In this document: in pieces, positions 1 through 64,000 of the stretch
Position numbering within the stretch: the first letter of the stretch is position 1
Layout of the letters: every line of letters begins with the position of its first letter
Origin: Raillietiella orientalis
Taxonomy: Eukaryota
NCBI GenBank assembly: GCA_036172245.1
Contig: JAYWIR010000128.1
Span: 1 to 64,000 of the forward strand
DNA: 64,000 bases
Direction: 5' to 3'
Position numbers and translations under genes: made by a program
The notes under the pieces: model-generated
The model's database searches: none
What the model saw: only the letters and a program-made list of their open reading frames with translations
Told to the model about the DNA's origin: nothing

Positions 1-29
1 TCGTGAGGTCACGTCGTATCGATCCGTCG

Positions 30-290
30 TTTGCCACCCGGATATGCCGGAACATTTATTATTCTAATTTTCTACAAAAATTAGATAATAAAGTCTTTCA
101 AAAGTTAATTGTGTGAAACACTTGACTTTCCCACCTTGGTTGACGTGTCGGTTGCCGGTGCATAGACCGGTTAGGTCCATTCCCGAGGCGCATGGGAAGG
201 GAAAACTAAAACAAAGACAAACAAAAAGAGAGATATCGGGGAGGGAAACAGTTTCATGGGGAGAGGGGGGGGGCAGGGCAGGGATCACTG
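30..290 (-). mobile_element. L1/Tx1-clade LINE, subfamily C, 3' UTR-only fragment
   Basis: Homologous to the 3' end of the element at 7895-8160. On the minus strand: AATAAA (55-60), then CCGG-N5-CCGG hairpin (38-50), then short A tail. Confidence 0.8.
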
Positions 291-492
291 CTTCTTCCGA
301 AGGGCAACCGTGCTTTCGACGAGGAGAAACGCGCAGATTGGATTGGCCCTTCACGGCGGAAAAAGTATTTTCCGCCATAGCGGGCCTGAAGAGGCGTAAG
401 GCGCCTGGGGAGGATGGCCTGCCCGCGGAGTTCTTTCAGTGCTTTGTGGCGGAGCTCGTCCCCTTGGTGCTAAGCCTTTCCTCGCTGATGCG
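288..492 (+). mobile_element. LINE ORF2 fragment (A-like; linker/RT N-terminus)
   Basis: Translates to PFTAEKVFSAIAGLKRRKAPGEDGLPAEFFQ (L1/Tx1 KAPGxDG motif). Cut at SLMR by a B element. Confidence 0.85.
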
Positions 493-909
493 TTTTGAAC
501 CCGGTCGCGCCGGGACGTTTATTTGTAAAAACGAACCACAAACTTCAAGGCAAATTCATCCTTACGAGACACAAGAAACGCCCATACAGTAAGTTCAGTT
601 CACAAAGATCAACGCAGGGTGCCTTCCAAAAGAAACGAAGGAAGGGAGAGGGATGCAGAATAAACAAAATATAAGGGTACAAACAAAAAAAACCAGTGGA
701 GAGTGGGGTCAGGTATCTTTGGTAGTAAACGTTTCTAATCTTTCTGGAAGCGCTGTTTGACAATGGCGACTTCCCTGGAGACTTTTCTGGGCAGATGAGG
801 CCACCTGACAGCTGCTTTCATAAAGTTCGCAGCGATTCTGGCGGCGTTCGTTCGCTGCGAGCTTCCTTCTTGTTTACGGCGGGCGATCACGATGGCGCGG
901 ATGCAAGAG
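493..909 (-). mobile_element. LINE subfamily B, 5'-truncated 3' end
   Basis: Homologous to 10016-10459. AATAAA (518-523) and CCCGG/CCGGG hairpin (500-514). Confidence 0.8.
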
Positions 910-923
910 GTTACTTTATCCAG

Positions 924-3816
924 AGGAAATGCTCGGCACCAGCCGACGTGCGACGGATAGTCAGGCGCTATTACTCTTCTCTGTATGCAGAGGCACCGAC
1001 GGAACGCAGCCTCTCCCAGCTGCTTCTGCCGATTGATACACCTGTTGTAGACGAGGACGAACGCGCGCGTCTTGATGAGCCCTTCACGGCAGAGGAAATT
1101 TCCTTTGCCATCTCGGGGCTCAAGAGACGAAAAGCGCCAGGCAAAGATGGGCTCTTCGCTGTATTCTCAGAGTGTTTTTCGGCGGAGCTCATCCCCCTGG
1201 TGCTTCAACTCTCGTTGCTGATGCGAGACTCGGGCGATGTGCCCGCCTCGTTTCGCTCAGCGAAGGTGCGACTGCTGCCGGAAGGCGGAGACTTGCGCCA
1301 ACTGAACAACTGGCGTCCGATCACATTAGTGCATTCGAACGTCAAGTTGTTCTCGAAATTTTGGGTAACGCGGATGGGTAGGATTGCGGAATCCTTGGTA
1401 AGTCCGGAGCAGACATAAGCTGTTCCTGGGCGGTCCATGGACGCGAATCTCTTGTTCATCCGCACATGGCTGCTATTGCAGCATCGTGTGGCGGTGGATC
1501 GTCGTGCGGAAGCGCCACCTGCGATCTCTTACCGACGGAGGCGCGAGACGCAAAGAGAGACACCGGGAGCCTTGGTGGTTGCAGTCGATCAGCACAAAGC
1601 TTTCGATTGCGTGAACCAAAAGCTTCTTCTTCAGCTTTTGGAACGTCTGCGTCTTCTGGCATCCCTGTTGGCGTACTTGCGCTCCTGCAGGCGCCACGCG
1701 ATTACATCCATTGTTTTCAGTGCCTGTCGCGTGTACGGCGTGCCGGTACGATCAGGAATTACGCAGGGTGACAGCTTAAGCCCACTGCTCTTCAGCATTT
1801 ATTTTGAATTGGTGCTGGAGGCTTACAGGCTGACGCTAGCCAACCTGCCGAGCTCCTGTCCAGGAACGTTGGCCGTGCCAGCCTATGCCGACGACCTGCT
1901 TCTCCTGTTGCCCATGTCCACCCCGGCGACATCGCTTGAAGATTTCTTTGAGTTCATCCGTCGCGGTGCGGGCGTGAGCGTCAACAGGAGCAAGTGCATG
2001 TTTTTTTTGTGGGAGCGACGTGGGAGGCGCAGTCCGACTGGATCGACCTGGGGATCCCCACGAGCAGGTACCTCAGGTACCTTGGCGTGCCGTTGGGCGA
2101 CTTCTGCATCTCAGAAGCGTAGTCGGACTGCCTTCGGAAGGCAGAGCCTGCACTTGGCCCGTTTTCAGGAGGCGAGTTCGTCTTGCCGGAACGGGCCAGC
2201 ATCTGGAACATATTTGTTGCCCCCCTTCGCCGCCTCCTGTTTTTGTTTGTCCACCCCCCAGGAAGTTAAAGTCTGGGCGCAGCGCCTTCTACGGAAAGCG
2301 TTGTGGAACGCTGCAAGATCCCGTGTTAGACTTCAAGACTTTGTGGCGCCGCGTCAGGATGCAGGATTGGGCATCCTCGACTTAAACAGCATCGAACTGC
2401 AGGTGCAGTTTCGCATGCTGCGGCTCTGTGCCAAGCTGTGGTGTACGCCGTGGTGCTTACCCGCACGCCTTATACTGAGGCGCTCCACGGGAAGCGAGGG
2501 ACGGCTTTTGTTGCTACCCCACTGTCGGAACACCAGAATAGGGTTTGGCTTCCCGCTGAGGCAGCTGTCCTCACTGCTGGAAGCCCAAATCTGGATCTCC
2601 TACCGCACCATGAACATTAATGCATGGCATCAGGAATCTTTTCCATCGTGGTCAGCTTCCGAAGGAACGCGTTCGGAAGATCTTCGACGCCTGCGACTTC
2701 TCCGCAGTCATCAAATGGACGAAGTCATGCAGGACAACAAGTTGTCGGATCGTCTGGCCGCCACACCACTCGCCGCAGCGCTGTCTGCCCTCAGGGCAAG
2801 CAACGACGGTTGCCTACCGGCGGAATGGGAGTTCTCCTGCAAAATAGCGGGAGTCAGTAAGCTCCTCGTCAGCTAGACGACAAAGGAGCTGGTGCAAGCC
2901 GTCACACCTCGGAATCGGGCGAAGGGCCTGTTTCGGTGGAGCGAACATTTAAGTGTGCCCTCCGGAGAGATAGTGGTTCCGTTCGTTTGTTTGGACCGCT
3001 CGATGTTCCCCCTTAAGTAGAAACAAGATGTGCTGCTCTTTTTACATTGTGCATTACACTGTAATAGACAGCGAAGCATCATTTTCGGGGGAGCTGCTTT
3101 GCCAAACTGTTTAAGGTGCGGAGAGAACGAGGCTTTTCCGCAACTTTTGCTGGACTGCGGTGACCTCCGGGAACTGTGGCGAAGGATCACTTCGGCCATC
3201 ATGCCACAAGGAGGCATTACCATTGACGTGCTGCAGCGCTTCTTCATCAGAAATGGACTTTCGGTTGGCGGGATTGTCGCAACCATGTGTTGCGTTCGCG
3301 CCATCGTGAAGGCCCGATACGCCCTGGAGTTGTCAGCGTAGCGAAGGGAGGCTCACCTGCTTGTAGCTCAATTCATGGAGAAGGCTTCAAGGTGGTCTCA
3401 TCTTCGTGACAAGGTGAATGAAGACATCACCGGCATACATCCCCGGTTTACACACCTTTGAGAACGGCGTAATCTGGTGACCGATGCGACCTCTCGCCCA
3501 CCCATACCCCGTCCCCGTTCGCTCGGTGAAATTTTCGGTGCCCATGCTTTTATCCCCGTGTCTTCCAGAGCGATCCCAAAGACCCTTATCCCCTCCTCCT
3601 TATTCATTGTTTTCATTTTATTTTGGTTTCTTTGTGTTCCCCGCCCCCCCCACACCGTTCAGAACACAGTTACTCAGGCCTGCGTGACAGCAATATTCTC
3701 TTCATTCTTGCTCAGTCGTCGGTTGGGAGTTTGGTTCCCAACTGGTTTATTTTGTATAATTGCTATTTTTGGTTATGCTATATGGAATAAACGCCCCGGC
3801 GTGACCAGGTGAGAAA
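924..3816 (+). mobile_element. LINE subfamily F, 5'-truncated, decayed ORF2 (RT + zinc finger) and 3' UTR
   Basis: Motifs KAPGKDG, NWRPITL, DQHKAFD, GITQGDSLSPLLF, AYADDL and CLRCGE. Stops and frameshifts present. AATAAA 3786-3791 plus degenerate terminal hairpin. Confidence 0.9.
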
Positions 3817-6130
3817 TCTCCGTTGCTTGTTCTGCAGAGATCACATGGATCTTCTGGAGCAGCACTAGGTCCAACGATCCTAGAATGGCGGCCATGTCTC
3901 GTCTCCTGCCGGCGTCTGTCATGCCGTTCACGTTCCAAACGGCGATGCGCAGACGACGGCGGGAGGAGATTCCCGCAATTACTGCCGGGAAGATGACGGT
4001 GTGGGGGTACCCTCCTCTTCCGAGGCGGGTGAGATGACCATTAGGGTTTCAGCCTCCTCAGGCACCTTGGGTACCTTTCCGGCTTAAACCCCCTCCATCT
4101 CCTCAGTGTCTGTGCATGGTGGTCTCTCGGGTGACGATTCCCGGGATTCTCCCACGCTCATGGCACCCTCGCAGTCGGAAGTCATCTCCACGTATTCGAC
4201 CTGGAGAGGGGCTTTCCGGGGTTTTCTGGACTTCCTTCCAGCCTTCCGGCGGGGTGCCGCGGAGATGGAAACTTGGTTTTCGGCCTGCCTTTCGGGGATG
4301 GAAGTTACCGACTCCTCGGTGGAGGCCGGACGCCTCGGTGCCTTTTTGCCAGCCTTGGAGGGGTCTGGCTGCAACGATGCAGCCAGCTCCTAGGCCGCAC
4401 ACTCGAAGGCGGCGTCATCGATCACGGTCTCGATGACGGACGCTTCCGCCGGTTCGCTCCCCACGCTGTTGACATTTTCAACAGTGGGTTGCTCGTCGGT
4501 AGCAGCGATTTCTACCTTGCGGCGTGCGGCGGGGACGCTTTCTACGACGATGCTGCATTCTTTTAAATTCTCGCTAATATGCTGTTCTTTATTTTGGTAG
4601 GCGAGCTTTTTTTCAATTCGTCGTTCTTTCTTCGACTTTTTTTTCTTTTTCGTTGTGAATTCTTGCCATTCCGACACCTGACCGCTTTTGTCGATCTTTT
4701 CGGCATTCGTTGCCGGGGTGTCGGCTGAGGCCTGGACCACGGGAGTGGGTGGCACAGCTGGAGCGGCAGCCTTCGCCGCCAGTTTTTTCTGTAGCATTCG
4801 CGCGGTGGTATAGTCCTCGAAAGGACTAGGCTTGGTCCATACTGCATGCACCGTGCCTTCTTTTCCCAACGAGGCGCGTAACTGTTCTTTCCGCATCGGA
4901 GCGGTAACTTATAAAAGGTGGACCACCATACTGTGGTCCGCCGTAACGGGAAGGAACCTTAGTGTCCCCATTACCACGGGGGTTTTAAGCAGACGTTGTG
5001 CCAGATCTGCATGTTTGCAGATCACCTCTACGTACTGCCCCCTGCTACGAATGGTCACAGCGCACAGCTCCTCCACTTTAACATCGAGAGCGCGCATCCC
5101 CTTCGAAAAGGCGCGCGTACTCTCAGAAGAATACAAATTTCCTACCTTGTAGAATAATGACGGTTTATACCCCTCTTGCACATAGGCAGATAATTCCGCC
5201 GCGGCTGCAGGCGATGGCGCCGACACGACGGCGCTATACGCCCGCGCTTCAGCGGGGACCGGTTTTGTGGGGGCGGACGCCGCCACCTTTTTCGCCACTG
5301 AAGGCGACGTTGCCGCCGCCCCCTGGCACTCCACCTTCTCTAGAGGCGACGTTGCCGCCGCCACCTGGCACTCCATTTCTTCAGGAGGCGACGTTGCCGC
5401 CGTCTCCTGGCACTCCGTCTTCTCTTGAGGCGACGTTACCGCCGCCACCTGGCACTCCATTTCTTCAGGAGGCGACGTTGCCACCGCCCCCTGACACGCA
5501 CTGGTGGTCGTGTCAGGCAGTGCTGCCTGATCGACCACCAGAACTTTTCTGCTAAGCGGCTTACCAAATTTCCTAGGTGGATTGACACTCGCCTGTCGAG
5601 CCGCCACCGACGCATAGGAAAAGGGCTGCGCCGCGGCAGCCGAACAAGATGGCGTCTCGCCCTGAACCGCGTGGACGCCCGCGGGTCCTGCCTGGGACGC
5701 CGCCGCTCCGAGCGCAACTTTCGACGTCGCCACCGTTTTCGCCGCGGGCGGCACCCTCGGCATCGCCTCCGCAGGCGCGACGTTCCCCTCCGTGGGCACG
5801 ATCCTCGGCGTCGCCTCCGTGGGCACGATCTCCGCAGTCGTCGCCGCGGGCACGACCCTTTGCCTCGCCGCCGCCGGCGCAGCAAAGCCCGCCGCGGGAG
5901 CGATCCTCGGCATGCCTGCCACCGACTCGCCGTTGCCGCACGTTACCTCCATGGCTTCCATGGGGGACGACGGTCTCTCCACTCCTCTTCTAGGTGCCTG
6001 CACCCTGGCAGGTGGTCTTGCTGCACGGGACCACTGCAGGTCTTTTGGCGCGATCTCCTCGCCGCTTCTTTTGTAGTTTCGTCTGAAAAACTTCCCATCT
6101 CCGGGCACACACGAGCACAATTAGCTGATT
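3817..6130 (-). mobile_element. LINE subfamily D 5' half (ORF1 + start of endonuclease) with an H-type 5' region
   Basis: EN motif AVWNVNG at ~3920-3945. ORF1 core (YKVG, IRSRGQYVEVICK, VVHL) is homologous to 23521-24714 and 54302-55457. 5545-6045 matches the reverse complement of 14760-15240. Confidence 0.85.
5303..5494. repeat. 42-bp in-frame tandem repeat (~4.5 copies; 14-aa AAATSPPEEMECQx) in ORF1
   Basis: GGCGACGTT recurs at 5303, 5345, 5387, 5429 and 5471. Confidence 0.9.
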
Positions 6131-6134
6131 ACGT

Positions 6135-7894
6135 TGTCGAGCGCACAATACTTTGAGCCGCGAAGCAAGTTCACCGACTCGGCAGTAGAAGAGCAGTATC
6201 CCGACTGTCAAGAAGGTGACTCCATTGACGCCTCTTAAAGGCGTAGCGGAAGCAACGCTTGCAGAGAACGCAGCGAAAATTCCGGAGGTTTCCGCAACTA
6301 CTGTCGCGGAAGCCTTCGAAAATCGCGAAGGCAAATGGAAGGATGTGGAGTGGAGGAAAGAAAAATCTACAAAAAAAGCTCCGCAACATCCATCCCTGAG
6401 CTCTTCCAAAGGAAAAAGCAGTCGCGGGAATGCGAAAACACGCGCAGCTTGTGCCACTTCCAAGCAAAAAGCCAGCGGCTTCAACGCGTGCCAGTCCGCT
6501 TCTGTGACAGCCGAGAAGACCATTCCGGTGCACTCGGACGCCTGCAAGCGCACGTCGATCGTGCGATCATCAGACACCGCAAAGGAGTCCTATAGCGCCG
6601 CGACGCGTAACTCGCGCGGGAGCGAGCGCCCGCAGTGCTGAAGCCCTGAGGCGTGACACACTCGCCGTGGAACGGCGAGTGCTCACCGCGGAACCCACAG
6701 GTTCTGCACCCGGGGTGGAGCACATGATTACGTGCAGCACAGTTGAGGCCAGTGGCGACTGCGCCCTCCAGCCCGTCGTGCTTCTTACCGCCCGCTCGCC
6801 GGGTGAGGCGAGCACCACGGCCTCGCTTTCCCAGCCGTGATGAGGGCAATCGCGTCTTCTCGTCGTGTTGTTGTAACGTCTTGGAACGACAACGGGCTCC
6901 AACACGAGGAGAAAAGGCGACTAGTGGCTGACGCTCTGCGCGCCTCCGACTTGACGCTCCTGCAGGAGATTCACAGCATCTCCGGAGAGCAGGCTGCCGA
7001 AATCGAAAGTTGCGCGGGCGGAACGCTACTTTATAGGTGCGGCGTTGCACGTACGTGCGGCGTCGCTTTCCTCGTGCGAGGAACTTTGGCGGGAGCGGTG
7101 CGCAGCGTTCGTTTCGACACGGAAGGCCGAGTGGGACAGCTTGTACTCAAGTGGTCCGTCTCGATCGACCTTGTCGTTAACAACGTGTACGCGCCGAGCT
7201 GTGCTGGACAATGGGCTGGAAGGATTGAGTTTTTCGGTACACTTCAAAGCCAGTGGCTCCCTCGATCTCACCCTACTCGGCCCATCTCATTGCGAGGGAC
7301 TTTAACGTCCACCTGCTTTCCGAGAATAGATCCCACAAAAGGGAAAAGTTGCTAGCGGAAGAGATGTGCGCGTCCGTGCACGCGTGCAACTTGTTCGCTA
7401 GCGACCCTGTTATGGCAGCAACGCCGAAACACGTATACCTTGATGAACACTTGCTCTGTCGAGTGGGTCGGAGAGGTCCCGTGCCGTTTGTGCTTTCAGA
7501 TTACAACAGGCTCGAGTTCGAGTTGCTCCCGCCAGGCAAGAGGCCTCCAAACTGTTTTTGGAGGATGCCAGCAGACTGCCTAAGCCACCCGGAGGCGGCT
7601 GAGCATCTTCGCCAGTACCTCCTCGGCTTAGCCATAAGTTAGCTCGAGCACTGGGACGAACTGAAATGATCGGTCCGCGAGTTATGCTGCCGGTTTCCCT
7701 TGAACCAGCTTCCGCGCGGCTCCGAAGAGAACGTAGCCAACAGCAGAAATTTTCTGCAGGCATGCTCTCTTTCCAGGCGCGCTGACGTTGGTCGATTATC
7801 CGAGTACAAGCCAAAGGCCGAGCGCCAGGTCTGGCAGTCAGGGGCGACAGTTCTGCTCGACGACCAGGACCGAGAATGCTCAATCTAGCCGACG
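6135..7894 (+). mobile_element. LINE A-like element, part 1: ORF1 C-terminus + APE endonuclease + linker (decayed)
   Basis: Motifs VTSWNDNG, LLQEIH, TCGVAFLV, NVYAP, RDFN, LSDY and FWRMP. Left boundary approximate. Confidence 0.85.
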
Positions 7895-9782
7895 TTTCTC
7901 ACCCGGATATGCCGGGGCATTTATTATACTAATTTTCTACAAAAATTAGATAATAAAGTCTTTAAAAAAAGATGTTTTCTGTGGGGAAACACTGGGTAAA
8001 CCACCTTGCTGGACGTGTCGGTTGCCGGTGCATAGACCGGTTAGGTCCATTCTTGAGGCGCATGGGAAGAAAAAACTAGAACAAAAACAAACAACAAGAG
8101 AGATAACGGGGAAAGAAACAGTTGTATGCGGAGAGGGAGGGGGCAGGGAAGGGATTACTGGGCGCCTGGGTCGGTCCTCCGCATCCTGTTAAGGATGCAG
8201 TCAAGTTCTGCTTTAACTGAGAGAGCTGGACGCCACCTTGTCGCCGTCTCTAAAGAGAACGTCGTCCAGTGGATAACGTCCCTGCATCTTGGTCCTCTTC
8301 TTCTGGCGTGCCACCTTTGCACAATGCCGCGCACGCAGCAGAGGACTGCTAGAGACGCAGCGGGGCGCAGGCCGTCAGCAGAAAGAGGCGACGGTAAATT
8401 TCCTTAGTGTCGCCTACTGGAAGATGAAGGATTGGGGCGATTCTACTCCAGAGTCCATCCAGGGCGACACACTCGAGGGTGAGATGCGGGAAGGTTTCTC
8501 TTTTTCCGCAGTCGACACAGCGGGCTTCCACTTTCCCCAGTGTCCAGTGAGACAGGCGTGCTCTGCTTAACAGTCCCCAGTGCAGAAATAGCAACGCCGT
8601 CTCCTGCCACTTCAACGGAAGTATGCCGCAATCCCAACACGCTGGGGGCCACTTCACCTCCTTCGGAGGTATTGCGAGCAGCTCTCCCCAGCGCGCAAGT
8701 CCGTGAGGCAGGACGCTCGGGGTGGCAGCGTCCGTGAGCTCCCGAGTCGTCCACGCCTTTAAAGGTTTTTTCCTGCCTCGGATGAGGCAGGAGACTTCCC
8801 ACGATGCCAGCTCGTTGCTGCTCCTACTGTTTTTCAGGGAGGACAGAACGGGGGCAAGGGGACTGAAAGAAGCCCACAGAAACTTCCGGGGCGTGTTAAT
8901 AATCTCCTGCAGCGGCTGTCGAGCGTACGGTCCTCGTCGTAGGAAGTTGTATTCCGCGTCGCTCGTGCCGTCGATCTTAGCCCACGCGGAAGCTGACTCC
9001 TGAAGCCAGGCAGTCCAGTTCGCGGAGAGGCAGGAGATCCAGGTATTCTCCCTCATCAGGGTGACCATCTGGCGCAAATTAAGGCCACAGTTGGAGAGGC
9101 TGCGCTGGTAGGCCACGAGGATCGAGGACAATCCTTCGCAGCCGGTCGCTCTTCTGGCGAGGAGCCGTGCAGGATCGCACCATGGCGTCATCCATAAGCT
9201 AGCCGCAAGGGCTAACTTCCGAAGTGTTGTCTGTATTTGGATGCGCTCCAACGTAAGGAGGCCCAAGCCACCATCCCTGCGTGGAGCGCACAAGTCTTTC
9301 AATCGGACTCGCGACCTCGCTCTGCCCCAAAGGGCAGTCCTCAAGATGGCTTTGGTCCGTCTCTGTATGATATGAGGGGCGGTGCAAACAAAAAGTAATG
9401 GGCGTAGGAGGGGGGCCGCGAACGCGTTTACACCACGGCCCGCTCCTGCAAGTAAAACTTGCCGTTCCGGAACGGGCCGATCGCCAACTCCACCTTTTGG
9501 AGATGGTCGGACCAGGCTTCTGCAACGCAGAAGTCCCCCAACGGAACGCCAAGGTACTTGAAGCACCTGCCCGTGGGGATCCCCAAGCGGATCCAGTCCG
9601 GCCGTCCGGCCCACGCCGTATTGTTGAAAGCAGTGAAGATGTAGGAACGATGGAAGATTTCTCTTTGTTCACCTCGAGGCTTGTCCCGCGGCGCAGCAAC
9701 TCAAAGAAATCTTCGAGCGCCGACGCCAAGGTGGACCCGGGGAGCAGGAGCACAAGGTCGTTGGAGTAGGCCGACACGGCAG
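7895..9782 (-). mobile_element. LINE subfamily C, 5'-truncated (RT C-terminus, zinc finger, 3' UTR)
   Basis: SAYSNDL (degenerate YADD), GGLGL, and CVDCGKRETFPHLTLEC in ORF 8349-9614. AATAAA 7920-7925 and hairpin 7902-7916. Confidence 0.9.
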
Positions 9783-10015
9783 CTTACGGAACGAAGTCTC
9801 TCCAAGCTGCTTCTTCCGACGGGTAGCACTGCTTTCGACGAGGAGGAACGCGCCAGATGGAATTGGCACCTTAAGCGCGGAAGAAGTATCTTCCGCCATA
9901 GCGGGCTTAAAGTGGCGTAAGGCGCCTGGCGAGGATAGCCTGCCCGCGGAGTTCTTTCAGTGCTTCGCAACGGAGCTATTCCCCCGGGTGCTGAGCCTTT
10001 CCGCGCTGATGCGGT
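9782..10015 (+). mobile_element. LINE A-like element, part 2 (linker/RT N-terminus)
   Basis: TERSLSKLLLP through SALMR. Continues at 21701 after the 12-bp TSD CGCTGATGCGGT. Confidence 0.8.
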
Positions 10016-13000
10016 TTGGACCCGGTTGCGCCGGGACGTTTATTTGTAAAAACGAAAAACAATCTTGAAGGGAAATTCAACCCTGCAGGACACAAGAAAC
10101 GCCTATACAGAGAGCTCAGCCTGGAAGGAGCACCGGCACGCAGGCCGCCTTCCAAAAGAAAGGAACAGAGGGAAAAGGATACAAAATTAACAAAACACAA
10201 CAAAACAAACGAACAAACAAACAAAAAAACAAAAAAAAACACGGGAGTGTGGAATCTTTAATCTTTGGTATTAAACGTTCCTAATCTTTCTAGAAGCGCT
10301 GTTTGACAATATCGAATTGGCTGTTGACTTTTCTGGGCAGATGAGTCCACCTGACAGCTGCTTTTATAAGGTTCGCAGCGATTCTGGCGGGGTCCGTTCG
10401 CTGCGAGCTTCCTTCTAGCATACGGCGGGCGATCACGATGGCGAGGATGCAAGAGAATGTTGCGATGGCAGCGCCTTATCCAGTCCGTCTTTGCTGACGA
10501 AGCGTCGAAGCAGGTCTGTGGCAGTGTCCTGAGGTCGACAAAGTGCCGAAGCAAGTCTCCGCCATAACTCCCGCAAGTCGCTACACTCAAGGAGGAAGTG
10601 CGTAGGCGATTCTATCGCCCCGCAGCTGAGGCAGTTCGGGGAGACGACTCACCCTGAAACCAAGTTTCTGCGCTTATTCCACTAAAATCCTCAGTGCAGA
10701 AAAAGAAGAACATTTTGTTTTCATCGAAGCGGGAACACGGAGCTGTCCACAAACAAGGAAGGGACCACGAGATCTTAGGGAAGTAAACCAAGAACCTCAC
10801 TCCAACGAAGAAGTCCCTTCGCCAGGTAACGTGGAGTGGCAGCGTCTACCAAGACTCTCGTTCTGCAGCCGCTCAGCAGTCTCTCAACTCCTGCAATGCT
10901 GCAGAAGAACTTTAACCTTTCCGGTTGGCTACTGTCGTTGTTTGCCCTGAGAGCAGACAGCGCTGCGGCGTTGGGTGAGACGGCTATCCGGCACCAAAGC
11001 GACCTGTCCTGTAGGATCGCTATTAGCGGTTTGCGTAAGAGGCCCTGTAAGGGTCGCAGTTGCTCTGGGCGCACATCCGAAGTGGATTTCCAGTGCTCGA
11101 GAGCTAATTGCTGCCAAGCATTCTAATTGATGAAGCGGCAGGAAATCCAGGAAAGGGCTAACAGCAACGAGGACAAATGCCTCAGTAAGTAGCCAAATCC
11201 AGTTCTCCGGCGAAGGTTGCGCGGCAGCAAGGAAAGCAATCCTGCACTGTTGACACATCGCTGGAGAATATGGCGAGCTGGAGCACCCCAGAGAATAGAC
11301 CACAATTTACCACATAGGGATAGATGCCGAAACTGCACTTGCAGTCCAATCTTCTGGATGGTCAGGATGCCCAGGTATGCGTTCTGGCATGACGCCACAA
11401 AATCTTTCAGGCGAAACCTGGATCGCGCAGCGCTCCAAAAGCCCTTACGTGGGAGACGCTGCGCTTGGAGTTTAACTACATAGGGAGGCAAGCAAACAAA
11501 AAATAAGGGGCGGAGGACGGAGGCAAGGAAAGTGTTCCATATGCACGCCCTATCCGGCAAGACGAACTTGCCTTCTAGGAACGGGCCTAGAGCCATCTCT
11601 GCCTTTTGAAGACAGGCCGACCACTATTCAGACGAGCAGAAGTCGCCCAACGGTACGCCAAGGTACTTGTAGTACCCGACCGTGAGGATACACAAACGGT
11701 TCCAGTCGGCCTGTCCCTCCCACGACGCACCACCGGCACGACGAAGCACTTCGCCCTGTTAACGCTCATGGCCGCTCCACGACGGATCAGCTCGAAGAAC
11801 TCTTGGACCGAATGCGGCGGAGTAGACATGGGCAACAGAAGCTGAAGGTCGTCGGCGTATGCTGCCGCGGACGGAGTGCACGGAGAGGCGCTGGGCAGGA
11901 CGGCAAGCATCAGCCACTACGCTTTCAGCACCAACTCAATGAAGATGCTGAAGAGCAACGGGTTTCAGCTGTCGACCTCTCTAATGCCTCTGCGCACGGC
12001 CACACCGTACATGCGGGAGCCACTGAAATTCAAGTTGATAATCGCGTGGCGCCATCATGAGCGCAAGTACAGTAGAAGATGATTCGGAAGCCCAAGACTC
12101 TCCAGGAGCTTCAAGAGTTGTTCCTCGTTTACGCAGGTTAATCCTTTGTGCAAATATACTGCTTGTGCCAAGGCTCCCGGCCTTTCTTCCTTTCGTCCAC
12201 ACTAGCGCACGCAGTCGGCAGAAGGTCTTGCCGCTGTTCGGCTATCCGCCGCAACGCGCTCTTGAAGCTGTTACCTTGTGCGCGCGAAAAGAAGGTTCGC
12301 ATGCATGGATCTGCCCGATACAGCGTAAGACTGGTCCGGGCTTACCACGGACTCCGCGACTTTCCCAAAGCGCGTGACCTACAGCTTCGAAAACCACTTG
12401 AAGTCCGTAATCACCAATGTGATCGGACGCCAGTTGTTGAGTTGACGCAGATCCCCTCCTTTCGGAAGGAGAGGCATTCTTGCTGGACGGAAGGAAGATG
12501 GGACATCGCCCGTCACCCTCATCAGCGTCGAGAATCTATGAACCAGTGGAGCGAGTTCCGCTGCGAAGCTCTGATAGAACTCCGCGGGCAGTCCGTCCTC
12601 ATCTGGCGTCTTCCGTCTCTTGAGTCCTGCGATGGCGGAAGAAACTTCCTCTAACGTGAAGCGCTCGTCGACACGATCGCGTTCCTTCTCGACGATGCCG
12701 TGTGCAGCCCGCGGCAAAAGTAGTTCGGTGAGGACTCCTTCCGTCGAAGAATTAGCGTAGAGCAAGAAGTGACGCTTTAGTGCTCGCCGCACTTCGGCAG
12801 CAGCCGTGCATTCCCGGCCTTGGTCGTCGAGCAGAATAGCCGCTCGAGACTGCCAGACCTGGCGCTCGGCCCTCGCCTTGTACTCTGAGAGTTGCCGGAC
12901 TTCCGCACGTCTCGAGAAAATGCGCGCCTGCAGACATGCTGTGCTATTGGCCACGCCTTCCCCGAAGCCGCGTGGTAGGAGGTGCAGGGGGAACCGGTCG

Positions 13001-14530
13001 CAAAACTCGCGAACCGATATTTTAAGATGGTTCCAGTCGGCGAGTTCCCGGATGGCAAAGCCGCGAAGGAACTGGCGAAGATGCTCCGCCGCTTCCGGGT
13101 GACTCAGCCAAACCGCCGGCATCCTCCAAACATTGTTTGGAGGTCCCTTGTTCGGCGGAAGTAGCTCGAACTCCAGCCTATCATGGTCCGATAACGTGGA
13201 CGGCACCCTGCCTCTCCTTCGCACTCGCGAGAGTAGGTGTTCATCGAGGAAGTGGTGATCCACGCACCTCTCTATTCCAGGATCCCCGGCTTCCAAGTTA
13301 CGTGCGTGCAGCGACGCGCATGCCTCTTCCACCCGCGATTTTCCGCCAGGGACCTCGTCTCGTTGGAAAGCAGGTGGACGTTAAAGTCCCCTGCGACGAG
13401 ATGCGCCACTCTGGCTCCGGAGTTTCTGAGCCATTGGCTCTCCAGCACGTCGGAGAACTAGATTCCTTCGACATGCCGATGAAAGCCGCTCGACGCGTAC
13501 ACGTTCGTTACGACGAGATCGATTGAATCTGACCACTTGAGTACAAAGTTGCCCATTCGCTCTTCTTGGTCGAATCGAACGCTGCTTGCCGCTGCCGATA
13601 TCCTACTATTGACGAGAAAACCAAATCCGCACGATTGTGCAGAACCTTTTCGCCAGTACAGGGTGCCACCCGCGCGCTGTTCGATTTCGGCAACCTCCGC
13701 ATCGGAGATGTAATGCATCTCCTGAATGATGGCCAAATCGAAATGTCGCAGGGTATCTGACACGTCGCTCCTCTTTCCGTCCCTGCGCAGCCCATTGACG
13801 TTCCAACAGGCCACGCTGAATCGACGAAAAAAGGCTACTTCCTGCATTAAGGCTGGGAAGGTGAGCACAGATTTCTCGTCTTGTCCGGCGAGTGGTCACG
13901 AGACAGAGCGGTCGATCTCGGAGACTGAACATCTCCATTCTAAGCCGCACTGCTTGTTGCCGGTAGCTCAGAGGTGAGGTCCTTTTCCTCCTCTTTGCTC
14001 CCCAACAACAGTTGCTCCTCGGCAACCACACGCTTGCGGGTTTCCGGGAGGCGCTTGCGCGGTTTCGGGCGGTTGTCGCGCTGTGTGCTCTTCCTGTCGG
14101 ACTCTGGATCAGAATCCGACAGTCGAGGGCTTGCCAGGCGCTGCAGCTGTTTCCGGGAATTAGGGAAATCGTTTGCTGCCTGTTTTGTAGCGCTTTTTGA
14201 AACTGCGGCTGGGACTTTCGTCCTTTTAGCCGCAGCAGCAGCTTCCCGCTCCAGCCGCGAGAGGACGACTGCGCAGGAGGAAAGAATCGCAATCTTTTTC
14301 TGGGAAGGTATCGCGGATTTCTTTCGCCCACTCACCTTCACACAGAGCTGCGAAGACCTTGATGGTTTCTTTCTAATGATCTTTCTCACCTGCATCCAGC
14401 CGTCTTCCTTCTCGTCGCAGTTATCTTTGCCATCCTGAAATGGCGTTGCTTCCACGGATGTAAGAGCCGTTGCCTTGGCTTCATCTTGGAGTGCTGCCCC
14501 GCGCAGGCGTAAGCAACTCCCTAAGCGATC
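10016..14530 (-). mobile_element. LINE subfamily B, 3' part (ORF2 + ORF1 C-terminus) of a full-length copy that continues at 20230-21700
   Basis: EN (VACWNVNG, QEMH, NVYA, GDFN, LSDH), RT (NWRPITL, AYADDL) and 3' hairpin 10021-10035. Confidence 0.9.
10258..13847 (-). pseudogene. ORF2 (APE endonuclease / reverse transcriptase) of B element, fragmented
   Basis: ORF pieces 13458-13868, 12379-13332, 11587-11910 and 11123-11596 carry the EN and RT motifs in order. ATG lies in the TAATG overlap at 13845-13849. Confidence 0.85.
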
Positions 14531-14680
14531 GCGAGAGCCTTGCGCACGGGCAATATCGCCGCCGCTGAACGAAAGGGAGGCGTGATTATTGCTAGTTTAA
14601 AACTATACCCAATACCCCGCCAAGGCAGTGTTTAAAACCACTGCCAAGGCAATTTTTGAGTGCCCTGAGGAGGCAAGTGT

Positions 14681-16339
14681 TTGAGTGAACGCCAGTGTGG
14701 AAAGAGTGCAACCGGAACCATCAGCAGCAGCAGCAGCAGCGCCGAGAAGTCCACGGTGGAAGTCCTGCAGTCGTCCCGAGCAGCCGCAACAGCTGCCAGG
14801 ATGCAGGCATCTGGGGTTGGAGGAGTGGTGAGGCCATCGTCCCCCATGGAAGCCATGGAGGTAACGTGCGGCAACGGCGAGGTGGCGGCAGGCATGCCGA
14901 GGATCGCGCCCGCGGCGGACCTTGCTGCGCCGGCGGCGACGATGCCATGGGTAGTGTTCGCAGCGGCGACGCCGAGGATCGTGCCCGCGGCGGGGAAGGT
15001 CGCGCCTGCGGCGGCGATGCCGAAGGTGCCGCACGCGGCGGTAACGGCGGCAACGTCGAGGTTTGCGCCCGCTGCGGCGGCTTCCCAGGCGAGACCCGCG
15101 GGCGTCCACGCGGTGCAGGGAGCGACGCCATCTTGTTCGGCTGCGGCGTCCCAGCCCTATTCTTATGCGTCGGTGGCGGCTCGACAGGCGAGTGTCAATC
15201 CACCTAGGAAATTTGGTAAGCCGCTTAGCAGAAAAGTTCTAAAAGTGGACCGACCAATAATCCAAATAGGCACCAACGTGAAGCCCATTATCTTCAAGAC
15301 CGGGCTAATAAAATTTAAGAACATCAGGGAGGTCTACTTGTCCCTCGACAAGACGGACATAGACTTTGATCGCATTCAGGCGATCATTCCATCGAACAAC
15401 CGGTTCACAGTCTTTACAGACTGTGAAAACATTAGAGAGCGATTGATCCAGAAGGGGATCAATATACAAGGACGGATGGTTTGTGGTATTGGCGAGATGC
15501 CATACACAAACGTCTTTTTAAATGGCATCTCCATCCTCACACCGCAACTAGCGGTGTGGAATCACTTGGAGCAGTTTGAGGAAGCTCTGGACCTTGATTT
15601 CCAGAACTTCTCTGGAAACATATTTTCTGGCGACATGATCGCCAAGATGAAGTTGAGGGAGGGAGCGGTGATCCCTGGATTGGCCGTTATTGACGAACAA
15701 TCCCAGGGAGTGAATGTGCGTTACCGGCAACAACCGGTATTCTGCAACGGGTGCAAGCAGTTCGGCAACAGGGCCGGCGCTTGCCCAACTTGCCGCTGCT
15801 TTCGCTGCGGCAAAGTAGGACATCAAGTCCGAAACTGCCCGCAGCCGGAGGTGTGCTCCTTCTGCAAGAAACACGGACATGCGAAATGGAGCTGTCCGGA
15901 GTTTGAAAACTGCAGAAGGATTCGAGGTCTCTCTCCCGGGAGAGAGAGTAACATCAAGGAGGCCGAACAGCCTCAGAAAGCAGGAAAGCCGAAGAAGCTG
16001 AAAGAAGCCGTCCCGGTGTCGGCAAACGGCTTCATAGAAGTGGGAAAGAAGGGAAAGAGGAGGATGCTCGTCAAGGAGCAAGGAACTCCTCATATCCTGG
16101 AAGCAGCAGAGCAGGAAGGCGAGAAGATGGACGTAGCGCAGGAAGGCCGGAAGGAAGAGAGACAGGAAGCCACTAAAGTGTCGCAGGAGGCTCTGCAGAC
16201 CACGGAGGAGTTGACAACACTGGCGGAGGAGATCATGGAGATGCAGAGCGGTCCTCAGCAAGAGAAAATCTTGCAGAAGATCTGCACTGCACAAGAGAAC
16301 ATCAACCAGGTTGTGGAGGTAGCTGAACGCGAGAAGTAA
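14681..16339 (+). CDS. ORF1 (gag-like nucleic-acid-binding protein) of H element: Ala/Pro-rich N-terminus, RRM-like core, 3 CCHC-type zinc knuckles, coiled coil
   Basis: 552-aa ORF with CNGCKQFGNRAGAC, CFRCGKVGHQVRNC and CSFCKKHGHAKWSC. The same frame continues to 16564, so the TAA at 16337 may be premature. Start codon uncertain. Confidence 0.8.
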   Translation: MSERQCGKSATGTISSSSSSAEKSTVEVLQSSRAAATAARMQASGVGGVVRPSSPMEAMEVTCGNGEVAAGMPRIAPAADLAAPAATMPWVVFAAATPRIVPAAGKVAPAAAMPKVPHAAVTAATSRFAPAAAASQARPAGVHAVQGATPSCSAAASQPYSYASVAARQASVNPPRKFGKPLSRKVLKVDRPIIQIGTNVKPIIFKTGLIKFKNIREVYLSLDKTDIDFDRIQAIIPSNNRFTVFTDCENIRERLIQKGINIQGRMVCGIGEMPYTNVFLNGISILTPQLAVWNHLEQFEEALDLDFQNFSGNIFSGDMIAKMKLREGAVIPGLAVIDEQSQGVNVRYRQQPVFCNGCKQFGNRAGACPTCRCFRCGKVGHQVRNCPQPEVCSFCKKHGHAKWSCPEFENCRRIRGLSPGRESNIKEAEQPQKAGKPKKLKEAVPVSANGFIEVGKKGKRRMLVKEQGTPHILEAAEQEGEKMDVAQEGRKEERQEATKVSQEALQTTEELTTLAEEIMEMQSGPQQEKILQKICTAQENINQVVEVAEREK

Positions 16340-16599
16340 AAGGAACAGCATCGCGACGTGAAGGCGAACTTCTGCACCAAGGTCGAGATAGAGGCGCTAT
16401 CTCGAAAATTGATCGCGCGGGCAAAACACTTTACGGAGGAGGTGGAAATTACCGACCTCACAGGTACGGAGAGTGACGCCGGCAGCAAAAAGCCCGCTGC
16501 TTCTTCGACGTCTGGAAGAGCACGCTCTCCCAGACAGAAGAAGCTAAGGAAGGCCAAGAAATAGGTCTTCCCCTTTTACGACCTCTTCCCTATCGACCG

Positions 16600-19500
16600 C
16601 CAGGAGGCTGAACATCCCCTTCTGGAACGAAAGCGCTGTGGTCGACCAGGGAAAAAGAAGAAGGATTGTGCGGACCATCGCACAACAAGACATCGTGTGC
16701 CTGCAGGAGACCCACTGGATGGGTCTCGAGATCAGCCAGCGAAGGAAACGGCGATTCAACAAGCAGATGTTCGTCAGCGAAGGAGAACGGAACACGAAGG
16801 GTGTGGCGGTGATAATAAAGAATTACTTAGCCCCCCCAATATTCTAGAAGTTTTCTCTGCTCAACCCGGACGAACCATCGGCGTGCGACTAGCCTGGTCC
16901 GCAACTGTTCACCTTATCCTGGGGAACGTGTACGGGCCGCACAGGCTAAAACATCGTTGTGCGGAGGCGCCGCATGCAGCACTCCGGCAAAAGGTCCCCT
17001 CTAAAGGCGTCGTAATTGTTGCTGGCGATCTCAACATCTTGGATGAGATCATTCATTCAGAAGACGTCAGAGGAAGGACAGCGTATCGACGGCTATCCGA
17101 CGAGTTCGGACCGGTCTGGCGTACAGCAAGTCACAAGTCGATCGATCACGTCCTGTACAGTTCCGAACTTGGGAACCGCATCCAGTGGTTTTGCGACACT
17201 ATGACTACGATGTCCGATCACCCCCTGGTGCGGTTTTTCCTAAGAACGGAGAATCCTTGGCGGAGGCAAGGCACCAGGGCGGCGCTCTTCAGCATGCCCG
17301 CCTGGTGCGAAACCCATCATGGACATCAGGCTGTCCTGGAGACGATTCTGAAGGCAACAACAATCCGAAGTCGCCGACTGGGACAGCCTGCAACACAGGA
17401 TACACCTGTTTGCGAACATGCAGTTCGGCGATAGGCGCTTGAGGCACGAGGCTTACCGGGAGCTGAACATCCAAGATCGCTCCGTCTCAAAGTACTTCGA
17501 TCAGTACGAGAGTAGGTACGTCCTCAATAGCATAAAAGGGGAAGTCGGCGTGCTGGAGAAGAGAAATCTGGCAACAGATATCTTCTGCATCCATTACGAC
17601 GGCCAAAAGCCGCAGTCGTCTGAGGACATCGTGGATGCCTTTCACAGGCAATATACGAAACACTTCAGGCGACAACATCTGTGTCGCTCTAGTCAACAGG
17701 CCTTCTTGAGCTGTCTCGAGAAGAGGACCGACGACCTCCAACGGAACAGACTGGAGGAGGAGTTCTCCGAAGAAGAGGTGAAGACTGCGTTTGGGCAACT
17801 TCGCAAGGACGTGGCAGCGCGCCCTGACAGTGTACCCATCACGCACTATCAGCGGTACCTGCACGCCTACCTGCGCTTGTTCCACCAGTTAATCCTCTGC
17901 ATCCAAGAAGAAGGTAGACTACCTCAGTCCTACGAGATTCGGATGAGATTGTTGCCAAAAGAAGCCGACCTCACGCAGGTCGCTCAATGGAAGCCAATCT
18001 CGATCCTGAACTCCGATGCCAAGTGGATGGCGAAGATCTGGTTCAACCGCTTAGGCAAGGTCATGTCGATGCTGATCTCTCCGGTGCAGACATGTGCAAT
18101 CTCAGGAGGACACATGTCGGACAATGTCAAGTGTGCCCAGGCCACTGTTGGACTCAGTCGATACGTCGGCGAGAAACTGGTGCTGGTGTTCACTGACATG
18201 GAGAAGGCTTTCGACTCCATCGACCACGGGATGCTCCTGAAGGTTCTGGAGAAGCTAGGGCTTCCGGAACACTTCAGCAACTTCGTGAGGATGGTACTCC
18301 AGAACCAGTACTGCCAAATCAAGATCAACGGCCAGGAGGCGGCAGCAATCAGGATGGAACAAGTAGTCCGAAAGGGCGACTCGCTATGTCCGATGCTGTT
18401 CGTCATCTATATGGAGGAGTTGTCGTCCTATATCGAGAAGAGCGGACGACTGAGCGGGATTACCAATGATGGCCAGCGTCTTATCCATCTGGCATACGCC
18501 GATGATCTACTCTTCTTCATCAAGAAAGACAAAAATCAGCGTGCGTTTCTGGATGTGGTGGACCTGATGGAACAGGGCTTGGGCTTAAAAATCAATTCCC
18601 AGAAGAGCCAGCTTTTGCCCGTCGGAATCCTGAATCTCTCCACACTAACGGGTAGTGGATTCCGTACGGTGGACACGGCCAAGTACCTGAGAGTCTACAT
18701 CGGAGACGACTCTGCGTCGAAGCTGCTGTGGAAGGAAATACTGGGGAAAACGGCCAAGGAAGCAGCCAAGTACACCCGAACGGACCTTGGGATGAAGCAT
18801 AAAGCCAACATATGGAACGGAGTACTCCTTCCGAAAGTGCTCTTCGGGGCGGCCTTCGCGAGGATGAACAAGGACACTACTAGGGAGTTCGACAAGCTGC
18901 AAAGAAAAACACTCTGGGGCCACTATCGCCCAAGAGTAAGACTGAAACCCCTGTGTCGTCACCAGGGAAGAAGGCGGTTCCGGGATGAAGTCGCTTGCAC
19001 ATTCCATGGAAATCATGGATACGCGACACATCCTGGACATTGCCACTTACTGGGATGATTGGCTGTATGCGGCGCACAGCGCCGACGCGTTGTTGCTTAA
19101 CAACTCGAAAGGCCTGATGACTGCGCTGCTAGGCAAAATAGGGGAATGGATAACAATCGACCCGACCTGGAAGAGGAAGGAACGGCTGGTGCGGAAGCAC
19201 CAAATCAAGATCGTGCCGCGAAGCAGGGAACTACGGCAGGACGAGTCCATTCTAGTGATCCCTTGGATGCTTCGTGGGCCGCCGGACACGAGAAGCTGGA
19301 TCTACCAGCGGTTCAGAGTTACCCTACTGGAAATCCAGGAGTGGAGGCGAGGAAGCTACCTACATCAAACTCGTATACTTCGGTATACAGAGATGATGTT
19401 AGGAAGGTTTACCCACAGGACCCGCGAAGTGTGGTTCAACCACAACGACTTCGCATGGTCGAGGGTAACCAGAACAAACCTCCGAAGGCTTATCTAAGAA

Positions 19501-20154
19501 AACGACCGTGACATCAGTGCCCTCCAGGAAGCCACCGAACGCTACGGGAGTAAACGGTTCAACCTGTTAGCGATCGGCACGACGCTCTAAAGGAGTGACC
19601 TTCCGCCGGGCACCCAGGACGACCTCCTGATGTTTTATCACGGAGGAATCCAGAGTGGGTCCCGATTGCAGCACTTCACAGGAAGACGGGAAGACCGAGA
19701 CTGCGCAGCATGTGGAGACGACGACACGAGACTTCACGTCTTGACGTGTCCCACACTGCTGTATGACTGGCTGATCCTGAAAAGGATCAAAGGACTTACC
19801 AACAAATGCGTTATGGAGATCCTCGCCGGAATGTTCCATGGGGATGGTAATGTTCGCTGTTACAATCCCATGGTGAGGACGACCATAGCCCTCCTCATCA
19901 CCGCCATACTTGTGCGGTGGTGGAAAATGAGGAAAGCCAGGAGAGCCGCACCACTGATGGAGATCCTACAAGAGCTCTTGAAGAGGGAAATCGGCATCAG
20001 GAACTGCGGGAAGATCCACGCCTGGACGTACCGATTCATCCTGAAGAGTTTCCAGGACGACGCCCGGGACCATCCAGCTGGAATTCCCCCCTTGAAAAGC
20101 AGAACTCTAGTGCAACTCAAGGACCCCAAAGTGCAAAATGTGTGTATTGAGTGA
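16600..20154 (+). pseudogene. ORF2 (EN-RT-zinc finger) of H element, frameshifted
   Basis: Motifs CLQETH, GVAVII, NVYGP, AGDLN, IDH, SDH; KPISILNSD, DMEKAFD, KGDSLCPMLF, AYADDL; CAACG...HVLTC. Frameshifts near 16830, 17370-17420 and 18960; stops at ~19495 and 19588. Confidence 0.9.
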
Positions 20155-20229
20155 ATGAGAGTGAGAATGTAAATATTGTATTTTTATAGAAAAATAAACT
20201 TACCCCACCCCTTGTGGGACTTGGGGAAA

Positions 20230-21700
20230 CTTAGCGATCAGGAGAAGCGCTGCCTCTTGCAGATCTTAGGGTTCGCGCGTTGCCTTTGCGACCGCTGGGG
20301 GCACTGCTGCAGCGGTTTTGCTCTCCCTAGCAGTTTCTTCCTTGGCCGCAGTAGGCGCTGCGTACGCGCGAAAGGACTGCGGGTTTGCCGGCTGTTTCTT
20401 CGCGGCACTCGGCGCTTGGTGCACATTGGCCGCGGTAGCTTCAGACGACGCAGAGTTCTTTGTTCGCGTGCGAGTTTTTCTTGTATCAGGCGAACGACCG
20501 CAATCCGCGCCGCTCCTCGAGGCCTTGGAACGAGGCTTCGCGGTCGTGATGCCGACAGCAGGAGGCTTTTCGTCCTTCGGCACGATGTCTCCTGCTTTCA
20601 ACAATTGGCTGCGAGGTCTCGTAGAAAGGTCGCATTCTTCGCGAGCTTCCTTCGGGTCGATAGCCAAAGGGTTTCCCGCGACGAGGTTTTTTTTGTTTTC
20701 ACCCCTTTTTTGTAGTGGTGAGAAACGGTTTTCTCCACGTTCGTGGTCGCGGTTGTCGCAACGCTTTTCGAAGCTTTGATCTTTCTTTCCCTCGATTCGC
20801 GGTGATTATTCCGCGATGCATACGCGATTCGTTCCTGCGCTTCTCGTTTTTTAAAAGGAGCTCGGGGCACGTTCCTTTAGTGTGCCCGTGCTCGTGGCAG
20901 TTACGGCAAGCGGCCAAGAGACACTACGTAATGCGGTGACCCTCCTGCCCGCATTCCGCGCATACACGCGTTTTCCCGGCAAACCACAGACAGACGGTCA
21001 TTCCATCCACCTGCAGTCGCTTGGGCATTGCACGGCGATCCGTCATCGTCTCTCGCACTTGCGCGAGCCCGCTGTGGTGGTCTTCGAACCCTTCAGCAGG
21101 GTTTGGCAGCCTCCAAAGCGCTTGGACGGTGGCGAATTTTTCAAGGGCCTCTACGACCTGGCAGTCCGAAAGGCCCTTACACACTTCACTCAGATGGGCA
21201 ACGAACGAATGGTCCGTTGTGGCAGGGAGTATTTCATGCCCACGAATAAGCAGCGGCGTGTGCAACAAACGCTTGCTGGACACCTCCCAGTAGCCGCAGT
21301 TACTCATGGGCATGACGGACTCCAGTTGGCCTTTTTGAACTCCAATCCGTTGAAGTTCCTGGCCAGACTCGCGCCCAACACGCTCAGGCATAAGAACACT
21401 TACCTTATGCCTGAGTGCAGGCGTGTAGCCATTTGCTACATACGCCTGAAGCTCATGGCTGTCGGGCGAAGGTCCCATGGTAGCCTCGAGGGCAGCGACA
21501 TGGGCGAATGTCCTCGCTGTCGACGAGGACAGAGGCTCCTTTCTAGCAGCAAAGAAGCCATCTCAGGAGCAGGTGGCGTTCCCTTCTTGCGGCTGATGTT
21601 GTTCTTTGCTCCCATTGCAGCGCAGAAGCACAGCAGAACAAAAACACACAAGAGCCAATCTTCCGCGAAGCGACGCAAAAGCACGTCCATACGCGACACA
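20230..21700 (-). mobile_element. LINE subfamily B, 5' part (5' UTR + ORF1 N-terminal half)
   Basis: ORF1 core with knuckles CAECGQEGH and CRNCHEHGHTKGTC. GGACGTG 5' motif at 21682-21688. TSD at 21701-21712. Confidence 0.9.
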
Positions 21701-23520
21701 CGCTGATGCGGTAGACGGGAGATGTTCCCGCGTCCTTCCACTCAGCAAAGGTGCGGCTTTTGCCGGAAGGCGGAAATTTGCGCTACCTTAACAACTGGTG
21801 TCCGATCACCTTGGTGAATTCGGACGTCAAGTTGTTCTCCAGGCTATGGGTCGCGCGCCTGGGGAGAATCGCAGAGTCCTTGGTAAGTCCGGAGCAGAAG
21901 TATGCTGTTCCGGGGCGGTCCATGGACGCGAATCTCTTCTTCGCACAAACTTAGGCGCTTACAGTTCAGCAGAGGCGTGGTCGGACTGCCTTCACAAGGC
22001 CCAGACTGCTCTGGGCCCGTTTCGAAGCGGCAAATTCCACCTGTGGTAATGGACCTTCGTGTGGAACATTTTCGTTGCCCTCCTCCTCCGTCCCCTTTTT
22101 TTTGTTTGTCCCCCTCCCTACTCGTCTAAGCGCCGGGCGCAACGCCTGTTGCGAAACGCCTTGTGGGGACCGGCGTGATCCTGAATTCGTCTCAAGGACT
22201 TGACGGCTCCTCGGCGGAATGCAGGATTGGGGATCCTGACACTGGAGCGGATTGGACTGCAAGTGCAGTTTCGCATGCTGGCCCTTGGGGGCCAGCTATC
22301 AACTACTACCTGGTGTGCCCCAGCGCGGTTGCTGCTGCGCCGCTGCACGGGTGGCGACCGACTACGTTCCTTGCACCTGCGCAGGGAGCGCGTCCAGAGA
22401 GGATTCGGCTTCCCCCTGAAGCAGCTCTCCTCGCTTCTAGGGAAGCATTCGTGAATATCATGCCGGCCGACGAACTTCAACGCCTGGAGGCAGAAAGCCT
22501 TAACGTCCTGGGCAGCGCAAATCGATGTGTCCCGTTTGCAACTTCGTTGCGCAAACATTTCCCCATACTGTCCAGTGAAGGAGGTGCTGAAAGACCAGGA
22601 CCAGTGGACACGCCTACTTGCTACGCCCCTCGCCGAATCACTGTCTGCACCGATGGTGCGAGACGACAGTGACCTACCGGCGAGGTGGAAGGTCGCTTGC
22701 GAAATCGCAATTGCATCCCGACTGCTGAGTGGCTGGAGGACTTGCGAGCTTACAGACGCTGCCAAGGCTCGCCTTCGTGCGAAGGGACTTCTCCGATGGA
22801 GCGAGCTCCTGGGAATGCCCATCAAAGAACTTGTGGTCCCTTCTGCGTGCTTGGACGCAACTGTGTTTCATCTTCGGTGGAAAGAGGACGCTTTTCTGCT
22901 GGTTCATTGGGGTTTGTTCTGTAACCAGCGCGCGCAACTGATTTCCGGGGGAGTTGCGTCCCCGAACTGTGCAAATTGCGGAGCAGTGGAATCGCTTCCG
23001 CATTTGCTGTTTGAATGGGGTGCCCTCCAGGAGTTGTGGCGGCGGCTGTCTTGAGCGCTCCTGCACCCCGGACACACCGCACTCGATTAAAATGCGCCGC
23101 TTCTTAACGCGTGGCGGTCTTTCTCTTGGAGCGGTTGTGGCAATCATCTGCTGCGTCCTTGCCATTGTCAGGGCCCGCCACGTATTCCAGATGCGAACGT
23201 TTCCATCTTCAGTTCCTGACACTTCAGCCGGCAACCTGCAAATGGCTGCCGAATGGCCGCACCTCGGTACAAAACTAAGGACGGAGATTGCCGGCATTAA
23301 GCGCCGGTTTTGAGAAAAGTAACGGCTATACTGCATACCCCAATCCCCATCCTCCCACCTTATTTATTTATTTATTGTCTGCTCTCCCTCCCGTTCCGAA
23401 CTCTCAATGTGCCCGCCCTGCGTGCCAGGTACCCTCCTATCGATCTTCTGTTCCCCTTGTTCATGAAACCATTCCTTAGATGATTTTATCAACAAACGTC
23501 CCGGCGCAACCGGGTAATAA
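21701..23520 (+). mobile_element. LINE subfamily A, part 3 (RT with internal deletion, zinc finger, 3' UTR)
   Basis: Colinear with 51873-54301 except for a ~630-bp deletion of the RT core at ~21950. 3' hairpin 23500-23514. Confidence 0.9.
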
Positions 23521-24714
23521 ACGACAACGCAGCATTCTTTTATCGGCTCGTTTGCTTGCAACTTTTGCTGGCAGTACGCGAGCTCTTTCTCTAGTTTCCT
23601 GTCCTTCTTACTCTTTTTGGCTGTTACCACCTGCCACTTAAGCTCCTGGCCGTTTTCCTCAAACTTTTCAGCGGTGTTCGCCGGGGTCTCGGTTGCTGCC
23701 TGGGCCTTAGGTGCGGGTGTCACAGCCTTCGAGGCAGCTTTCGCCGCCAGCCTTTTCTGTAGCAACCGGGCGAGCTTTTTGAGGTTTCTCTTCGAAACCA
23801 ACCAAACCGCTGCTTTTGGACACACCTTTCGCGTTTAGCCCCTTGTCCCGCAAACCTGGCACTGCCGATTGAAGCACCTCTTTTTGAGATGGCCCGACGT
23901 ATTGCAGAAGCCGCAGTATTGGGGTTTCCCCACATACCACAGGTCGACGGTTTATACGCCGACCACTAGTTTGTGGGGAAGAGTGCAAACCTCACGAACG
24001 GTGACGCGTGCAGCCGTGAGGCCGTGTTGGAGCCTCGTATAGTCCTCGAAAGGACTAGGCATCGACCACTGCGCGTGGACCGTGCCAAATGCTTCTAGTG
24101 CCGCGTGAACCTGTTCTTTACGCATTCGCGCGGTCACGCCTAATAGGTGGACCACCATGCTACGGTCCACCGTAATGGGGAGGAGCCTGCGCTTCTTCAT
24201 CACAACGGGGATTTTGAGCAGTCGTTGGGCCAGCTCTGGTTGTTTGCAGATGACCTCAACGTACTGACCCCCTCTGCGGATGGTCATAGCGCTGAGCTCT
24301 TCCTCTTGAACATTGAGAGCGCTCATCCCCTTCGAGAAGGCGCGCGCACTCTCTGAACAATAGAGATTGCCTACGTTGTAGAGCAATGAGGGGTTACAGC
24401 CCTCCTCCACGTAGGCACATAATTCCGCCGCGGCTGCAGACGATTGCGCCGACACAACGGCGCTCCACGCCGGCTGCAGCGGTGACCGATTCTGTGGGGG
24501 CGGATGCCCCCACCTCCATTGCCTCTGATGGAGATGCTGTTGCCGCTACCTGGCTCTCCATCGCCTCTGGGGGCGGAGTTGCCGCTGTATCCTGGCCATC
24601 CCTGGTGGTCGCGTCAAGCATCGCTGCCTAATCGACCACCGAACCACACGACGCTAGCACTAGAGGAGACTTCCTGGCACGCAGACCACCGAGAAAACAC
24701 GTCCGCCCTCAAGC
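23521..24714 (-). mobile_element. LINE subfamily D, 5' end + ORF1 up to the CCVVV site
   Basis: ORF1 23952-24455 is homologous to other D copies. GGACGTGTTTT motif at 24694-24704. Confidence 0.85.
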
Positions 24715-24729
24715 GCATAAGGCGTTCGA

Positions 24730-27452
24730 TTTTCACTTGGATTTCTGTGGATCGTTTATTTAAAAAATAAACTTTGTAGAAGCATGTCAGAGGCTGTAGC
24801 AATGCTAAAGCCTTGTAGTAAGAAAAGAAAAAAATGAGGGAACGGAGCAATCCAAATCACCGGTTCGCACATCGGTACGGTCCAACATGTCAGCAGAAGG
24901 AAGGGAAAAAACAAACAACTGAACAAAAACAAACAAAAAAGAATGGGAGAGAACGGGTAGGGATCACTGCTGATGCTGGGGCCGTATCATCCTTCTCAGG
25001 ATGGCGGCAAGCTCTTCTTGAAGGTTTGGATCCAGGTGGGGCTATCGCGACGCCCTCCTCAAAAATTAAGTGACGAATTATATGGTATCCTTGTCGCGTG
25101 GTACTCCCGTCGTCTTACTGCATGCGGCGACGATTCCGCAAAGGCAGCACAAGGCCTCTATCAAGGCCGCTGGCCGAAGGGATTCGGCAACGAAGAGGGC
25201 TTTTAGTACTTCCCTGGGGTTGCCAAAGGGAATACCGATGGCCGCGGCAAAGCAGAAACAAAGGGGCCGAAGGGCAACACAATCCACTAACAGGTGGGGA
25301 AGGGAATCCCTTTCCCCACACTTTAAACAGTCAGGGTCCACCGCTCCCCAGGTCCAATGGTGTCGGCGGGCATTGCAGGGGAGTCCCCAATGCAGCAACA
25401 GGATAGCCGACTCATGCCATTTTAAATGGAGGGTGAAGGTGTTCATGTGCATCAGGGGCCACTTCAAACGTTCAGTGGGAACTTCGAGCGGCGCGCCCCA
25501 GCGCAGAAGTCCATTGGGAGGCGTACTCGGGGAGGCAGCGTCAGTGAGCTGACCCGTCTTCCACTCTCCCAGCTTCTCCTCCTTTTCGGACATTCTTACT
25601 GTAAACTCCCACTTCACCGCAATATAGCTGTTCAGATCTTTCATGAAGGAGGGCAGCGCTCCAGCGAGGGGGGGTTCTTACTGCCTACGCGCTCTTCTTT
25701 GCGCTTCTTTTTCTACGCGCTCTCCAGGATCTCACGGAGCGTGCAACTTCTGTATCCCCCGAACAGGAACCGTAGTTCCTGCTGGGAGCGTTGAATGCCG
25801 CACTGTCCCCAGGTGCGAACGGTTTCCTGCAGCCAGGCACTACCGTTTGCAGCGCGACAGCTGATGAGTCCTTCGTTTTTCCGTGTGAATGCAGCCACCC
25901 TCCGTAGCTGAAGTCCACGTCTGTTGACACGGCGTCGGAGTGCAAGAAAGGACGTGAGTCCCGTATTGCCGGTGGCTTGCTGAAGATGGAGACGTGCAGG
26001 GACGCTCCAACAGGTGCACCACAACTCCGGCACAATAACCAAAATTCGGAACTGGATCTGAAGCTCCAGCCGCTCCAAAGTCGAAAGGTTGAGACCGCCG
26101 TCCCGACGCGGAGCGCACATGTCCTTCAAGCGGACTCGGACCCTCCCGTTGCCCCAAAGGACGATACGGTGGAGGTCCTTCGTCCGCTTTTTGATCCGCT
26201 CTGTGAAGGGACAAAGAAAGAGCAGTAGGTGGAGGAGAGGAGCTGCGAAAGTGCTCCAAACCGCGGCCCGTTCAGGCAGGAAAAACCTGCCGACTCGGAA
26301 CGGGCGGTTCGCCGTCTCTACTTTCTGGAGGAAGCCGGACCACGCTTCCGCAGGGGAGTAGTCCCCCAACGGCACTTCAAGGTACTTGAAGTACCTCACC
26401 GTGGGGATCCCCAAACGAACCCAATCCTGCTGCCCTACCCACGCCGCACCAACTGGCATCACGGACGACTTCGCCCAGTTCAGTTTGAGTCCGGTTCCGC
26501 GATTCAGCAGGTCGAAGAATTCCTCCACCGTCGAAGCCGGGGTTGACATAGAGAGCAGCAGCAGAAGATCGTCCGCATATGCTAAAGCCGCCGGCGTGCC
26601 GAAGCGGTTGTGCGACAGGTGCGTTAGAGTTCCCCTGTACGCTCTCAGTACCAACTCGAAGTAGGTACTGAAGAGCAAGGGACACAAGCTGTCACCCTGC
26701 CGAATACCACGACGCACCGGCACGCCGTGCATCGTCTGCCCGCTGAAAGTAAGGCTGCTACATGTGTTGCGCCAGCTTGAGCGCAGATAGGCCAATAATG
26801 AGGCCGAGAAGCCCAAGCGTTCCAGAAGCTCGAGTAGGAGATTCTGGTCGACGTTATCGAATGCTTCATGCAAGTCGACAGCGACCGCAATTGCTCCCTC
26901 CCCCACCCGACCATCCCTGCCATGGCTGCCGGACTCACCGGAATCCCTGCTGCGTATCGAGCCTTTTTCATGTTGGAGATATAGCCAGGTGGAAGCGTGG
27001 AACAAGTTCGCCTGCATGCCTCGCCCAGGAACAGCATACGTCTGTTCCGGGCTGATGAAGTCGTTGGCAACCCGTCTTGAACGCTCTGCCCAGACCTTTG
27101 CTAGCAACTTGGCGTCCGCATTCACTATTGTGATGGGACGCCAGTTGTTCATGCTCCTCAGATCTATTCCCTTAGGGAGGAGCCTCACCTTTGCCGATCG
27201 AAACGAGGCTGGAACGTCACCTGTTTCGCGTATCAGCAAGGCGATTTGATGTGCTAAGGGAGTGAGCTTAGCCGCGAAAGTTTATAAAACTCCTCGGGCA
27301 GGGCGTCCTCCTCTGTTGCCTCGCGCTTCTTGGGCTTTCCGATGGCCGAGATGATCTCGTCCATCGTAAAAGGCTCGTCGAGTGACTTTCTGACCTGCTT
27401 CCCGATCGCTGGAGCGCCTTCCGGAAGAAGAGGTCGTGCAACTTCCCTCTCA
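24730..27452 (-). mobile_element. LINE subfamily D, 5'-truncated (RT, zinc finger, 3' UTR)
   Basis: 508-aa ORF 25713-27239 with NWRPITI, DLHEAFD, GIRQGDSLCPLLF, AYADDL and KYLEV; CLKCGE...HLLVDC. AATAAA 24755-24760. Confidence 0.9.
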
Positions 27453-29553
27453 GGAGGCTTTCGACTGCATTGACCAGGGTCTCCTGCTGGAACTCTTGGG
27501 TCGCGTGGGCTTCTCACCCTCCCTTCTTTCTTACCTGCGCTCATGCTGGCGCAGCGCGCTGATCAATGTTCGTTTTAGTAGAATCATAGCGTACGGCGTG
27601 CCGGTGCGGCTGGGCATACGACAGAACGATAGCCTCAGTTCCCTGCTCTTTAGCACCTATTTCGAGATGGTGCTGTGAGCGTACAGGGTGACGTTTGCTG
27701 CCTTGCGTAGCTCGTGCTTCGGCACGCCCGCTGTAGCAGGATACGCCGACGATTTTCTTCTTATGTTGCGCATGTCCGCCCCGGCAGCCGCAGTCGAGGA
27801 TTTCTTCGATCTACTAAGCCGCGGAACAGGACTGCGGGTTTACAAGGCGAAGTCGTCGGTAGTAGCGGTTGGATCGAAGTGGGTCGGACGGCCTGACTGG
27901 ATCCGCTTGGGAATCCTTGCGGGCAGGTGCTTGACGTACCTTGGCGTTTCGTTGGGGGAATTCTGCTTATCAGAAGCCTAATCAGTTCGTCTAGAAAAGG
28001 AAGAGATGGCGATCGGCCCGTTCCTGGAAGGCAAGTTCCTTCTTCCGGAACGAGCCTTGGTTTGGAACGGATTCGCGACCCTCAGACTACACTTTCTGCT
28101 TTTTGTTTGCTTCTTTTCTACCCAGTTGTAAAAGCGGACTAAGGAACTCCTTTGTATTGCCTTTTGGGGCAACGGAAGGCCCTGTGTGAAGCTGAAAGAC
28201 ATATGCGCTTTTCGTCGGGACGACGGTATTGGCCTCCTGACGCTGAAGCGCTTGAAAGTGCAGCTGCGATGGCGCACCCTTGCCATCGCAGCGAAGCTGT
28301 GATGCACCCCTTGGTGCGTTCCAGCCCGCCTCCTTGCCAGCGGTGTTTCCAGGACGTAAGGGCTCGTGTCCTATCTTCTGTGCCGCTGCCGGAAGTTTAG
28401 AAGATGCGGCCTCTTCCTCGGACGAATGGAAGCCTTGGTGAAAGAGAACGGTTGGATAGTATGCAGCCCTGCCAACTCCTCCGCCTGGCTGGAGAAAATC
28501 GTTGGAACGTGGGCGAAGTTGAACAACAGCAGAGAAAAAAACTGGAACTGCCTACGATTTGGCAGTAACGCCTGCTGCACTCTGCGGGCCACTCTGCTTT
28601 GTCCTGCCAGAAGCACATGGGCGGAGACCACCCCTTTAGCTACGACGCTGCCCTTTCTCCGGAGGGCTTTTATTAGCGGCCGGACGCCGAATTGACAAGT
28701 CTCTTGCCGGATCTCAGGCCGAGAGAAGTTGTTAAACGGCTGGACCACGGGAGAACTGGCGGATGAAACGACCCTGAGTGCCCTCTTGCGAGGACTTGCA
28801 AATTGGGGAGAGCTGCTCGGCATCTTGACAAATGACCTGAAGTGGCCCCCGGTTTTAATTGGATCCAGGATTCTCCCCCTCAAGTGGCAAGAGTCGGCGC
28901 TGCTGACGTTGCATTCGGGTGTACCCTCCAACGCGCGCTGCTTCCACTGGACCCGGAGTAGAGTTAATCCTGAGTTTGCCCGGTTAATCCTGCGCTCCCT
29001 TACTTACTTGTTGACTGTGCTGCCCTCCGACCCCTGTGCGAACAATTTGGGACGACCCTAGGGCTCCCTACGGGCAACGCGCCCAGAGACGTTTTCCAAC
29101 TTCTTTTCGTGCGGGACTCCCTGCAGCCAGCCGCTGCCGTGGTAGTATTATGCTGCATCCGAGGCATTGTGGCGGCGTGGAGTGATGACTCCGACGTAGA
29201 TGTGTATCAGAACGAGAGGGACGTAATCCCGTATGCTGTTCGCTTGCTGAGGAGCGCTACTGGATGGACCCAGCTGGGTACAATTAGTATGGACTTAAAG
29301 GGTTTCCTTCGCAGGATTGTCCCTCCTCGCAGTGCACAGTCATTCCTTCCCAGCCCTCCAACCTCTCCTTGTATTCATTAGTTTCTATTTTTCTTTTTGT
29401 TTCCTCCCCCATCCCTTCCACTGCCGAGGAGAGCAAGGCTGGGCTGCGTCCCGGCGTCCCGGCAGGTCCGGCGTTGTGTGGCCGTTAGTGGGGCATTGTT
29501 CCACGTATGTTGAATGTTTTATAATGGACGCCCCGGGATTACCCGGATGGAAA
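27453..29553 (+). mobile_element. LINE subfamily E-like, 3' half starting at the RT KAFD motif
   Basis: QEAFDCIDQ, GIRQND, GYADDF and YLGV. Terminal CCGGG-ATTA-CCCGG hairpin 29533-29546. Confidence 0.85.
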
Positions 29554-30182
29554 TTACATTGTAGGCTTTGGGCTTTCGCCACATCACAAAAACGCTTGCA
29601 AATTTTTCAAGTTCAGCGCGGATGGCGTTCTCATCCATCCGCACTGTTGTTCAGGTTAGATGGACCACAATGGAATGGTCCACAATGTGGAGTAGTAAAT
29701 TCCTGCCCTCTAATTGTACGGGCGTGCAGAGCATCTTATGGGTAAGAGCTGCATCCTTGTAGATAAGCCCCGCCAACTACCCTCAGCTCCGTATTGAAAG
29801 GCAAAGAATTTCATTGTCGGCAATGATCATTTTTTAAAGGCATTGCAGAAGCTCCGCGCCCGTAAAGGGGAATTTAAGTTCCGTAACTTGTACAGGAGGG
29901 CAGGGTTGTTGCCCTCCTGGATGTAGGACTTCATCTCGGCGGCGACATCAGGCGTTTCCGCCGCTGCCACTGACTCCAGGCCCTCGCCAGGGCGGCGGGG
30001 AGAGGTTGAGAAATAGTGATGGAGCGTGATCCCACCTCCTTTGGTTTGGGAGACGCCGTCTTCCCGCCACCCTTACCTGAAACTGCGGCGTTCACAGGCA
30101 TTTCTGTCTGTCAACGGCCGCCAAACACACAAAAACCACCAGAAAAAACTCCCTATTCACGGAGCGCACAGAAATTACGTCC
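29554..30182 (-). mobile_element. LINE 5' end + decayed ORF1 N-terminal part (C-type by target site)
   Basis: Manual minus-strand translation ...TPVQLEGRNLLLHIVDHSIVVHLT..RMDENAIRAELEKFASVFVMWRKP aligns with the ORF1 core of other copies. GGACGTAATTT at 30172-30182. Confidence 0.7.
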
Positions 30183-30843
30183 GCAGTTCGTGCCTCCTAA
30201 AGCGCTACTACTCCTCGGTGTACGCTAGGGAGCCGACTGAACGCAGTCTCTCGGAGCTGCTTCTGCCGCCGGACTCCCTTGCGGTCAACAAAGAGCAACT
30301 TGCGGCTCTCGACTTGCTCTTTACGTCGAAAGAAGTGTCTTCCGCCATAGCGGGCCTCAATAAGCGCAAGGCGCCAGGTGGGGATGGTCTGCCTGCGAAA
30401 TTCTTCCACTGCTTCGCGGCGAAACTTATCCCCCTGGTGCTAGGGCTTTCTGCGTTGATGCGAGAGATGGGCAGTGTTCCGTCTCCGTTCCGCTCAGCAA
30501 GGGTGTGTCTCTTGCCAAAAGGAGGAGACATGCGCCGTTTCAGCAACTGGCGTACGATCACCTTGGTAAATGCGGACGTCAAGCTGCTCTCCAGGCTCTG
30601 GGTCGCGCGCCTAGGCAGTATCACTTGATCCGTGGTAAGTCCGGAGCAGTCCTACGCTGTTCCTGGGCGGTCCATGGACGGGTAACTGTTCTTCGCGCGC
30701 ACGTGGCACCATCTGCAACGCTGCGTGGCGCACGACAGCCAGGTAACCGCGTCTTCGGCTGCCGAGGCTAGACGTCACTGCATCCGACCTGAAGAAGCAC
30801 CGGGTGCTTAGACGGTCGTGGTGGATCTCCGCAGGGCGTTCGA
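30181..30843 (+). mobile_element. LINE ORF2 fragment (linker to RT DLRRAFD); probable left half of the element resuming at 55458
   Basis: KRYYSS, KAPGGDG, NWRTITL and VVDLRRAFD. Ends in CGCAGGGCGTTCGA, matching CGCAAGGCGGTCGA at 55459. Confidence 0.85.
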
Positions 30844-33326
30844 TTTTCACCCGGATTTTGCCGGGGCATTTATTCTAAAATAAACATTCACAAAGACGTG
30901 CAGTGGCTGGACCATTGCTCCAGCCACGCACGAACAAACACAGAGCCTGCCGGTTCACCGGTTCGCAGACCAATACGGTCCACCACGGCAGCAGGGGGAA
31001 CAGGGAAAAACAAAAAACAAGACAAAAAAAGAAAGGAAAAGATCGGAAAGTAAGGGAAAAGATCATAGTTGCTGGTGGGGCCGGTGCATCCTTTGCAGGA
31101 TGCCGGCAAGCTCTTGCTGGATGACTGGATCCAGGTGAGGCCATCGCGACGCCCTCCTCAGGAATTGGGACGCTGGCTGGATGGCACCCTGGTCGTGTGG
31201 GCCTCCCGTAGCCTTACTCAAGGCGGAGACGGTCCCGCGAAGACAGCACAGGGCTCCTAACGAGGCCGCTGGCCAGAGGGCATCGGCAACGAAGAGGGCT
31301 TTTAGTACTTCCCTGGGGTTGCCGCAGGGGATACCGATGGCCGCGGCAAAGCGGGACCAAAGGGGCCGGAGTGCAACACAATCCACTAGCAGGTGGGGGA
31401 AGGACTCCTGTTCCCCACACCTGACGCAATTGGAATCCACCGCTCCCCAGGTCCAGTGGTAACGGCGGGCGTTGCAAATTAGTCCCCAGTGCTGCAAAAG
31501 GAATGCCGACTCCTGCCAATTTAAGGAAAGGGTGGAGGTCTTCATTAGTACCGGAAGCCACTTCAAACGTTCAATGGGAACGTCGAACAGCGCGCCGAAG
31601 CGCAGAAGTCCATGGGGAGGCGTACTCGGGGTGACAGCATCGGTCAGCTGACCCGTCTTCCTCTCTCTCTGCTTCTTCTCCTTTCCGGAGATTGTTATTG
31701 TAACCGCCCAATTCGCCGCAACATCGCTGTCCAGATCTTCCATCATGGAAGGCAGCGCAGCAGCGAGAGGGTTTTTTTCTGACCACGCTCTCTTCTTAGG
31801 ATCCTCCAGGATCTCACAAAGCGTGCAACTTCGATAACCACCAAACAGGAACCTTCGTTCCTGTTAAGAGCGTTGCATGCCGAACTGTCCCCACGTGCGA
31901 ACGGTTTCCTGCAATCAGGCACTACCGTTCGCTGGGCGACAGGGGATCAATCCATGGTTTCTAGGTGTCAGCGCAGATACCCTCCGTAGCTGAAGTCCAC
32001 ATAGATTGACGCGACGACGGACTGCAAGACCGGACGTGAGTCCCGTCTTCATGGTGGCTTGCTGAAAGAGGAGACGTGCAGGGACTCACCAGCAGGTGCC
32101 CCATAACTCCGGCACTATGGCCAATAATCGGAACTGGAGCTGAAGCTCCAGCCGCTCAATGTCAGGAGGCCGAGACCGCCGTCCCGACGCGGAGCGCACA
32201 AGTCCTTTAAAGGGACTCGGGTCCTACCGTTGCCCCAAAGAGCGATACGGAGAAGGTTCTTTGTCCGCTTTTCAATCCTCTCTGTGAGAAGGCAAACAAA
32301 AAGCAGGGGGCGAAGGAGAGGAGCCGCGAACGTGCTCCAACCCGCGGCCCGTTCATGTAGCAAAAACCTGCCGCCTCGTAACAGGCGTCCCGTTCAAGCA
32401 GCAAAAACCTGATGTCTCGTAACGGGCTGATTGCCTTCTGTACTTTCTGAAGGCAGCCGGATCACGCTTCCGCAGGGGAGTAGTCCTTCAACGGCACACA
32501 AAGACACTTGGAGTACCTCACCGTGGGAATCCCCAAGCGGACCCAGTCCTGCTGCCCTACCCACGCAGCACCAACTGGCATCACGGACGACTTCTCACTG
32601 TTCAGCTGAAGCCCGGTTCCCCGATTAGGCAGATCGAAGAACTCCTCGATCGCCAAAGACGGGTTGGACATAGGGAGCAGCAGCGGAAGGTCGTCCGCAT
32701 ATGCTGAAAGCGCAGGCGTTCCGGCGCATTCATGCGGCAGGTGCGCCAGAGTTTCCCTGTACGCTTTCAGTACCAACTGAAAGTAGGTACTGAAGAACAA
32801 GGGGCTCAGGCTGTCTCCTTGCCGGATCCCACGTCGCGCCGGCACGCCGTGAACAGTACGCCCGCTGAAAGTAACATTGATTTGCGCATCGCGCCAGCTC
32901 GAGCGCAGATAGGCCAATAATGAGGCCGGCAGCCCAAGCGTTCCAAAAGCTCCAGCAGGAGATTCTGGTCGACGCTGTCGAATGCTTTACGCAAGTCGAC
33001 TGCGACCGCAAGGGCTCCCTCCCCCACCTGAACATCCGACCCCTTGCCAGCGCACGCAAAGGAATTCCGGCTGCGCACCAAGCCCCTTTCTTGTTGGAGC
33101 ACTAGCCAGGTGGAAGCGTGAAACAGGTTCGCCTCCTTGCTCCGCCCGGGAACAGCGTATGTCTGTTCCGGAAAGATGAAGGCGTTTGCAACATGCCCAG
33201 ACGCTCTGCCCAAACCTTAGCTATCAACCTGGCGTCCAAATATACTATTGTGAAGGGTCGCAAGTTGTTCATGATCCTCAGGTCACCTCCCTTAGGGTGG
33301 AGCCGCTCCTTTGCAGCGCGAAACGA
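30844..33326 (-). mobile_element. LINE subfamily D, 3' half (RT, zinc finger, 3' UTR)
   Basis: DLRKAFD, GIRQGDSLSP, AYADDL and CVRCGE...HLLVDC. AATAAA and CCCGG/CCGGG hairpin at 30850-30874. Confidence 0.9.
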
Positions 33327-33332
33327 AACGAA

Positions 33333-36300
33333 AACACAGCTCGATGGAAAACTTTCATTTATAATTCGGACAATGGCTACCATGAACACAACACAGACTC
33401 TAAAGCGCCCTGCGATAATTAAATGTGGGACTCTTCTTAATCATCCTCTGTAAGCAGAAAATTGGAAGGATGTGCGGCTCCATTTCGCTAGTATGCCACT
33501 CGCTGCAAATGGATGCTTCATGAAGAAGCGCAAAAGTGCAATGGTGAAATGTCCTCATTTCGAACTGATTACAAACCAGCAACAGATGTAAATTTGGACC
33601 ACATAATGGATCAGATCGACGGAAAATATTCCCTTACTAATTCCGAAACTGTTTCCCTAGAGAACAACACACAGTCCAAAGTGTCGAGCTCTAAGGAAAT
33701 ATAAATTCTTTTTAATCATCCTCTGAAACCAGGAAATTGAAAGTATGTGCGGCTCCATGTCGCTAGTATGCCACTCGCTGCAAATGAATGCTACCTGAAG
33801 AAGCGAAAAAGTGCAATGGGTGAAATGTCCTCATTTCGAATTGATTACAAACCAACAAAAGGTGTAAATTTGAAACACATACTCAATTAGATCGAAGGAA
33901 AACATTCCATTTCAAATTCCGACACAGGTTACCATAAAAAATACACAGAGTTCAAATTGTCCAGCTCTAATAAAATATCGGATTGTTTTTAATCATCCTC
34001 TGAAACCAGGAAATTGCAAGGATGTGCGGTGATCCATGACGGTAGTTTGCCTTTTGCTGCAAATAAATGCTTCCTGAAGAAGCGCAAAATGCAATGCTGA
34101 ACTCTCCTCATTCCGAATTGATTACAAGCCAGCAAAAGATGGAAATTTGGAACAAATAATAAATAAATGGGAAGGAAAACATTCCTTTTATAATTCAAAC
34201 ACTGGTTCCCATAAGGACAACACAGAGTCCAAAGTGTGCCGCTTTGATAAACAATCGAATTCTTCTTAATCATCCAATGAAACCAGGAAATTAAAAGGAT
34301 GTGCGGCTCCATATCGTAAATTTGCCACTCACTCAAAACGGATCCTTCTTAAAGATTCTTGAAAGTGCAATAATGAAATCCCCTCATTCCGAATTGATTA
34401 GAAACCAGAAAAAGATATAAATTTGGAACAAATAATGAATAAATACGAAGGAAAAGATTCCCTTTCTAAGTGCGACACTGGTTCCCATGAGGACAACACA
34501 GAGTCTAAAGTAGCACGGTCTAATGAACTATCAAATTCTTCTCAATCATCCTATGAAACCAGGAAATTGGTAAGATGTGCGGCTCTAGACCGTTAATTCC
34601 ACTCACTGCAAATGGATGCTTCTTGAAGGAGTTAAAAAGTGCAATGGTGAAATCTCCTCGTTCCGAATTGAATACAAACCAGCAAAAGATGTAAATTTGG
34701 GAAAAATAATGAATAAATGCGAAGGAAAAAATTCCCTTTCTAATTCCGACACTGGTTACCATAAAAACAACACAGAGTCCAAAGTGCCCCGCTGTAATGA
34801 AATATCGGAATCTTCTTAATCATCCAATGAAACCAGGAAAGTGGAACGATGTGCGGCTCCATTTCGTGAATTTGCCACTCACTACAAATGCATGCTTCTT
34901 GAAAAGCCCCAAAAGTACAATGGTGAAATTGATCATTTCGAATTGATTACAAACCAGCAAGAGATTTTAATTTATACCACATACTGAATCACATCATAGG
35001 AAAACATTTTCTTTTTAATTTCGACATTTGTTAACATGCAAACAACACAGAGTCCAAGGTGCTTCGCGCTAATGAAATGTCGGACTCTTATTTATCATCC
35101 TCTGAAACCAGGAAATTGTAAGGATGTGCGGCTCCTTGTCATAAACATGCCACTCGTAGCAAATCGTTTCTCCTTGAAGAACCGAAAACTGCAATGGTGA
35201 AACAAGCTCATTTAGAATTGAATACAAACTAGGAAAAGATGCAAATTTGGACCACACACTCAATCAGATCGAAGGAATACATTCTCTTTCTAATTACGAC
35301 ACAGGCTACCATGAAAACCACACAGGATCCAAAGTGCCCTACTTTAATAAACTGTCGGACTCTTCTCAATCATCCTCTGAAACCAGGAAACTGTTACGAT
35401 GTGAGGCTCCATGTCGTGAATATGCAATCACTGCAAATGGATGCTTCTTGAAGAAGCGGAACAGCGCAATGGATAAACGTCCTCATTTGGAATGGATTAC
35501 AAACCAGAAAATCATGTAAATTTGGACCACATACTGAATCACATCATAGGAATACATTCCCCTTCTAATTCCGACACTGGTAACTATGAAAACAACATAG
35601 AGTCCAAAGTGCCCCGCGCTATTGAAAAGTCGGTCTCTACTTAATCATCCTCTGAAACCAGGAAATTGTTACGACGTGAGGATCCATGTCGTGAATTTGC
35701 CACTCCTTGCAAATGGAAGCTTCTTGAAGAAGCGCAACAGTTGAATGGTGAAACGTCCTCATTTCGAATTGATTACAAACCAGCAAAAGATGTGAATTTG
35801 GACCACATACAAAATCAGATCAGAGGAAAACTTTCATCTCCAATTCGGAAACTCGCTACCATGAAAACAACACAGTGTCCAAAGTGTCCTCCTCTAATAA
35901 ACAATCTGATTCTTCTTAATCATCCAATCAAACCAGGAAACTGGAATCAAGTTCGGCTCCATGTCGTGAATTTGCCACTCACGGCAATTGAATGCTTCTT
36001 AAAGAAGCTGAAAACTGCAATGGTGAAATCTGCTCATTTCGAATTGATTACATACTAGAAAAAAATTGTAATTTGGACCACATACTGAATCAAATCGAAG
36101 GAAAACTTTCCCTTTCTAGTTTCGACACTGGTGGCTATGAGAAAACACAGAGTCCTAAGTGCTCTGCTCTAATGAATTATGGCAATCTTCTTCTTCATCC
36201 AATGAAACCCGGAAATTGGTACGATGTGACGCTACATCTCCTGAATTTGCCACTCACTCAAAGTGGATGCTTTTTGAAAAGGCGCAAAAGTGCAATGGTG

Positions 36301-39300
36301 AAATCTCCTCATTGCTAATTGATTACAATCCAGCAAAAGATGTAAACTTGTGCCACATTCTGTTGCAGATTGAAGGAAAACATTCCCTTTCTAATACCGA
36401 CACTGGTTACCATGAACACAACACCGAGTCCAAAGTGCCCCGTGCTATTAAAATGTCGGACACTGCTTAATAATTATCTAAAAAAAGAAAATTGGACGAA
36501 TGTGCAACTCCATGTAGTGGATTTACCACTCACCGTAAATAAATGCTTCTCGAAGAATCGCAAAAGTTCAATGGTGACATGTCCTCATTGTGAATTGATT
36601 ACAAACCAGCAAAAGATGTAAACTTGTACCACATACTGTTGCAGATTGAAGGAAAACGTTCCGTTTTAAATTCCAAAACTGGTTACCCTGAAAACAACAC
36701 AGAGTCCAAAGTGCCCTGCTCTAATGAACTATCTGATTCTTCTTAATCATCCAATCAAACCAGCAAACTGGAATTAAGTGCGGCTTCATGTCGTGAAATT
36801 GCCACTCACTATAATTGAATGCTTCTTGAAGAAGCTGAAAAGCGCAATGGTGTAATCTGCTCATTTCGAATTGATTACATACTAGAAAAAGATGTAATTT
36901 GGACCACATACTGAATCACATCATAGGAAAAAATTCCCCTCCTAATTCCGACACTCGTTAATATGAAAACAACACAGAGTCCAAAGGGCCCCGCGCTATT
37001 GAAATGTCGCACTCTTCTTAATCATCCAATCAAACCAGGAAACTGGAATCAAGTTCGGCTCCATATCGTGAATTTGCCGCTTACTGCAATTGGATGCTTC
37101 TTGAAGAAGCTGAAAAGTGCATTGTTGAAATCTGCTCATTTCGAATTGACTACATACTAGAAAAAGATGTAATTTGGATCACATACTGAATCAAATCGAT
37201 GGAAAACTTTCCGTTTCTAGTTCCGACACTGGTGGCCATGAGAAAAACACAGAGTCGAAAGTGCTTTGCACTAATAAATTATCGCAATCTTCTTCATCAT
37301 CCAATGAAACCCGGAAATTGGTACGATGTGACGCTACATGTCCTGAATTTGCCACTCACTCAAAGTGGATGCTTTTTGAAGCGGCGCAAAAGTGCAATGG
37401 TGAAATCTCCTCATTGCGAATTGATTACAAACCAGCAAAAGATGTAACCTTGTACAACATTCTGTTGCAGATTGAAGGAAAACATTCCTTTTATAATACC
37501 GACACTGGTTACCATGAAAACAACACAGTGTCCAAACTGCTCTGCGCTAATGAAATGACCGACTCTTATTCATCATCTTCTGATACCAGCAAACTGGAAG
37601 GATGTGCGGCTCCATGTCGTGAATATCCACTCGATGCAAATGGATTCTTCTTGCAGAACCGCAAAAGTGCAATGGTGAAATTGCTCATTTCGAATTGATT
37701 ACAAACAAGCAGAAGATGTAAATTTCGACCACATAATGAATAAGATCGAAGGCAAACATTATCTTTCTACTTCCGACACCTGTTATAATCGAAACAACAC
37801 AGAGTCCAAAGTGCCCCGCGCTATTTAAATGTCCGACTCTTCTTATCCGTTCTCTTAAACCAGGATGTTGGTAGGACGTGAGGCTGAAGGTAGTGAATTT
37901 GCCACTCACTGCACATGGATGCTTCTTGAAGATCCGCAAAAGTGCGATGGTAAAATTGCTCATTCCGAATTGATTACAAACTAGAAAAGATGTAAATTTG
38001 AACCATATGATCAATCAGATCGAAGTTAGACATTCCCTTTCTAATTCCGACACTAGTAATTATTAAAACAGCACAGAGTCCAGAGTGCCCCACGCTATTG
38101 AAACATAGTACTCTTCTCAAGCGTTCTCTTAAACCAGGATGTTGGTATGATGTGCGGCTGAATGTAGTGAATTTGCCACTCACTGTAAGTGGATGATTTT
38201 TAAAGAAGCGCAAAAGTGCAATGGTGAAATGTCCTCATTGCGTATTGATTACAAACCTGCAGAAGATTTGAATCTGGACCATATACCGTGTCAGATTGAA
38301 GGAGAACATTCCCTTCCTCATTCCGACACTCGTTACCATGTAAAAAACAGGGAGTACAAAGTGCCCTGCTCTAATGAACTATGGGAATCTTCTCAATCAT
38401 CCAATGAAACCAGGAAATAATTACGATGTGCGCCTCCATGTCGTGGATATGCGACTCACTGCACATGGATTCTTCTTGAAGAAGCGCAAAAGTGTAATGG
38501 TGAAATTTCCTCATTTCCAATTGATTACAAGCCAGCCAAAGATGTAAATTCGTACCATATTCTCAATCAGATCGAAGGAAAACATTCCCTTTCTAATACC
38601 GACACTGGTTACCATGAACACAACACAGAGTTTAAAGTGCCCCGCGCTATTAAAATGTAGGACACTTCTTAATAATTATCTCAATAAAGAAAATTGCACG
38701 GATGTGCAACTCCATGTAGTGGATTTGCCACTCACCGTAAATAAATGCTTCTTGAAGAACCGCCAAAGTGCAATGGTGAAATGTCCTCATTGTGAAATGA
38801 TTACAAACCAGCAAAAGATGTAAGCTTGTACCACATACTGTTGCAGATTGAAGGAAAACGTTCCGTTTTTAATTCCGAACCTGGTTACCATCAAAAAACA
38901 CAGAGTGCAAAGTGCCCTGCTCTAATGAACTAACTGATTCTTCTTAATCATCCAATGAAACCAAGAAATTGGTACGATGTGCGGCTCCATCTCGTGAATA
39001 TGCCTCTCAGCGCAAATGGGTGCTTCATGAAGTACCGCAAAATTGCAATGGTGAAATCCGCTCATTTCGAATTGATTACAAACTTGCGAAAGATATAAAT
39101 TGAGTCCACATACTAATTCAGATAGTAGAAAAACATTTCTTTTCTAATTTCCACACTGGTTAGCATGAATTCAACACACAGCGCAAAGTACGCTGCTATA
39201 ATGAACCATCGGAATCTTCTTAGTCATTCAATGAATCCAGGAAATTGTTACGATGTGCGGCTCCATGACGTCGATAGGCCACTCAAACCAAATGGATTCT

Positions 39301-42300
39301 TCTTAAAGAAGCTGAAAAGCACTATGCTGAAATCTGCTCATTTCGAATTGATTACATACCATCAAAACATGTGAATTTGGCCCACACACTCAATAACATC
39401 AAAGGAAGTCATTCCCTTTCTAGTTAGGACACTGGTTACCATGAAAACAACACAGTGTTCAACGTGTCCCGCGCTCATGATCTATCGGATTCTTCTTAAT
39501 CTTCCTTTGAAATCTGGAAATTGGTACGACCAGCGGCTCTAGGTCGTGGATTTGCAATTCACTGCAAATGGATGCTTCTTCAAGAAGCTTTAAAGTGCAA
39601 TGGTGAAATTGCCCAATTCGAAGTGATTACAAACTAGGAAAAGGTGTAAATTTGGACCACATACTGTATCAGATCGAATGAAAACATTCCCTTTCTAATA
39701 CCGACACTGGTTACCATGAAAACAACAGAGTGTCCAAAGTTCTGCGCGCTAATGAAATGACGGACTCTTATTCATCATCCTCTGGTACCAGGAAATTGGA
39801 AGGATGTGCGGCTCCAAGTCGTGAATATGCCACTCGATGCAAATGGATTCTTCTTGAAGAACCGCAAAAGTGCAATGGTGAAATTGCTCATTCCGAATTT
39901 ATTACAAACAAGCAGAAGATGTAAATTTCGACCACATAATGAATAAGATCGAAGGCAAACATTATCCTTCTACTTCCTACACCTGTTATAATCGAAACAA
40001 CACAGAGTGGAAAGTGCCCCGCGCTATTTAAATGTCCGACTTCTTAATCGTTCTCTTTAACCAGGTTGTTGGTAAAATGTGAGGCTGAAGGTAGTGAATT
40101 TGCCACTCACTGCTCATGGATGCTTCTTGAAGAAGCTGAAAAGTGCAATGGTGAAATCTGCTCATTTCGAATTGATTACATACTAGAAAAAGATGTAATT
40201 TGGTTCACATACTGGATCAAATCGAAGGAAAACTTTCCCTTACTAGTTCCGACACTGGTAGCCATGAAAAAAACACAGAGTCCAAAGTGCTCTGCTCTGA
40301 TGAATCATCGCAATCTTCTTCATCATCCAATGAAACCCGGAAATTGGTACGATCTGACGCTTCATGTCCTGAATTTGCCACTCACTCAAAGTGGATGCTT
40401 TTTGAAGAGCTGCAAAAGTGCAATGGTGAAATATCCTCATTGCAAATCGATTACAAACCAGCAAAAGATGTAAGCTTGTATTACATACTGTTGCAGATTG
40501 AAGGAAAACGTTCCGTTTTTAATTCCGAAACTGGTTACCATGAAAACAACACAGAGTCCAAAGTGCCCTGCTCTAATGAACTATCTGATTCTTCTTAATC
40601 ATCCAATGAAACCAGGAAATTGTAATAAAGAGCGGCTCCATGTCGTGAATTACCCAATCACTGCAAATTGTTGCTTCTTGAAGAAACCCAAAAGTGCAAT
40701 GGCATAATTGCTCATTTCGAATTGATTTGAAACTAGGAAAAGATTTGAATTTGGACCAGATACTGAATCAGGTCGAAGGAAAATATTCTTTTTCTACTTC
40801 CGACACTGGTTACCATGAAAACCACACACAGTCGAAAGTGCTCTGCTCGAATGAACTATCGGAATCTTCTTAATCATCCAATGAAACCAAGAAATCGGTA
40901 CGATGTGCGGCTCCATCTCGTGAATATGCCTCTCACCTCAAATGTGTGCTTCATGAAGTACCGCAAAATTGCAATGGTGAAATCTGCTCATTTCGAGTTG
41001 ATTACAAACTAGCGAAAGATGTAAATTGAGTCCACATACTTAATCAGATAGAAGGAAAACATTTCCTTTCTAATTTCGACACTGGGTAGCATGAATTCAA
41101 CACATAGTCCATAGTACTCTGCTATAATGAACCATCGGAATCTTCTTAGTCATCCAATGAAACCAGGAAATTGGTACGATGTGCGACTCCATCTCGTGGA
41201 TATGCAAATCTCTGCAAATGGATGTTTCTTGAAGAAGCTGAAAGGTGCAATGGTTCAATCTGCTCATTTCGAATTGACTGCAAACTAGCAAAAGATGTAA
41301 ATCAGGACCACATACAGAATCATCGAAGGAAAACATTCCCTTTGTAATTGTAACACTCGTTACCATGGAATCAACACAGATTCCAAAGTACCCTGCTCTA
41401 ATGGACTATAGGAATCTTCTTAATCATCCTATGAAACCAGGAAATTTCCAGGATGTCCGGTGATCCATGACGGCAGCTTGCGTCTCGATGCAATTGGAAG
41501 CCTGGTTAAGTATTGCAAAATACAATGATGGGATCTGCCTTTTCTAGATTGATTATAAACCAGCAAAAGATGTAAATTTGAAACTCATAAAGAATAAAAA
41601 CCAAGGAAAAGATTCCCTCTCTACTACCGACACTGGTTCCCAAGAAAACAACACAGAGTCCAAAGTGCCCTGCTGTAGTGAATTATCGGATTCTCCTTAA
41701 AAATTCTATGAAACCAGGAAAAGGGTACGATGGGCGGCTCCATGTTGTGGATATGCCACTCACTGCAACTAGAGTCTTCTTGAAGATTCGCAAAAGTGCA
41801 ATGGTGATATCTGCTCATTTCGAATTTATAACAACCTTGCAAAAGCCATAAATTTGGACCACATACTGAATCAGATCGATGGAAAACATTCTCTTTCTAA
41901 TTCCGACACTGGTTTCCATGAGAACAATACAGCGTACAAAGTTCCCCGAGCTATTAAAATTTAAGACTGTTCTTAATCGATCTCTGAAAGCAGGAAGTTG
42001 GTAGGATGTGCGCCTCCATGTCGTGAGCTCACCACTCACGGCAAAAGGTTGTTTCTTGAAGAAACGCAAAAGTGCAATGGTGAAATGTCTTCATTTCGAA
42101 TTGATTACAAATCAGCAAAAGATGTAAATTTGGACCACACTATTAATCAGATCGAAGGAATACATTCCTTATCTAATTCCGACCCTGGTTACCATGTGAA
42201 AAGCAAAGAGTCCAAAGTGCCCCGCGCTATTGAAATGTCGGGCTCTCCTTCATCATTCTCTGAAACCAGGATGTTGGTAGGATGTGCGGCTGAATGTAGT

Positions 42301-43468
42301 GAATTTACCACTCACCGCAAATCGATGCTTCTTAAAGATGCGCAAAAGTGAAATGGTGAAATCTGCTAATTTCGAATTGATTACAAACCAGCAGAAGATG
42401 TAAATTTGGACCACATAATGAACAAGATGGAAGACAAACATATTCTTTCACATGCTGACACTGGTTACAGTAAAAACGACACAGAGTCCAAAGTGCCCCG
42501 CTCTAATGAAATATCGTATTCTGATTAATTAACTTCTGAAACCAAAAAATTGCCAAGATGTTCGGTGATCCATGACGGTAGCTTGCCTCTCGTTCCAAAT
42601 GGATGCCTGTTGAAGTAGCGAAAAAAACAATGCTGAAATCTCCTCATTCCAAATTGATTACAAACCAGCAAAAGATGTTAAATTGGAACTCATAAAGAAT
42701 AAAAACGAACGAAAACATTCCCTTTCTTTTACCGACACTGGTTCTCATATAAACAACACAGAGTCTAAAGTGCCCCTCACTATTGAAATGTCGGACTCCT
42801 CTTAATCGTTCTTGTAAACCAGGTGGTTGTTAGGATGTGCAGCTGAATGTAGTCAATTTGCCAATCACTGCAAATCGAGTCTTTTTGAAGAAACGCAAAA
42901 GTGCAATGGTGAAATGATCTCATTTCGAATTGATTACAAGCCAGGAAAAGATACAAATTTGAACCATATTCTCAATCAGATCGAAGGAAAACATTACCTT
43001 TCGAATTCCGACACTGGTTACCATGAAAACAACACAGAGTCCAAAGTGGCCTACTCTAATAAACTATCGGATTCTTCTTAATCATCCTATGAAACCTGGA
43101 AATTTGTAGGATGTGCGGCTCCATGTCGTGAATTTGCAACTCACTGTAAATGGATGTTTCTTTTTGAAGCGCAAAAGTGCAATGGTAAAATGTCCTCATT
43201 TCGAAATGATTACGAACCTGCAAAAGATGTAAATTTGTACCACACTCTCAATCACATCGAAGGAAAACATTTTTATTATAATTCCGACAATGGTTACTAT
43301 GTAAACAACAGAAAGTCCATAGTGCTCCGCGCTATTGAAATGTCGGATTCTTCATAATCATTGTCTGAAACCAGGGTGTTGGTAGGATGTGCAACTCCAT
43401 GTCCTTAATTTGCCACTCACTGCAAATGGATGCTTCTTGAATAAGCGCAAAAGTGCGATGGTGAAATC
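33333..43468. repeat. AT-rich tandem satellite, ~276-bp monomer, ~37 diverged copies
   Basis: TTAATCATCCTCTGAAACCAGGAAATTG-like motif recurs about every 275-277 bp (e.g. 33437, 33712, 33989, 34266, 35641). Hand-built consensus is 276 bp. Confidence 0.95.
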
Positions 43469-44138
43469 AGCCTAAAGGACTACGTTCCGACCACTGCGCA
43501 TGTACCGTGCCGAATGCTTCTAGTGCCGCGAGAACTTGTTTGCGCATTCGCGCGGTCACTCCTAATAGCTGGACCATCATGCTGCGGTCCACCGTAATGG
43601 AGAGGAGCCTGCGCTTCCCCATCACCTCGGGGATTTTGAGCAGTCGTTGGGCCAGCTCTGTTTGTTTGCAGATGATCTCGACGTACTGACCCTTGCTGCG
43701 GATGGTCATAGCGTTTAGCTCCTATTCTTGATCACTGAGAGCGCGCATCTACTTCGAGAAGGCGCGCGCACACTCTGAACAAGAAAGATTGCCTACCTTG
43801 TAGAGCAATGTGGGCTTATGTTCCTCCTCCACGTAGGCACATAATTCCGCCGCGGCTGCAGACGATGGCGCCGACACAAGGGCTCTCCACCCCCGCGCTG
43901 CAGCTGGGACCGATTCTGTGGGGGCGGATGCCCCCACCTCCATCGCCTCTGGGGGCGACGTTGCCGCCGCCCCCTGGCTCTCCATCGCCTCTGGGATCGG
44001 CTTTGCAGGTGCCCCCTGGCCATTCCTAATGGTCGCGTCAGGCATCGCTGCCTGATCGAGCACCGAACCACACGACGCTAGCACTAGGGGAGACTTCCTG
44101 GCACGCAGAGCACCGAGAAAACACGTCCTCCTTCGAGC
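43469..44138 (-). mobile_element. LINE subfamily D, 5' end + ORF1 N-terminal part
   Basis: Colinear with 24050-24714. GGACGTGTTTT at 44118-44128. Confidence 0.85.
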
Positions 44139-44153
44139 GCATAAGGCGTTCGA

Positions 44154-47100
44154 TTTTCACATGGATTTTGCAGGGCGTTTATTGCAACAATAGACATTTA
44201 CAAAGACGTGCAGTGGCTGGACCATTGCTTCAGCCACGCACGAAGAAACACCCAGCTTGCCGGGTCACCGGTTCGCAGAACGGTAGGGTCCACCACGGCA
44301 GCAGGGGGAAGGGGAAAAACAAAAAACAAAACACAAAAAAAAGAAAAAACTACGAGGGAACGGGAAGGGAGCACAATTGCTGGTGGGGCCGTTGCATCCT
44401 TTGCAGGATAGCGGCAAGCTCTTGCTGTATGCTTGGATCCAGGTGGGGCCATCGGGACGCTCTCCTCAGGAACTGGGAGGCTGGCTGGATGGCAACCTGG
44501 TCTTGTTGTCCTCCCGTAGCCTTGCTCCATACGGTGACGATCCCGCAAAGGCAGCACAAAGCTGCTAACGAGGCCGCAGACCGAAGAGCGTCGGCAACGA
44601 AGAGGGCTTTCAGAACGTCCCTGGGCTTGCTTCAGGGTATTCCGATTGCCGCAGCAAAGCGGAACCAAAGGGGCCGAAGGGCAACACAATCCACTAGCAG
44701 GTGGGGTAGGGACTCCCGTTCCCCACACCTGACGCAATAGGGGTCCACCGCTCCCCAGGTCCAGTGATGTTGGCGAAAGTTGCAGGGGAGTCCCCAGTGC
44801 TGCCACAGGAATGCCACTCCTGCCATTTTAAGGGGAGGCTGGAGGTGTTCATTAATAGCGAAGCCACTTCAAACGTTCAATGGGAACGACGACCCAACGC
44901 GACCCAGCGAAGAAGTCCATAAGGAGGCGTACTCGGGGTGGCAGCGTCAGACAGCAGACCCGTTTTCCACTCTCCGATCTTCTTCTCCTTCCCGGAGATT
45001 GTAACTGTAACCTCCCACTTCGTCTCAACATCGCTGTCCATTTCATTCATCAGGGAGGACAGTGCAGCAGCGAGGGGGGTTGTTCCTGCTTACGCTCTCT
45101 TCTTTGAATCCTCGAGATTCTCGCGGAGCGTGCAACTTCTGTAACCCCAAAACAGGAACCTTCGTTATTGTTGGGAGCGTTGCATACCGAACTGTCCTCA
45201 CATTCGATCGGTTTCCAGCAACCAGGCACTACCGTTGAAAGGGTGACAGGTGACCAATCCTGGGTTTTTCCGGTACAGCGCAGCCACCCTCCGTAGCTCG
45301 ATTCCGCAACGGTTGACGCAGCGACAGAGTGCAAGAAATCGACGTCAGTCCCGTCTTGCCGGTGGCATGCTGGAGAAGGAGACGTGCAAGGATGCATCAA
45401 CAGGTGCACCACAACTCTGGAACATGTGCCGACAATCGGAACTGGAGCTGGAGCTCCAGTCGCTCCAGCGTCAAGAGTCCCAGACCACCGTCCCGACGAG
45501 GAGCGCACAAGTCCTTTAATCGGAATCGGGCCCTCACGTTGCCCCAAAGAGCAGTACAGAGGAGGTGCTTTGTCCGCTTTTTAATTCTCTCTGTGGAAGG
45601 GTGAAAAAAAGCAGGGGGCGGAGGAGAGGAGCCGCGAACGTGTTCCAAACCGCGGCCCGTTCAGGCAGGAAAAACCTGCCGCCTCGGAAAGGGCAGATCG
45701 CCGTCTCCACTTTCTGGAGGCAGCCTGACCACGCTTCCGCAGGGGAGTAGTCTTCCAACGGCACACCATGGTACTTGGAGTACCTCATCGTGAGTATCCC
45801 CAAATGGACCCAGTCCTGCTGCCCTGCCCGCATCGTACCAACTGGCATCACGGACGACATCGTCATGTTCACCGTAAGTCCGGTTCCCCGATGCAGCAGG
45901 TCGAAGAACTCTTCGACCGACACAGCCAGGGTGGACATAGGGAGCAGCAGCAGAAGGTCGTCCGCGTACGCTGAAATGCCCGGCGTACCGGCACAGTCGT
46001 GCGGCAGGTGCGCCAGAGTTTCCCTGCACGCTTTCAGTACCAACTGAAAGTAGGTACTGAAAAGCAAGGGGCTTAGGCTGTCTCCTTGCCGGATCCCACG
46101 TCGCACCGGCACGCCGTGAACAGTACGCCCGCTGAAAGTAACGTTAATGAGCGCGTCGCGCCAGCAGGAGCGCAGATAGGCCACTAATGAGGTTGTGAAG
46201 CACAAGCCTTCCAGAAGCTCCCGAAGGAGATTCTGGTCGACGCAATCGAATGCTTCATGCAAGTCGACAGCGACCGCAATTGCTCCCTCCCCCACCCGAC
46301 CATCCCTGCCATGGCTGCCGGACTCACCGGAATCCCTGCTGCGTATCGAGCCTTTTTCATGTTTTAGATATAGCCAGGTGGAAGCGTGGAACAGGTCCGC
46401 CTCCATGCTTCGACCGGGAACAGCATATGTCAGTTCCGTGCTGATGAAGATGTTGGCAACCCGTCTCATCCTCTCTACCCTAACCTTAGCTAGCAACTTG
46501 GCGTCCGCATTCACTATTGTGATGGGACGCCTGTTGTTCATGCTCCTCAGATCTACTCCCTTAGGGAGGAGCCGCACCTTTGCCGAAAGAAACGAGGCGG
46601 GAGCGTCATCTGTCGCGCGTATCAGCAAGGTGAGTTGCTGTACCAGGGGGGTAAGCTCACGCGCGAAAGTTTGGTAAAACTCCGCGGGCAGGCCGTCCTC
46701 CCCTGGAGCCTTGCGCCTCTTGAGCTTTCCGTTGGCCGAGAGGATCTCCTCCATCGTGAAAGGCTCGTCGAGGGTCTTTCTCTGCTCCTCCGCGATCGCT
46801 GAAGCGCCTTCCGGAAGCAAAAGTCGTGAGACGTTTTTCTCCGGAGGTGCCCTGGCATACAGGGAGGAGTAGTAACTCCGCAGCAGGCCGCGGATTTGGG
46901 CGGGTGCCGAGTGCTCCTGGTCCTGATCGTCCAGCAAGCTAGCCAATCCGGACTGCCAATCTTGCTTTTCGGCTCCCGCTCTGTATTCCGCCAGCCTGCA
47001 GATGTCGGAAGTCCTGGCGTAACGACAAGCCTGCAGATAGGTTCTTTCTTTACGGACCCTGGTCCCAAAACCCGTAGGTAGGCGGTGCAGAGGGAACTCG

Positions 47101-48523
47101 TCGCAGAACTCCTGGACCGACCGCTTAAAGCGGTGCCAATCCTGGAGTTTTCGCAGTCTCAAGCCCCGTATGAACGTGTGAAGATGTTGCGCCGCGTCCG
47201 GGAGCTTCAGTTAGTCCCATGGGAGACGCCACGCTGACGAGGGGGGGCCCCTGTCACGCGGATGGTTCTCGAGAACTAGCAGGCGATGGTCGGACAGCTC
47301 GCACGGTAACTTGGCGCGCCTGCCCACGCGAGGGCACAGGTGCTCCTCAAGAAACACGTGGTCGATGCACTTCCATCTCCTGTGCACTAGCCAACAAATT
47401 ACAGGTGTGCACCGCCATGCACACCTTTTGGACCAGGTCACGCTCGGGATTCTATCCATCTGGTTTCAGGCGAACGTTGAAATCGCCGCTACCAGATGGG
47501 CATTCCTCACGCCTGCTTTGGTCAGCCAGTCGCGCCGGGGGGCCAGAAAAAACTCTTTCCTCGCTCTCCTGTTCATCAGGTCACCGCCACTCGGTGCGTA
47601 CACGTTCGTGACCATCAGATCGATCGGCTCGGACCACCTGAGGGTCAGCTGGTTGACACGACCGTGATCGTGGAACCGCACGTCCCGAGCCGCGGCCTCG
47701 ACGGCTGGCCGAAGCAGGTAGGCGACACCGCAACTTTTGGGTATCCAACACCTATACAATAGCCACCCTCCGGAGATCCGTTCGATCTCTTGCGCTTCTT
47801 CTACAGAGATCACGTGGATCTCCTGCAACAGCTCAAGGTCGTAGGACTCCAGAAGGGCTGCCATGTCTCGTCTCCTGCCGGCGTCTGTCATGCCGTTCAC
47901 GTTCCAAACAGCGATGCGCAGACGACGGCGGGAGAAGCTTCCCGGCATTACTGCTGGGAAGATTAAGGGGTGGGGGGCATGCCTCTTGCGAGGCGGACGG
48001 GTTGTCCATGGGGGTTTCGGCCTTCTCAGGCACCTGAGGCACCTGTTCGGCCTCCACCCCCTTATCCCTTCCTTGTCCGTACGTGGGAGTCTCTCGGGCG
48101 ACGGGTCCCGAGAGTTTCCCACGCTCATGGCACCCTCGCTTGCGGAAGCCATCTCTTCCCCTTCGACGGGGGAGACGAGCTTCCTTGGCTTTGTGGAATT
48201 ACGTCCAGCCTTCTTGCGCGGTGCCGTGGAAACGGAGGCTGCGCTTCCGGCCTCCACCTCGGGGTCGGAAGTGGGAGACTAATGAGGGGAGGCCGGACGC
48301 CTTATGGCCTTCTTGCCAGCCTTGGAGGGTTCTGGTTGCAAAGTTGCTGCCAGCTACTCCGCGGCTCGCGCGAAGACTACGTCATCGATGGTGGTGTCGA
48401 TGACGGACGCCGCTGCCTGCTGGCTCCCCTCGCTGTTGACAGAGTCAACAGAGGGGAGATCGTCGGTAGCGGCGAGTTGTTTTTCGCAGCGGTCGGGAAT
48501 ACGCTCGACGACAACAGTGCATT
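44154..48523 (-). mobile_element. LINE subfamily D, 3' part of a full-length copy (continues at 54302-55457)
   Basis: EN (AVWNVNG, LLQEIH, NVYAP, IDH, LSDH), 542-aa RT ORF 45534-47162, zinc finger, AATAAA 44178-44183. Confidence 0.9.
44350..47948 (-). pseudogene. ORF2 (EN-RT-zinc finger) of D element, frameshifted
   Basis: Consecutive ORF pieces with EN and RT motifs. ATG lies in TAATG at 47946-47950. Confidence 0.85.
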
Positions 48524-48601
48524 GACGTGTTCTGTGTTGCTCCTCGAGCGTGATTCCTTTCCGTCTTCTTGTGTGTGGTGTGCCCGAGTGCGTCCACTGG
48601 G

Positions 48602-50548
48602 ATGTCCACGGAGGCATTGCAGCAAAAGATAGATGTGAACGCTGCCACTGGCAGTAGAGACTCTACTCCAGATGTCCGGTCCGCCTCTGATTCTTGTGTC
48701 TCGTCACCGGCGAGAAGCTTCGCCGCCGTCGTCAAGGCGGCGGCAGCCAACGGAGCACCGCCCGACGAACCAGAGCTGCAGGCATATGCTGCCCATGGCT
48801 ACAAGCTTGCGCTCTGCTATCAGGTGAGTGCTTCTATCTCCGACGGGGTCGGAGAAAATTTGTGGGACGAGCTTTTGCGCGTCGCGGTCCGACAGGACGA
48901 CCTCCTGGCCGTCATGCCGTTTAACGCGCTCGGACACTGGGAGGTGCACTGCAAAGAAACATCCCTAGTCCAGCGCCTTCTCCGCACCCCGCTAAATATC
49001 CGCGGGAATGAGGTCGTCCCGTCGGCCATGGACCAGTCGTTCGTGGTCCGATTATACGCCGTCCAGGTGGACACGCCCGATCGCGTGCTCGTCGCTGCAC
49101 TAAGTGCATTCGCCACGGTGCACGCGCTGTGGAGAGCAGAAAATCCGATCAAAAGGATTGCATCTCTCCACAGCGAACTTGCCATGGCGCGTGTCACCAT
49201 GGCGAATAGGAGGCAAATGCCTCCGCACTTGCAGGTGGGCTATGCGATCGTCCACCTTGAATTTGCCGGTCAGCGACCGGCTTGCAGCATTTGCGGTACA
49301 GAGGGCCACCGTCCGTAGACGTGTCCTTCACGCAACTGCCGCTATTGTAAACAGCTCGGCCACTCCATCAAAGAGTGCGCCGAGCAGAAGAGAAAGCGGC
49401 AGGCGAAAAGCCGCCAACAATCGAACTTGTCCGCGCCAAAAAGATCCCCCGTTGTGCCACGGGAGAAATCGGGCGCGAAGGGAAGGGCATCTTCGAGTGG
49501 AGGTTCCGCGAAAAAGGACGCGGTTGCTTCAGGGAAGCCACCATCCTAGACAAACGCGCAGACGGGAAAGATGCCACGTCGCCCTGTGGGCAAATCGCCC
49601 CCTTCGAAGCAGCCTAAGAGTGCGGGCACGCACTCAATCAAGGCTGCTGAACCGTCCGCGTCCGCTAGCGCGTCCAGCGGAGCACACGGGAAACCGTGCG
49701 CGGGTACCGCCGGAGCTGCCTCTGAACGGCAGTCTCCTCCTACGGCGGTGGAGATCACGTCTTCCACGCCGAAGGCACTAGCAGCGAAGGCTGCAATAGC
49801 GCCTCGCGGGACGACGGCAATGACCGCCTTTTCGCCCGCATCGGCTAAGGAGCAGGTGCAGTGCGTAAGGGGGACGGAGCCGTCTCCCGTCGCGAGCGCG
49901 AAACGTGAGCCGGCATCTCCGGCCAAACAATTGAGGGAGGCGTCGGCCTCCCAGGAGGGCGTCCCCGACGCGGGCTGGACTCGAGTCTCCAGGACGCTCA
50001 CAAAGGGGAAGAAGAAGGTTGACCATTCAATATTCCCCATCCTTAAGGTAGGTGGGAGGCAAAAGAGAAGCACGCCGAAGAAGGTGCGTACCTGGGTACG
50101 CACCTTCTTCGGCTGCGTTCTCTGTCTCCGTCCCTTCGCGCGAGAGATCGGCTGCGGAAGCAAAGCTCCGGAAGCTGCGTTGGCGACTGCGACGACCCCC
50201 GCGCGGGCAGGGCAAGCCTCCACCTGCCGAAACAAAAAGAGACTGGCAAAACGCCAGTCTCGCGCCAGGCACTCCGACTCCGAGGTGGAGTCCGAGTGCA
50301 AACAAATGGAGCGCGCATCCCGGGGTAAGCCGGAAGCGCGCCGGGCTAAAGTGCGGAAGCACGAGCCTGTTGCCGGAGGCGGTTCCGGCTTTTGCACGGA
50401 GACCGAGGCGATGATCCTCGGCTCCCAGGACTCAGCTGGGCGCGATGTGGCGGCGAACGGGAGCAATTTCGCTTCCCAATCCGCTCTCCTACCAGCTGAC
50501 TTGTCGCCCCACGGGGCGAGGAGCACGCCGTCATGTCCGCAGCAGTGA
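48602..50548 (+). pseudogene. ORF1 of A element (RRM-like core, two CCHC knuckles, low-complexity C-terminus), two in-frame stops
   Basis: ORFs 48569-49318 and 49571-50548 share a frame. Knuckles CSICGTEGHRP*TC and CRYCKQLGHSIKEC. Stops at 49316 and 49547. Confidence 0.85.
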
Positions 50549-53500
50549 TGCGTGGACTCGCGTCCGCTCGTCGTGTCAGCGTGGCCTGTTGGAATGTCAA
50601 CGGGCTACGTGATGCTGACAAAAGGCGGACGGTAGCCAACGCTTTGCGCGCGTTCGATCTGGTGCTGCTGGAGGAGATACATAGCATCTCCGTACGGCAG
50701 GCATCGGATCTGGAAGAGCGCGCGGGCGGGACGCTACACTGGCGGCAAGGCTACGCTCACACGTGCGGAGTCGCGTTCCTCGTCCGAGGCAGGGTGGCGG
50801 AGGCGGTGCGGAACGTTTGTTTCGAGGAGGAAGGTCGTGTGGGCCAACTTGTCCTCAAGTGGTCCGAATCGATAGAACTGGTCGTTACGAACATCGACGC
50901 GCCGAGCGGCGGCCGGCATTACGCCTAGCGACTTTCATTCCTGGGTGGCCTGCGCAGCCGCTGGCTCGCTGACTCCGGCCCTAACGTGGCGCGCTGCCTT
51001 GCAGGAGACTTCAACGTCTACACGCTAACAGAGGAGAGATGCCGCTTGAGGGAGAAGCAACTGGTGATCGAGGTATGCGCGTCCGTGCGCGTGCATAACT
51101 TGCTTGCTGTTGAGCCCGGGATGGGGAGATCGCCGGACCATGCGTTCCTCGATGAACACCTGCTCTCACGAGTAGGTCTTACAGGGCGCCTGCTGTCCGC
51201 TATTTCGGAACATCCTGGACTGGAGTTCGAGCTCCTCCCGCCTGGCGAAGGGCCTCCGATGAATGTCTGGAGGTTGCCGGCCGACTGGCTTAGCAATTCG
51301 GAAGCGGCGGAGCATCTCCGCCAACACCTCCGGGGCTTCGCCATCTGTGAACTCGAGGACTGGGACGATCTGAAAAGATCGGTCCGCGAGTTCTGCTGCC
51401 GGTTTCCCTTGCACCTGCTTCCCCGCGGCTTCGGGGAGGGTGTCGCGAACAGCAGATCCTATTTGCAGGCGCGTACCATTTCCCGATGCGCGGACGTCCG
51501 GCGTCTGGCGGAGTATAAGGCGAGGGCCGAGCGCCAGGTTTGGCAGTCTGGAGGGGCTTGTCTGCTCGATGACGCTAGCCAGGAATGCTCGACTGCAGCC
51601 AAAGTACACCGCGTAGTCAAGCGCTACTACTCCTCGTTGTACGCGGCGGAGCCCACGGAACGCAGTCTCTCCGAGCTGCTTCTTCCGACGGGTAACCCTG
51701 CTATCGACGAGGAGGAACGCGCCAGATTGGTTTGGCCCTTCACGGCGGAAGAAGTATCTTCCTCCATAGCGGGCCTGAAGAGGCGTAAGGCGCTGGGGAA
51801 GGATGGCCTGCAAGCGGAATTCTTTCAGTGCTTCGCGGCAGAGCTCGTACCCCTGATGCTAAGCCTTTCCTCGCTGATGCGTGAGACGGGAGATGTTCCC
51901 GCTTCTTTCCGCTCAGCAAAGGTGCGGCTCCTGCCAAAAGGCCGTGATTTGCGCCACCTCAGCAACTGGAGTCCGATCACATTGGTGAATTCGGACGTCA
52001 AGTTGTTCTCCAGGCTAGGGGTCGCGCGGTCGTCCTTGGTAAGTCCGGAGCAGACGTATGCTGTTCCGGGGCGGTCCATGGACGCGAATCTCTTCTTCGC
52101 GCAAACATGGTTCGAGTTGCAGCAGCGCGTGGCGCAGCAGAGCCAGGCAGCCGAATTCGCCGCTGCTAAAGAAAAGCGGCGGTGTTCAAGGCACGATGGA
52201 ACGCCGGGAGCCTTAGCGGTCGCAGTCGATCTCTGCAAAACGTTCGACAGCGTAAACCAGGACCTCCTTCTGGAGCTTCTGGGACGCCTAGGGCTCCGGA
52301 CGCACCTCATCGCCTACTTGCGCTCCTGCTGGCGCCACGCGTTATTCTGTATCTCTTTTAGCGGGCGTTACGTTTACGGTGTTCCTATACAGCGGGGTAT
52401 CTGGCAGGGAGACAGCTTAATCCCCCTGCTATTCAGCATCTTCTTTGAGTTGGTGCTGAGGGCGTACAGGCTGACGCTGGCCAACCTGCCGAGCTCCTGC
52501 CCGGGAACACCGGCCGCGGCCGCCTATGCTGACGACCTTCTCCTGCTGCTGCCCATGTCCACCCCGGCGTCCAGGCTCGAGGACTTCTTCGAGATCATTC
52601 GTCGGGGAGCGGGCCTGGGCGTGAACAGGACGAAATCAACCGTTGTACTGGTTGGCTCTACGTGGGAGAGGCAGTCCGACTGGATCCGCCTGGGGATCCC
52701 CACGGGCAGGTGCTTGAAGTACCTCGGCGTTCCCTTGGGCGCATTTTGACCAGCAGAAGCGTTATCGGACTGCCTTCACAAGGCCGAGGATGCTCTGGGC
52801 TTGTTCCAAGGCGGCAGGTTTCTCCTGTCGGAACGGGCCTTCGTGTGGACCATTTTCGTTGCCCCCCTCCTCCGTCCCCTCTATTTTGTTTGTCCCCCTC
52901 CCTACTCGGCTAAGCGCCGGGCGCAACGCCTGTTGGGTAACGCTCTGTGGGGACCGGCGAGGTCCAGGATACGCCTGAAGGACTTGGCGGCTCCTCGGGG
53001 CGATGCAGGATTGGGCATCCTGACGCTGGAGCGGATCGGACTCCTAGTGCAGTTCCGCATGCTGGCACTTTGTGCGCAGCTCTGGACTACTCCCTGGTGT
53101 GCTCCAGCGCGGCTGCTGCTGCGGCGCAGCACGGGTGGCGACGGACTACGTTCGTTGTATCTGCGCACGGAGCGCGCCCAGAGAGGATTCGGGTTCCCTT
53201 TGAATCAGCTCTCCTCGCTTCTGGGGAAGCATTCGTGGATCTCCTGCCGGCCGACGAATTTCAACGTCTGGATTCAGTAAGCCTTATCGTCCTGGGCAGC
53301 GCAACAGGATGTGTCCCGTTTGGAACTCCGTTGCGTGAAACTTTCCCCATACTGTCCAGTGGGGGAGGTGCTGGAAGACCAGGACCAGTGGAAACGCCTA
53401 GCCGCTACGCCACTCGCCGAAGCACTGTGTGCACTGATGGTGCGAAATGACAGTGACCTGCTGGCGAGGTGGGAGATCACTTGCGAAATCGCAGGCGAAA

Positions 53501-54096
53501 CCCGACTGCTGGGCGGCTGGCGGACTTGCGAAATGGCAGACGCTGCCACACCTCGCATTCTCGCAAAAGGGCTTCTCCGGCGAAGTGAGCTCCTCGGGGT
53601 GCCCCCTGATGAACTTGTGGTTCCTTCTGCGTGTTTGGACGCGACTCTCTTCCCCCTTCGGTGGAAGCAGGACGCTTTTCTGCTGGTGCATTGGGGTTTG
53701 TACTGCATCCAGGAGGCGCACCTGATTTCCGGGGGAGTGGCGTCCCCGAACTGTGACAAATGCGGAGCGGTGGCATCGCTTCCGCATCTGCTGTTTGAGT
53801 GCGGTGCCCTCCAGGAGCTGTGGCGGCGGCTGTGTTCTGCGCTCCTGCACCCTGGACACACCGCACTGGATTGGATGCGCCGCTTCTACACGCGTGGCGG
53901 ACCTTCTCTTGGAGCGGTCGTCGCAATCATCTGCTGCGTCCGCGCCATTATCAGGGCCCGCCACGTATTGCAGATGCGAGCGTTCCCAACATCGGTCCCC
54001 GACACCGCAGCCTGCAACCTGCAAATGGCTGCCGGCTGGCCACATCTTGGAGCAGAAGTGATGACGGAGATCGGCGGCATTCACCGCCGGTTCTGA
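50548..54096 (+). pseudogene. ORF2 of A element (APE endonuclease, reverse transcriptase, zinc finger); one frame of ~1180 codons with three nonsense mutations
   Basis: ORFs starting 50533, 50986, 52801 and 53311 share a frame. Motifs WNVNG, GDFN, DLCKTFD, QGDSLIPLLF, AYADDL, KYLGV and CDKCG...HLLFEC. Confidence 0.92.
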
Positions 54097-54301
54097 GAAT
54101 AGGAACGGTCAGACTGTATACCCCTGTCCTCGCCCTTCCACCCAGTTTATTTATTTATTGTCCCACTTCCTCCCGTTCCGAACTCTCAGTGTGCCCGGAC
54201 TGCGCTCCGGGAAATCTACTCCCCATTTTCTGTTTCCGTTGCCTGGGAACACAGTTCTGAGTTGATATTTTTATAAACGTCCCGCCGCAACCGGGTAATA
54301 A

Positions 54302-55457
54302 ATGATAACGCTGAATTCTTTAATTTCCTCGGTTTCCTGCTCTTTTTTCTGGAGGTACGCGAGCTTTTTCTCCATCCTCCTCTCTTTCTTTAATTTTTTG
54401 GCCGTAGCCACCTGCCACCCAGTCTCTTGGCTAGTTCCATCGACTTGTTCGGCGTTGTTCGCCGGGGACTCGGGTGCGGATTGGGCTTTGGGCGCGGGTG
54501 GCACAGCCTCCGCGGCACCTTTCGCCACCAGCCTTTTCTGCAGAATGCGGGCACGTTTTTTAAGGTTTCTCTTTAAAACCACCCGCACTGCTGCTTTAGG
54601 GCACACCTCAATCGTGTGTGTATCATGGTGCCGTATACTTGGCACTGCACATTGGGACACCTCTTTTTGAGGTGGCCCGACGTATTGCAGAAGCCACAGT
54701 ATTTCGGTTTTCCCACTTACCAGAGGTCGACGGTTTCGCCTTCGACCATCAGTTTGTGGAGTAGAGTGCAGCCCTCCCGAACGGTCAGGCGCGCGGCCGT
54801 GAGGCCGCGTTGCATCCCCGTGTAGTCCTCGAAAGGACTCACTTTCGTCCACTGCGCGTGGACCGTTCCGTATTCCTCCAACGCGGCGCGAACCTGTTAC
54901 TTGCGCATCCGCGCAGTAACACCTACCAGGTAATCCACCATGCTACGGTCCTCCGTAATAGGGAGGAGCAATTGCGTACCCATCATTACGGGGGTTTTAT
55001 GCAGTCGTTGTGCCAGCTCTGCGTGTTTGCAGATCAACTCTACGTACTGGCTTCCGCTACGAATGGTCATAGCGCTGAGCTCCTCCTCTTTCACATCGAG
55101 AGCGCGCATGCCCTTCGAGAAGGCGCGCGCGCTCTATAAAGAATATAAATTGCCTACCTTGTAGCACAATGAGGGGTTGTACCCGTCCTCTACATTGGCC
55201 GACAATTCCGCCGCGGCTGCAGGCGATGGCGCCGACACAACGACGCCCCACGCCCGCGCCTCAGCGGGGACCGATTCTGTGGGGGCGGATGCCCCCACCT
55301 CCATCGCCTCTGGCGACGACGTTGCCGCCGCCCCCTGGCCATCCCTGGTGGTCGCGTCAGGCATCGCTGCCTGATCGAGCACCGAACCACACGACGCTAG
55401 CACTAAAGGAAACTTCCTGGCACAAGGAGCACCGAGAAAACACGTCCACCCTGGAGC
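54302..55457 (-). mobile_element. LINE subfamily D, 5' part (5' end + ORF1)
   Basis: ORF1 homologous to 23521-24714. GGACGTGTTTT at 55437-55447. Followed by the KAFD-site TSD. Confidence 0.85.
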
Positions 55458-57614
55458 ACGCAAGGCGGTCGACTGCGTAGACCAGGATCTCCTCCTGGAG
55501 CTCCTGGGTCGCATGGGCTTCCCACCCTCCCTACTCTCCTACCTGCGCTCCTGCTGGCGCTACGCTATCGTTAATATCCGATTCTCATATCAACAGGTGT
55601 ACGGCGTGCCGGTGCGGCGGGGCATCCGGCAGGGTGACAGCCCCAGCCCCCTGCTCTTCAGCATCTACTTTGAGTTGGTGCTGAGAGCATACAGGGAGAC
55701 TTTGGCAACCCTGCCGAGCTCGTGTCCCGGCACGCCTGCCGTGTCGGCCTATGCCGACGTTCTTCTGCTTCTGCTTCCCGGGTCCACCCCGGCATCGGCG
55801 CTCGAGGATTTCTTCGAGTTGCTATACCGTCGGACAGGCCTCCAGGTAAACAGGACGAAATCGTCGACGCTTCTCAGCGACTCGACGAGGGCCCGACGGT
55901 CGGACTGGATCCGCTTGGGGATCCTCACGGGCAGGTACATCAAGTACCTTGGCGTTCCGTTGGGGGACTTGTGCCCTGCAGAAGCCTGGTCCAACCGTCT
56001 ACAAAAGGTGGAGCTGGCGATCGGCCCGTTCCGGGACGGCAAGTTTCACTTGCAGGAACGGGCCACGGTATGGAACGCGTTTGCGGCCCCCCTCCTCCGC
56101 CTTCTACTTTTTGTGTGCCCTACACCTTACCAAATCAGGACACGGACTAGGGGCCTTATACGGAAAGCCCTCTGGGGCAACCGGAGGCCTCGCGTCCGGC
56201 TCAAAGACTTGTGCGCTCCACGCAGCGACGGTGGACTTGGTCTCCTGACGTTGAAGCGCATGGAGCGACAGCTCCAATTCAGAAAACTTGCCCTTGTGGC
56301 AAAGTTTTGGACAGCACCCTGGTGTGCACCGCAAAGACTCCTTGCTCACAGGGCAACCGGCTGCTTCGAATTGACTTCCATCCTGGTAGCCAACGAACGC
56401 AGCCTAAACCATTGTGGTTATCAGCTGCGGGATTTGGTTGCCCTTCTGAGAGACAACCCTTGGATCTCCTGCATCCCAGCGGACTGGACTACCTGGCTTT
56501 AGGAGACCGTTTCCGCATGGGCGAAGATCTATGACACCAGCGATGAGGACTTCTCCTGCCTCCGCAGAAGGAGGCACGCTGGTCAGCCACTCCAGGAGAT
56601 CGTTTCCAACCCACGGAAACTTCTGTGGGCTTCCTTCACCCCCCTTGCCCCAGTACTGCCCTCCCTAATGAAAGTTCGGGACAGCCAACAGGAGGCATCG
56701 TGGGAAGTGTCCTGCCTCATTGGAGGCAGGAAAAAATCACTGAAGGCGTGGACGCCGAGGGAACTAGCAGACGCTAGTACTCCGAGTGTCCCGCCGAACG
56801 GAATTTTACGCTGTGGCGCCCTGCTCGGTATACCTCCGGAGTAGGTGAAGTGGCCCCCAGCGTCTTGGGACAAGGGTACCCTTCCCCTGCAGTGGCAGGA
56901 GACGGCGTTGCTTCTGCTCCACTGGGGACTTTTAAGCAGAGCACGCCTGTCTCGCTGGACAACGGGGAATGTGGATGCTAGTTGTGCAGAGTGCGGGAAA
57001 AGGGAGACCTTCCCTCACTTGATTCTATAGTGTGTTGCCGTCCGCAAATTGTGGGACAGACTCTCTTCGATCCTCAACATTCCGGAGGGTGACCCGAAAA
57101 ATTTAGTCAGACGCCTCCTGACGCGAGACGGCTTGCCAGCCTCCGGGAGCGTAGCAGTGCTCTGCTGCATACGCGGTATCCTGGAGAAGTGGACCGCGTC
57201 TAGAAGAGGAAGGACCAGCCGGAATGCCATCCACTGGGCAGCGATCTCCTTGGAGAAAGCGTGCCGTTGGCGCCGACTTCAAAAACATTTGCCGGCACTT
57301 GTTCGCATCCGAAACCGGATGCAAAGGCCTGCTCACGGCGCACCGCGATCCCCTCCTCCCCTCCCCCTCCCCGAAAAACATTGCCCTCCAGACGTTTTTC
57401 TTTTTTTTGGTGTTTGTTTTCTTTTATTTTTCCCGTCCTGGCGCCAGTGAAGGACCTTTTCGGCCTCCGGGTCGGTAAGGACAAGTGCTACTGAACTTCT
57501 GAACTGGACTTGTGACGTCGTAAAAAGGAAAATTTTAACAACATAGAGTTTATTACAAAATTTTGTAATGTCAAAATTTTAGTAATAAAAGCCCCGGCTT
57601 ACCCGGGTGAAAAA
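55458..57614 (+). mobile_element. LINE subfamily E, 3' half starting at the RT KAFD motif
   Basis: RKAVDCVDQ, GIRQGD, AYADV, KYLGV and CAECGKRETFPHL. AATAAA 57584-57589 and hairpin 57593-57607. Confidence 0.9.
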
Positions 57615-58497
57615 CCTGGAGGAGGGATACGACCCTCCCTCTTATATAAGGTAGGCGGATTGTGTTCTGCCGAGAACGCGCGCGCCTTTTCGCAGGCGAT
57701 GCGAGTTTACGGAATTAAAAAAGAGGAGCTTCTGGCTATCTCCATAAGAAGCGGAGGACAATTCGTCGAAGTTATCTGCAAGGAGGCAACTCTTGCGCAG
57801 AGACTTCTCCGAACCCCGTAAGAATGGGCAGCCGAAGGCTTCTTCCAATAACGGAAGACCGGTCGGTGATTATTCACCTGACCGGCATCACGTACCGTAT
57901 GAGCAAGGAGGCCGTCCGGAACGAAATTGAAAAAGTGGGGACCGTGCACGCGCTTAGGGGTAAGCTCACCACGTTCGTGGACTACGACGGGTTGCTTGGG
58001 GGACTGGGCGCAGCGCGAGTCACACCACGCGAGGGATGTGAGTTTCCCCACAAACTCACCGTCAACGGTGAAACCGTCGACGTGAGGTATGTGGGGAAAC
58101 CCAAGTTCTGCGGCTGCTGCACCAGCTGTTGACACCTCAAAATTAGGTGCTTGAGCGTGCAGTGCCAGTAGTGCAAGCAAGAGGGGCACACCCGTCTCGT
58201 GTGCTTCCAAAATTCAGTCTGTGTCGCGTCCGCAAAAAACGCGAGAAAGCGTGCGGCTAAGAAACGAAAGAAGCTGGCAGCTCGTGCTGCAGCTTGGGAG
58301 GTCACCTCCGTCACTAAAACGAAGGCTAGTTCCGAGACCACGGCGAAAATCGCAGGAAAGGTTGAGGGCGACAGACAAGTGCCTGGTTAGCAGGAGGTCA
58401 ACTCCAAAAATAAAACTGCCACGAAGGCACGGAAAAGCGCGAAGCGGAGCGAAAATGCACCGCGCTGCGTAAATACTAAAAGTTACTGCGTCGTCGT
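57614..58497 (+). mobile_element. Divergent LINE ORF1 fragment (D-related)
   Basis: EEGYDPSLLYKVG, LLPITEDRSVIIHL, YVGKPKFCGCC and CQ.CKQEGHTRLVC. Ends at YCVVV. Confidence 0.8.
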
Positions 58498-60334
58498 TTG
58501 TTACCCAGTTGTGCCAAGAAGTTTATTACTAAAGGAATCTGGGAACTGGGTTCCCAGGCAGGGGGAACATAAGATTGGAAGAATGGTTCCCGGCAGAAGG
58601 CCGGGGACAATCAGAGTTCGGAACGGGAGGAGGGGGAGGGACAATAAATAAATAAATAGTTTGGAAGGGTGGGGATAAGGGTATGCAGTCCCGCCGTTCC
58701 TTTTCTTAAACCCGGCGGTGAATGCCCGAAATCTCCGTTTTGACTTCTGTTCCGAGGAGCGGCCGCCCGGCAGCCATTTGCAGGTTGCAGGCTGCAGTGT
58801 CGAGGACCGAGGCTGGGAACGCTTTCATCAGCAATAAGTGGCGGGCCCTGACAATAGAGAGGACGCAGCAGATGATTGCCACGACCGCTCCAAGAGAAAG
58901 ACCGCCACGCGTGAAAAAGCGGCGCATCCCGCCGCTTCTTCATCCAATCCATTGCGGTGTGTCCGGGGTGCAGGAGTGCTGAAGGCAGCCGCCGCCACAT
59001 TCCGTGGATGGCAATGCATTCAAACAGCAAATGCGGAAGCGATTCCACTGCTCCGCAATTTGCACAGTGCGGGGACGCAACTCCCCCGGAAACCAGTTGC
59101 GCGCGCTGGTTACAGAACAAACCTCAATGAACCAGCAGAAAAGCGTCCTGTTTCATACCGAAGATGAAACACAGTTGCGTCCAAGCACGCAGAAGGGACC
59201 ACAAGTTCTTTGATGGGCATTCCCAGGAGCTCGCTCCATCGGAGAAGTCCCTTCGCACGAAGGCGAGCCTTGGCAGCGTCTGTCAGCTCGCAAGTCCTCC
59301 AGCCACTCAGCAGTCGGGATGCAATTGCGATTTCGCAAGCGACCTTCCACCTCGCCGGTAGGTCACTGTCGTCTCGCACCATCGGTGCAGACAGTGATTC
59401 GGCGAGGGGCGTAGCAAGTAGGCGTGTCCACTGGTCCTGGTCTTTCAGCACCTCCTTCACTGGACAGTATGGGGAAATGTTTGCGCAACGAAGTTGCAAA
59501 CGGGACACATCGATTTGCGCTGCCCAGGACGTTAAGGCTTTCTGCCTCCAGGCGTTGAAGTTCGTCGGCCGGCATGATATTCACGAATGCTTCCCTAGAA
59601 GCGAGGAGAGCTGCTTCAGGGGGAAGCCGAATCCTCTCTGGACGCGCTCCCTGCGCAGGTGCAAGGAACGTAGTCGGTCGCCACCCGTGCAGCGGCGCAG
59701 CAGCAACCGCGCTGGGGCACACCAGGTAGTAGTTGATAGCTGGCCCCCAAGGGCCAGCATGCGAAACTGCACTTGCAGTCCAATCCGCTCCAGTGTCAGG
59801 ATCCCCAATCCTGCATCCCGCCGAGGAGCCGTCAAGTCCTTGAGACGAATTCAGGATCACGCCGGTCCCCACAAGGCGTTTCGCAACAGGCGTTGCGCCC
59901 GGCGCTTAGACGAGTAGGGAGGGGGACAAACAAAAAAAAGGGGACGGAGGAGGAGGGCAACGAAAATGTTCCACACGAAGGTCCATTACCACAGGTGGAA
60001 TTTGCCGCTTCGAAACGGGCCCAGAGCAGTCTGGGCCTTGTGAAGGCAGTCCGACCACGCCTCTGCTGAACTGTAAGCGCCCAAGTTCGTGCGAAGAAGA
60101 GATTCGCGTCCATGGACCGCCCCGGAACAGCATACTTCTGCTCCGGACTTACCAAGGACTCTGCGATTCTCCCCAGGCGCGCGACCCATAGCCTGGAGAA
60201 CAACTTGACGTCCGAATTCACCAAGGTGATCGGACACCAGTTGTTAAGGTAGCGCAAATTTCCGCCTTTCGGCAATAGCCGCACCTTTGCTGAGTGGAAG
60301 GACGCGGGAACATCTCCCGTCTACCGCATCAGCG
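58498..60334 (-). mobile_element. LINE subfamily A, 3' half with the same RT deletion as 21701-23520
   Basis: Reverse-complement match to 21701-23520. AATAAA 58522-58527. Confidence 0.9.
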
Positions 60335-61823
60335 TGTGTCGCGTATGGACGTGCTTTTGCGTCGCTTCGCGGAAGATTGGCTCTTGTGTGTTTTTGTTCT
60401 GCTGTGCTTCTGCGCTGCAATGGGAGCAAAGAACAACATCAGCCGCAAGAAGGGAACGCCACCTGCTCCTGAGATGGCTTCTTTGCTGCTAGAAAGGAGC
60501 CTCTGTCCTCGTCGACAGCGAGGACATTCGCCCATGTCGCTGCCCTCGAGGCTACCAGGGGACCTTCGCCCGACAGCCATGAGCTTCAGGCGTATGTAGC
60601 AAATGGCTACACGCCTGCACTCAGGCATAAGGTAAGTGTTCTTATGCCTGAGCGTGCTGGGCGCGAGTCTGGCCAGGAACTTCAACGGATTGGAGTTCAA
60701 AAAGGCCAACTGGAGTCCGTCATGCCCATGAGTAACTGCGGCTACTGGGAGGTGTCCAGCAAGGACGCTCTCCTTATTCAGCGTTTGTTGCACACGCCGC
60801 TGCTTATTCGTGGGCAGGAAATACTCCCTGCCACAACGGACCATTCGTTCGTTGCCCATCTGAGTGAAGTGTGTAAGGGCCTTTCGGACTGCCAGGTCGT
60901 AGAGGCCCTTGAAAAATTCGCCACCGTCCACGCGCTTTGGAGGCTGCCAAACCCTGCTGAAGGGTTCGAAGACCACCACAGCGGGCTCGCGCAAGTGCGA
61001 GTGACGATGACGGATCGCCGTGCAATGCCCAAGCGACTGCAGGTGGATGGAATGATCGTCTGTCTGTGGTTTGCCGGGAAAACGCGTGTATGCGCGGAAT
61101 GCGGGCAGGAGGGTCACCGCATTACGTAGTGTCTCTTGGCCGCTTGCCGTAACTGCCACGAGCACGGGCACACTAAAGGAACGTGCCCCGAGCTCCTTTT
61201 AAAAAACGAGAAGCGCAGGAACGAATCGCGTATGCATCGCGGAATAATCACCGCGAATCGAGGGAAAGAAAGATCAAAGCTTCGAAAAGCGTTGCGACAA
61301 CCGCGACCACGAACGTGGAGAAAACCGTTTCTCACCACTACAAAAAAGGGGTGAAAACAAAAAAAACCTCGTCGCGGGAAACCCTTTGGCTATCGACCCG
61401 AAGGACGCTCGCGAAGAATGCGACCTTTCTACGAGACCTCGCAGCCAATTGTTGAAAGCAGGAGACATCGTGCCGAAGGACGAAAAGCCTCCTGCTGTCG
61501 GCATCACGACCGCGAAGCCTCGTTCCAAGGCCTCGAGGAGCGGCGCGGATTGCGGTCGTTCGCCTGATACAAGAAAAACTCGCACGCGAACAAAGAACTC
61601 TGCGTCGTCTGAAGCTACCGCGGCCAATGTGCACCAAGAGCCGAGTGCCGCGAAGAAACAGCCGGCAAACCCGCAGTCCTTTCGCGCGTACGCAGCGCCT
61701 AATGCGGCCAAGGAAGAAACTGCTAGGGAGAGCAAAACCGCTGCAGCAGTGCCCCCAGCGGTCGCAAAGGCAACGCGCGAACCCTAAGATCTGCAAGAGG
61801 CAGCGCTTCTCCTGATCGCTAAG
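60335..61823 (+). mobile_element. LINE subfamily B 5' part (duplicate of 20230-21700)
   Basis: Near-identical reverse complement. Carries 18 extra bp at ~60761. Confidence 0.9.
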
Positions 61824-64000
61824 TTTCTCCAAGTCCCACAAGGGGTGGGGTAAGTTTATTTTTCTATAAAAATACAATATTTACATTCTCACTCTCATTC
61901 ACTCAATACACACATTTTGCACTTTGGGGTCCTTGAGTTGCACTAGAGTTCTGCTTTTCAAGGGGGGAATTCCAGCTGGATGGTCCCGGGCGTCGTCCTG
62001 GATCCTCTTCAGGATGAATCGGTACGTCCAGGCGTGGATCTTCCCGCAGTTCCTGATGCCGATTTCCCTCTTCAAGAGCTCTTGTAGGATCTCCATCAGT
62101 GGTGCGGCTCTCCTGGCTTTCCTCATTTTCAACCACCGCACAAGTATGGCGGTGATGAGGAGGGCTATGGTCGTCCTCACCATGGGATTGTAACAGCGAA
62201 CATTACCATCCCCATGGAACATCCCGGCGAGGATCTCCATAACGGATTTGTTGGTAAGTCCTTTGATCCTTTTCAGGATCAGCCAGTCATACAGCAGTGT
62301 GGGACACGTCAAGACGTGAAGTCTCGTGTCGTCGTCTCCACATGCTGCGCAGTCTCGGTCTTCCCGTCTTCCTGTGAAGTGCTGCAATCGGGACCCACTC
62401 TGGATTCCTCCGTGATAAAACATCAGGAGGTCGTCCTGGGTGCCCGGCGGAAGGTCACTCCTTTAGAGCGTCGTGCCGATCGCTAACAGGTTGAACCGTT
62501 TACTCCCGTAGCGTTCGGTGGCTTCCTGGAGGGCACTGATGTCACGGTCGTTTTCTTGGATAAGCCTTCGGAGGTTTGTTCTGGTTACCCTCGACCATGC
62601 GAAGTCGTTGTGGTTGAACCACACTTCGCGGGTCCTGTGGGTAAACCTTCCTAACATCATCTCTGTATACCGAAGTATACGAGTTTGATGTAGGTAGCTT
62701 CCTCGCCTCCACTCCTGGATTTGCAGTAGGGTAACTCTGGACCGCTGGTAGATCCAGCTTCTCGTGTCCGGCGGCCCACGAAGCATCCAAGGGATCACTA
62801 GAATAAACTCGTCCTGCCGTAGTTCCCTGCTTCGCGGCACGATCTTGATTTGGTGCTTCCGCACCAGCCGTTGCTTCCTCTTCCAGGTCGGGTCGATTGT
62901 TATCCATTCCCCTATTTTGCCTAGCAGCGCAGTCATCAGGCCTTTCGAGTTGTTAAGCAACAACGCGTCGGCGCTGTGCGCCGCATACGGCCAGTCATCC
63001 CAGTAAGTGGCAATGTCCAGGATGTGTCGCGTATCCATGATTTCCATGGAATGTGCAAGCGAATTCATCCCGGAACCGCCTTCTTCCCTGGGACGACACA
63101 GGGGTTTCAGTCTTACTCTTGGGCGATAGTGGCCCCAGAGTGTTTTTCTTTGCAGCTTGTCGAACTCCCTAGTAGTGTCCTTGTTCATCCTCGCGAAGGC
63201 CGCCCCGAAGAGCACTTTCGGAAGGAGTACTCCGTTCCATATGTTGGCTTGATGCTTCATCCCAAGGTCCGTTCGGGTGTACTTGGCTGCTTCCTTGGCC
63301 GTTTTCCCCAGTATTTCCTTCCACAGCAGCTTCGACGCAGAGTCGTCTCCGATGTAGACTCTCAGGTACTTGGCCGTGTCCACCGTACGGAATCCACTAC
63401 CCGTTAAAGTGGAGAGATTCAGGATTCCGACGGGCAAAAGCTGGCTCTTCTGGGAATTGATTTTTAAGCCCAAGCCCTGTTCCATCAGGTCCACCACATC
63501 CAGAAACGCACGCTGATTTTTCTCTTTCTTGATGAAGAAAAGTAGATCATCGGCGTATGCCAGATGGATAAGACGCTGGCCATCGATGGTAATCCCGCTC
63601 AGTCGTCCGCTCTTCTCGATATAGGACGACAACTCCTCCATATAGATGACGAACAGCATCGGACATAGCGAGTCGCCCTTTCAGACTACTTGTTCCATCC
63701 TGATTGCTGCCGCCTCCTGGCCGTTGATCTTGATTTGGCAGTACTGGTTCTGGAGTACCATCCTCACGAAGTTGCTGAAGTGTTCCGGAAGCCCTAGCTT
63801 CTCCAGAACCTTCAGCAGCATCCCGTGGTCGATGGAGTCAAAAGCCTTCTCCATGTCAGTGAACACCAGCACCAGTTTCTCGCCGACGTATCGACTGAGT
63901 CCAACAGTGGCCTGGGCACACTTTACATTGTCCGACATGTGTCCTCCTGAGACTGCACATGTCTGCACCGGAGAGATCAGCATCGACATGACCTTGCCTA
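61824..64000 (-). mobile_element. LINE subfamily H 3' part (duplicate of 18052-20229), runs off the window
   Basis: ORFs 63681-63989, 62463-63659 (AYADDL) and 61899-62423 are near-identical to the H ORF2. Confidence 0.92.

Follow-up and report, generated by a model that had tools for sequence, protein, structure and literature searches.

LINE subfamilies that probably integrate at their own sites within the coding sequence of other LINEs in a 64-kb nest

Why do the ends of LINEs in this DNA fall repeatedly at the same codons of other, related LINEs? An earlier note had reported such recurrence and arranged the subfamilies in a possibly closed cycle of insertions. The sample is a single 64-kb window, by which we mean the whole stretch of DNA that was analysed, and all figures on occupancy and specificity apply within it. 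We consider it likely that the window represents a nest of APE-type L1/Tx1-like LINEs, each subfamily of which integrates by target-primed reverse transcription (TPRT) at its own sequence-specific site, some 10-15 bp long and located in coding sequence of other LINE subfamilies.

Composition of the window

The window contains only decayed APE-type LINEs, together with a satellite and one U4 snRNA. Outside the satellite (33341-43468, no strand; 276-bp unit in 36.8 copies, 76% matches, about 39% GC), it is almost wholly LINE sequence. Long frames of these LINEs match Pfam Exo_endo_phos, RVT_1, zf-RVT and zf-CCHC. The nearest solved reverse transcriptase (RT) is human L1 ORF2p (E 1e-29), and, two metagenome fragments excepted, identity to the nearest database proteins does not exceed 34%. 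At least eight LINE subfamilies are present: group I consists of A, B, F and A', group II of C, D, E1, E2 and X, and H is added to these.

3' ends and target sites

All LINEs in the window possess a common 3' stem-loop (CCCGG..CCGGG-T) followed by an A-rich tail of 5-6 nt, without poly(A). Ten 3' ends were obtained by a fuzzy scan and four more by reading (24731, 44155, 29553, 20725). The stem is kept across 12 aligned ends, with the commonest pair present in 7-10 of the 12 at each of five pairs; covariation is almost absent (double change in one of five pairs). The sequence 3' of the tail differs by subfamily. With a slash marking the junction, it reads AATAA/ACGACRACGC at all three A ends, yCAAA(A)C/CGCATCAGCG at both B ends, GrsAAA/CGwCGG at both C ends and GAAAA/TCGAACGCC at all three D ends, so that the site does track the inserting subfamily, as had been proposed. 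That the elements are real insertions is seen from the stem-loop and tail at their junctions and from target-site duplications (TSDs), which measure 8 bp for A, 10-11 bp for B and D#2 and about 15 bp for D#3.

The target sites lie in coding motifs, namely RT motif A (KAFD), RT domain 0 (SLMR), the EN-RT linker (ADVR) and ORF1 past the zinc knuckles (CVVV). The earlier observation of element ends at these codons held: all 14 positions previously listed (483, 10004, 21701, 23521, 48508, 54302, 58490, 24715, 27455, 30830, 44139, 55459, 7890 and 30181) are located at a break between homology blocks or no more than about 14 nt from it. In some cases the listed position is where the codon motif starts and not the break (58490 versus 58497/58498, 7890 versus 7894/7895, 30830 versus 30843/30844).

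Both exact copies of the A 10-mer in the 64 kb are at junctions, as are both exact copies of the D 11-mer, two of three one-mismatch D copies and four of five exact copies of the B 10-mer. Some perfect or near-perfect sites stand empty, namely those at 51872 in A#1 (B site), 941 in F (C 9-mer) and 18204 in H (AAGGCTTTCGA). For a 5.5-kb host, the chance of three events no more than 3 nt apart in the same relative orientation is 5e-7 in a uniform simulation; that of two coincident events is 6e-4 by an analytic estimate.

Misassembly is common in highly repetitive regions and microhomology is seen at two 5' junctions, so the junctions might be artefacts of repeat misassembly, or chimeras formed by RT template switching between LINE RNAs at conserved motifs. 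We regard this as highly improbable, since most junctions join partners of opposite orientation, the site is adjoined by the whole 3' stem-loop and tail of the inserter, and TSDs surround A#1, B2 and D#2. The same families occur in an independent run of a relative (641 contigs), an observation that bears on the families and not on the junctions.

Subfamily A

A-type LINEs are found at ACGACRACGC (ORF1 C-V-V-V) in three D-like hosts that are 63-77% alike. The full-length A#1 (48516-54301, +) has Exo_endo_phos and RVT_1 matches, and its ORF2 stays in a single frame between 50500 and 54093, interrupted by 3 stops. It is delimited by an 8-bp TSD, ACGACAAC on the left (48508-48515) and ATGATAAC on the right (at 54302). 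The 3' part of D#3 (44155-48515, -; 3' UTR, RT with an RVT_1 match at 45537-47210, EN and the 3' part of ORF1) ends in the left copy, and its 5' part (54302-55458, -) starts with the right one.

A#2 is split. Segment a (9774-10013, +) shows CACGG microhomology at its join with the interior of C2 and ends in a left TSD copy, CGCTGATGCG. Segments b and c (21701-23520, +; 80-87% identical to A#1) begin with the right copy CGCTGATGCGG, carry a 645-bp internal deletion at about 21950 and reach the 3' end, GGGTAATAA, at 23520. The host D#1 (23521-24714, -) is the 5' part of a D-type LINE, from its CVVV target (ACGACAACGC, 23521-23530) through to the 5' end. A#3 (58498-59051, -), the 3' part of a third copy, shares 81% identity with A#1 and likewise with A#2. 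Its host X (57615-58497, +), the ORF1 region of another group-II LINE, has two CCHC knuckles followed by ..YCVV, ends in the A target ACGACGACGC (58488-58497) and is 63-67% identical to D#3 and D#1. An unoccupied A target, ACGACGATGC (4544-4553), is present in D#0 (3817-6069, -), the 5' part of a D-type LINE that is 76-80% identical to D#3 and D#1 and includes both an H-like 5' module (5540-6069) and a tandem repeat of 42 bp (5302-5497).

Pairwise identity among the three A 3' parts is even (81.0-81.5%), against 76.9, 67.1 and 63.3% among their hosts. A recent inverted duplicate (59052-64000, -) of 18052-22982, about 99% identical, takes in A, the 5' part of B and the 3' part of H. The junction at 58490 was considered as a copy of that at 23521 and rejected: the duplication stops inside A at 22982/59052, and the A#2 and A#3 flanks beyond are only about 60% alike. 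We thus take A#3 to be independent of A#2. These divergences argue that subfamily A reuses one site in different, diverged LINE hosts.

Subfamilies B and C

B2 is inserted in A#2 at SLMR. Its 3' part (10014-14535, -) comprises the hairpin, 3' UTR, RT, EN and part of ORF1, is 65.9% identical to A#1 over 3.6 kb and has an Exo_endo_phos match at 13461-13895. The 5' part (20726-21700, -), with the ORF1 start, is 58% identical to A#1 48700-49385, and its 5' end adjoins the right copy of the TSD, whose two copies lie at 10004 and 21701.

C2 is inserted between the codons ADV/R of the A' host. The left part of this host (6796-7894, +; EN to the ADV codons), which shares 70% identity with A#1 and 56% with D#3, ends at GCCGACG; the middle part (30181-30843, +; R of ADVR to KAFD) is in codon continuity with 7894 and shares 73-75% identity with A#1 and 52-58% with D. 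The C2 3' part (7895-9782, -; hairpin and tail GAGAAA/CGTCGGC; zf-RVT match, 25 bits) is 72-78% identical to E2. The 5' part (29554-30180, -), assigned by nest logic, resembles similarly oriented D 5' regions at 58% identity. It serves E1 as target, and its own 5' end adjoins the continuation of the A' host. The reported insertion of C into ADVR (7890, 30181) is thus borne out, but its host is no more than a relative of A (70-75% to A#1).

At the left edge of the window the same three subfamilies recur as fragments. C1 (26-290, -; hairpin and tail GGCAAA/CGACGG), a 3' fragment, is 87.1% identical to C2 (7891-8160). A0, an A-type RT fragment (288-492, +; 88.5% to A#1), is joined to C1 with CTG microhomology and ends at the SLMR site (CGCTGATGCG, 483-492). 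This site is adjoined by B1 (493-909, -; hairpin and tail TCAAAA/CGCATCAGCG), a 3' fragment 83.7% identical to B2. Each of the three parts of C1-A0-B1 (26-909) is 84-87% like its counterpart in C2-A2a-B2, the A breakpoints nearly coincide, and the second B and C junctions may therefore be old duplicates, a caveat already raised. Recurrence of sites, as claimed before, consequently stands for A and D in diverged hosts; B (SLMR) and C (ADVR) appear with one secure event each.

The C1 3' end, at about 26, leaves 25 nt of flank in the window, and these are only about 70% like the ADVR host flank, matching in the proximal 13 nt (9/13) and not farther out. This would suit LINEs that are specific for short motifs found anywhere in the genome, with LINE hosts being incidental and sister LINEs not used as havens. 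The window outside the satellite being almost entirely LINE, any insertion here would land in one. We find this reading unlikely, since the A and D targets are at homologous codons of homologous genes in hosts otherwise 52-77% alike, and their motifs are rare, with both exact copies of each occupied. Conserved coding motifs of a multicopy family are, moreover, the most abundant source of such sequences.

Subfamily D

D-type LINEs occupy AAGGCGTTCGA (K-A-F-D, RT motif A) in three hosts of different groups: the group-I A relative (A' middle part), E1 and E2. E1 (27455-29553, +; KAFD codons to the 3' end, CCCGGATGGAAA/TTACATTG) is host of D#1 and D#2 and is 63-71% like E2 (65-71% when the two are compared as D hosts). 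The latter (55459-57614, +), a C-like group-II LINE with an RVT_1 match and the tail GAAAAA/CCTGGAGG, is likewise preserved from the KAFD codons to the 3' end and hosts D#3. The three D copies at KAFD are mutually 80-83% alike. Five coordinates had been listed as a single class of D junctions. They are D junctions, but of mixed kind: three 3' junctions (24730/1, 30843/4, 44154/5) and four 5' junctions (24714/5, 27454/5, 44138/9, 55458/9), including two D-D tandems.

In the A' host, D#a (30844-33336, -; 83.4% to D#3; hairpin and tail GAAAA/TCGAACGCC) is a 3' part cut off by the satellite. D#2 (24731-27454, -; 81.8% to D#3) is 5'-truncated at a point where D#3 runs on, and has a TSD of its own, AGGCkTTCGA, in the copies AGGCGTTCGA and AGGCTTTCGA. 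Between D#1 and D#2 lies a 16-bp target remnant, GCATAAGGCGTTCGAT (H-K-A-F-D; 24715-24730, +); an identical one (44139-44154, +) separates D#3 from D#a' (43474-44138, -), a 5' end 87.7% identical to that of D#1. D stacks in tandem because the TSD regenerates the target. The two tandems, with identical remnants and 82-88% identity, probably descend from one ancestral tandem.

Could segmental duplication, unequal exchange or gene conversion have multiplied a few ancestral insertions, in a region that is rich in repeats and perhaps centromeric, making target specificity unnecessary? The 99% inverted duplicate, the evenly similar C1-A0-B1 and C2-A2a-B2 blocks and the shared 16-mer all point that way. 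Nevertheless, we consider this improbable. D junctions occur in three hosts of different groups, 52-71% alike, with D copies at 80-83%, and A copies are equidistant at 81% in hosts ranging from 63 to 77%. D#0 has an empty A site and D#2 is truncated with its own TSD. Simple segmental duplication for A and D is ruled out by the TSDs, the empty A site, the differing 5' truncation and the mismatched divergences of inserter and host. We therefore favour the reading that subfamily D, like A, reuses one site in different, diverged LINE hosts.

Organization of the nest

Region 6796-30846 represents one seven-deep nest, from the base A' through C, E1, D, A and B to H. H (14675-20725, +), a divergent LINE with a CCHC knuckle in ORF1, APE and RT (Pfam zf-CCHC, Exo_endo_phos and RVT_1, 8e-27; 3' end GTGGTGAGAAA/CGGTTTTC), is situated in the B2 ORF1. 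F (915-3816, +; RVT_1 match; tail GAGAAA/TCTCCGTTGC) is a 5'-truncated group-I LINE extending from RT to the 3' end, which is placed in the endonuclease region of D#0. It is 66-68% identical to A#1 and B2; a second comparison gave 71-72% to A. E1, E2, F and H are single events each; insertions of H into B ORF1, of F into D endonuclease and of an E-like element into a C-type ORF1 had already been listed as such.

A closed cycle H>B>A>D>E>C>A is not demonstrated: the chain is this one nest, and the nest base is only A-related (70-75%). A' (6796-7894 plus 30181-30843) and F stand at a similar distance from A (70-75% versus 71-72%). F has a target different from that of A, and for the base element neither the 3' end nor the target is preserved. 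At group level, however, A inserts into D and D into an A-relative. The nest requires at least three further deletions or rearrangements (9782/9774, 909/915, satellite).

As to mechanism, bottom-strand nicking by each subfamily's endonuclease would take place at the left boundary of the duplicated segment, and the RT would recognise its own 3' stem-loop, as in a "stringent" LINE. Repeated rounds of insertion could produce deep nests, presumably accompanied by large deletions at 5' junctions showing microhomology. Each insertion would inactivate the host copy.

Comparison with known systems

R1 and R2 target 28S rDNA, and TRAS and SART target telomeric repeats. They resemble the window's LINEs in sequence-specific endonuclease (APE in R1 and TRAS, other elsewhere), in use of a multicopy target as haven and in target regeneration leading to tandem or repeated occupancy. 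Their targets are host genes or repeats, whereas those in the window are other retrotransposons. Specificity of the R1 endonuclease is a subject of PMC1919474.

Nested, GC-rich LINE clusters of Zepp/ZeppL type are candidate centromeres (PMC3446292), and satellites can border such clusters (PMC9940879). Zepp (Chlorella, Coccomyxa) and ZeppL (Chlamydomonas) are L1-type LINEs, and their nested clusters are analogous to the window. Zepp is described as one self-inserting family forming arrays of 3' ends, while the window has at least eight subfamilies, each with a fixed site of its own; its insertions are mostly antisense to the host and lack poly(A).

The ORF1 of Tx1 bears CCHC knuckles, and such knuckles were also seen in ORF1 of the window's LINEs. 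According to PMC4494074, Tx1 inserts in the piggyBac element Tx1D, Tx1-Mar in Mariner-N4_AMi, Tx1-8_Crp and Tx1-4_AMi in groups of LTR retrotransposons, and Tx1-9_AMi about 300 bp into Harbinger elements. Target-specific Tx1-clade elements are, like those of the window, APE-type LINEs with one site inside another transposable-element family and with sister families having different targets. Targets of the Tx1-clade elements are DNA transposons, LTR elements, snRNA genes or microsatellites; in the window, sister LINE subfamilies are hit in their coding motifs, the RT catalytic motif among them, and several subfamilies insert into one another in one nest. The likeness would be one of analogy.

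The U4 snRNA (14536-14674, +; Rfam RF00015, 95.4 bits, model 1-138 of 138) is full-length and fused to the 5' end of H.

LINE content of the window

To judge from its junctions, the window is a genuine and exceptionally clear example of LINEs inserting into LINEs with sequence specificity, with several subfamilies taking part. Its middle is occupied by a 276-bp satellite (33341-43468; 36.8 copies, about 76% matches) with about 39% GC, GC content elsewhere in the window being 53-61%. Outside the satellite, both strands are filled with fragments that resemble one another (56-99% identity), and the satellite itself sits between two truncated copies of subfamily D, D#a (ending at 33336) and D#a' (starting at 43474).

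All stop-to-stop frames of at least 140 aa, 112 in number, were scanned against Pfam. RVT_1 was matched in nine of them, Exo_endo_phos in three, zf-RVT in two and zf-CCHC in one. The Exo_endo_phos match at 50500-50925 scores 29.3 bits (cut-off 24.5), weaker ones lying at 13461-13895 and 16565-17431. The zf-CCHC match belongs to ORF1 of element H (21.6 bits, cut-off 20.8), and knuckles are also visible in ORF1 of D#1 and of element X; zf-RVT, at 25.0 bits, is under its cut-off of 27.5. APE-like endonuclease and RT occur together in one ORF2. On these domain matches, the elements are decayed APE-type LINEs with CCHC-bearing ORF1. Decay through CpG loss was rejected on account of the observed/expected CpG ratio, which is 0.97-1.04 in LINE parts; that of the satellite is 0.77.

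The nearest solved RT structure is human L1 ORF2p (E 1e-29). Among 1.8 billion representative proteins, just two, both metagenome fragments, are close (62-63% identity), all others reaching at most 34-38%; the best named ones are unannotated turtle and pseudoscorpion proteins (33-34%). A search for longer proteins yielded only 22-27% identity and the protein atlas only generic RT clusters, and no clade placement came from these protein comparisons. One sequencing run contains 0.11 of sampled window words. Since 365 of its 641 short contigs on 44001-64000 are less than 90% alike, this run comes from a relative.

Subfamilies and their nesting

Identity matrices, computed in five windows of one common alignment, separate two groups that are 44-70% alike. 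Group I is made up of A, whose copies are 82-89% alike, together with F, B and two host pieces, 6796-7894 and 30181-30843, that match A#1 at 70-75%. To group II belong D, whose copies are 77-91% alike, and also E1, E2 and C2; identity between E2 and C2 is 72-78%. H is alignable at protein level only. A model in which 6796-7894, 30181-30843 and 55459-57614 form one host element was rejected, because 30181-30843 falls into group I (73-75% to A#1) and 55459-57614 into group II (72-78% to C2, and 47% to A#1 in the distal window).

The stretch 6796-30846 reads as a nest of seven levels. Its base is A', the A-related element on the + strand made up of the two group I host pieces. This contains C2 (7895-9782 and 29554-30180, -), which contains E1 (27455-29553, +), followed inwards by D#1 (23521-24714) and D#2 (24731-27454), both on the - strand. 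A#2 (9774-10013 and 21701-23520, +) forms the fifth level, B2 (10014-21700, -) the sixth, and H, joined to a U4 snRNA (14536-20725, +), the seventh. A single deletion with one end inside C2 and the other inside A#2 would suffice for every missing piece of the nest, since the missing pieces are contiguous on the + strand. The right half of the window holds, in order, D#a, the satellite, the 5' end of D#a', a remnant, D#3 containing A#1, then E2, X, A#3 and an inverted duplicate. A discontinuity of the nest falls at the satellite.

The chain H>B>A>D>E>C>A put forward in the earlier note agrees with the order of nesting, but it describes one nest of single events, and its edges are unreplicated.

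At two A 5' breakpoints, microhomology links A to the interior of a C element, with CACGG at 9774-9782 and CTG at 288-290. Such joins would fit the joining of 5' ends with loss of much target sequence, and would equally fit deletions mediated by microhomology at a later time.

Insertion sites

All 14 coordinates at which the earlier note had placed element boundaries (14/14) either coincide with a homology break or lie no more than about 14 nt from one. A#1 (48516-54301, +) is full length and lies inside ORF1 of the antisense copy D#3, flanked by ACGACAAC at 48508 and ATGATAAC at 54302. The corresponding empty site is provided by D#0, a paralogous D copy with uninterrupted ACGACGATGC at 4544-4553. 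In translations, this CVVV site lies after two CCHC knuckles and a Lys-rich stretch and reads ..KECCVV, ..KEFSVI/VVV, ..KECSIVV or ..KSYCVV. B2, interrupted by H, is flanked by two copies of CGCTGATGCG within an A copy; its site encodes S-L-M-R, upstream of the RT "LLPKG" motif. C2, whose site encodes ADVR, adjoins GCCGACG at 7894; the host continues at 30181 with the codon that follows, any duplication being no longer than 3-4 bp.

As for D, the five coordinates assigned to it do all fall at the K-A-F-D codons of RT motif A, but they stand for three 3' and four 5' D junctions. At 24715-24730 and 44139-44154, an identical 16-mer, GCATAAGGCGTTCGAT, is all that separates two D copies. This arrangement is a tandem insertion into a regenerated target, and the two tandems probably represent one ancestral tandem, or a retrotransposed read-through dimer.

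TSDs are present around A#1, B2 and D#2, and empty sites exist for A (in D#0) and B (in A#1). The same target flanks independent copies of A in three hosts and of D in three hosts; E1, E2, F and H are single events. The E2/X pair is in the same orientation, unlike the other pairs.

Occupancy of the motifs was counted within the window. Both exact copies of the A 10-mer are at junctions (2/2). Both exact copies of the D 11-mer are D-flanked (2/2), and two of its three one-mismatch copies are occupied. For the B 10-mer, four of five exact copies are at junctions, one of the four lying in the recent inverted duplicate (60325-60334); the fifth is the empty site in A#1. Unused perfect or near-perfect sites are found in A#1, F and H.

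Independence of insertions

Shared sites might also be the outcome of one ancestral insertion multiplied by duplication. The D hosts, namely E1, E2 and the A' piece 30181-30843, belong to different subfamilies and are 52-71% alike, and the D copies are 80-83% alike. D#2 is 5'-truncated where D#3 runs on, and has its own TSD. The 3' parts of the three A copies are at equal distances from one another (81.5, 81.3 and 81.0%), and the hosts flanking them are 76.9, 67.1 and 63.3% alike. By these divergence comparisons, the histories of A and D do not match those of their hosts, the opposite of the congruence that the earlier note had taken as the mark of a single duplicated insertion. In a uniform-model simulation, the chance that three events agree in orientation and coincide to within 3 nt is 5e-7. 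Secure events number one for B and one for C.

Duplication is nevertheless part of the picture. Only over 18052-22982 versus 59052-64000 does the inverted duplication reach about 99% identity; beyond that, the two A copies are about 80% alike and their flanks about 60%. This drop indicates that A#3 in X (58490) is a separate event, with the boundary of the duplication or conversion inside A. It speaks for recent gene conversion, or for recombination, involving two independent A insertions more than for plain segmental duplication. The 5' end of D#1 resembles D#a' (87.7%) more than D#3 (82.6%), and A#2 and A#1 therefore reside in non-orthologous D copies of two tandems.

Duplication may account for the fragments C1-A0-B1 (26-909), which are 87.1, 84.6 and 83.7% identical to C2-A2a-B2 and have an almost identical A breakpoint, as for an old duplicate that later suffered a deletion. 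Against this reading, the resemblance between the 25-nt flank of C1 and its counterpart is only about 70%, with agreement at 17 of about 24 positions and two indels.

Shared 3' ends

Ten ends detected by a fuzzy scan share the pattern AATAAAyG-CCCGG-loop-CCGGG-T; a tail of 5-6 A-rich bases comes next, and poly(A) is absent. Direct reading added four more 3' ends, two from decayed D copies (24731 and 44155), one from E1 (29553) and one from H (20725). Across 12 aligned ends the 5-bp stem is conserved, the commonest pair occurring in 7-10 of 12 at each position. Only one of the five pairs shows a double change, so that the stem is supported by conservation, without covariation. A metagenome scan with this stem-loop pattern returned 120 loci, none of which (0/120) has blastn or tblastn similarity to the window. 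These are chance matches to a pattern that is too loose, probably unrelated hairpins.

The sequence after the tail varies by subfamily. With the junction marked by a slash, it reads AATAA/ACGACRACGC for A (3/3 ends), CAAA(A)C/CGCATCAGCG for B (2/2), GAGAAA or GGCAAA/CGwCGG for C (2/2) and GAAAA/TCGAACGCC for D (3/3). The single events give GAGAAA/TCTCCGTTGC for F, GAAAAA/CCTGGAGG for E2, GGAAA/TTACATTG for E1 and GAGAAA/CGGTTTTC for H.

Reciprocity and possible self-avoidance

The earlier note had suggested that the network might close upon itself, which for this nest means A>D>E1>C>A'. Such a cycle is not demonstrated: the base element is as far from A (70-75%) as F is (71-72%), the target of F differs from that of A, and the 3' end of the base has been lost. 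Reciprocity is seen at group level, A and F (group I) having inserted into D (group II), and D and C (group II) into A' (group I).

The K/E-A-F-D codons of D itself differ from the D target in third positions only (AAA or GAA, GCA versus AAG, GCG), and the SLMR site of B is one base off the B target. In this small sample, such differences hint that elements may avoid their own sites. We tentatively consider, as a possibility we would not favour, a LINE radiation with mutual parasitism, in which the endonuclease of each lineage would be specific for constrained coding motifs of its rivals, the catalytic motif A of RT in the case of D, and would spare its own copy of the motif. If so, a self-contained LINE network would build and renew a LINE-only chromosome domain beside the satellite, perhaps a centromere.

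Relation to known systems

Known havens of target-specific LINEs are rRNA and snRNA genes, microsatellites, telomeres, DNA transposons and LTR elements. Target-specific families occur mostly in early-branched, Tx1 and R1 groups (PMC4640811), and the insertion targets of Tx1 families are a piggyBac element, a Mariner element, groups of LTR retrotransposons and the 5' region of Harbinger (PMC4494074). CCHC knuckles in ORF1 and a C-terminal zinc-binding motif in ORF2 are features of the Tx1 clade but are not exclusive to it. With Zepp and ZeppL the window shares insertion nested into existing LINE copies. On the contrary, Zepp/ZeppL is one self-targeting family found mostly as 3'-end arrays, whereas at least eight subfamilies (45-78% alike) are present here, A#1 and D#3 are full length, and no subfamily is inserted within its own kind, bar the D-D tandems at the host site. 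By behaviour, the system is allied to both target-specific (Tx1-like) and self-nesting (Zepp-like) LINEs. In the open full texts that were searched, no account was found of sister LINE subfamilies targeting each other's coding motifs.

If sister subfamilies do use one another's motifs in this way, one young radiation would be enough for endonuclease specificity to acquire new targets many times over, and the subfamilies would offer a naturally evolved set of APE domains, each specific for a different 10-15 bp sequence and of potential use in programmable insertion. Retrotransposons may then compete through mutual knock-out, and LINE-only domains such as Zepp-type centromeres might form via sequence-directed nesting, not chromatin targeting.

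Features of individual elements

No tRNA was found in the window, and the single Rfam match is a full-length U4 snRNA at 14536-14674 (+; RF00015, 95.4 bits, model positions 1-138 of 138). It is directly fused to the 5' end of H, within ORF1 of B2, and the ORF1 frame of H opens at 14669. The composite looks like a snRNA-LINE 5' chimera or a snRNA-derived head. L1-U6 chimeras are a known parallel. SINEU elements mobilised by Tx1 carry 5' additions of U1 and U2 (PMC4494074).

D#0 (5540-6069, -) and H (14735-15240, +) have in common a module of about 500 bp with 82% identity. It spans the 5' end and the ORF1 N-terminus, the remainder being unrelated at DNA level, which points to modular swapping of 5' ends between subfamilies. 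ORF1 of D#0 also carries a 42-bp (14-codon) tandem repeat (4.7 copies, 5302-5497) that other D copies do not have. GACGTG(T/C)TTT, a possible shared internal promoter or initiator element, is situated about 10-17 nt from the terminus in the full-length 5' ends of A#1 (48516-48540), D#1 (24690-24714, -), D#3 (55434-55458, -) and B2 (21676-21700, -). Finally, a 645-bp segment of A#1 (52106-52751), which includes the KAFD codons targeted by D, is missing from A#2 (at 21950-21967) and from A#3, the recent copy of A#2.

Follow-up and report, generated by a model that had tools for sequence, protein, structure and literature searches.

R1, TRAS and SART are site-specific LINEs that use a single-base target in a multicopy sequence and occupy it only in part. 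Whereas a rival retrotransposon is the target in the locus described here, R1/R2 and TRAS/SART insert into rDNA or telomeres of the host, and the endonuclease of R2 is of a different type than the AP endonuclease found here. Like R2 as described in PMC5035012, the elements reported below hit a single base of a multicopy sequence and leave it partly unoccupied, with about 22% of the sites in the targeted family A filled. Transposons are also among the known LINE targets (PMC5035012).

Under the criterion given in PMC4494074, a LINE is target-specific when one sequence type makes up >20% of its flanks. Several Tx1 families described in that source insert into other transposons: Tx1 into the piggyBac-type Tx1D, Tx1-Mar together with SINEU-3 into Mariner-N4_AMi, Tx1-9_AMi into Harbinger, and Tx1-8_Crp and Tx1-4_AMi into LTR elements (PMC4494074). 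The elements at our locus resemble these target-specific LINEs in pairing an AP endonuclease with an RT, in having a transposon as target, in their TSDs, in forming tandems around a TSD and in keeping one orientation per site (PMC4494074). Unlike the Tx1 systems described there, they insert into the coding motifs of fellow LINEs; the targeted families themselves target others, and the targeting closes into a loop. They also end without a poly(A) tail, unlike the target-specific Tx1 LINEs.

Nesting of LINEs is known from the L1-type Zepp and ZeppL elements of green algae, which insert into their own copies and mark centromeres (PMC3446292, PMC8226300). Our locus shares with them the growth of nested clusters by insertion into existing LINE copies. 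As described in these two sources, Zepp clusters arise from one family inserting into its own copies, mostly as 3' fragments, with one cluster per chromosome. Unlike Zepp, the element B described here is often full length and targets one base of a different family, and, tandems aside, none of its 29 surveyed 3' ends (0/29) lies inside B.

That a LINE can target another transposon is already known; mutual LINE-LINE targeting in a loop, as the sequence comparisons below suggest, would be the new twist. Our literature search, with subscription papers, Repbase and the supplements of PMC4494074 outside its scope, found no report of LINE families targeting each other. We consider it likely that the LINE families B, H, A, D and C each target a fixed coding site of another LINE, and that the resulting loop supplies targets and builds LINE clusters.

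Structure of the nested locus

Related repeats form a mosaic in the window, meaning the whole 64,000-nt stretch of DNA that was analysed, and positions 33341-43468 are taken up by a 276-bp satellite. The window holds a nest of three L1/Tx1-type LINEs in which H lies within B and B within A (A < B < H). The features are as follows.

494..909, - strand: a further B 3' end, short, joined to A at the base used by the full-length B (sequence)
9786..10014, + strand: left piece of LINE A (RT region, ends ...LSLSALMR), 85% identical to intact A at 51655-51881
10004..10014, + strand: left copy of the B TSD, 11 bp (CGCTGATGCGG), from comparison with other copies and the excision alignment
10015..21700, - strand: full-length LINE B in antisense to A, about 5.98 kb once H is taken out, colinear with H-free copies
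10015..10050, - strand: 3' end of B, with AATAAA, hairpin CCCGG-N5-CCGGG, three A and no poly(A) (sequence)
10400..13895, - strand: B ORF2 (AP endonuclease, RT, C-terminal Cys motif), with frameshifts and stops; low end approximate
13940..21570, - strand: B ORF1 (CCHC knuckles), split by H (ORF list)
14522..14537, + strand: left copy of the H TSD, 16 bp, from 9 empty B sites
14538..20230, + strand: LINE H, full length, antisense to B's ORF1 (Pfam, alignments)
14669-16339, + strand: H ORF1 (CCHC), zf-CCHC above the Pfam cut-off
16548-20154, + strand: H ORF2 (endonuclease, RT; Pfam)
20231..20246, + strand: right copy of the H TSD, 12/16 identical to the left, from 9 empty B sites
21701..21711, + strand: right copy of the B TSD (copy comparison)
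21712..23520, + strand: right piece of LINE A up to its 3' end, 83-85% identical to intact A
23521..24729, - strand: 5' part of LINE D (ORF1), host of the antisense A 3' end; single surviving junction
51872..51882, + strand: empty B target in an uninterrupted full-length A (~48525-54301), itself inside D's ORF1

Element C truncates the left piece of A on its left side, and the two ends of B each match 40 listed genome copies. As the 3' end of A at 23520 adjoins D's ORF1, the nest is probably four-layered (D < A < B < H), with the left junction of A lost. Positions 1-23542 recur further along the contig as an inverted mirror at 98.9% identity. The other B/H copy, near 60.3 kb, belongs to this mirror, is not independent and was left out of counts where stated. 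The mirror, at 58.5-82 kb of the contig, may be a fold-back or a very recent duplicate.

A sequence-only reading of the window had placed a B element of about 6.0 kb without H between repeats at 10004 and 21701, and had called these a perfect 12-bp TSD. CGCTGATGCGGT has just two + strand sites in the window, at 10004 and 21701. Excision of H with one TSD copy leaves a B of 5,977 bp, in agreement with the claimed length, whose positions 6-5974 align at 89% with the H-free B on contig C76; identity to three further H-free copies is 85-91%. The TSD is one base shorter than had been read, at 11 bp (10004-10014 / 21701-21711), since the left 12th T belongs to the terminal TTT of B, present in nearly all B copies, and the right 12th T replaces a G of uninterrupted A. 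When B is excised in turn, the joined A pieces line up without gaps against the intact copy at 51.8 kb (match in 124/150 columns), and the rejoined frame is in register, LSLSALMR*TGDVPASF. The excision of H and then B that had been proposed as a check thus recovers colinear B and A sequences.

The same comparisons refine three further points of that reading. It had the host frame rejoin after removal of B, which holds for the register and the gap-free match and not for an open frame: there is a stop at the junction, and A lacks about 645 bp starting about 240 bp downstream of it (near 21950). The nesting of H inside B was read correctly, and its candidate TSD, given as matching at 12/15, is really 16 bp with 12/16 identical, as judged from the 9 empty B sites. 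The sequence-only reading left the elements without a name as L1/Tx1-like LINEs, and it overlooked the position of A's 3' end in D, the site specificity of H and the loop between the families. The second B 3' end reported at the same host base is indeed there, at 494 and immediately after CGCTGATGCGT (483-493). The proposed order A < B < H agrees with both excisions, which give colinear hosts, and with a divergence that falls from A through B to H; distances from the family majority in the window are 0.099 for A, 0.048-0.086 for B and 0.03 for H.

The target site of B across the genome

We surveyed the genome (210 Mb in 491 contigs) with the last 245 bases of B as query; 40 of 86 candidates were listed and 30 loci fetched. 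Among the best fetched loci, with the mirror dropped, A position 3356-3358 holds 21 of the 29 B 3' ends, all in antisense. At five of the 29, B follows B head to tail with the target as the joint, and the other three lie elsewhere, in unrelated DNA, two of them with a TSD of their own. Tandems aside, no B 3' end (0/29) was found inside another B. On the 5' side, all 30 fetched loci (of 68 candidates; one is the mirror) adjoin the right half of the same A site. The suggestion that the shared host base marks a reused site is thereby borne out by the flanks genome-wide. By exact 23-mers, A sites are empty in 29 cases vs 9 filled (one filled site being the mirror), an occupancy of about 22%.

Two off-target copies of B (C6 and C8) lack their 5' part, and each is flanked by a TSD of its own, 17 and 15 bp long and ending GCGG or GAGG(T). 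A further B, with a TSD of 25 bp, was inserted into an A-like family of 69% identity. B therefore moves on its own. The off-target sites have in common only 3-5 bases beside the junction. In three truncated B copies (C88, C13c, C11) no TSD was found. One off-target copy adjoins a fragment that we take to be from a MARCH-type ligase, which would suit an animal host and which Pfam did not confirm, and a Pfam search of the ORFs beside the off-target copy at C8 gave no useful name.

B carries its own version of the target, with 1-2 base differences, and this version is uninterrupted in 20/20 hits among the fetched copies. At 22% occupancy the chance of 20/20 empty self-sites is near 0.007. Avoidance by B of its own site is only suggested by this count; B is younger than A. 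Small contigs, or stretches within 350 kb of a contig end, hold 30 of 38 B matches; small contigs make up about 11% of the assembly, by interpolation.

A probable network of LINEs that target each other

For each family we classified the 3' flanks of the best 20-30 of 86-776 candidates, ranked by likeness to the window; for C the sample was ranks 3-23 minus C87, a match at a contig end. Among the best 29 H 3' ends, nine are in B's ORF1, another nine at a second fixed site in another element (weakly A-like), antisense, eight in tandems with H-like copies, and three at other places. Half of the best 30 A 3' ends (15) are at D 1136-1140, in D's ORF1, with one more at D 1262; the rest comprise six antisense in D-like or A-like ORF1s, three tandems and five without assignment. 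D is found at one protein motif of several hosts: of its best 20 ends, six lie at B 3851, the KAFD codons of B, one lies at the KAFD codons of A and three at the matching position of A-like RTs; two are antisense in related RTs, one is a tandem, four are sense elsewhere and three are without assignment. The best 20 C 3' ends include 11 at a single endonuclease-RT linker site of A-like elements, one in H, five sense elsewhere and three without assignment.

Among these best-ranked copies, each family exceeds the threshold of >20% of flanks in one target (PMC4494074), with 21/29 for B, 15/30 for A, 11/20 for C, 9/29 for H and 6/20 for D. With A going into D, D into B and B into A, the targeting runs in a circle (A>D>B>A); between A and D it goes both ways. 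All five main targets are hit in antisense. Across the assigned non-tandem flanks, 76 are antisense vs 10 sense, a ratio to be read with the relatedness of the families in mind, as the trials are not independent. The RTs of B, D and the C-like elements are 55-66% identical to that of A, and the RT of H is 28% identical to it.

Repeated insertion and block copying

To separate inherited from repeated junctions we fetched 32 longer loci. Private TSD variants stand on both sides of the inserts, as with the GG allele in the window and in C13b, and at the H site of C101 the private variant TAGCTATCG is duplicated on both sides. The tree built from 37 H 3' segments scatters the 16 H-in-B copies among copies at other targets; a single clade for them is rejected (AU p 1e-68), and no fewer than 3 changes are forced. 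Likewise, the tree built from 21 B copies does not unite the 13 that carry H in one clade (AU p 3e-64). A single origin is thus rejected for H-in-B as well as for B-with-H, so the site was used repeatedly. At C13b a young H (0.021-0.035 from the majority) lies in an old B (0.115-0.133) that has old-lineage alleles at 19/21 and 37/42 diagnostic sites on the two sides of H, the nearest of them 351 and 49 bp from H, which argues against conversion. At C13a a young B (0.015) lies in an old A (0.146).

Copying of whole blocks has also left traces. C99 matches window 8470-9855, a 1.4-kb block, at 97-100% with the junction included and then switches; the tandems of C32 and C76 pair in both the A and the B tree; and 12 H-in-B copies form a clade with support 98/93. 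Most B 5' junctions are letter-identical, which is also expected from block copying. From these comparisons we conclude that the sites were used several times independently and that block copying added a share of the copies. Left-vs-right covariation of the first H TSD bases was not clean, with 3/13 loci differing, and was set aside. Recombination can likewise make trees disagree.

The shared C99 block, the pairing of C32 and C76 in two trees, the identical 5' junctions in most B copies and the 23.5-kb inverted mirror are what one would see if segmental duplication, unequal exchange and gene conversion had made many nests out of a few ancestral ones, with their junctions inherited. We regard this account as improbable, and inherited nests as the sole cause are already largely refuted: against them speak the TSD-joined tandems, the off-target copies with their own TSDs, the private TSD variants on both sides, both AU tests and the old B that keeps its old alleles on either side of a young H, and A inside D plus D inside A and B cannot come from one nest. 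It is more improbable still that B and H retrotransposed as a composite RNA, an 11.7-kb unit that H had entered once. Many B copies do hold H at the same base, 12 of them in the one H-in-B clade, but H-in-B occurs in several H lineages and two B lineages. Composite retrotransposition may be the source of part of the 12-copy clade.

A further explanation, possible though doubtful, keeps the insertions independent and derives their specificity from pairing of a read-through RNA tail with the nicked target plus clustering in heterochromatin, not from the endonuclease. B transcripts would then run past their weak end into the TSD. Such pairing would suit the lack of poly(A), the precise 3' junctions of all families and the off-target sites that are alike in 3-5 adjoining bases, and a regional preference would suit the 30/38 B matches on small contigs or near contig ends. 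Co-transcription with the target is described as strengthening R2 targeting (PMC4494074). Pairing of this kind still needs a nick at the same base, however, and D and C strike homologous motifs in several diverged families. Read-through annealing is compatible with targeting by the endonuclease and may supplement it.

A probable mechanism

Under targeting by the endonuclease, the reading we prefer, the B endonuclease would nick the coding strand of A after CTGATGCG(T/G) in the RT gene, at a position that we infer. B cDNA would be primed at the nick, and B would end up antisense between TSDs of 11-12 bp. The same course would bring H into B's ORF1 and A into D's ORF1; D would use the KAFD codons of B and A, and C the linker between endonuclease and RT in A-like elements. 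Since the TSD rebuilds the target, a later B can land beside one already in place, so that head-to-tail tandems form. Running from A through D and B back to A, the loop would continually renew the targets and grow LINE-only clusters from within. Recognition by each AP endonuclease would span about 10 bases, of which the 3-5 beside the nick would weigh most. By analogy with other site-specific LINEs, in which target choice rests mainly on the endonuclease (PMC4494074), the AP endonuclease presumably carries the target specificity. Since the off-target sites are alike only in the 3-5 bases beside the junction, a short core with regional preference, or RNA-DNA annealing, could also suffice for the targeting.

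One rather unlikely idea, put forward tentatively, is a closed-loop conflict between the families in which endonucleases evolved to cut rival motifs that are hard to change (KAFD, ORF1) and to avoid their own site. Antisense insertion would break the rival and could make antisense RNA, and the clusters mixed with satellite could be centromeric or heterochromatic blocks. If this were true, the LINE clusters mixed with the 276-bp satellite would be self-renewing. A benefit to the element or the host is something that we infer. Site-specific LINEs are usually read as hiding in safe host repeats, and here the landing sites are coding motifs of competitors. A loop of LINE targets would be a simple engine for LINE-only heterochromatin and would offer a direct test of transposon conflict. 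A, B, C-like and D, with RTs 55-66% identical yet different targets, would provide a matched set of AP endonucleases for the study of specificity change. The question of LINE target specificity is also relevant to tools for site-specific gene insertion.

Classification and 3' ends of the elements

A, B and H belong to the L1/Tx1 group, with an ORF2 that has an N-terminal AP endonuclease and an RT closest to L1. The best solved match of the RT is human L1 ORF2p (E 1e-29 for A, 1e-33 for H), and matches to R2 are weaker (1e-11 for A, 2e-20 for H). Membership of B rests on its Pfam hits and on its RT identity to A, which is 64%. In the window the Exo_endo_phos hit in B ORF2 (13461-13895) is below the curated Pfam cut-off, and in the B copy of L159 both RVT_1 and Exo_endo_phos exceed it. 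This L159 copy also has an unbroken ORF1 frame of 555 aa with zf-CCHC below the cut-off. CCHC knuckles in an ORF1 upstream of ORF2, a mark of the L1/Tx1 group, were found above the cut-off in H and below it in the L159 copy. The marks of TPRT are present as well, in TSDs of 11-25 bp and in the 5'-truncated copies with a TSD at C6 and C8.

Homologue searches found no named close relative. One search gave 22-27% identity, and a second gave two unnamed proteins at 62-63%, with all others listed at <=39%. Two of the 10 homologues looked up are hypothetical proteins of a pseudoscorpion. The matches, among which there is no named Tx1 reference, do not place the elements in either Tx1 or L1.

A 3' poly(A) tail is usual in the L1/Tx1 group. 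In the five families it is absent: A, B, C and D end with AATAAA, a 5-bp hairpin and 2-4 A, and H ends similarly. Taken singly, the 3' hairpins did not differ significantly from shuffles (z from -1.9 to +0.6). Their stem is common to the families, and the loops vary.

Ends and targets of the LINE families

The LINE families of this cluster, which insert into one another at fixed bases, all end 3' in AATAAA and a short hairpin, without poly(A). In the window, such ends lie at 3786, 7925, 10044, 20193, 30874, 54270 and 57584. Most of the hairpins are of the form CCCGG-N5/6-CCGGG, the stems being common to the families while the loops differ. At the 5' end, a GGACGTG motif is found near the start of A, B and D. 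Full-length B was compared at window 21690-21700 and at the tandem junctions of loci L011, L012, L014, L024 and L025; its first five or so bases differ between lineages and the next stretch is fixed.

A second fixed target of H is GCCGAGTCGGCGATGG in a further element (loci L068, L070, L076-L078, L081, L082, L090 and L092). Tandem H copies in the same group of loci start with the same ten bases as this target.

Nested copies and their surroundings

Nested LINE copies and satellite in the window
7894-9783, minus strand, LINE C, 5'-truncated
44143-55472, minus strand, full-length LINE D holding a full-length A
about 48525-54301, full-length LINE A in ORF1 of D
33341-43468, array of 36.8 copies of a 276-bp satellite, GC content about 40%

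The LINE C copy is flanked 3' by an A-like family (70% to A) and 5' by A itself. These differing flanks suggest that nests recombined here. Window 8470-9855 is common to another contig of the genome, C99, at 97-100%.

An empty version of the D site occupied by A lies near 4511-4552, and D copies are joined head-to-tail at 44143 and 24719. The satellite array sits within the LINE cluster, with D-family sequence on its flanks.

About 6 kb from a B copy outside its usual site in the A RT gene are host gene fragments (L168:4100-5976, minus strand), one of them similar to a MARCH-type E3 ligase, a likeness Pfam did not confirm. Window 1-23542 is repeated inverted on the same contig at 58477-82050 (23.5 kb, 98.9% identity), either an assembly fold-back or a very recent inverted duplication.

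Follow-up and report, generated by a model that had tools for sequence, protein, structure and literature searches.

LINEs that insert sequence-specifically are known to find safe landing sites in rRNA genes, small RNA genes, microsatellites, telomeres, DNA transposons and LTR elements. Both the targeting of other transposons by LINEs and the formation of tandem stacks by double insertion have already been described, the examples closest to the present case being the Tx1 clade, R1 and Zepp. The Tx1 clade, which is found in animals, includes LINEs that insert in particular DNA transposons and LTR elements: Tx1 is found in the piggyBac-type Tx1D, Tx1-Mar in Mariner-N4_AMi and Tx1-9_AMi in Harbinger, and both Tx1-8_Crp and Tx1-4_AMi are found in LTR elements (PMC4494074). 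Tandem copies of R1 are separated by the duplicated target and are made by double insertion (PMC5932611), and Utopia has been found in tandem in U2 genes (PMC4640811). Among the L1-type LINEs of green algae, Zepp forms clusters that are GC-richer than the remaining genome (PMC3446292). Searches of open-access full text did not find the catalytic motif of a reverse transcriptase (RT) described as a LINE target.

Here we describe an element, termed D, from a 64-kb window (the whole stretch of DNA that was analysed). Our main reading is that D integrates sequence-specifically, in antisense orientation, in the RT gene of a different, H-type lineage of LINEs, and that D is itself a 5.5-kb non-LTR retrotransposon with an RT, a putative APE-type endonuclease and an L1-like C-terminal region; this explanation as a whole is given a probability of roughly 0.75. 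Set against the Tx1 clade, D would likewise be APE-type and L1-related and uses one position of another multicopy transposon, and here too D and SINE-like double insertions adjoin each other. D differs in that its target is the ORF2 of another LINE, at the codons of the RT catalytic motif, and in that it ends in a stem-loop followed by GTGAAAA. Like R1, D has a precise site, duplicates its target and is stacked head to tail with nothing but the duplicated target between copies; the original prediction had called such tandem copies typical of R1, which agrees with PMC5932611. The R1 target is the 28S rRNA gene and a 33-nt duplication lies between the tandems, whereas D uses a transposon gene and a duplication of 11–14 nt. 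The resemblance of D to Zepp and ZeppL lies in cluster architecture and GC content, and the C-169 paper reports no satellite near the Zepp clusters, whereas the window studied here contains one.

All seven ends of D in the window adjoin a single motif, T, in the same register and in antisense orientation: three of three 3′ ends (30844, 44154 and 24730), three of three full-length 5′ ends (55458, 44139 and 24715) and the one truncated 5′ end (27453), the sample being four D copies and two hosts in one window of nested repeats. T is 11–14 bp long and is duplicated around D1, D2 and D4. What can be read directly from the DNA is the sequence of the junctions, the duplication of the motif, an orientation that never varies, 5′ ends both full-length and truncated, and the use of two hosts; every junction string quoted in the original prediction was found in place. 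On the plus strand, the first 14-mer copy (T1, CGCAGGGCGTTCGA, 30830–30843, defined by the junction sequence and its translation) is followed directly, at 30844, by TTTTCAC, which is the D 3′ end read as its reverse complement. The second (T2, CATAAGGCGTTCGA, plus strand, 44140–44153) lies between D1 and D2, where GCATAAGGCGTTCGA at 44139–44153 runs into TTTTCAC at 44154, and the third (T3, CGCAAGGCGGTCGA, plus strand, 55459–55472) leads in frame into the right half of the host. In the second stack, the 14-mer T4 (CATAAGGCGTTCGA, plus strand, 24716–24729) lies between D3 and D4, with GCATAAGGCGTTCGA at 24715–24729 and then TTTTCAC at 24730, whilst T5 (GAGGCTTTCGA, plus strand, 27454–27464) forms the start of the right half of the second host and reads (G)AGGCTTTCGA, with the in-frame continuation AFDCIDQ. 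With up to two mismatches allowed, 23 occurrences of the 11-mer AAGGCGTTCGA were counted over the two strands of the window, which is no excess over shuffles (mean, 22.6) and a frequency of ~1.8e-4 per position; that seven ends of D lie exactly in its register cannot be due to chance.

The hosts of the two stacks are different LINEs. The left half of the first host, H1 (plus strand, 30194–30843; tblastn map and junction translation), covers ORF2 residues ~372–583 (30194–30844 in the tblastn map), contains one in-frame stop and ends in ...VVVDLRRAFD. The right half (plus strand, 55459–57614; tblastn map) starts with RKAVDCVDQ and covers ORF2 residues 580–1151 and the 3′ UTR; its ORF2 part was placed at 55462–57183 by tblastn with a single ORF2 query, and the element terminates at 57614 in a hairpin and GTGAAAA. 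The overlap between the halves comprises query residues 580–583, which is exactly the duplicated motif, and the proposal of one host RT split at the K-A-F-D codons holds, with a gap of 24,615 bp between the halves. As to whether both halves derive from one gene, they were found to lie outside the D clade and among the E/c0/F/H group, but the tree for the left half was unresolved; the nearest relative of the right half, M, is without a left half, and the identity ranks and trees are consistent with one gene without being decisive. In an alignment of 2,077 columns, the right half of the second host, H2 (ORF2 residues 580–1198 and the 3′ end; plus strand, 27454–29553), has a DNA identity to its H1 counterpart of 58.7%, with 74% for the RT and about 50% for the stretch after it. 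This value, and the 5′ truncation of D4, bear out the earlier proposal of a second stack in a different host with a truncated 5′ end. Since the second stack stands in a clearly different host and D4 is an independent, 5′-truncated insertion, site specificity for this motif, as the original prediction had it, is the best reading.

The D copies had been proposed to lie head to tail in the order D-T-D-T; the order holds, but the interval also contains a nested LINE, E, and a satellite, and D1 is in two pieces. The 3′ part of D1 (minus strand, 30844–33335) comprises ORF2 residues ~466–1198, the 3′ UTR and the hairpin with GTGAAAA end, and the 5′ part (minus strand, 43474–44139) is made up of the final 666 bp of the D 5′ region and shares its terminal base with the other D 5′ ends. 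About 2.4 kb of the middle of D1 is missing, and in its place stands a 10.1-kb satellite array (33341–43468) of 36.8 units of 276 bp with ~39% GC; the two pieces may belong to two different copies. D2 consists of a 3′ portion (minus strand, 44154–48523), with the 3′ UTR, ORF2 and ~540 bp upstream of ORF2, and a 5′ portion (minus strand, 54303–55458), with the 5′ UTR and an ORF1-like region. Its ORF2 (47984–44395) includes a putative EN and the RT and carries frameshifts, and the length of D2, once E is subtracted, is 5,511 bp. In the second stack, D3 is present as the 5′ portion of a copy (minus strand, 23522–24715), and D4 (minus strand, 24730–27453) is cut short at its 5′ end near ORF2 residue 384, and GGAGG at its 5′ junction forms a microhomology with the target. 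A further D-like 5′ fragment (minus strand, 3809–5544) is uninterrupted and has an empty E site at 4545–4559.

E is a full-length LINE of 5,779 bp (plus strand, 48524–54302) that lies antisense within D2 between 15-bp target duplications (48509–48523 and 54303–54317); it has an ORF1-like region at ~48554–49778 and an ORF2 at 50500–54093 in a single frame with three stops. An internally deleted copy, E3 (plus strand, 21700–23521), occupies the same insertion site in D3, and the E copies are 80–83% identical. We also considered whether the apparent D 5′ part (52751–55458 and its counterparts) might instead be a plus-strand LINE's tail, so that D and E would meet tail to tail at T, an idea that arose from the collinearity of 51584–53983 with 928–3339, in which frame +1 scored best. 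This reading was rejected, as E stops at 54302 with a stem-loop and target duplication of its own, and as the terminal 1.16 kb (54303–55458) is contiguous with D upstream of ORF2 in the fragment at 3809–5544; 54303–55458 is the true D 5′ region.

The D copies are 79.8–82.7% identical to one another (80–83% in the 3′ parts and 80–88% in the 5′ parts), and those within a stack (82.7%) are no more alike than those of different stacks (79.8–81.4%), which argues that the stacks are not recent local duplications. With all copies ~80% alike and carrying stops or frameshifts, nothing points to present activity of D. Alternatively, D might have inserted by chance once or twice in a LINE-only region, with no target preference, and segmental duplication of old date, together with deletion and gene conversion, would then have copied these insertions, making the shared junctions identical by descent. 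Segmental duplicates, old and recent, do exist in the window (1–909 vs 7866–10455, 81–85%; 18052–23542 vs 64000–58477, 96.6%), and the occupation of one site by E in D2 and by E3 in D3 would be explicable by a duplicated D[E] composite. Furthermore, T2 and T4 are identical, down to a CAT variant, and no pair of D 5′ pieces is closer than the two that adjoin them (87.6%), so part of the D-T-D junction could be shared by descent; another option is that the first three bases of T2 and T4 are part of D rather than of the duplication. Copying as the whole explanation is nevertheless unlikely. The right halves of the hosts are 58.7% identical, against 80–83% for the D and E copies, so the host context was not duplicated along with them; D4 breaks off within ORF2 exactly at T with microhomology, a join that random deletion would not give and that marks an independent target-primed insertion. 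The junction of the left half of H1 with T and D1 is a third, different context, and the identity of D2 and D4 across T falls to 73% in the first 300 columns. The divergence of the hosts relative to that of the D copies, together with the truncation of D4 at a microhomology, argues for at least three independent insertions and not one duplicated event. Misjoining of related LINE copies during assembly, via the short RT motif that they have in common, might be suspected in so repetitive a region, but it is very improbable: the joined copies are only ~80% identical, so that assemblers would not collapse them, the junctions are element termini (a 3′ stem-loop and a constant 5′ end) and not RT-to-RT joins, and the same architecture is seen twice with differing details.

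The assignment of D to the non-LTR retrotransposons draws on several features of its coding region and ends. Pfam RVT_1 was found in D2 (E 6.7e-14), D4 (E 1.3e-18) and D1 (E 3e-07), and the closest solved structure to the D RT is human L1 ORF2p (E 4.9e-30), with R2 at 1.5e-10. The D ORF2 is collinear with an EN+RT ORF2 query over residues 5–1198. An Exo_endo_phos domain was found in the nested E (E 9.3e-07), to whose ORF2 D2 aligns from residue 5; the N-terminal ORF of D2 is without a Pfam match and reaches L1 endonuclease structures only at E 0.04. For a C-terminal CCHC zinc knuckle, zf-RVT gave E 0.0074 in D1 and 0.036 in D4, neither of which reaches the Pfam cut-off. Target-site duplication and 5′ truncation, which are features of target-primed reverse transcription, are both present in D. 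At its 3′ end there is no poly(A) or A-rich tail, as a 5-bp stem-loop is followed by GTGAAAA with four A only; this fits a defined 3′ recognition structure and not a poly(A) L1. The hairpin is predicted in all six 3′ ends, with Z-scores of -0.9 to -1.45 that alone are not significant. No Pfam family was found above cut-off in 19 candidate ORF1 and terminal ORFs. Related loci were found in metagenome contigs (47, all distant at 20–41% identity, with no close relative) and genome contigs (one, distant), with none in viral contigs; matches in a protein atlas were to generic RVT_1 clusters only. The single close protein, P0001, is 64% identical over 99% of the D4 query and has the motif intact.

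From these junctions we infer the following order of events, in which the position and order of the nicks, the seat of specificity in the endonuclease and any genome-wide pattern go beyond the junctions themselves. The target would be the R-K-A-F-D codons (CGCAAGGCGTTCGA) of the first catalytic aspartate motif of the host RT, the Asp of K-A-F-D being a catalytic residue. The putative D endonuclease would nick the host sense strand directly after ...TTCGA, and the 3′ OH so freed would prime reverse transcription of the D RNA. A cut of the second strand 11–14 bp upstream would then duplicate the motif, so that it flanks the new copy at either end. As two targets would be regenerated by each insertion, a later D could land beside an earlier one, giving head-to-tail stacks separated by the motif alone. 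Annealing of a 3′ read-through target sequence to the nicked site has been described for R1 and R2, and integration of D might similarly be guided by homology, with no sequence-specific nuclease, either by pairing of D cDNA or RNA with a related RT or by annealing of a read-through 3′ target at a nick. Read-through transcripts would carry the target, as TCGAACGCC always lies downstream of D copies; the RT of D itself has a related motif (GAAGCATTCGA or AAAGCATTCGA), and microhomology was used at the D4 5′ junction. Yet the antisense placement of D rules out in-register pairing between its own RT sequence and the motif of the host, and the 3′ junction base, exact and unvarying in three copies, agrees with a defined nick. 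Guidance by homology alone is quite unlikely, and annealing and nuclease specificity may act together. Of ten RT copies in the window that keep the region, eight have an unoccupied site (c0, F, G, a recent duplicate of G, E, D1, D2 and D4). The site in G, AAGGCTTTCGA at 18204, is one mismatch from T and yet is unoccupied; either the 11-mer is insufficient as a target on its own or the elements were not contemporaries.

More tentatively, and at somewhat less than even odds, the window may be part of a self-assembling, LINE-only island of related L1-like families, each with an exact antisense site in another family, and possibly centromeric, given the adjoining 276-bp satellite. In such an island, D would use the K-A-F-D codons of the RT, E would use CGACRAYGCWGCATT in the 5′ region of D, and a further element, N, would use CGCTGATGCG, at S-L-M-R codons ~120 codons upstream. 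If so, the families would form a network of LINE-on-LINE hyperparasitism, in which the least mutable codons of competitors serve as safe havens and the competitors are disabled.

If the codons of the RT catalytic motif in one LINE serve another LINE as a landing site, a new class of target would be added to those already described. Homing endonuclease genes, inteins and group I/II introns occupy catalytic motifs of conserved genes, and the logic of landing in the least mutable stretch is the same, but their machinery is entirely different and the parallel is an analogy only. A target of this kind cannot easily mutate away whilst the host element stays active. A short, well-defined target combined with a putative APE-type nuclease may be of interest for engineering site-specific retrotransposon insertion. 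The finding would also provide a sequence-level mechanism for the growth of LINE-only nested clusters, such as those at green-algal centromeres. Every hit by D inactivates a competitor and, if the main reading is true, this would be direct evidence of conflict between one transposon lineage and another, beyond that between transposon and host.

The LINE H1 has its ORF2 split into two plus-strand halves, and between them lie minus-strand copies of the non-LTR element D, bordered by short copies of the host reverse transcriptase (RT) sequence at the R-K-A-F-D codons (T). ORF2 was mapped by tblastn with the translated ORF2 of window 50500–54093 as query (in-frame stops as X), which gave the strand and residue range of every related ORF2 piece in the window; the copy labels D1–D4, E, E3, H1, H2, c0, F, F2, M, G and N were coined for this analysis. 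Every string quoted in the original prediction is present in the window at its position. H1-left (30194–30843) covers ORF2 residues ~372–583 and ends in ...VVVDLRRAFD, its final 14 bases being CGCAGGGCGTTCGA; here the host RT does stop at T and the D 3′ end adjoins it, with TTTTCAC, the reverse complement of that end, running from 30844. On its own strand the D 3′ end consists of the stem-loop CCCGG-CAAAAT-CCGGG followed by TGAAAA. After a gap of 24,615 bp, in agreement with the ~24.6 kb foreseen, the host RT resumes with H1-right (from 55459, first bases CGCAAGGCGGTCGA), which reads in frame as RKAVDCVDQ..., covers residues 580–1151 and passes into a 3′ UTR that closes at 57614 with the same type of stem-loop and GTGAAAA. 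The two halves overlap by the motif alone, the pattern expected of a target-site duplication. The sequence that adjoins the H1 3′ end (57615–58167) is weakly similar (64%, inverted) to the D 5′ region; it may represent the 5′ region of another LINE on the plus strand, in head-to-tail arrangement with H1.

The interval between the halves does hold two head-to-tail minus-strand D copies, as predicted, but it additionally contains a nested LINE, E, and a satellite. D1 and D2 are separated solely by the duplicated motif CATAAGGCGTTCGA (44140–44153), and the top-level order H1-left, T, D1, T, D2 (with E inside), T, H1-right was borne out. D2 (44154–55458) measures 5,511 bp once E is removed, and its ORF2 (47984–44395) spans query residues 5–1198. 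D1 is represented by a 3′ piece (30844–33335, ORF2 residues ~466–1198) and a 5′ piece (43474–44139) on the other side of the satellite, with ~2.4 kb of D absent; the simplest reading is a single copy broken by the satellite, and two separate D copies are also conceivable.

E (48524–54302, plus strand, 5,779 bp) carries an ORF1-like region and an ORF2 with endonuclease and RT (50500–54093, single frame, three stops), and its 3′ stem-loop terminates in GGGTAATAAA. It is bordered by a 15-bp target duplication, CGACAACAGTGCATT (48509–48523) and TGATAACGCTGAATT (54303–54317). The reading of the D2 ‘5′ part’ as the tail of a plus-strand LINE was rejected: it had arisen from the collinearity of 51584–53983 with a plus-strand copy at 928–3339, and both this alignment and the superiority of the plus frame there (421 bits vs 271) are due to the nested E. 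The site used by E in the D 5′ region is CGACRAYGCWGCATT, and an unoccupied version, CGACGATGCTGCATT, lies at 4545–4559 in an uninterrupted D 5′ fragment. D2 and D3 hold two E copies, E and E3 (83.2% identical), at one same position (48509–48523/54303–54317 and 23522–23536); this would follow if E were itself site-specific for the D 5′ region, or alternatively if D with E inside it had been copied or mobilised in one piece.

Whether the two halves of H1 derive from one gene was approached through identities and trees. H1-left is nearest to E, with 64% of amino acids identical across 206 positions, followed by c0 (58), F (55), the D4-like protein P0001 (51) and D2 (47), and the RT part of H1-right is nearest to P0001 (72), followed by M (70), E (68), D2 (65), F (55) and c0 (49); the same shift of rank order between left and right regions is seen in full-length E. 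As to a single phylogenetic position, maximum-likelihood trees put the two halves apart from the D clade; the left tree lacks resolution, and M, the sister of H1-right in the right tree (100/99), has no left half. These comparisons are consistent with a single gene without being decisive. The structural argument is the stronger: the halves probably form one gene because they lie on the same strand, the duplicated motif is where residue 583 of the one meets residue 580 of the other, and nothing but D material separates them.

The second stack repeats the motif between D copies, with CATAAGGCGTTCGA at 24716–24729 between the D3 5′ part (23522–24715), where E3 occupies the same site as E in D2, and D4 (24730–27453). 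D4 lies between T4 and T5, the latter (GAGGCTTTCGA, 27454–27464) reading on as AFDCIDQ into H2-right (to 29553), the remaining half of a second host. The truncated 5′ end anticipated here was found, D4 stopping at ~ORF2 residue 384; its final bases ...CTCAGGAGG still match D2 and host homology begins within AGG, giving a 3–5-base microhomology, as at 5′-truncated LINE junctions. The host is indeed a different one, H1-right and H2-right agreeing at 58.7% of 2,077 aligned columns, a figure that is 74% for the RT end and drops to ~50% past it. A recent inverted segmental duplication (18052–23542 vs 64000–58477; 5.5 kb, 96.6% identity) takes in part of E3 and of the D3 5′ region.

Whether the insertions are independent or duplicated matters because old segmental duplications are present in the window: 1–909 matches 7866–10455 at 81–85% identity, the first copy having lost 1.65 kb, so that shared junctions in this region can be identical by descent. 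D–D pairs are 79.8–82.7% identical and E and E3 83.2%, against 58.7% for the hosts, which are thus different elements and not duplicates of the same age. Independent events are favoured by the truncated end of D4 exactly at T, which shortening of a D2-like copy by deletion would not yield, and by the absence of extra likeness within a stack, D1 and D2 (82.7%) being no closer than copies from different stacks; moreover, D3 has a full-length 5′ end and so cannot be an unequal-crossover copy of truncated D4. T2 and T4, the motif copies between D elements, share the variant CAT in place of host CGC, and the D 5′ pieces beside them are the closest pair (87.6%); either these junctions are in part related by descent, or the duplication measures 11 bp and not 14, its supposed first three bases being part of the D 5′ end. 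From the arguments for independence we conclude that D integrated at T three times at the least, with four as the simplest count, each time in one and the same orientation. Chance is a negligible source of D ends at T: counting both strands of the window, 23 sites match the 11-mer with up to two mismatches (~1.8e-4 per position), a number equal to that in shuffles.

Within the window, eight of the ten RT copies that keep the T region are unoccupied: c0 (AAAGCTTTCGA), F (degenerate), G and its recent duplicate (AAGGCTTTCGA and AAGGCTTTTGA), E (AAAACGTTCGA), D1 (AAAGCATTCGA), and D2 and D4 (GAAGCATTCGA). The two copies that carry insertions are of H type and read AAGGCG or GAGGCT, and D's own T-like site (GAAGCATTCGA/AAAGCATTCGA) carries an insertion in 0 of 3 D copies in the window. 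The near-perfect empty site of G implies that the recognition sequence extends past the 11-mer, or that timing differed; every copy is old and broken.

D ORF2 contains an RVT_1 domain, its N-terminal part is homologous to the Exo_endo_phos domain of E, and its C-terminal part gave weak zf-RVT matches below cut-off; Pfam returned no match on the ORF1-like region. The best match of the D RT among solved structures is human L1 ORF2p (E 4.9e-30; R2 1.5e-10), and the D2 endonuclease ORF weakly matches L1 endonuclease structures (E 0.04). Common to all families in the window is a stem-loop, CCCGG-N5-6-CCGGG, that lies six or seven bases before the 3′ end and folds in 6/6 cases tested, though not significantly vs shuffles; a poly(A) tail is absent. 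The 5′ ends of E, D and N (a further minus-strand family) share, on their own strands, a GGACGTG(T/C)TTT-like motif (48524–48545, 55420–55458 and 21670–21700), upstream of which D and N have ~12 bases more than E. The first nick by the D endonuclease would fall after ...TTCGA on the host sense strand, reverse transcription of D RNA would be primed from the end so released, and the other strand would be nicked second, 11–14 bp upstream; the duplication would restore the site on both flanks, so that stacks could grow through repeated hits. Read-through D transcripts would carry target sequence that could aid annealing, an idea that comes from R1 and R2 work.

Nested LINE copies make up almost all of the window; Pfam detects RVT_1 in numerous ORFs of either strand and Exo_endo_phos in a single ORF. 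GC content is 53–61% except for a 39% GC block at ~33.3–43.5 kb. The satellite (33341–43468; 36.8 units of 276 bp, ~39% GC, ~76% identity between units) is set within a D copy inside this GC-rich, LINE-only region, has no similarity to the remainder of the window and may be centromere-related. N also has an exact landing site in an RT gene: E-like RT fragments end ...CGCTGATGCG (S-L-M-R, ~ORF2 residue 461), after which comes the N 3′ end in reverse complement, a stem-loop with GTTCAAAA. Junctions lie at 483–504, 10004–10025 and 21694–21710, with an intact site at 51872–51881; the first two belong to one old segmental duplicate, so N events number two at most. At 21700 an N-like 5′ end is followed by CGCTGATGCG and the remaining RT (E3), implying a 10-bp target duplication. 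At each nested junction looked at (3815, 7896, 493, 10014, 30844, 44154, 24730 and 48524–54302) the inserted LINE is antisense to the one interrupted, namely D in H, N in E-like RT, E in D, M/Q in F2, and c0 beside a D fragment. Several sister families might each have their own site in one another, always antisense, building a LINE-only island beside the satellite; drawn from few events, this network is a tentative and rather doubtful reading.

Precedents come from the literature: target-specific LINEs are mainly early-branched or of the Tx1 and R1 groups, with transposons among their targets (PMC4640811), and the hosts described in PMC4494074 are a piggyBac-type element for Tx1, a Mariner family for Tx1-Mar, Harbinger elements, entered at ~300 bp, for Tx1-9_AMi, and LTR retrotransposons for two further families. 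R1 tandems parted by duplicated rDNA are made by double insertion (PMC5932611), in keeping with the statement that such tandems are typical of R1, and Zepp clusters have 61% GC in a genome of 53% GC, with satellites absent nearby (PMC3446292). Given the Tx1- and R1-type precedents, sequence-specific APE LINEs inserting into other transposons and forming tandem stacks are of a known kind; a LINE targeting the catalytic-motif codons of another LINE's RT was not found in open-access full text. The site-targeting interpretation is supported within this one window, and we put the probability that D is truly site-specific at about three in four. If it is, D 3′ ends followed by TCGAACGCC..., and D 5′ ends after ...GGCGTTCGA, would be expected in many unrelated H-type copies.
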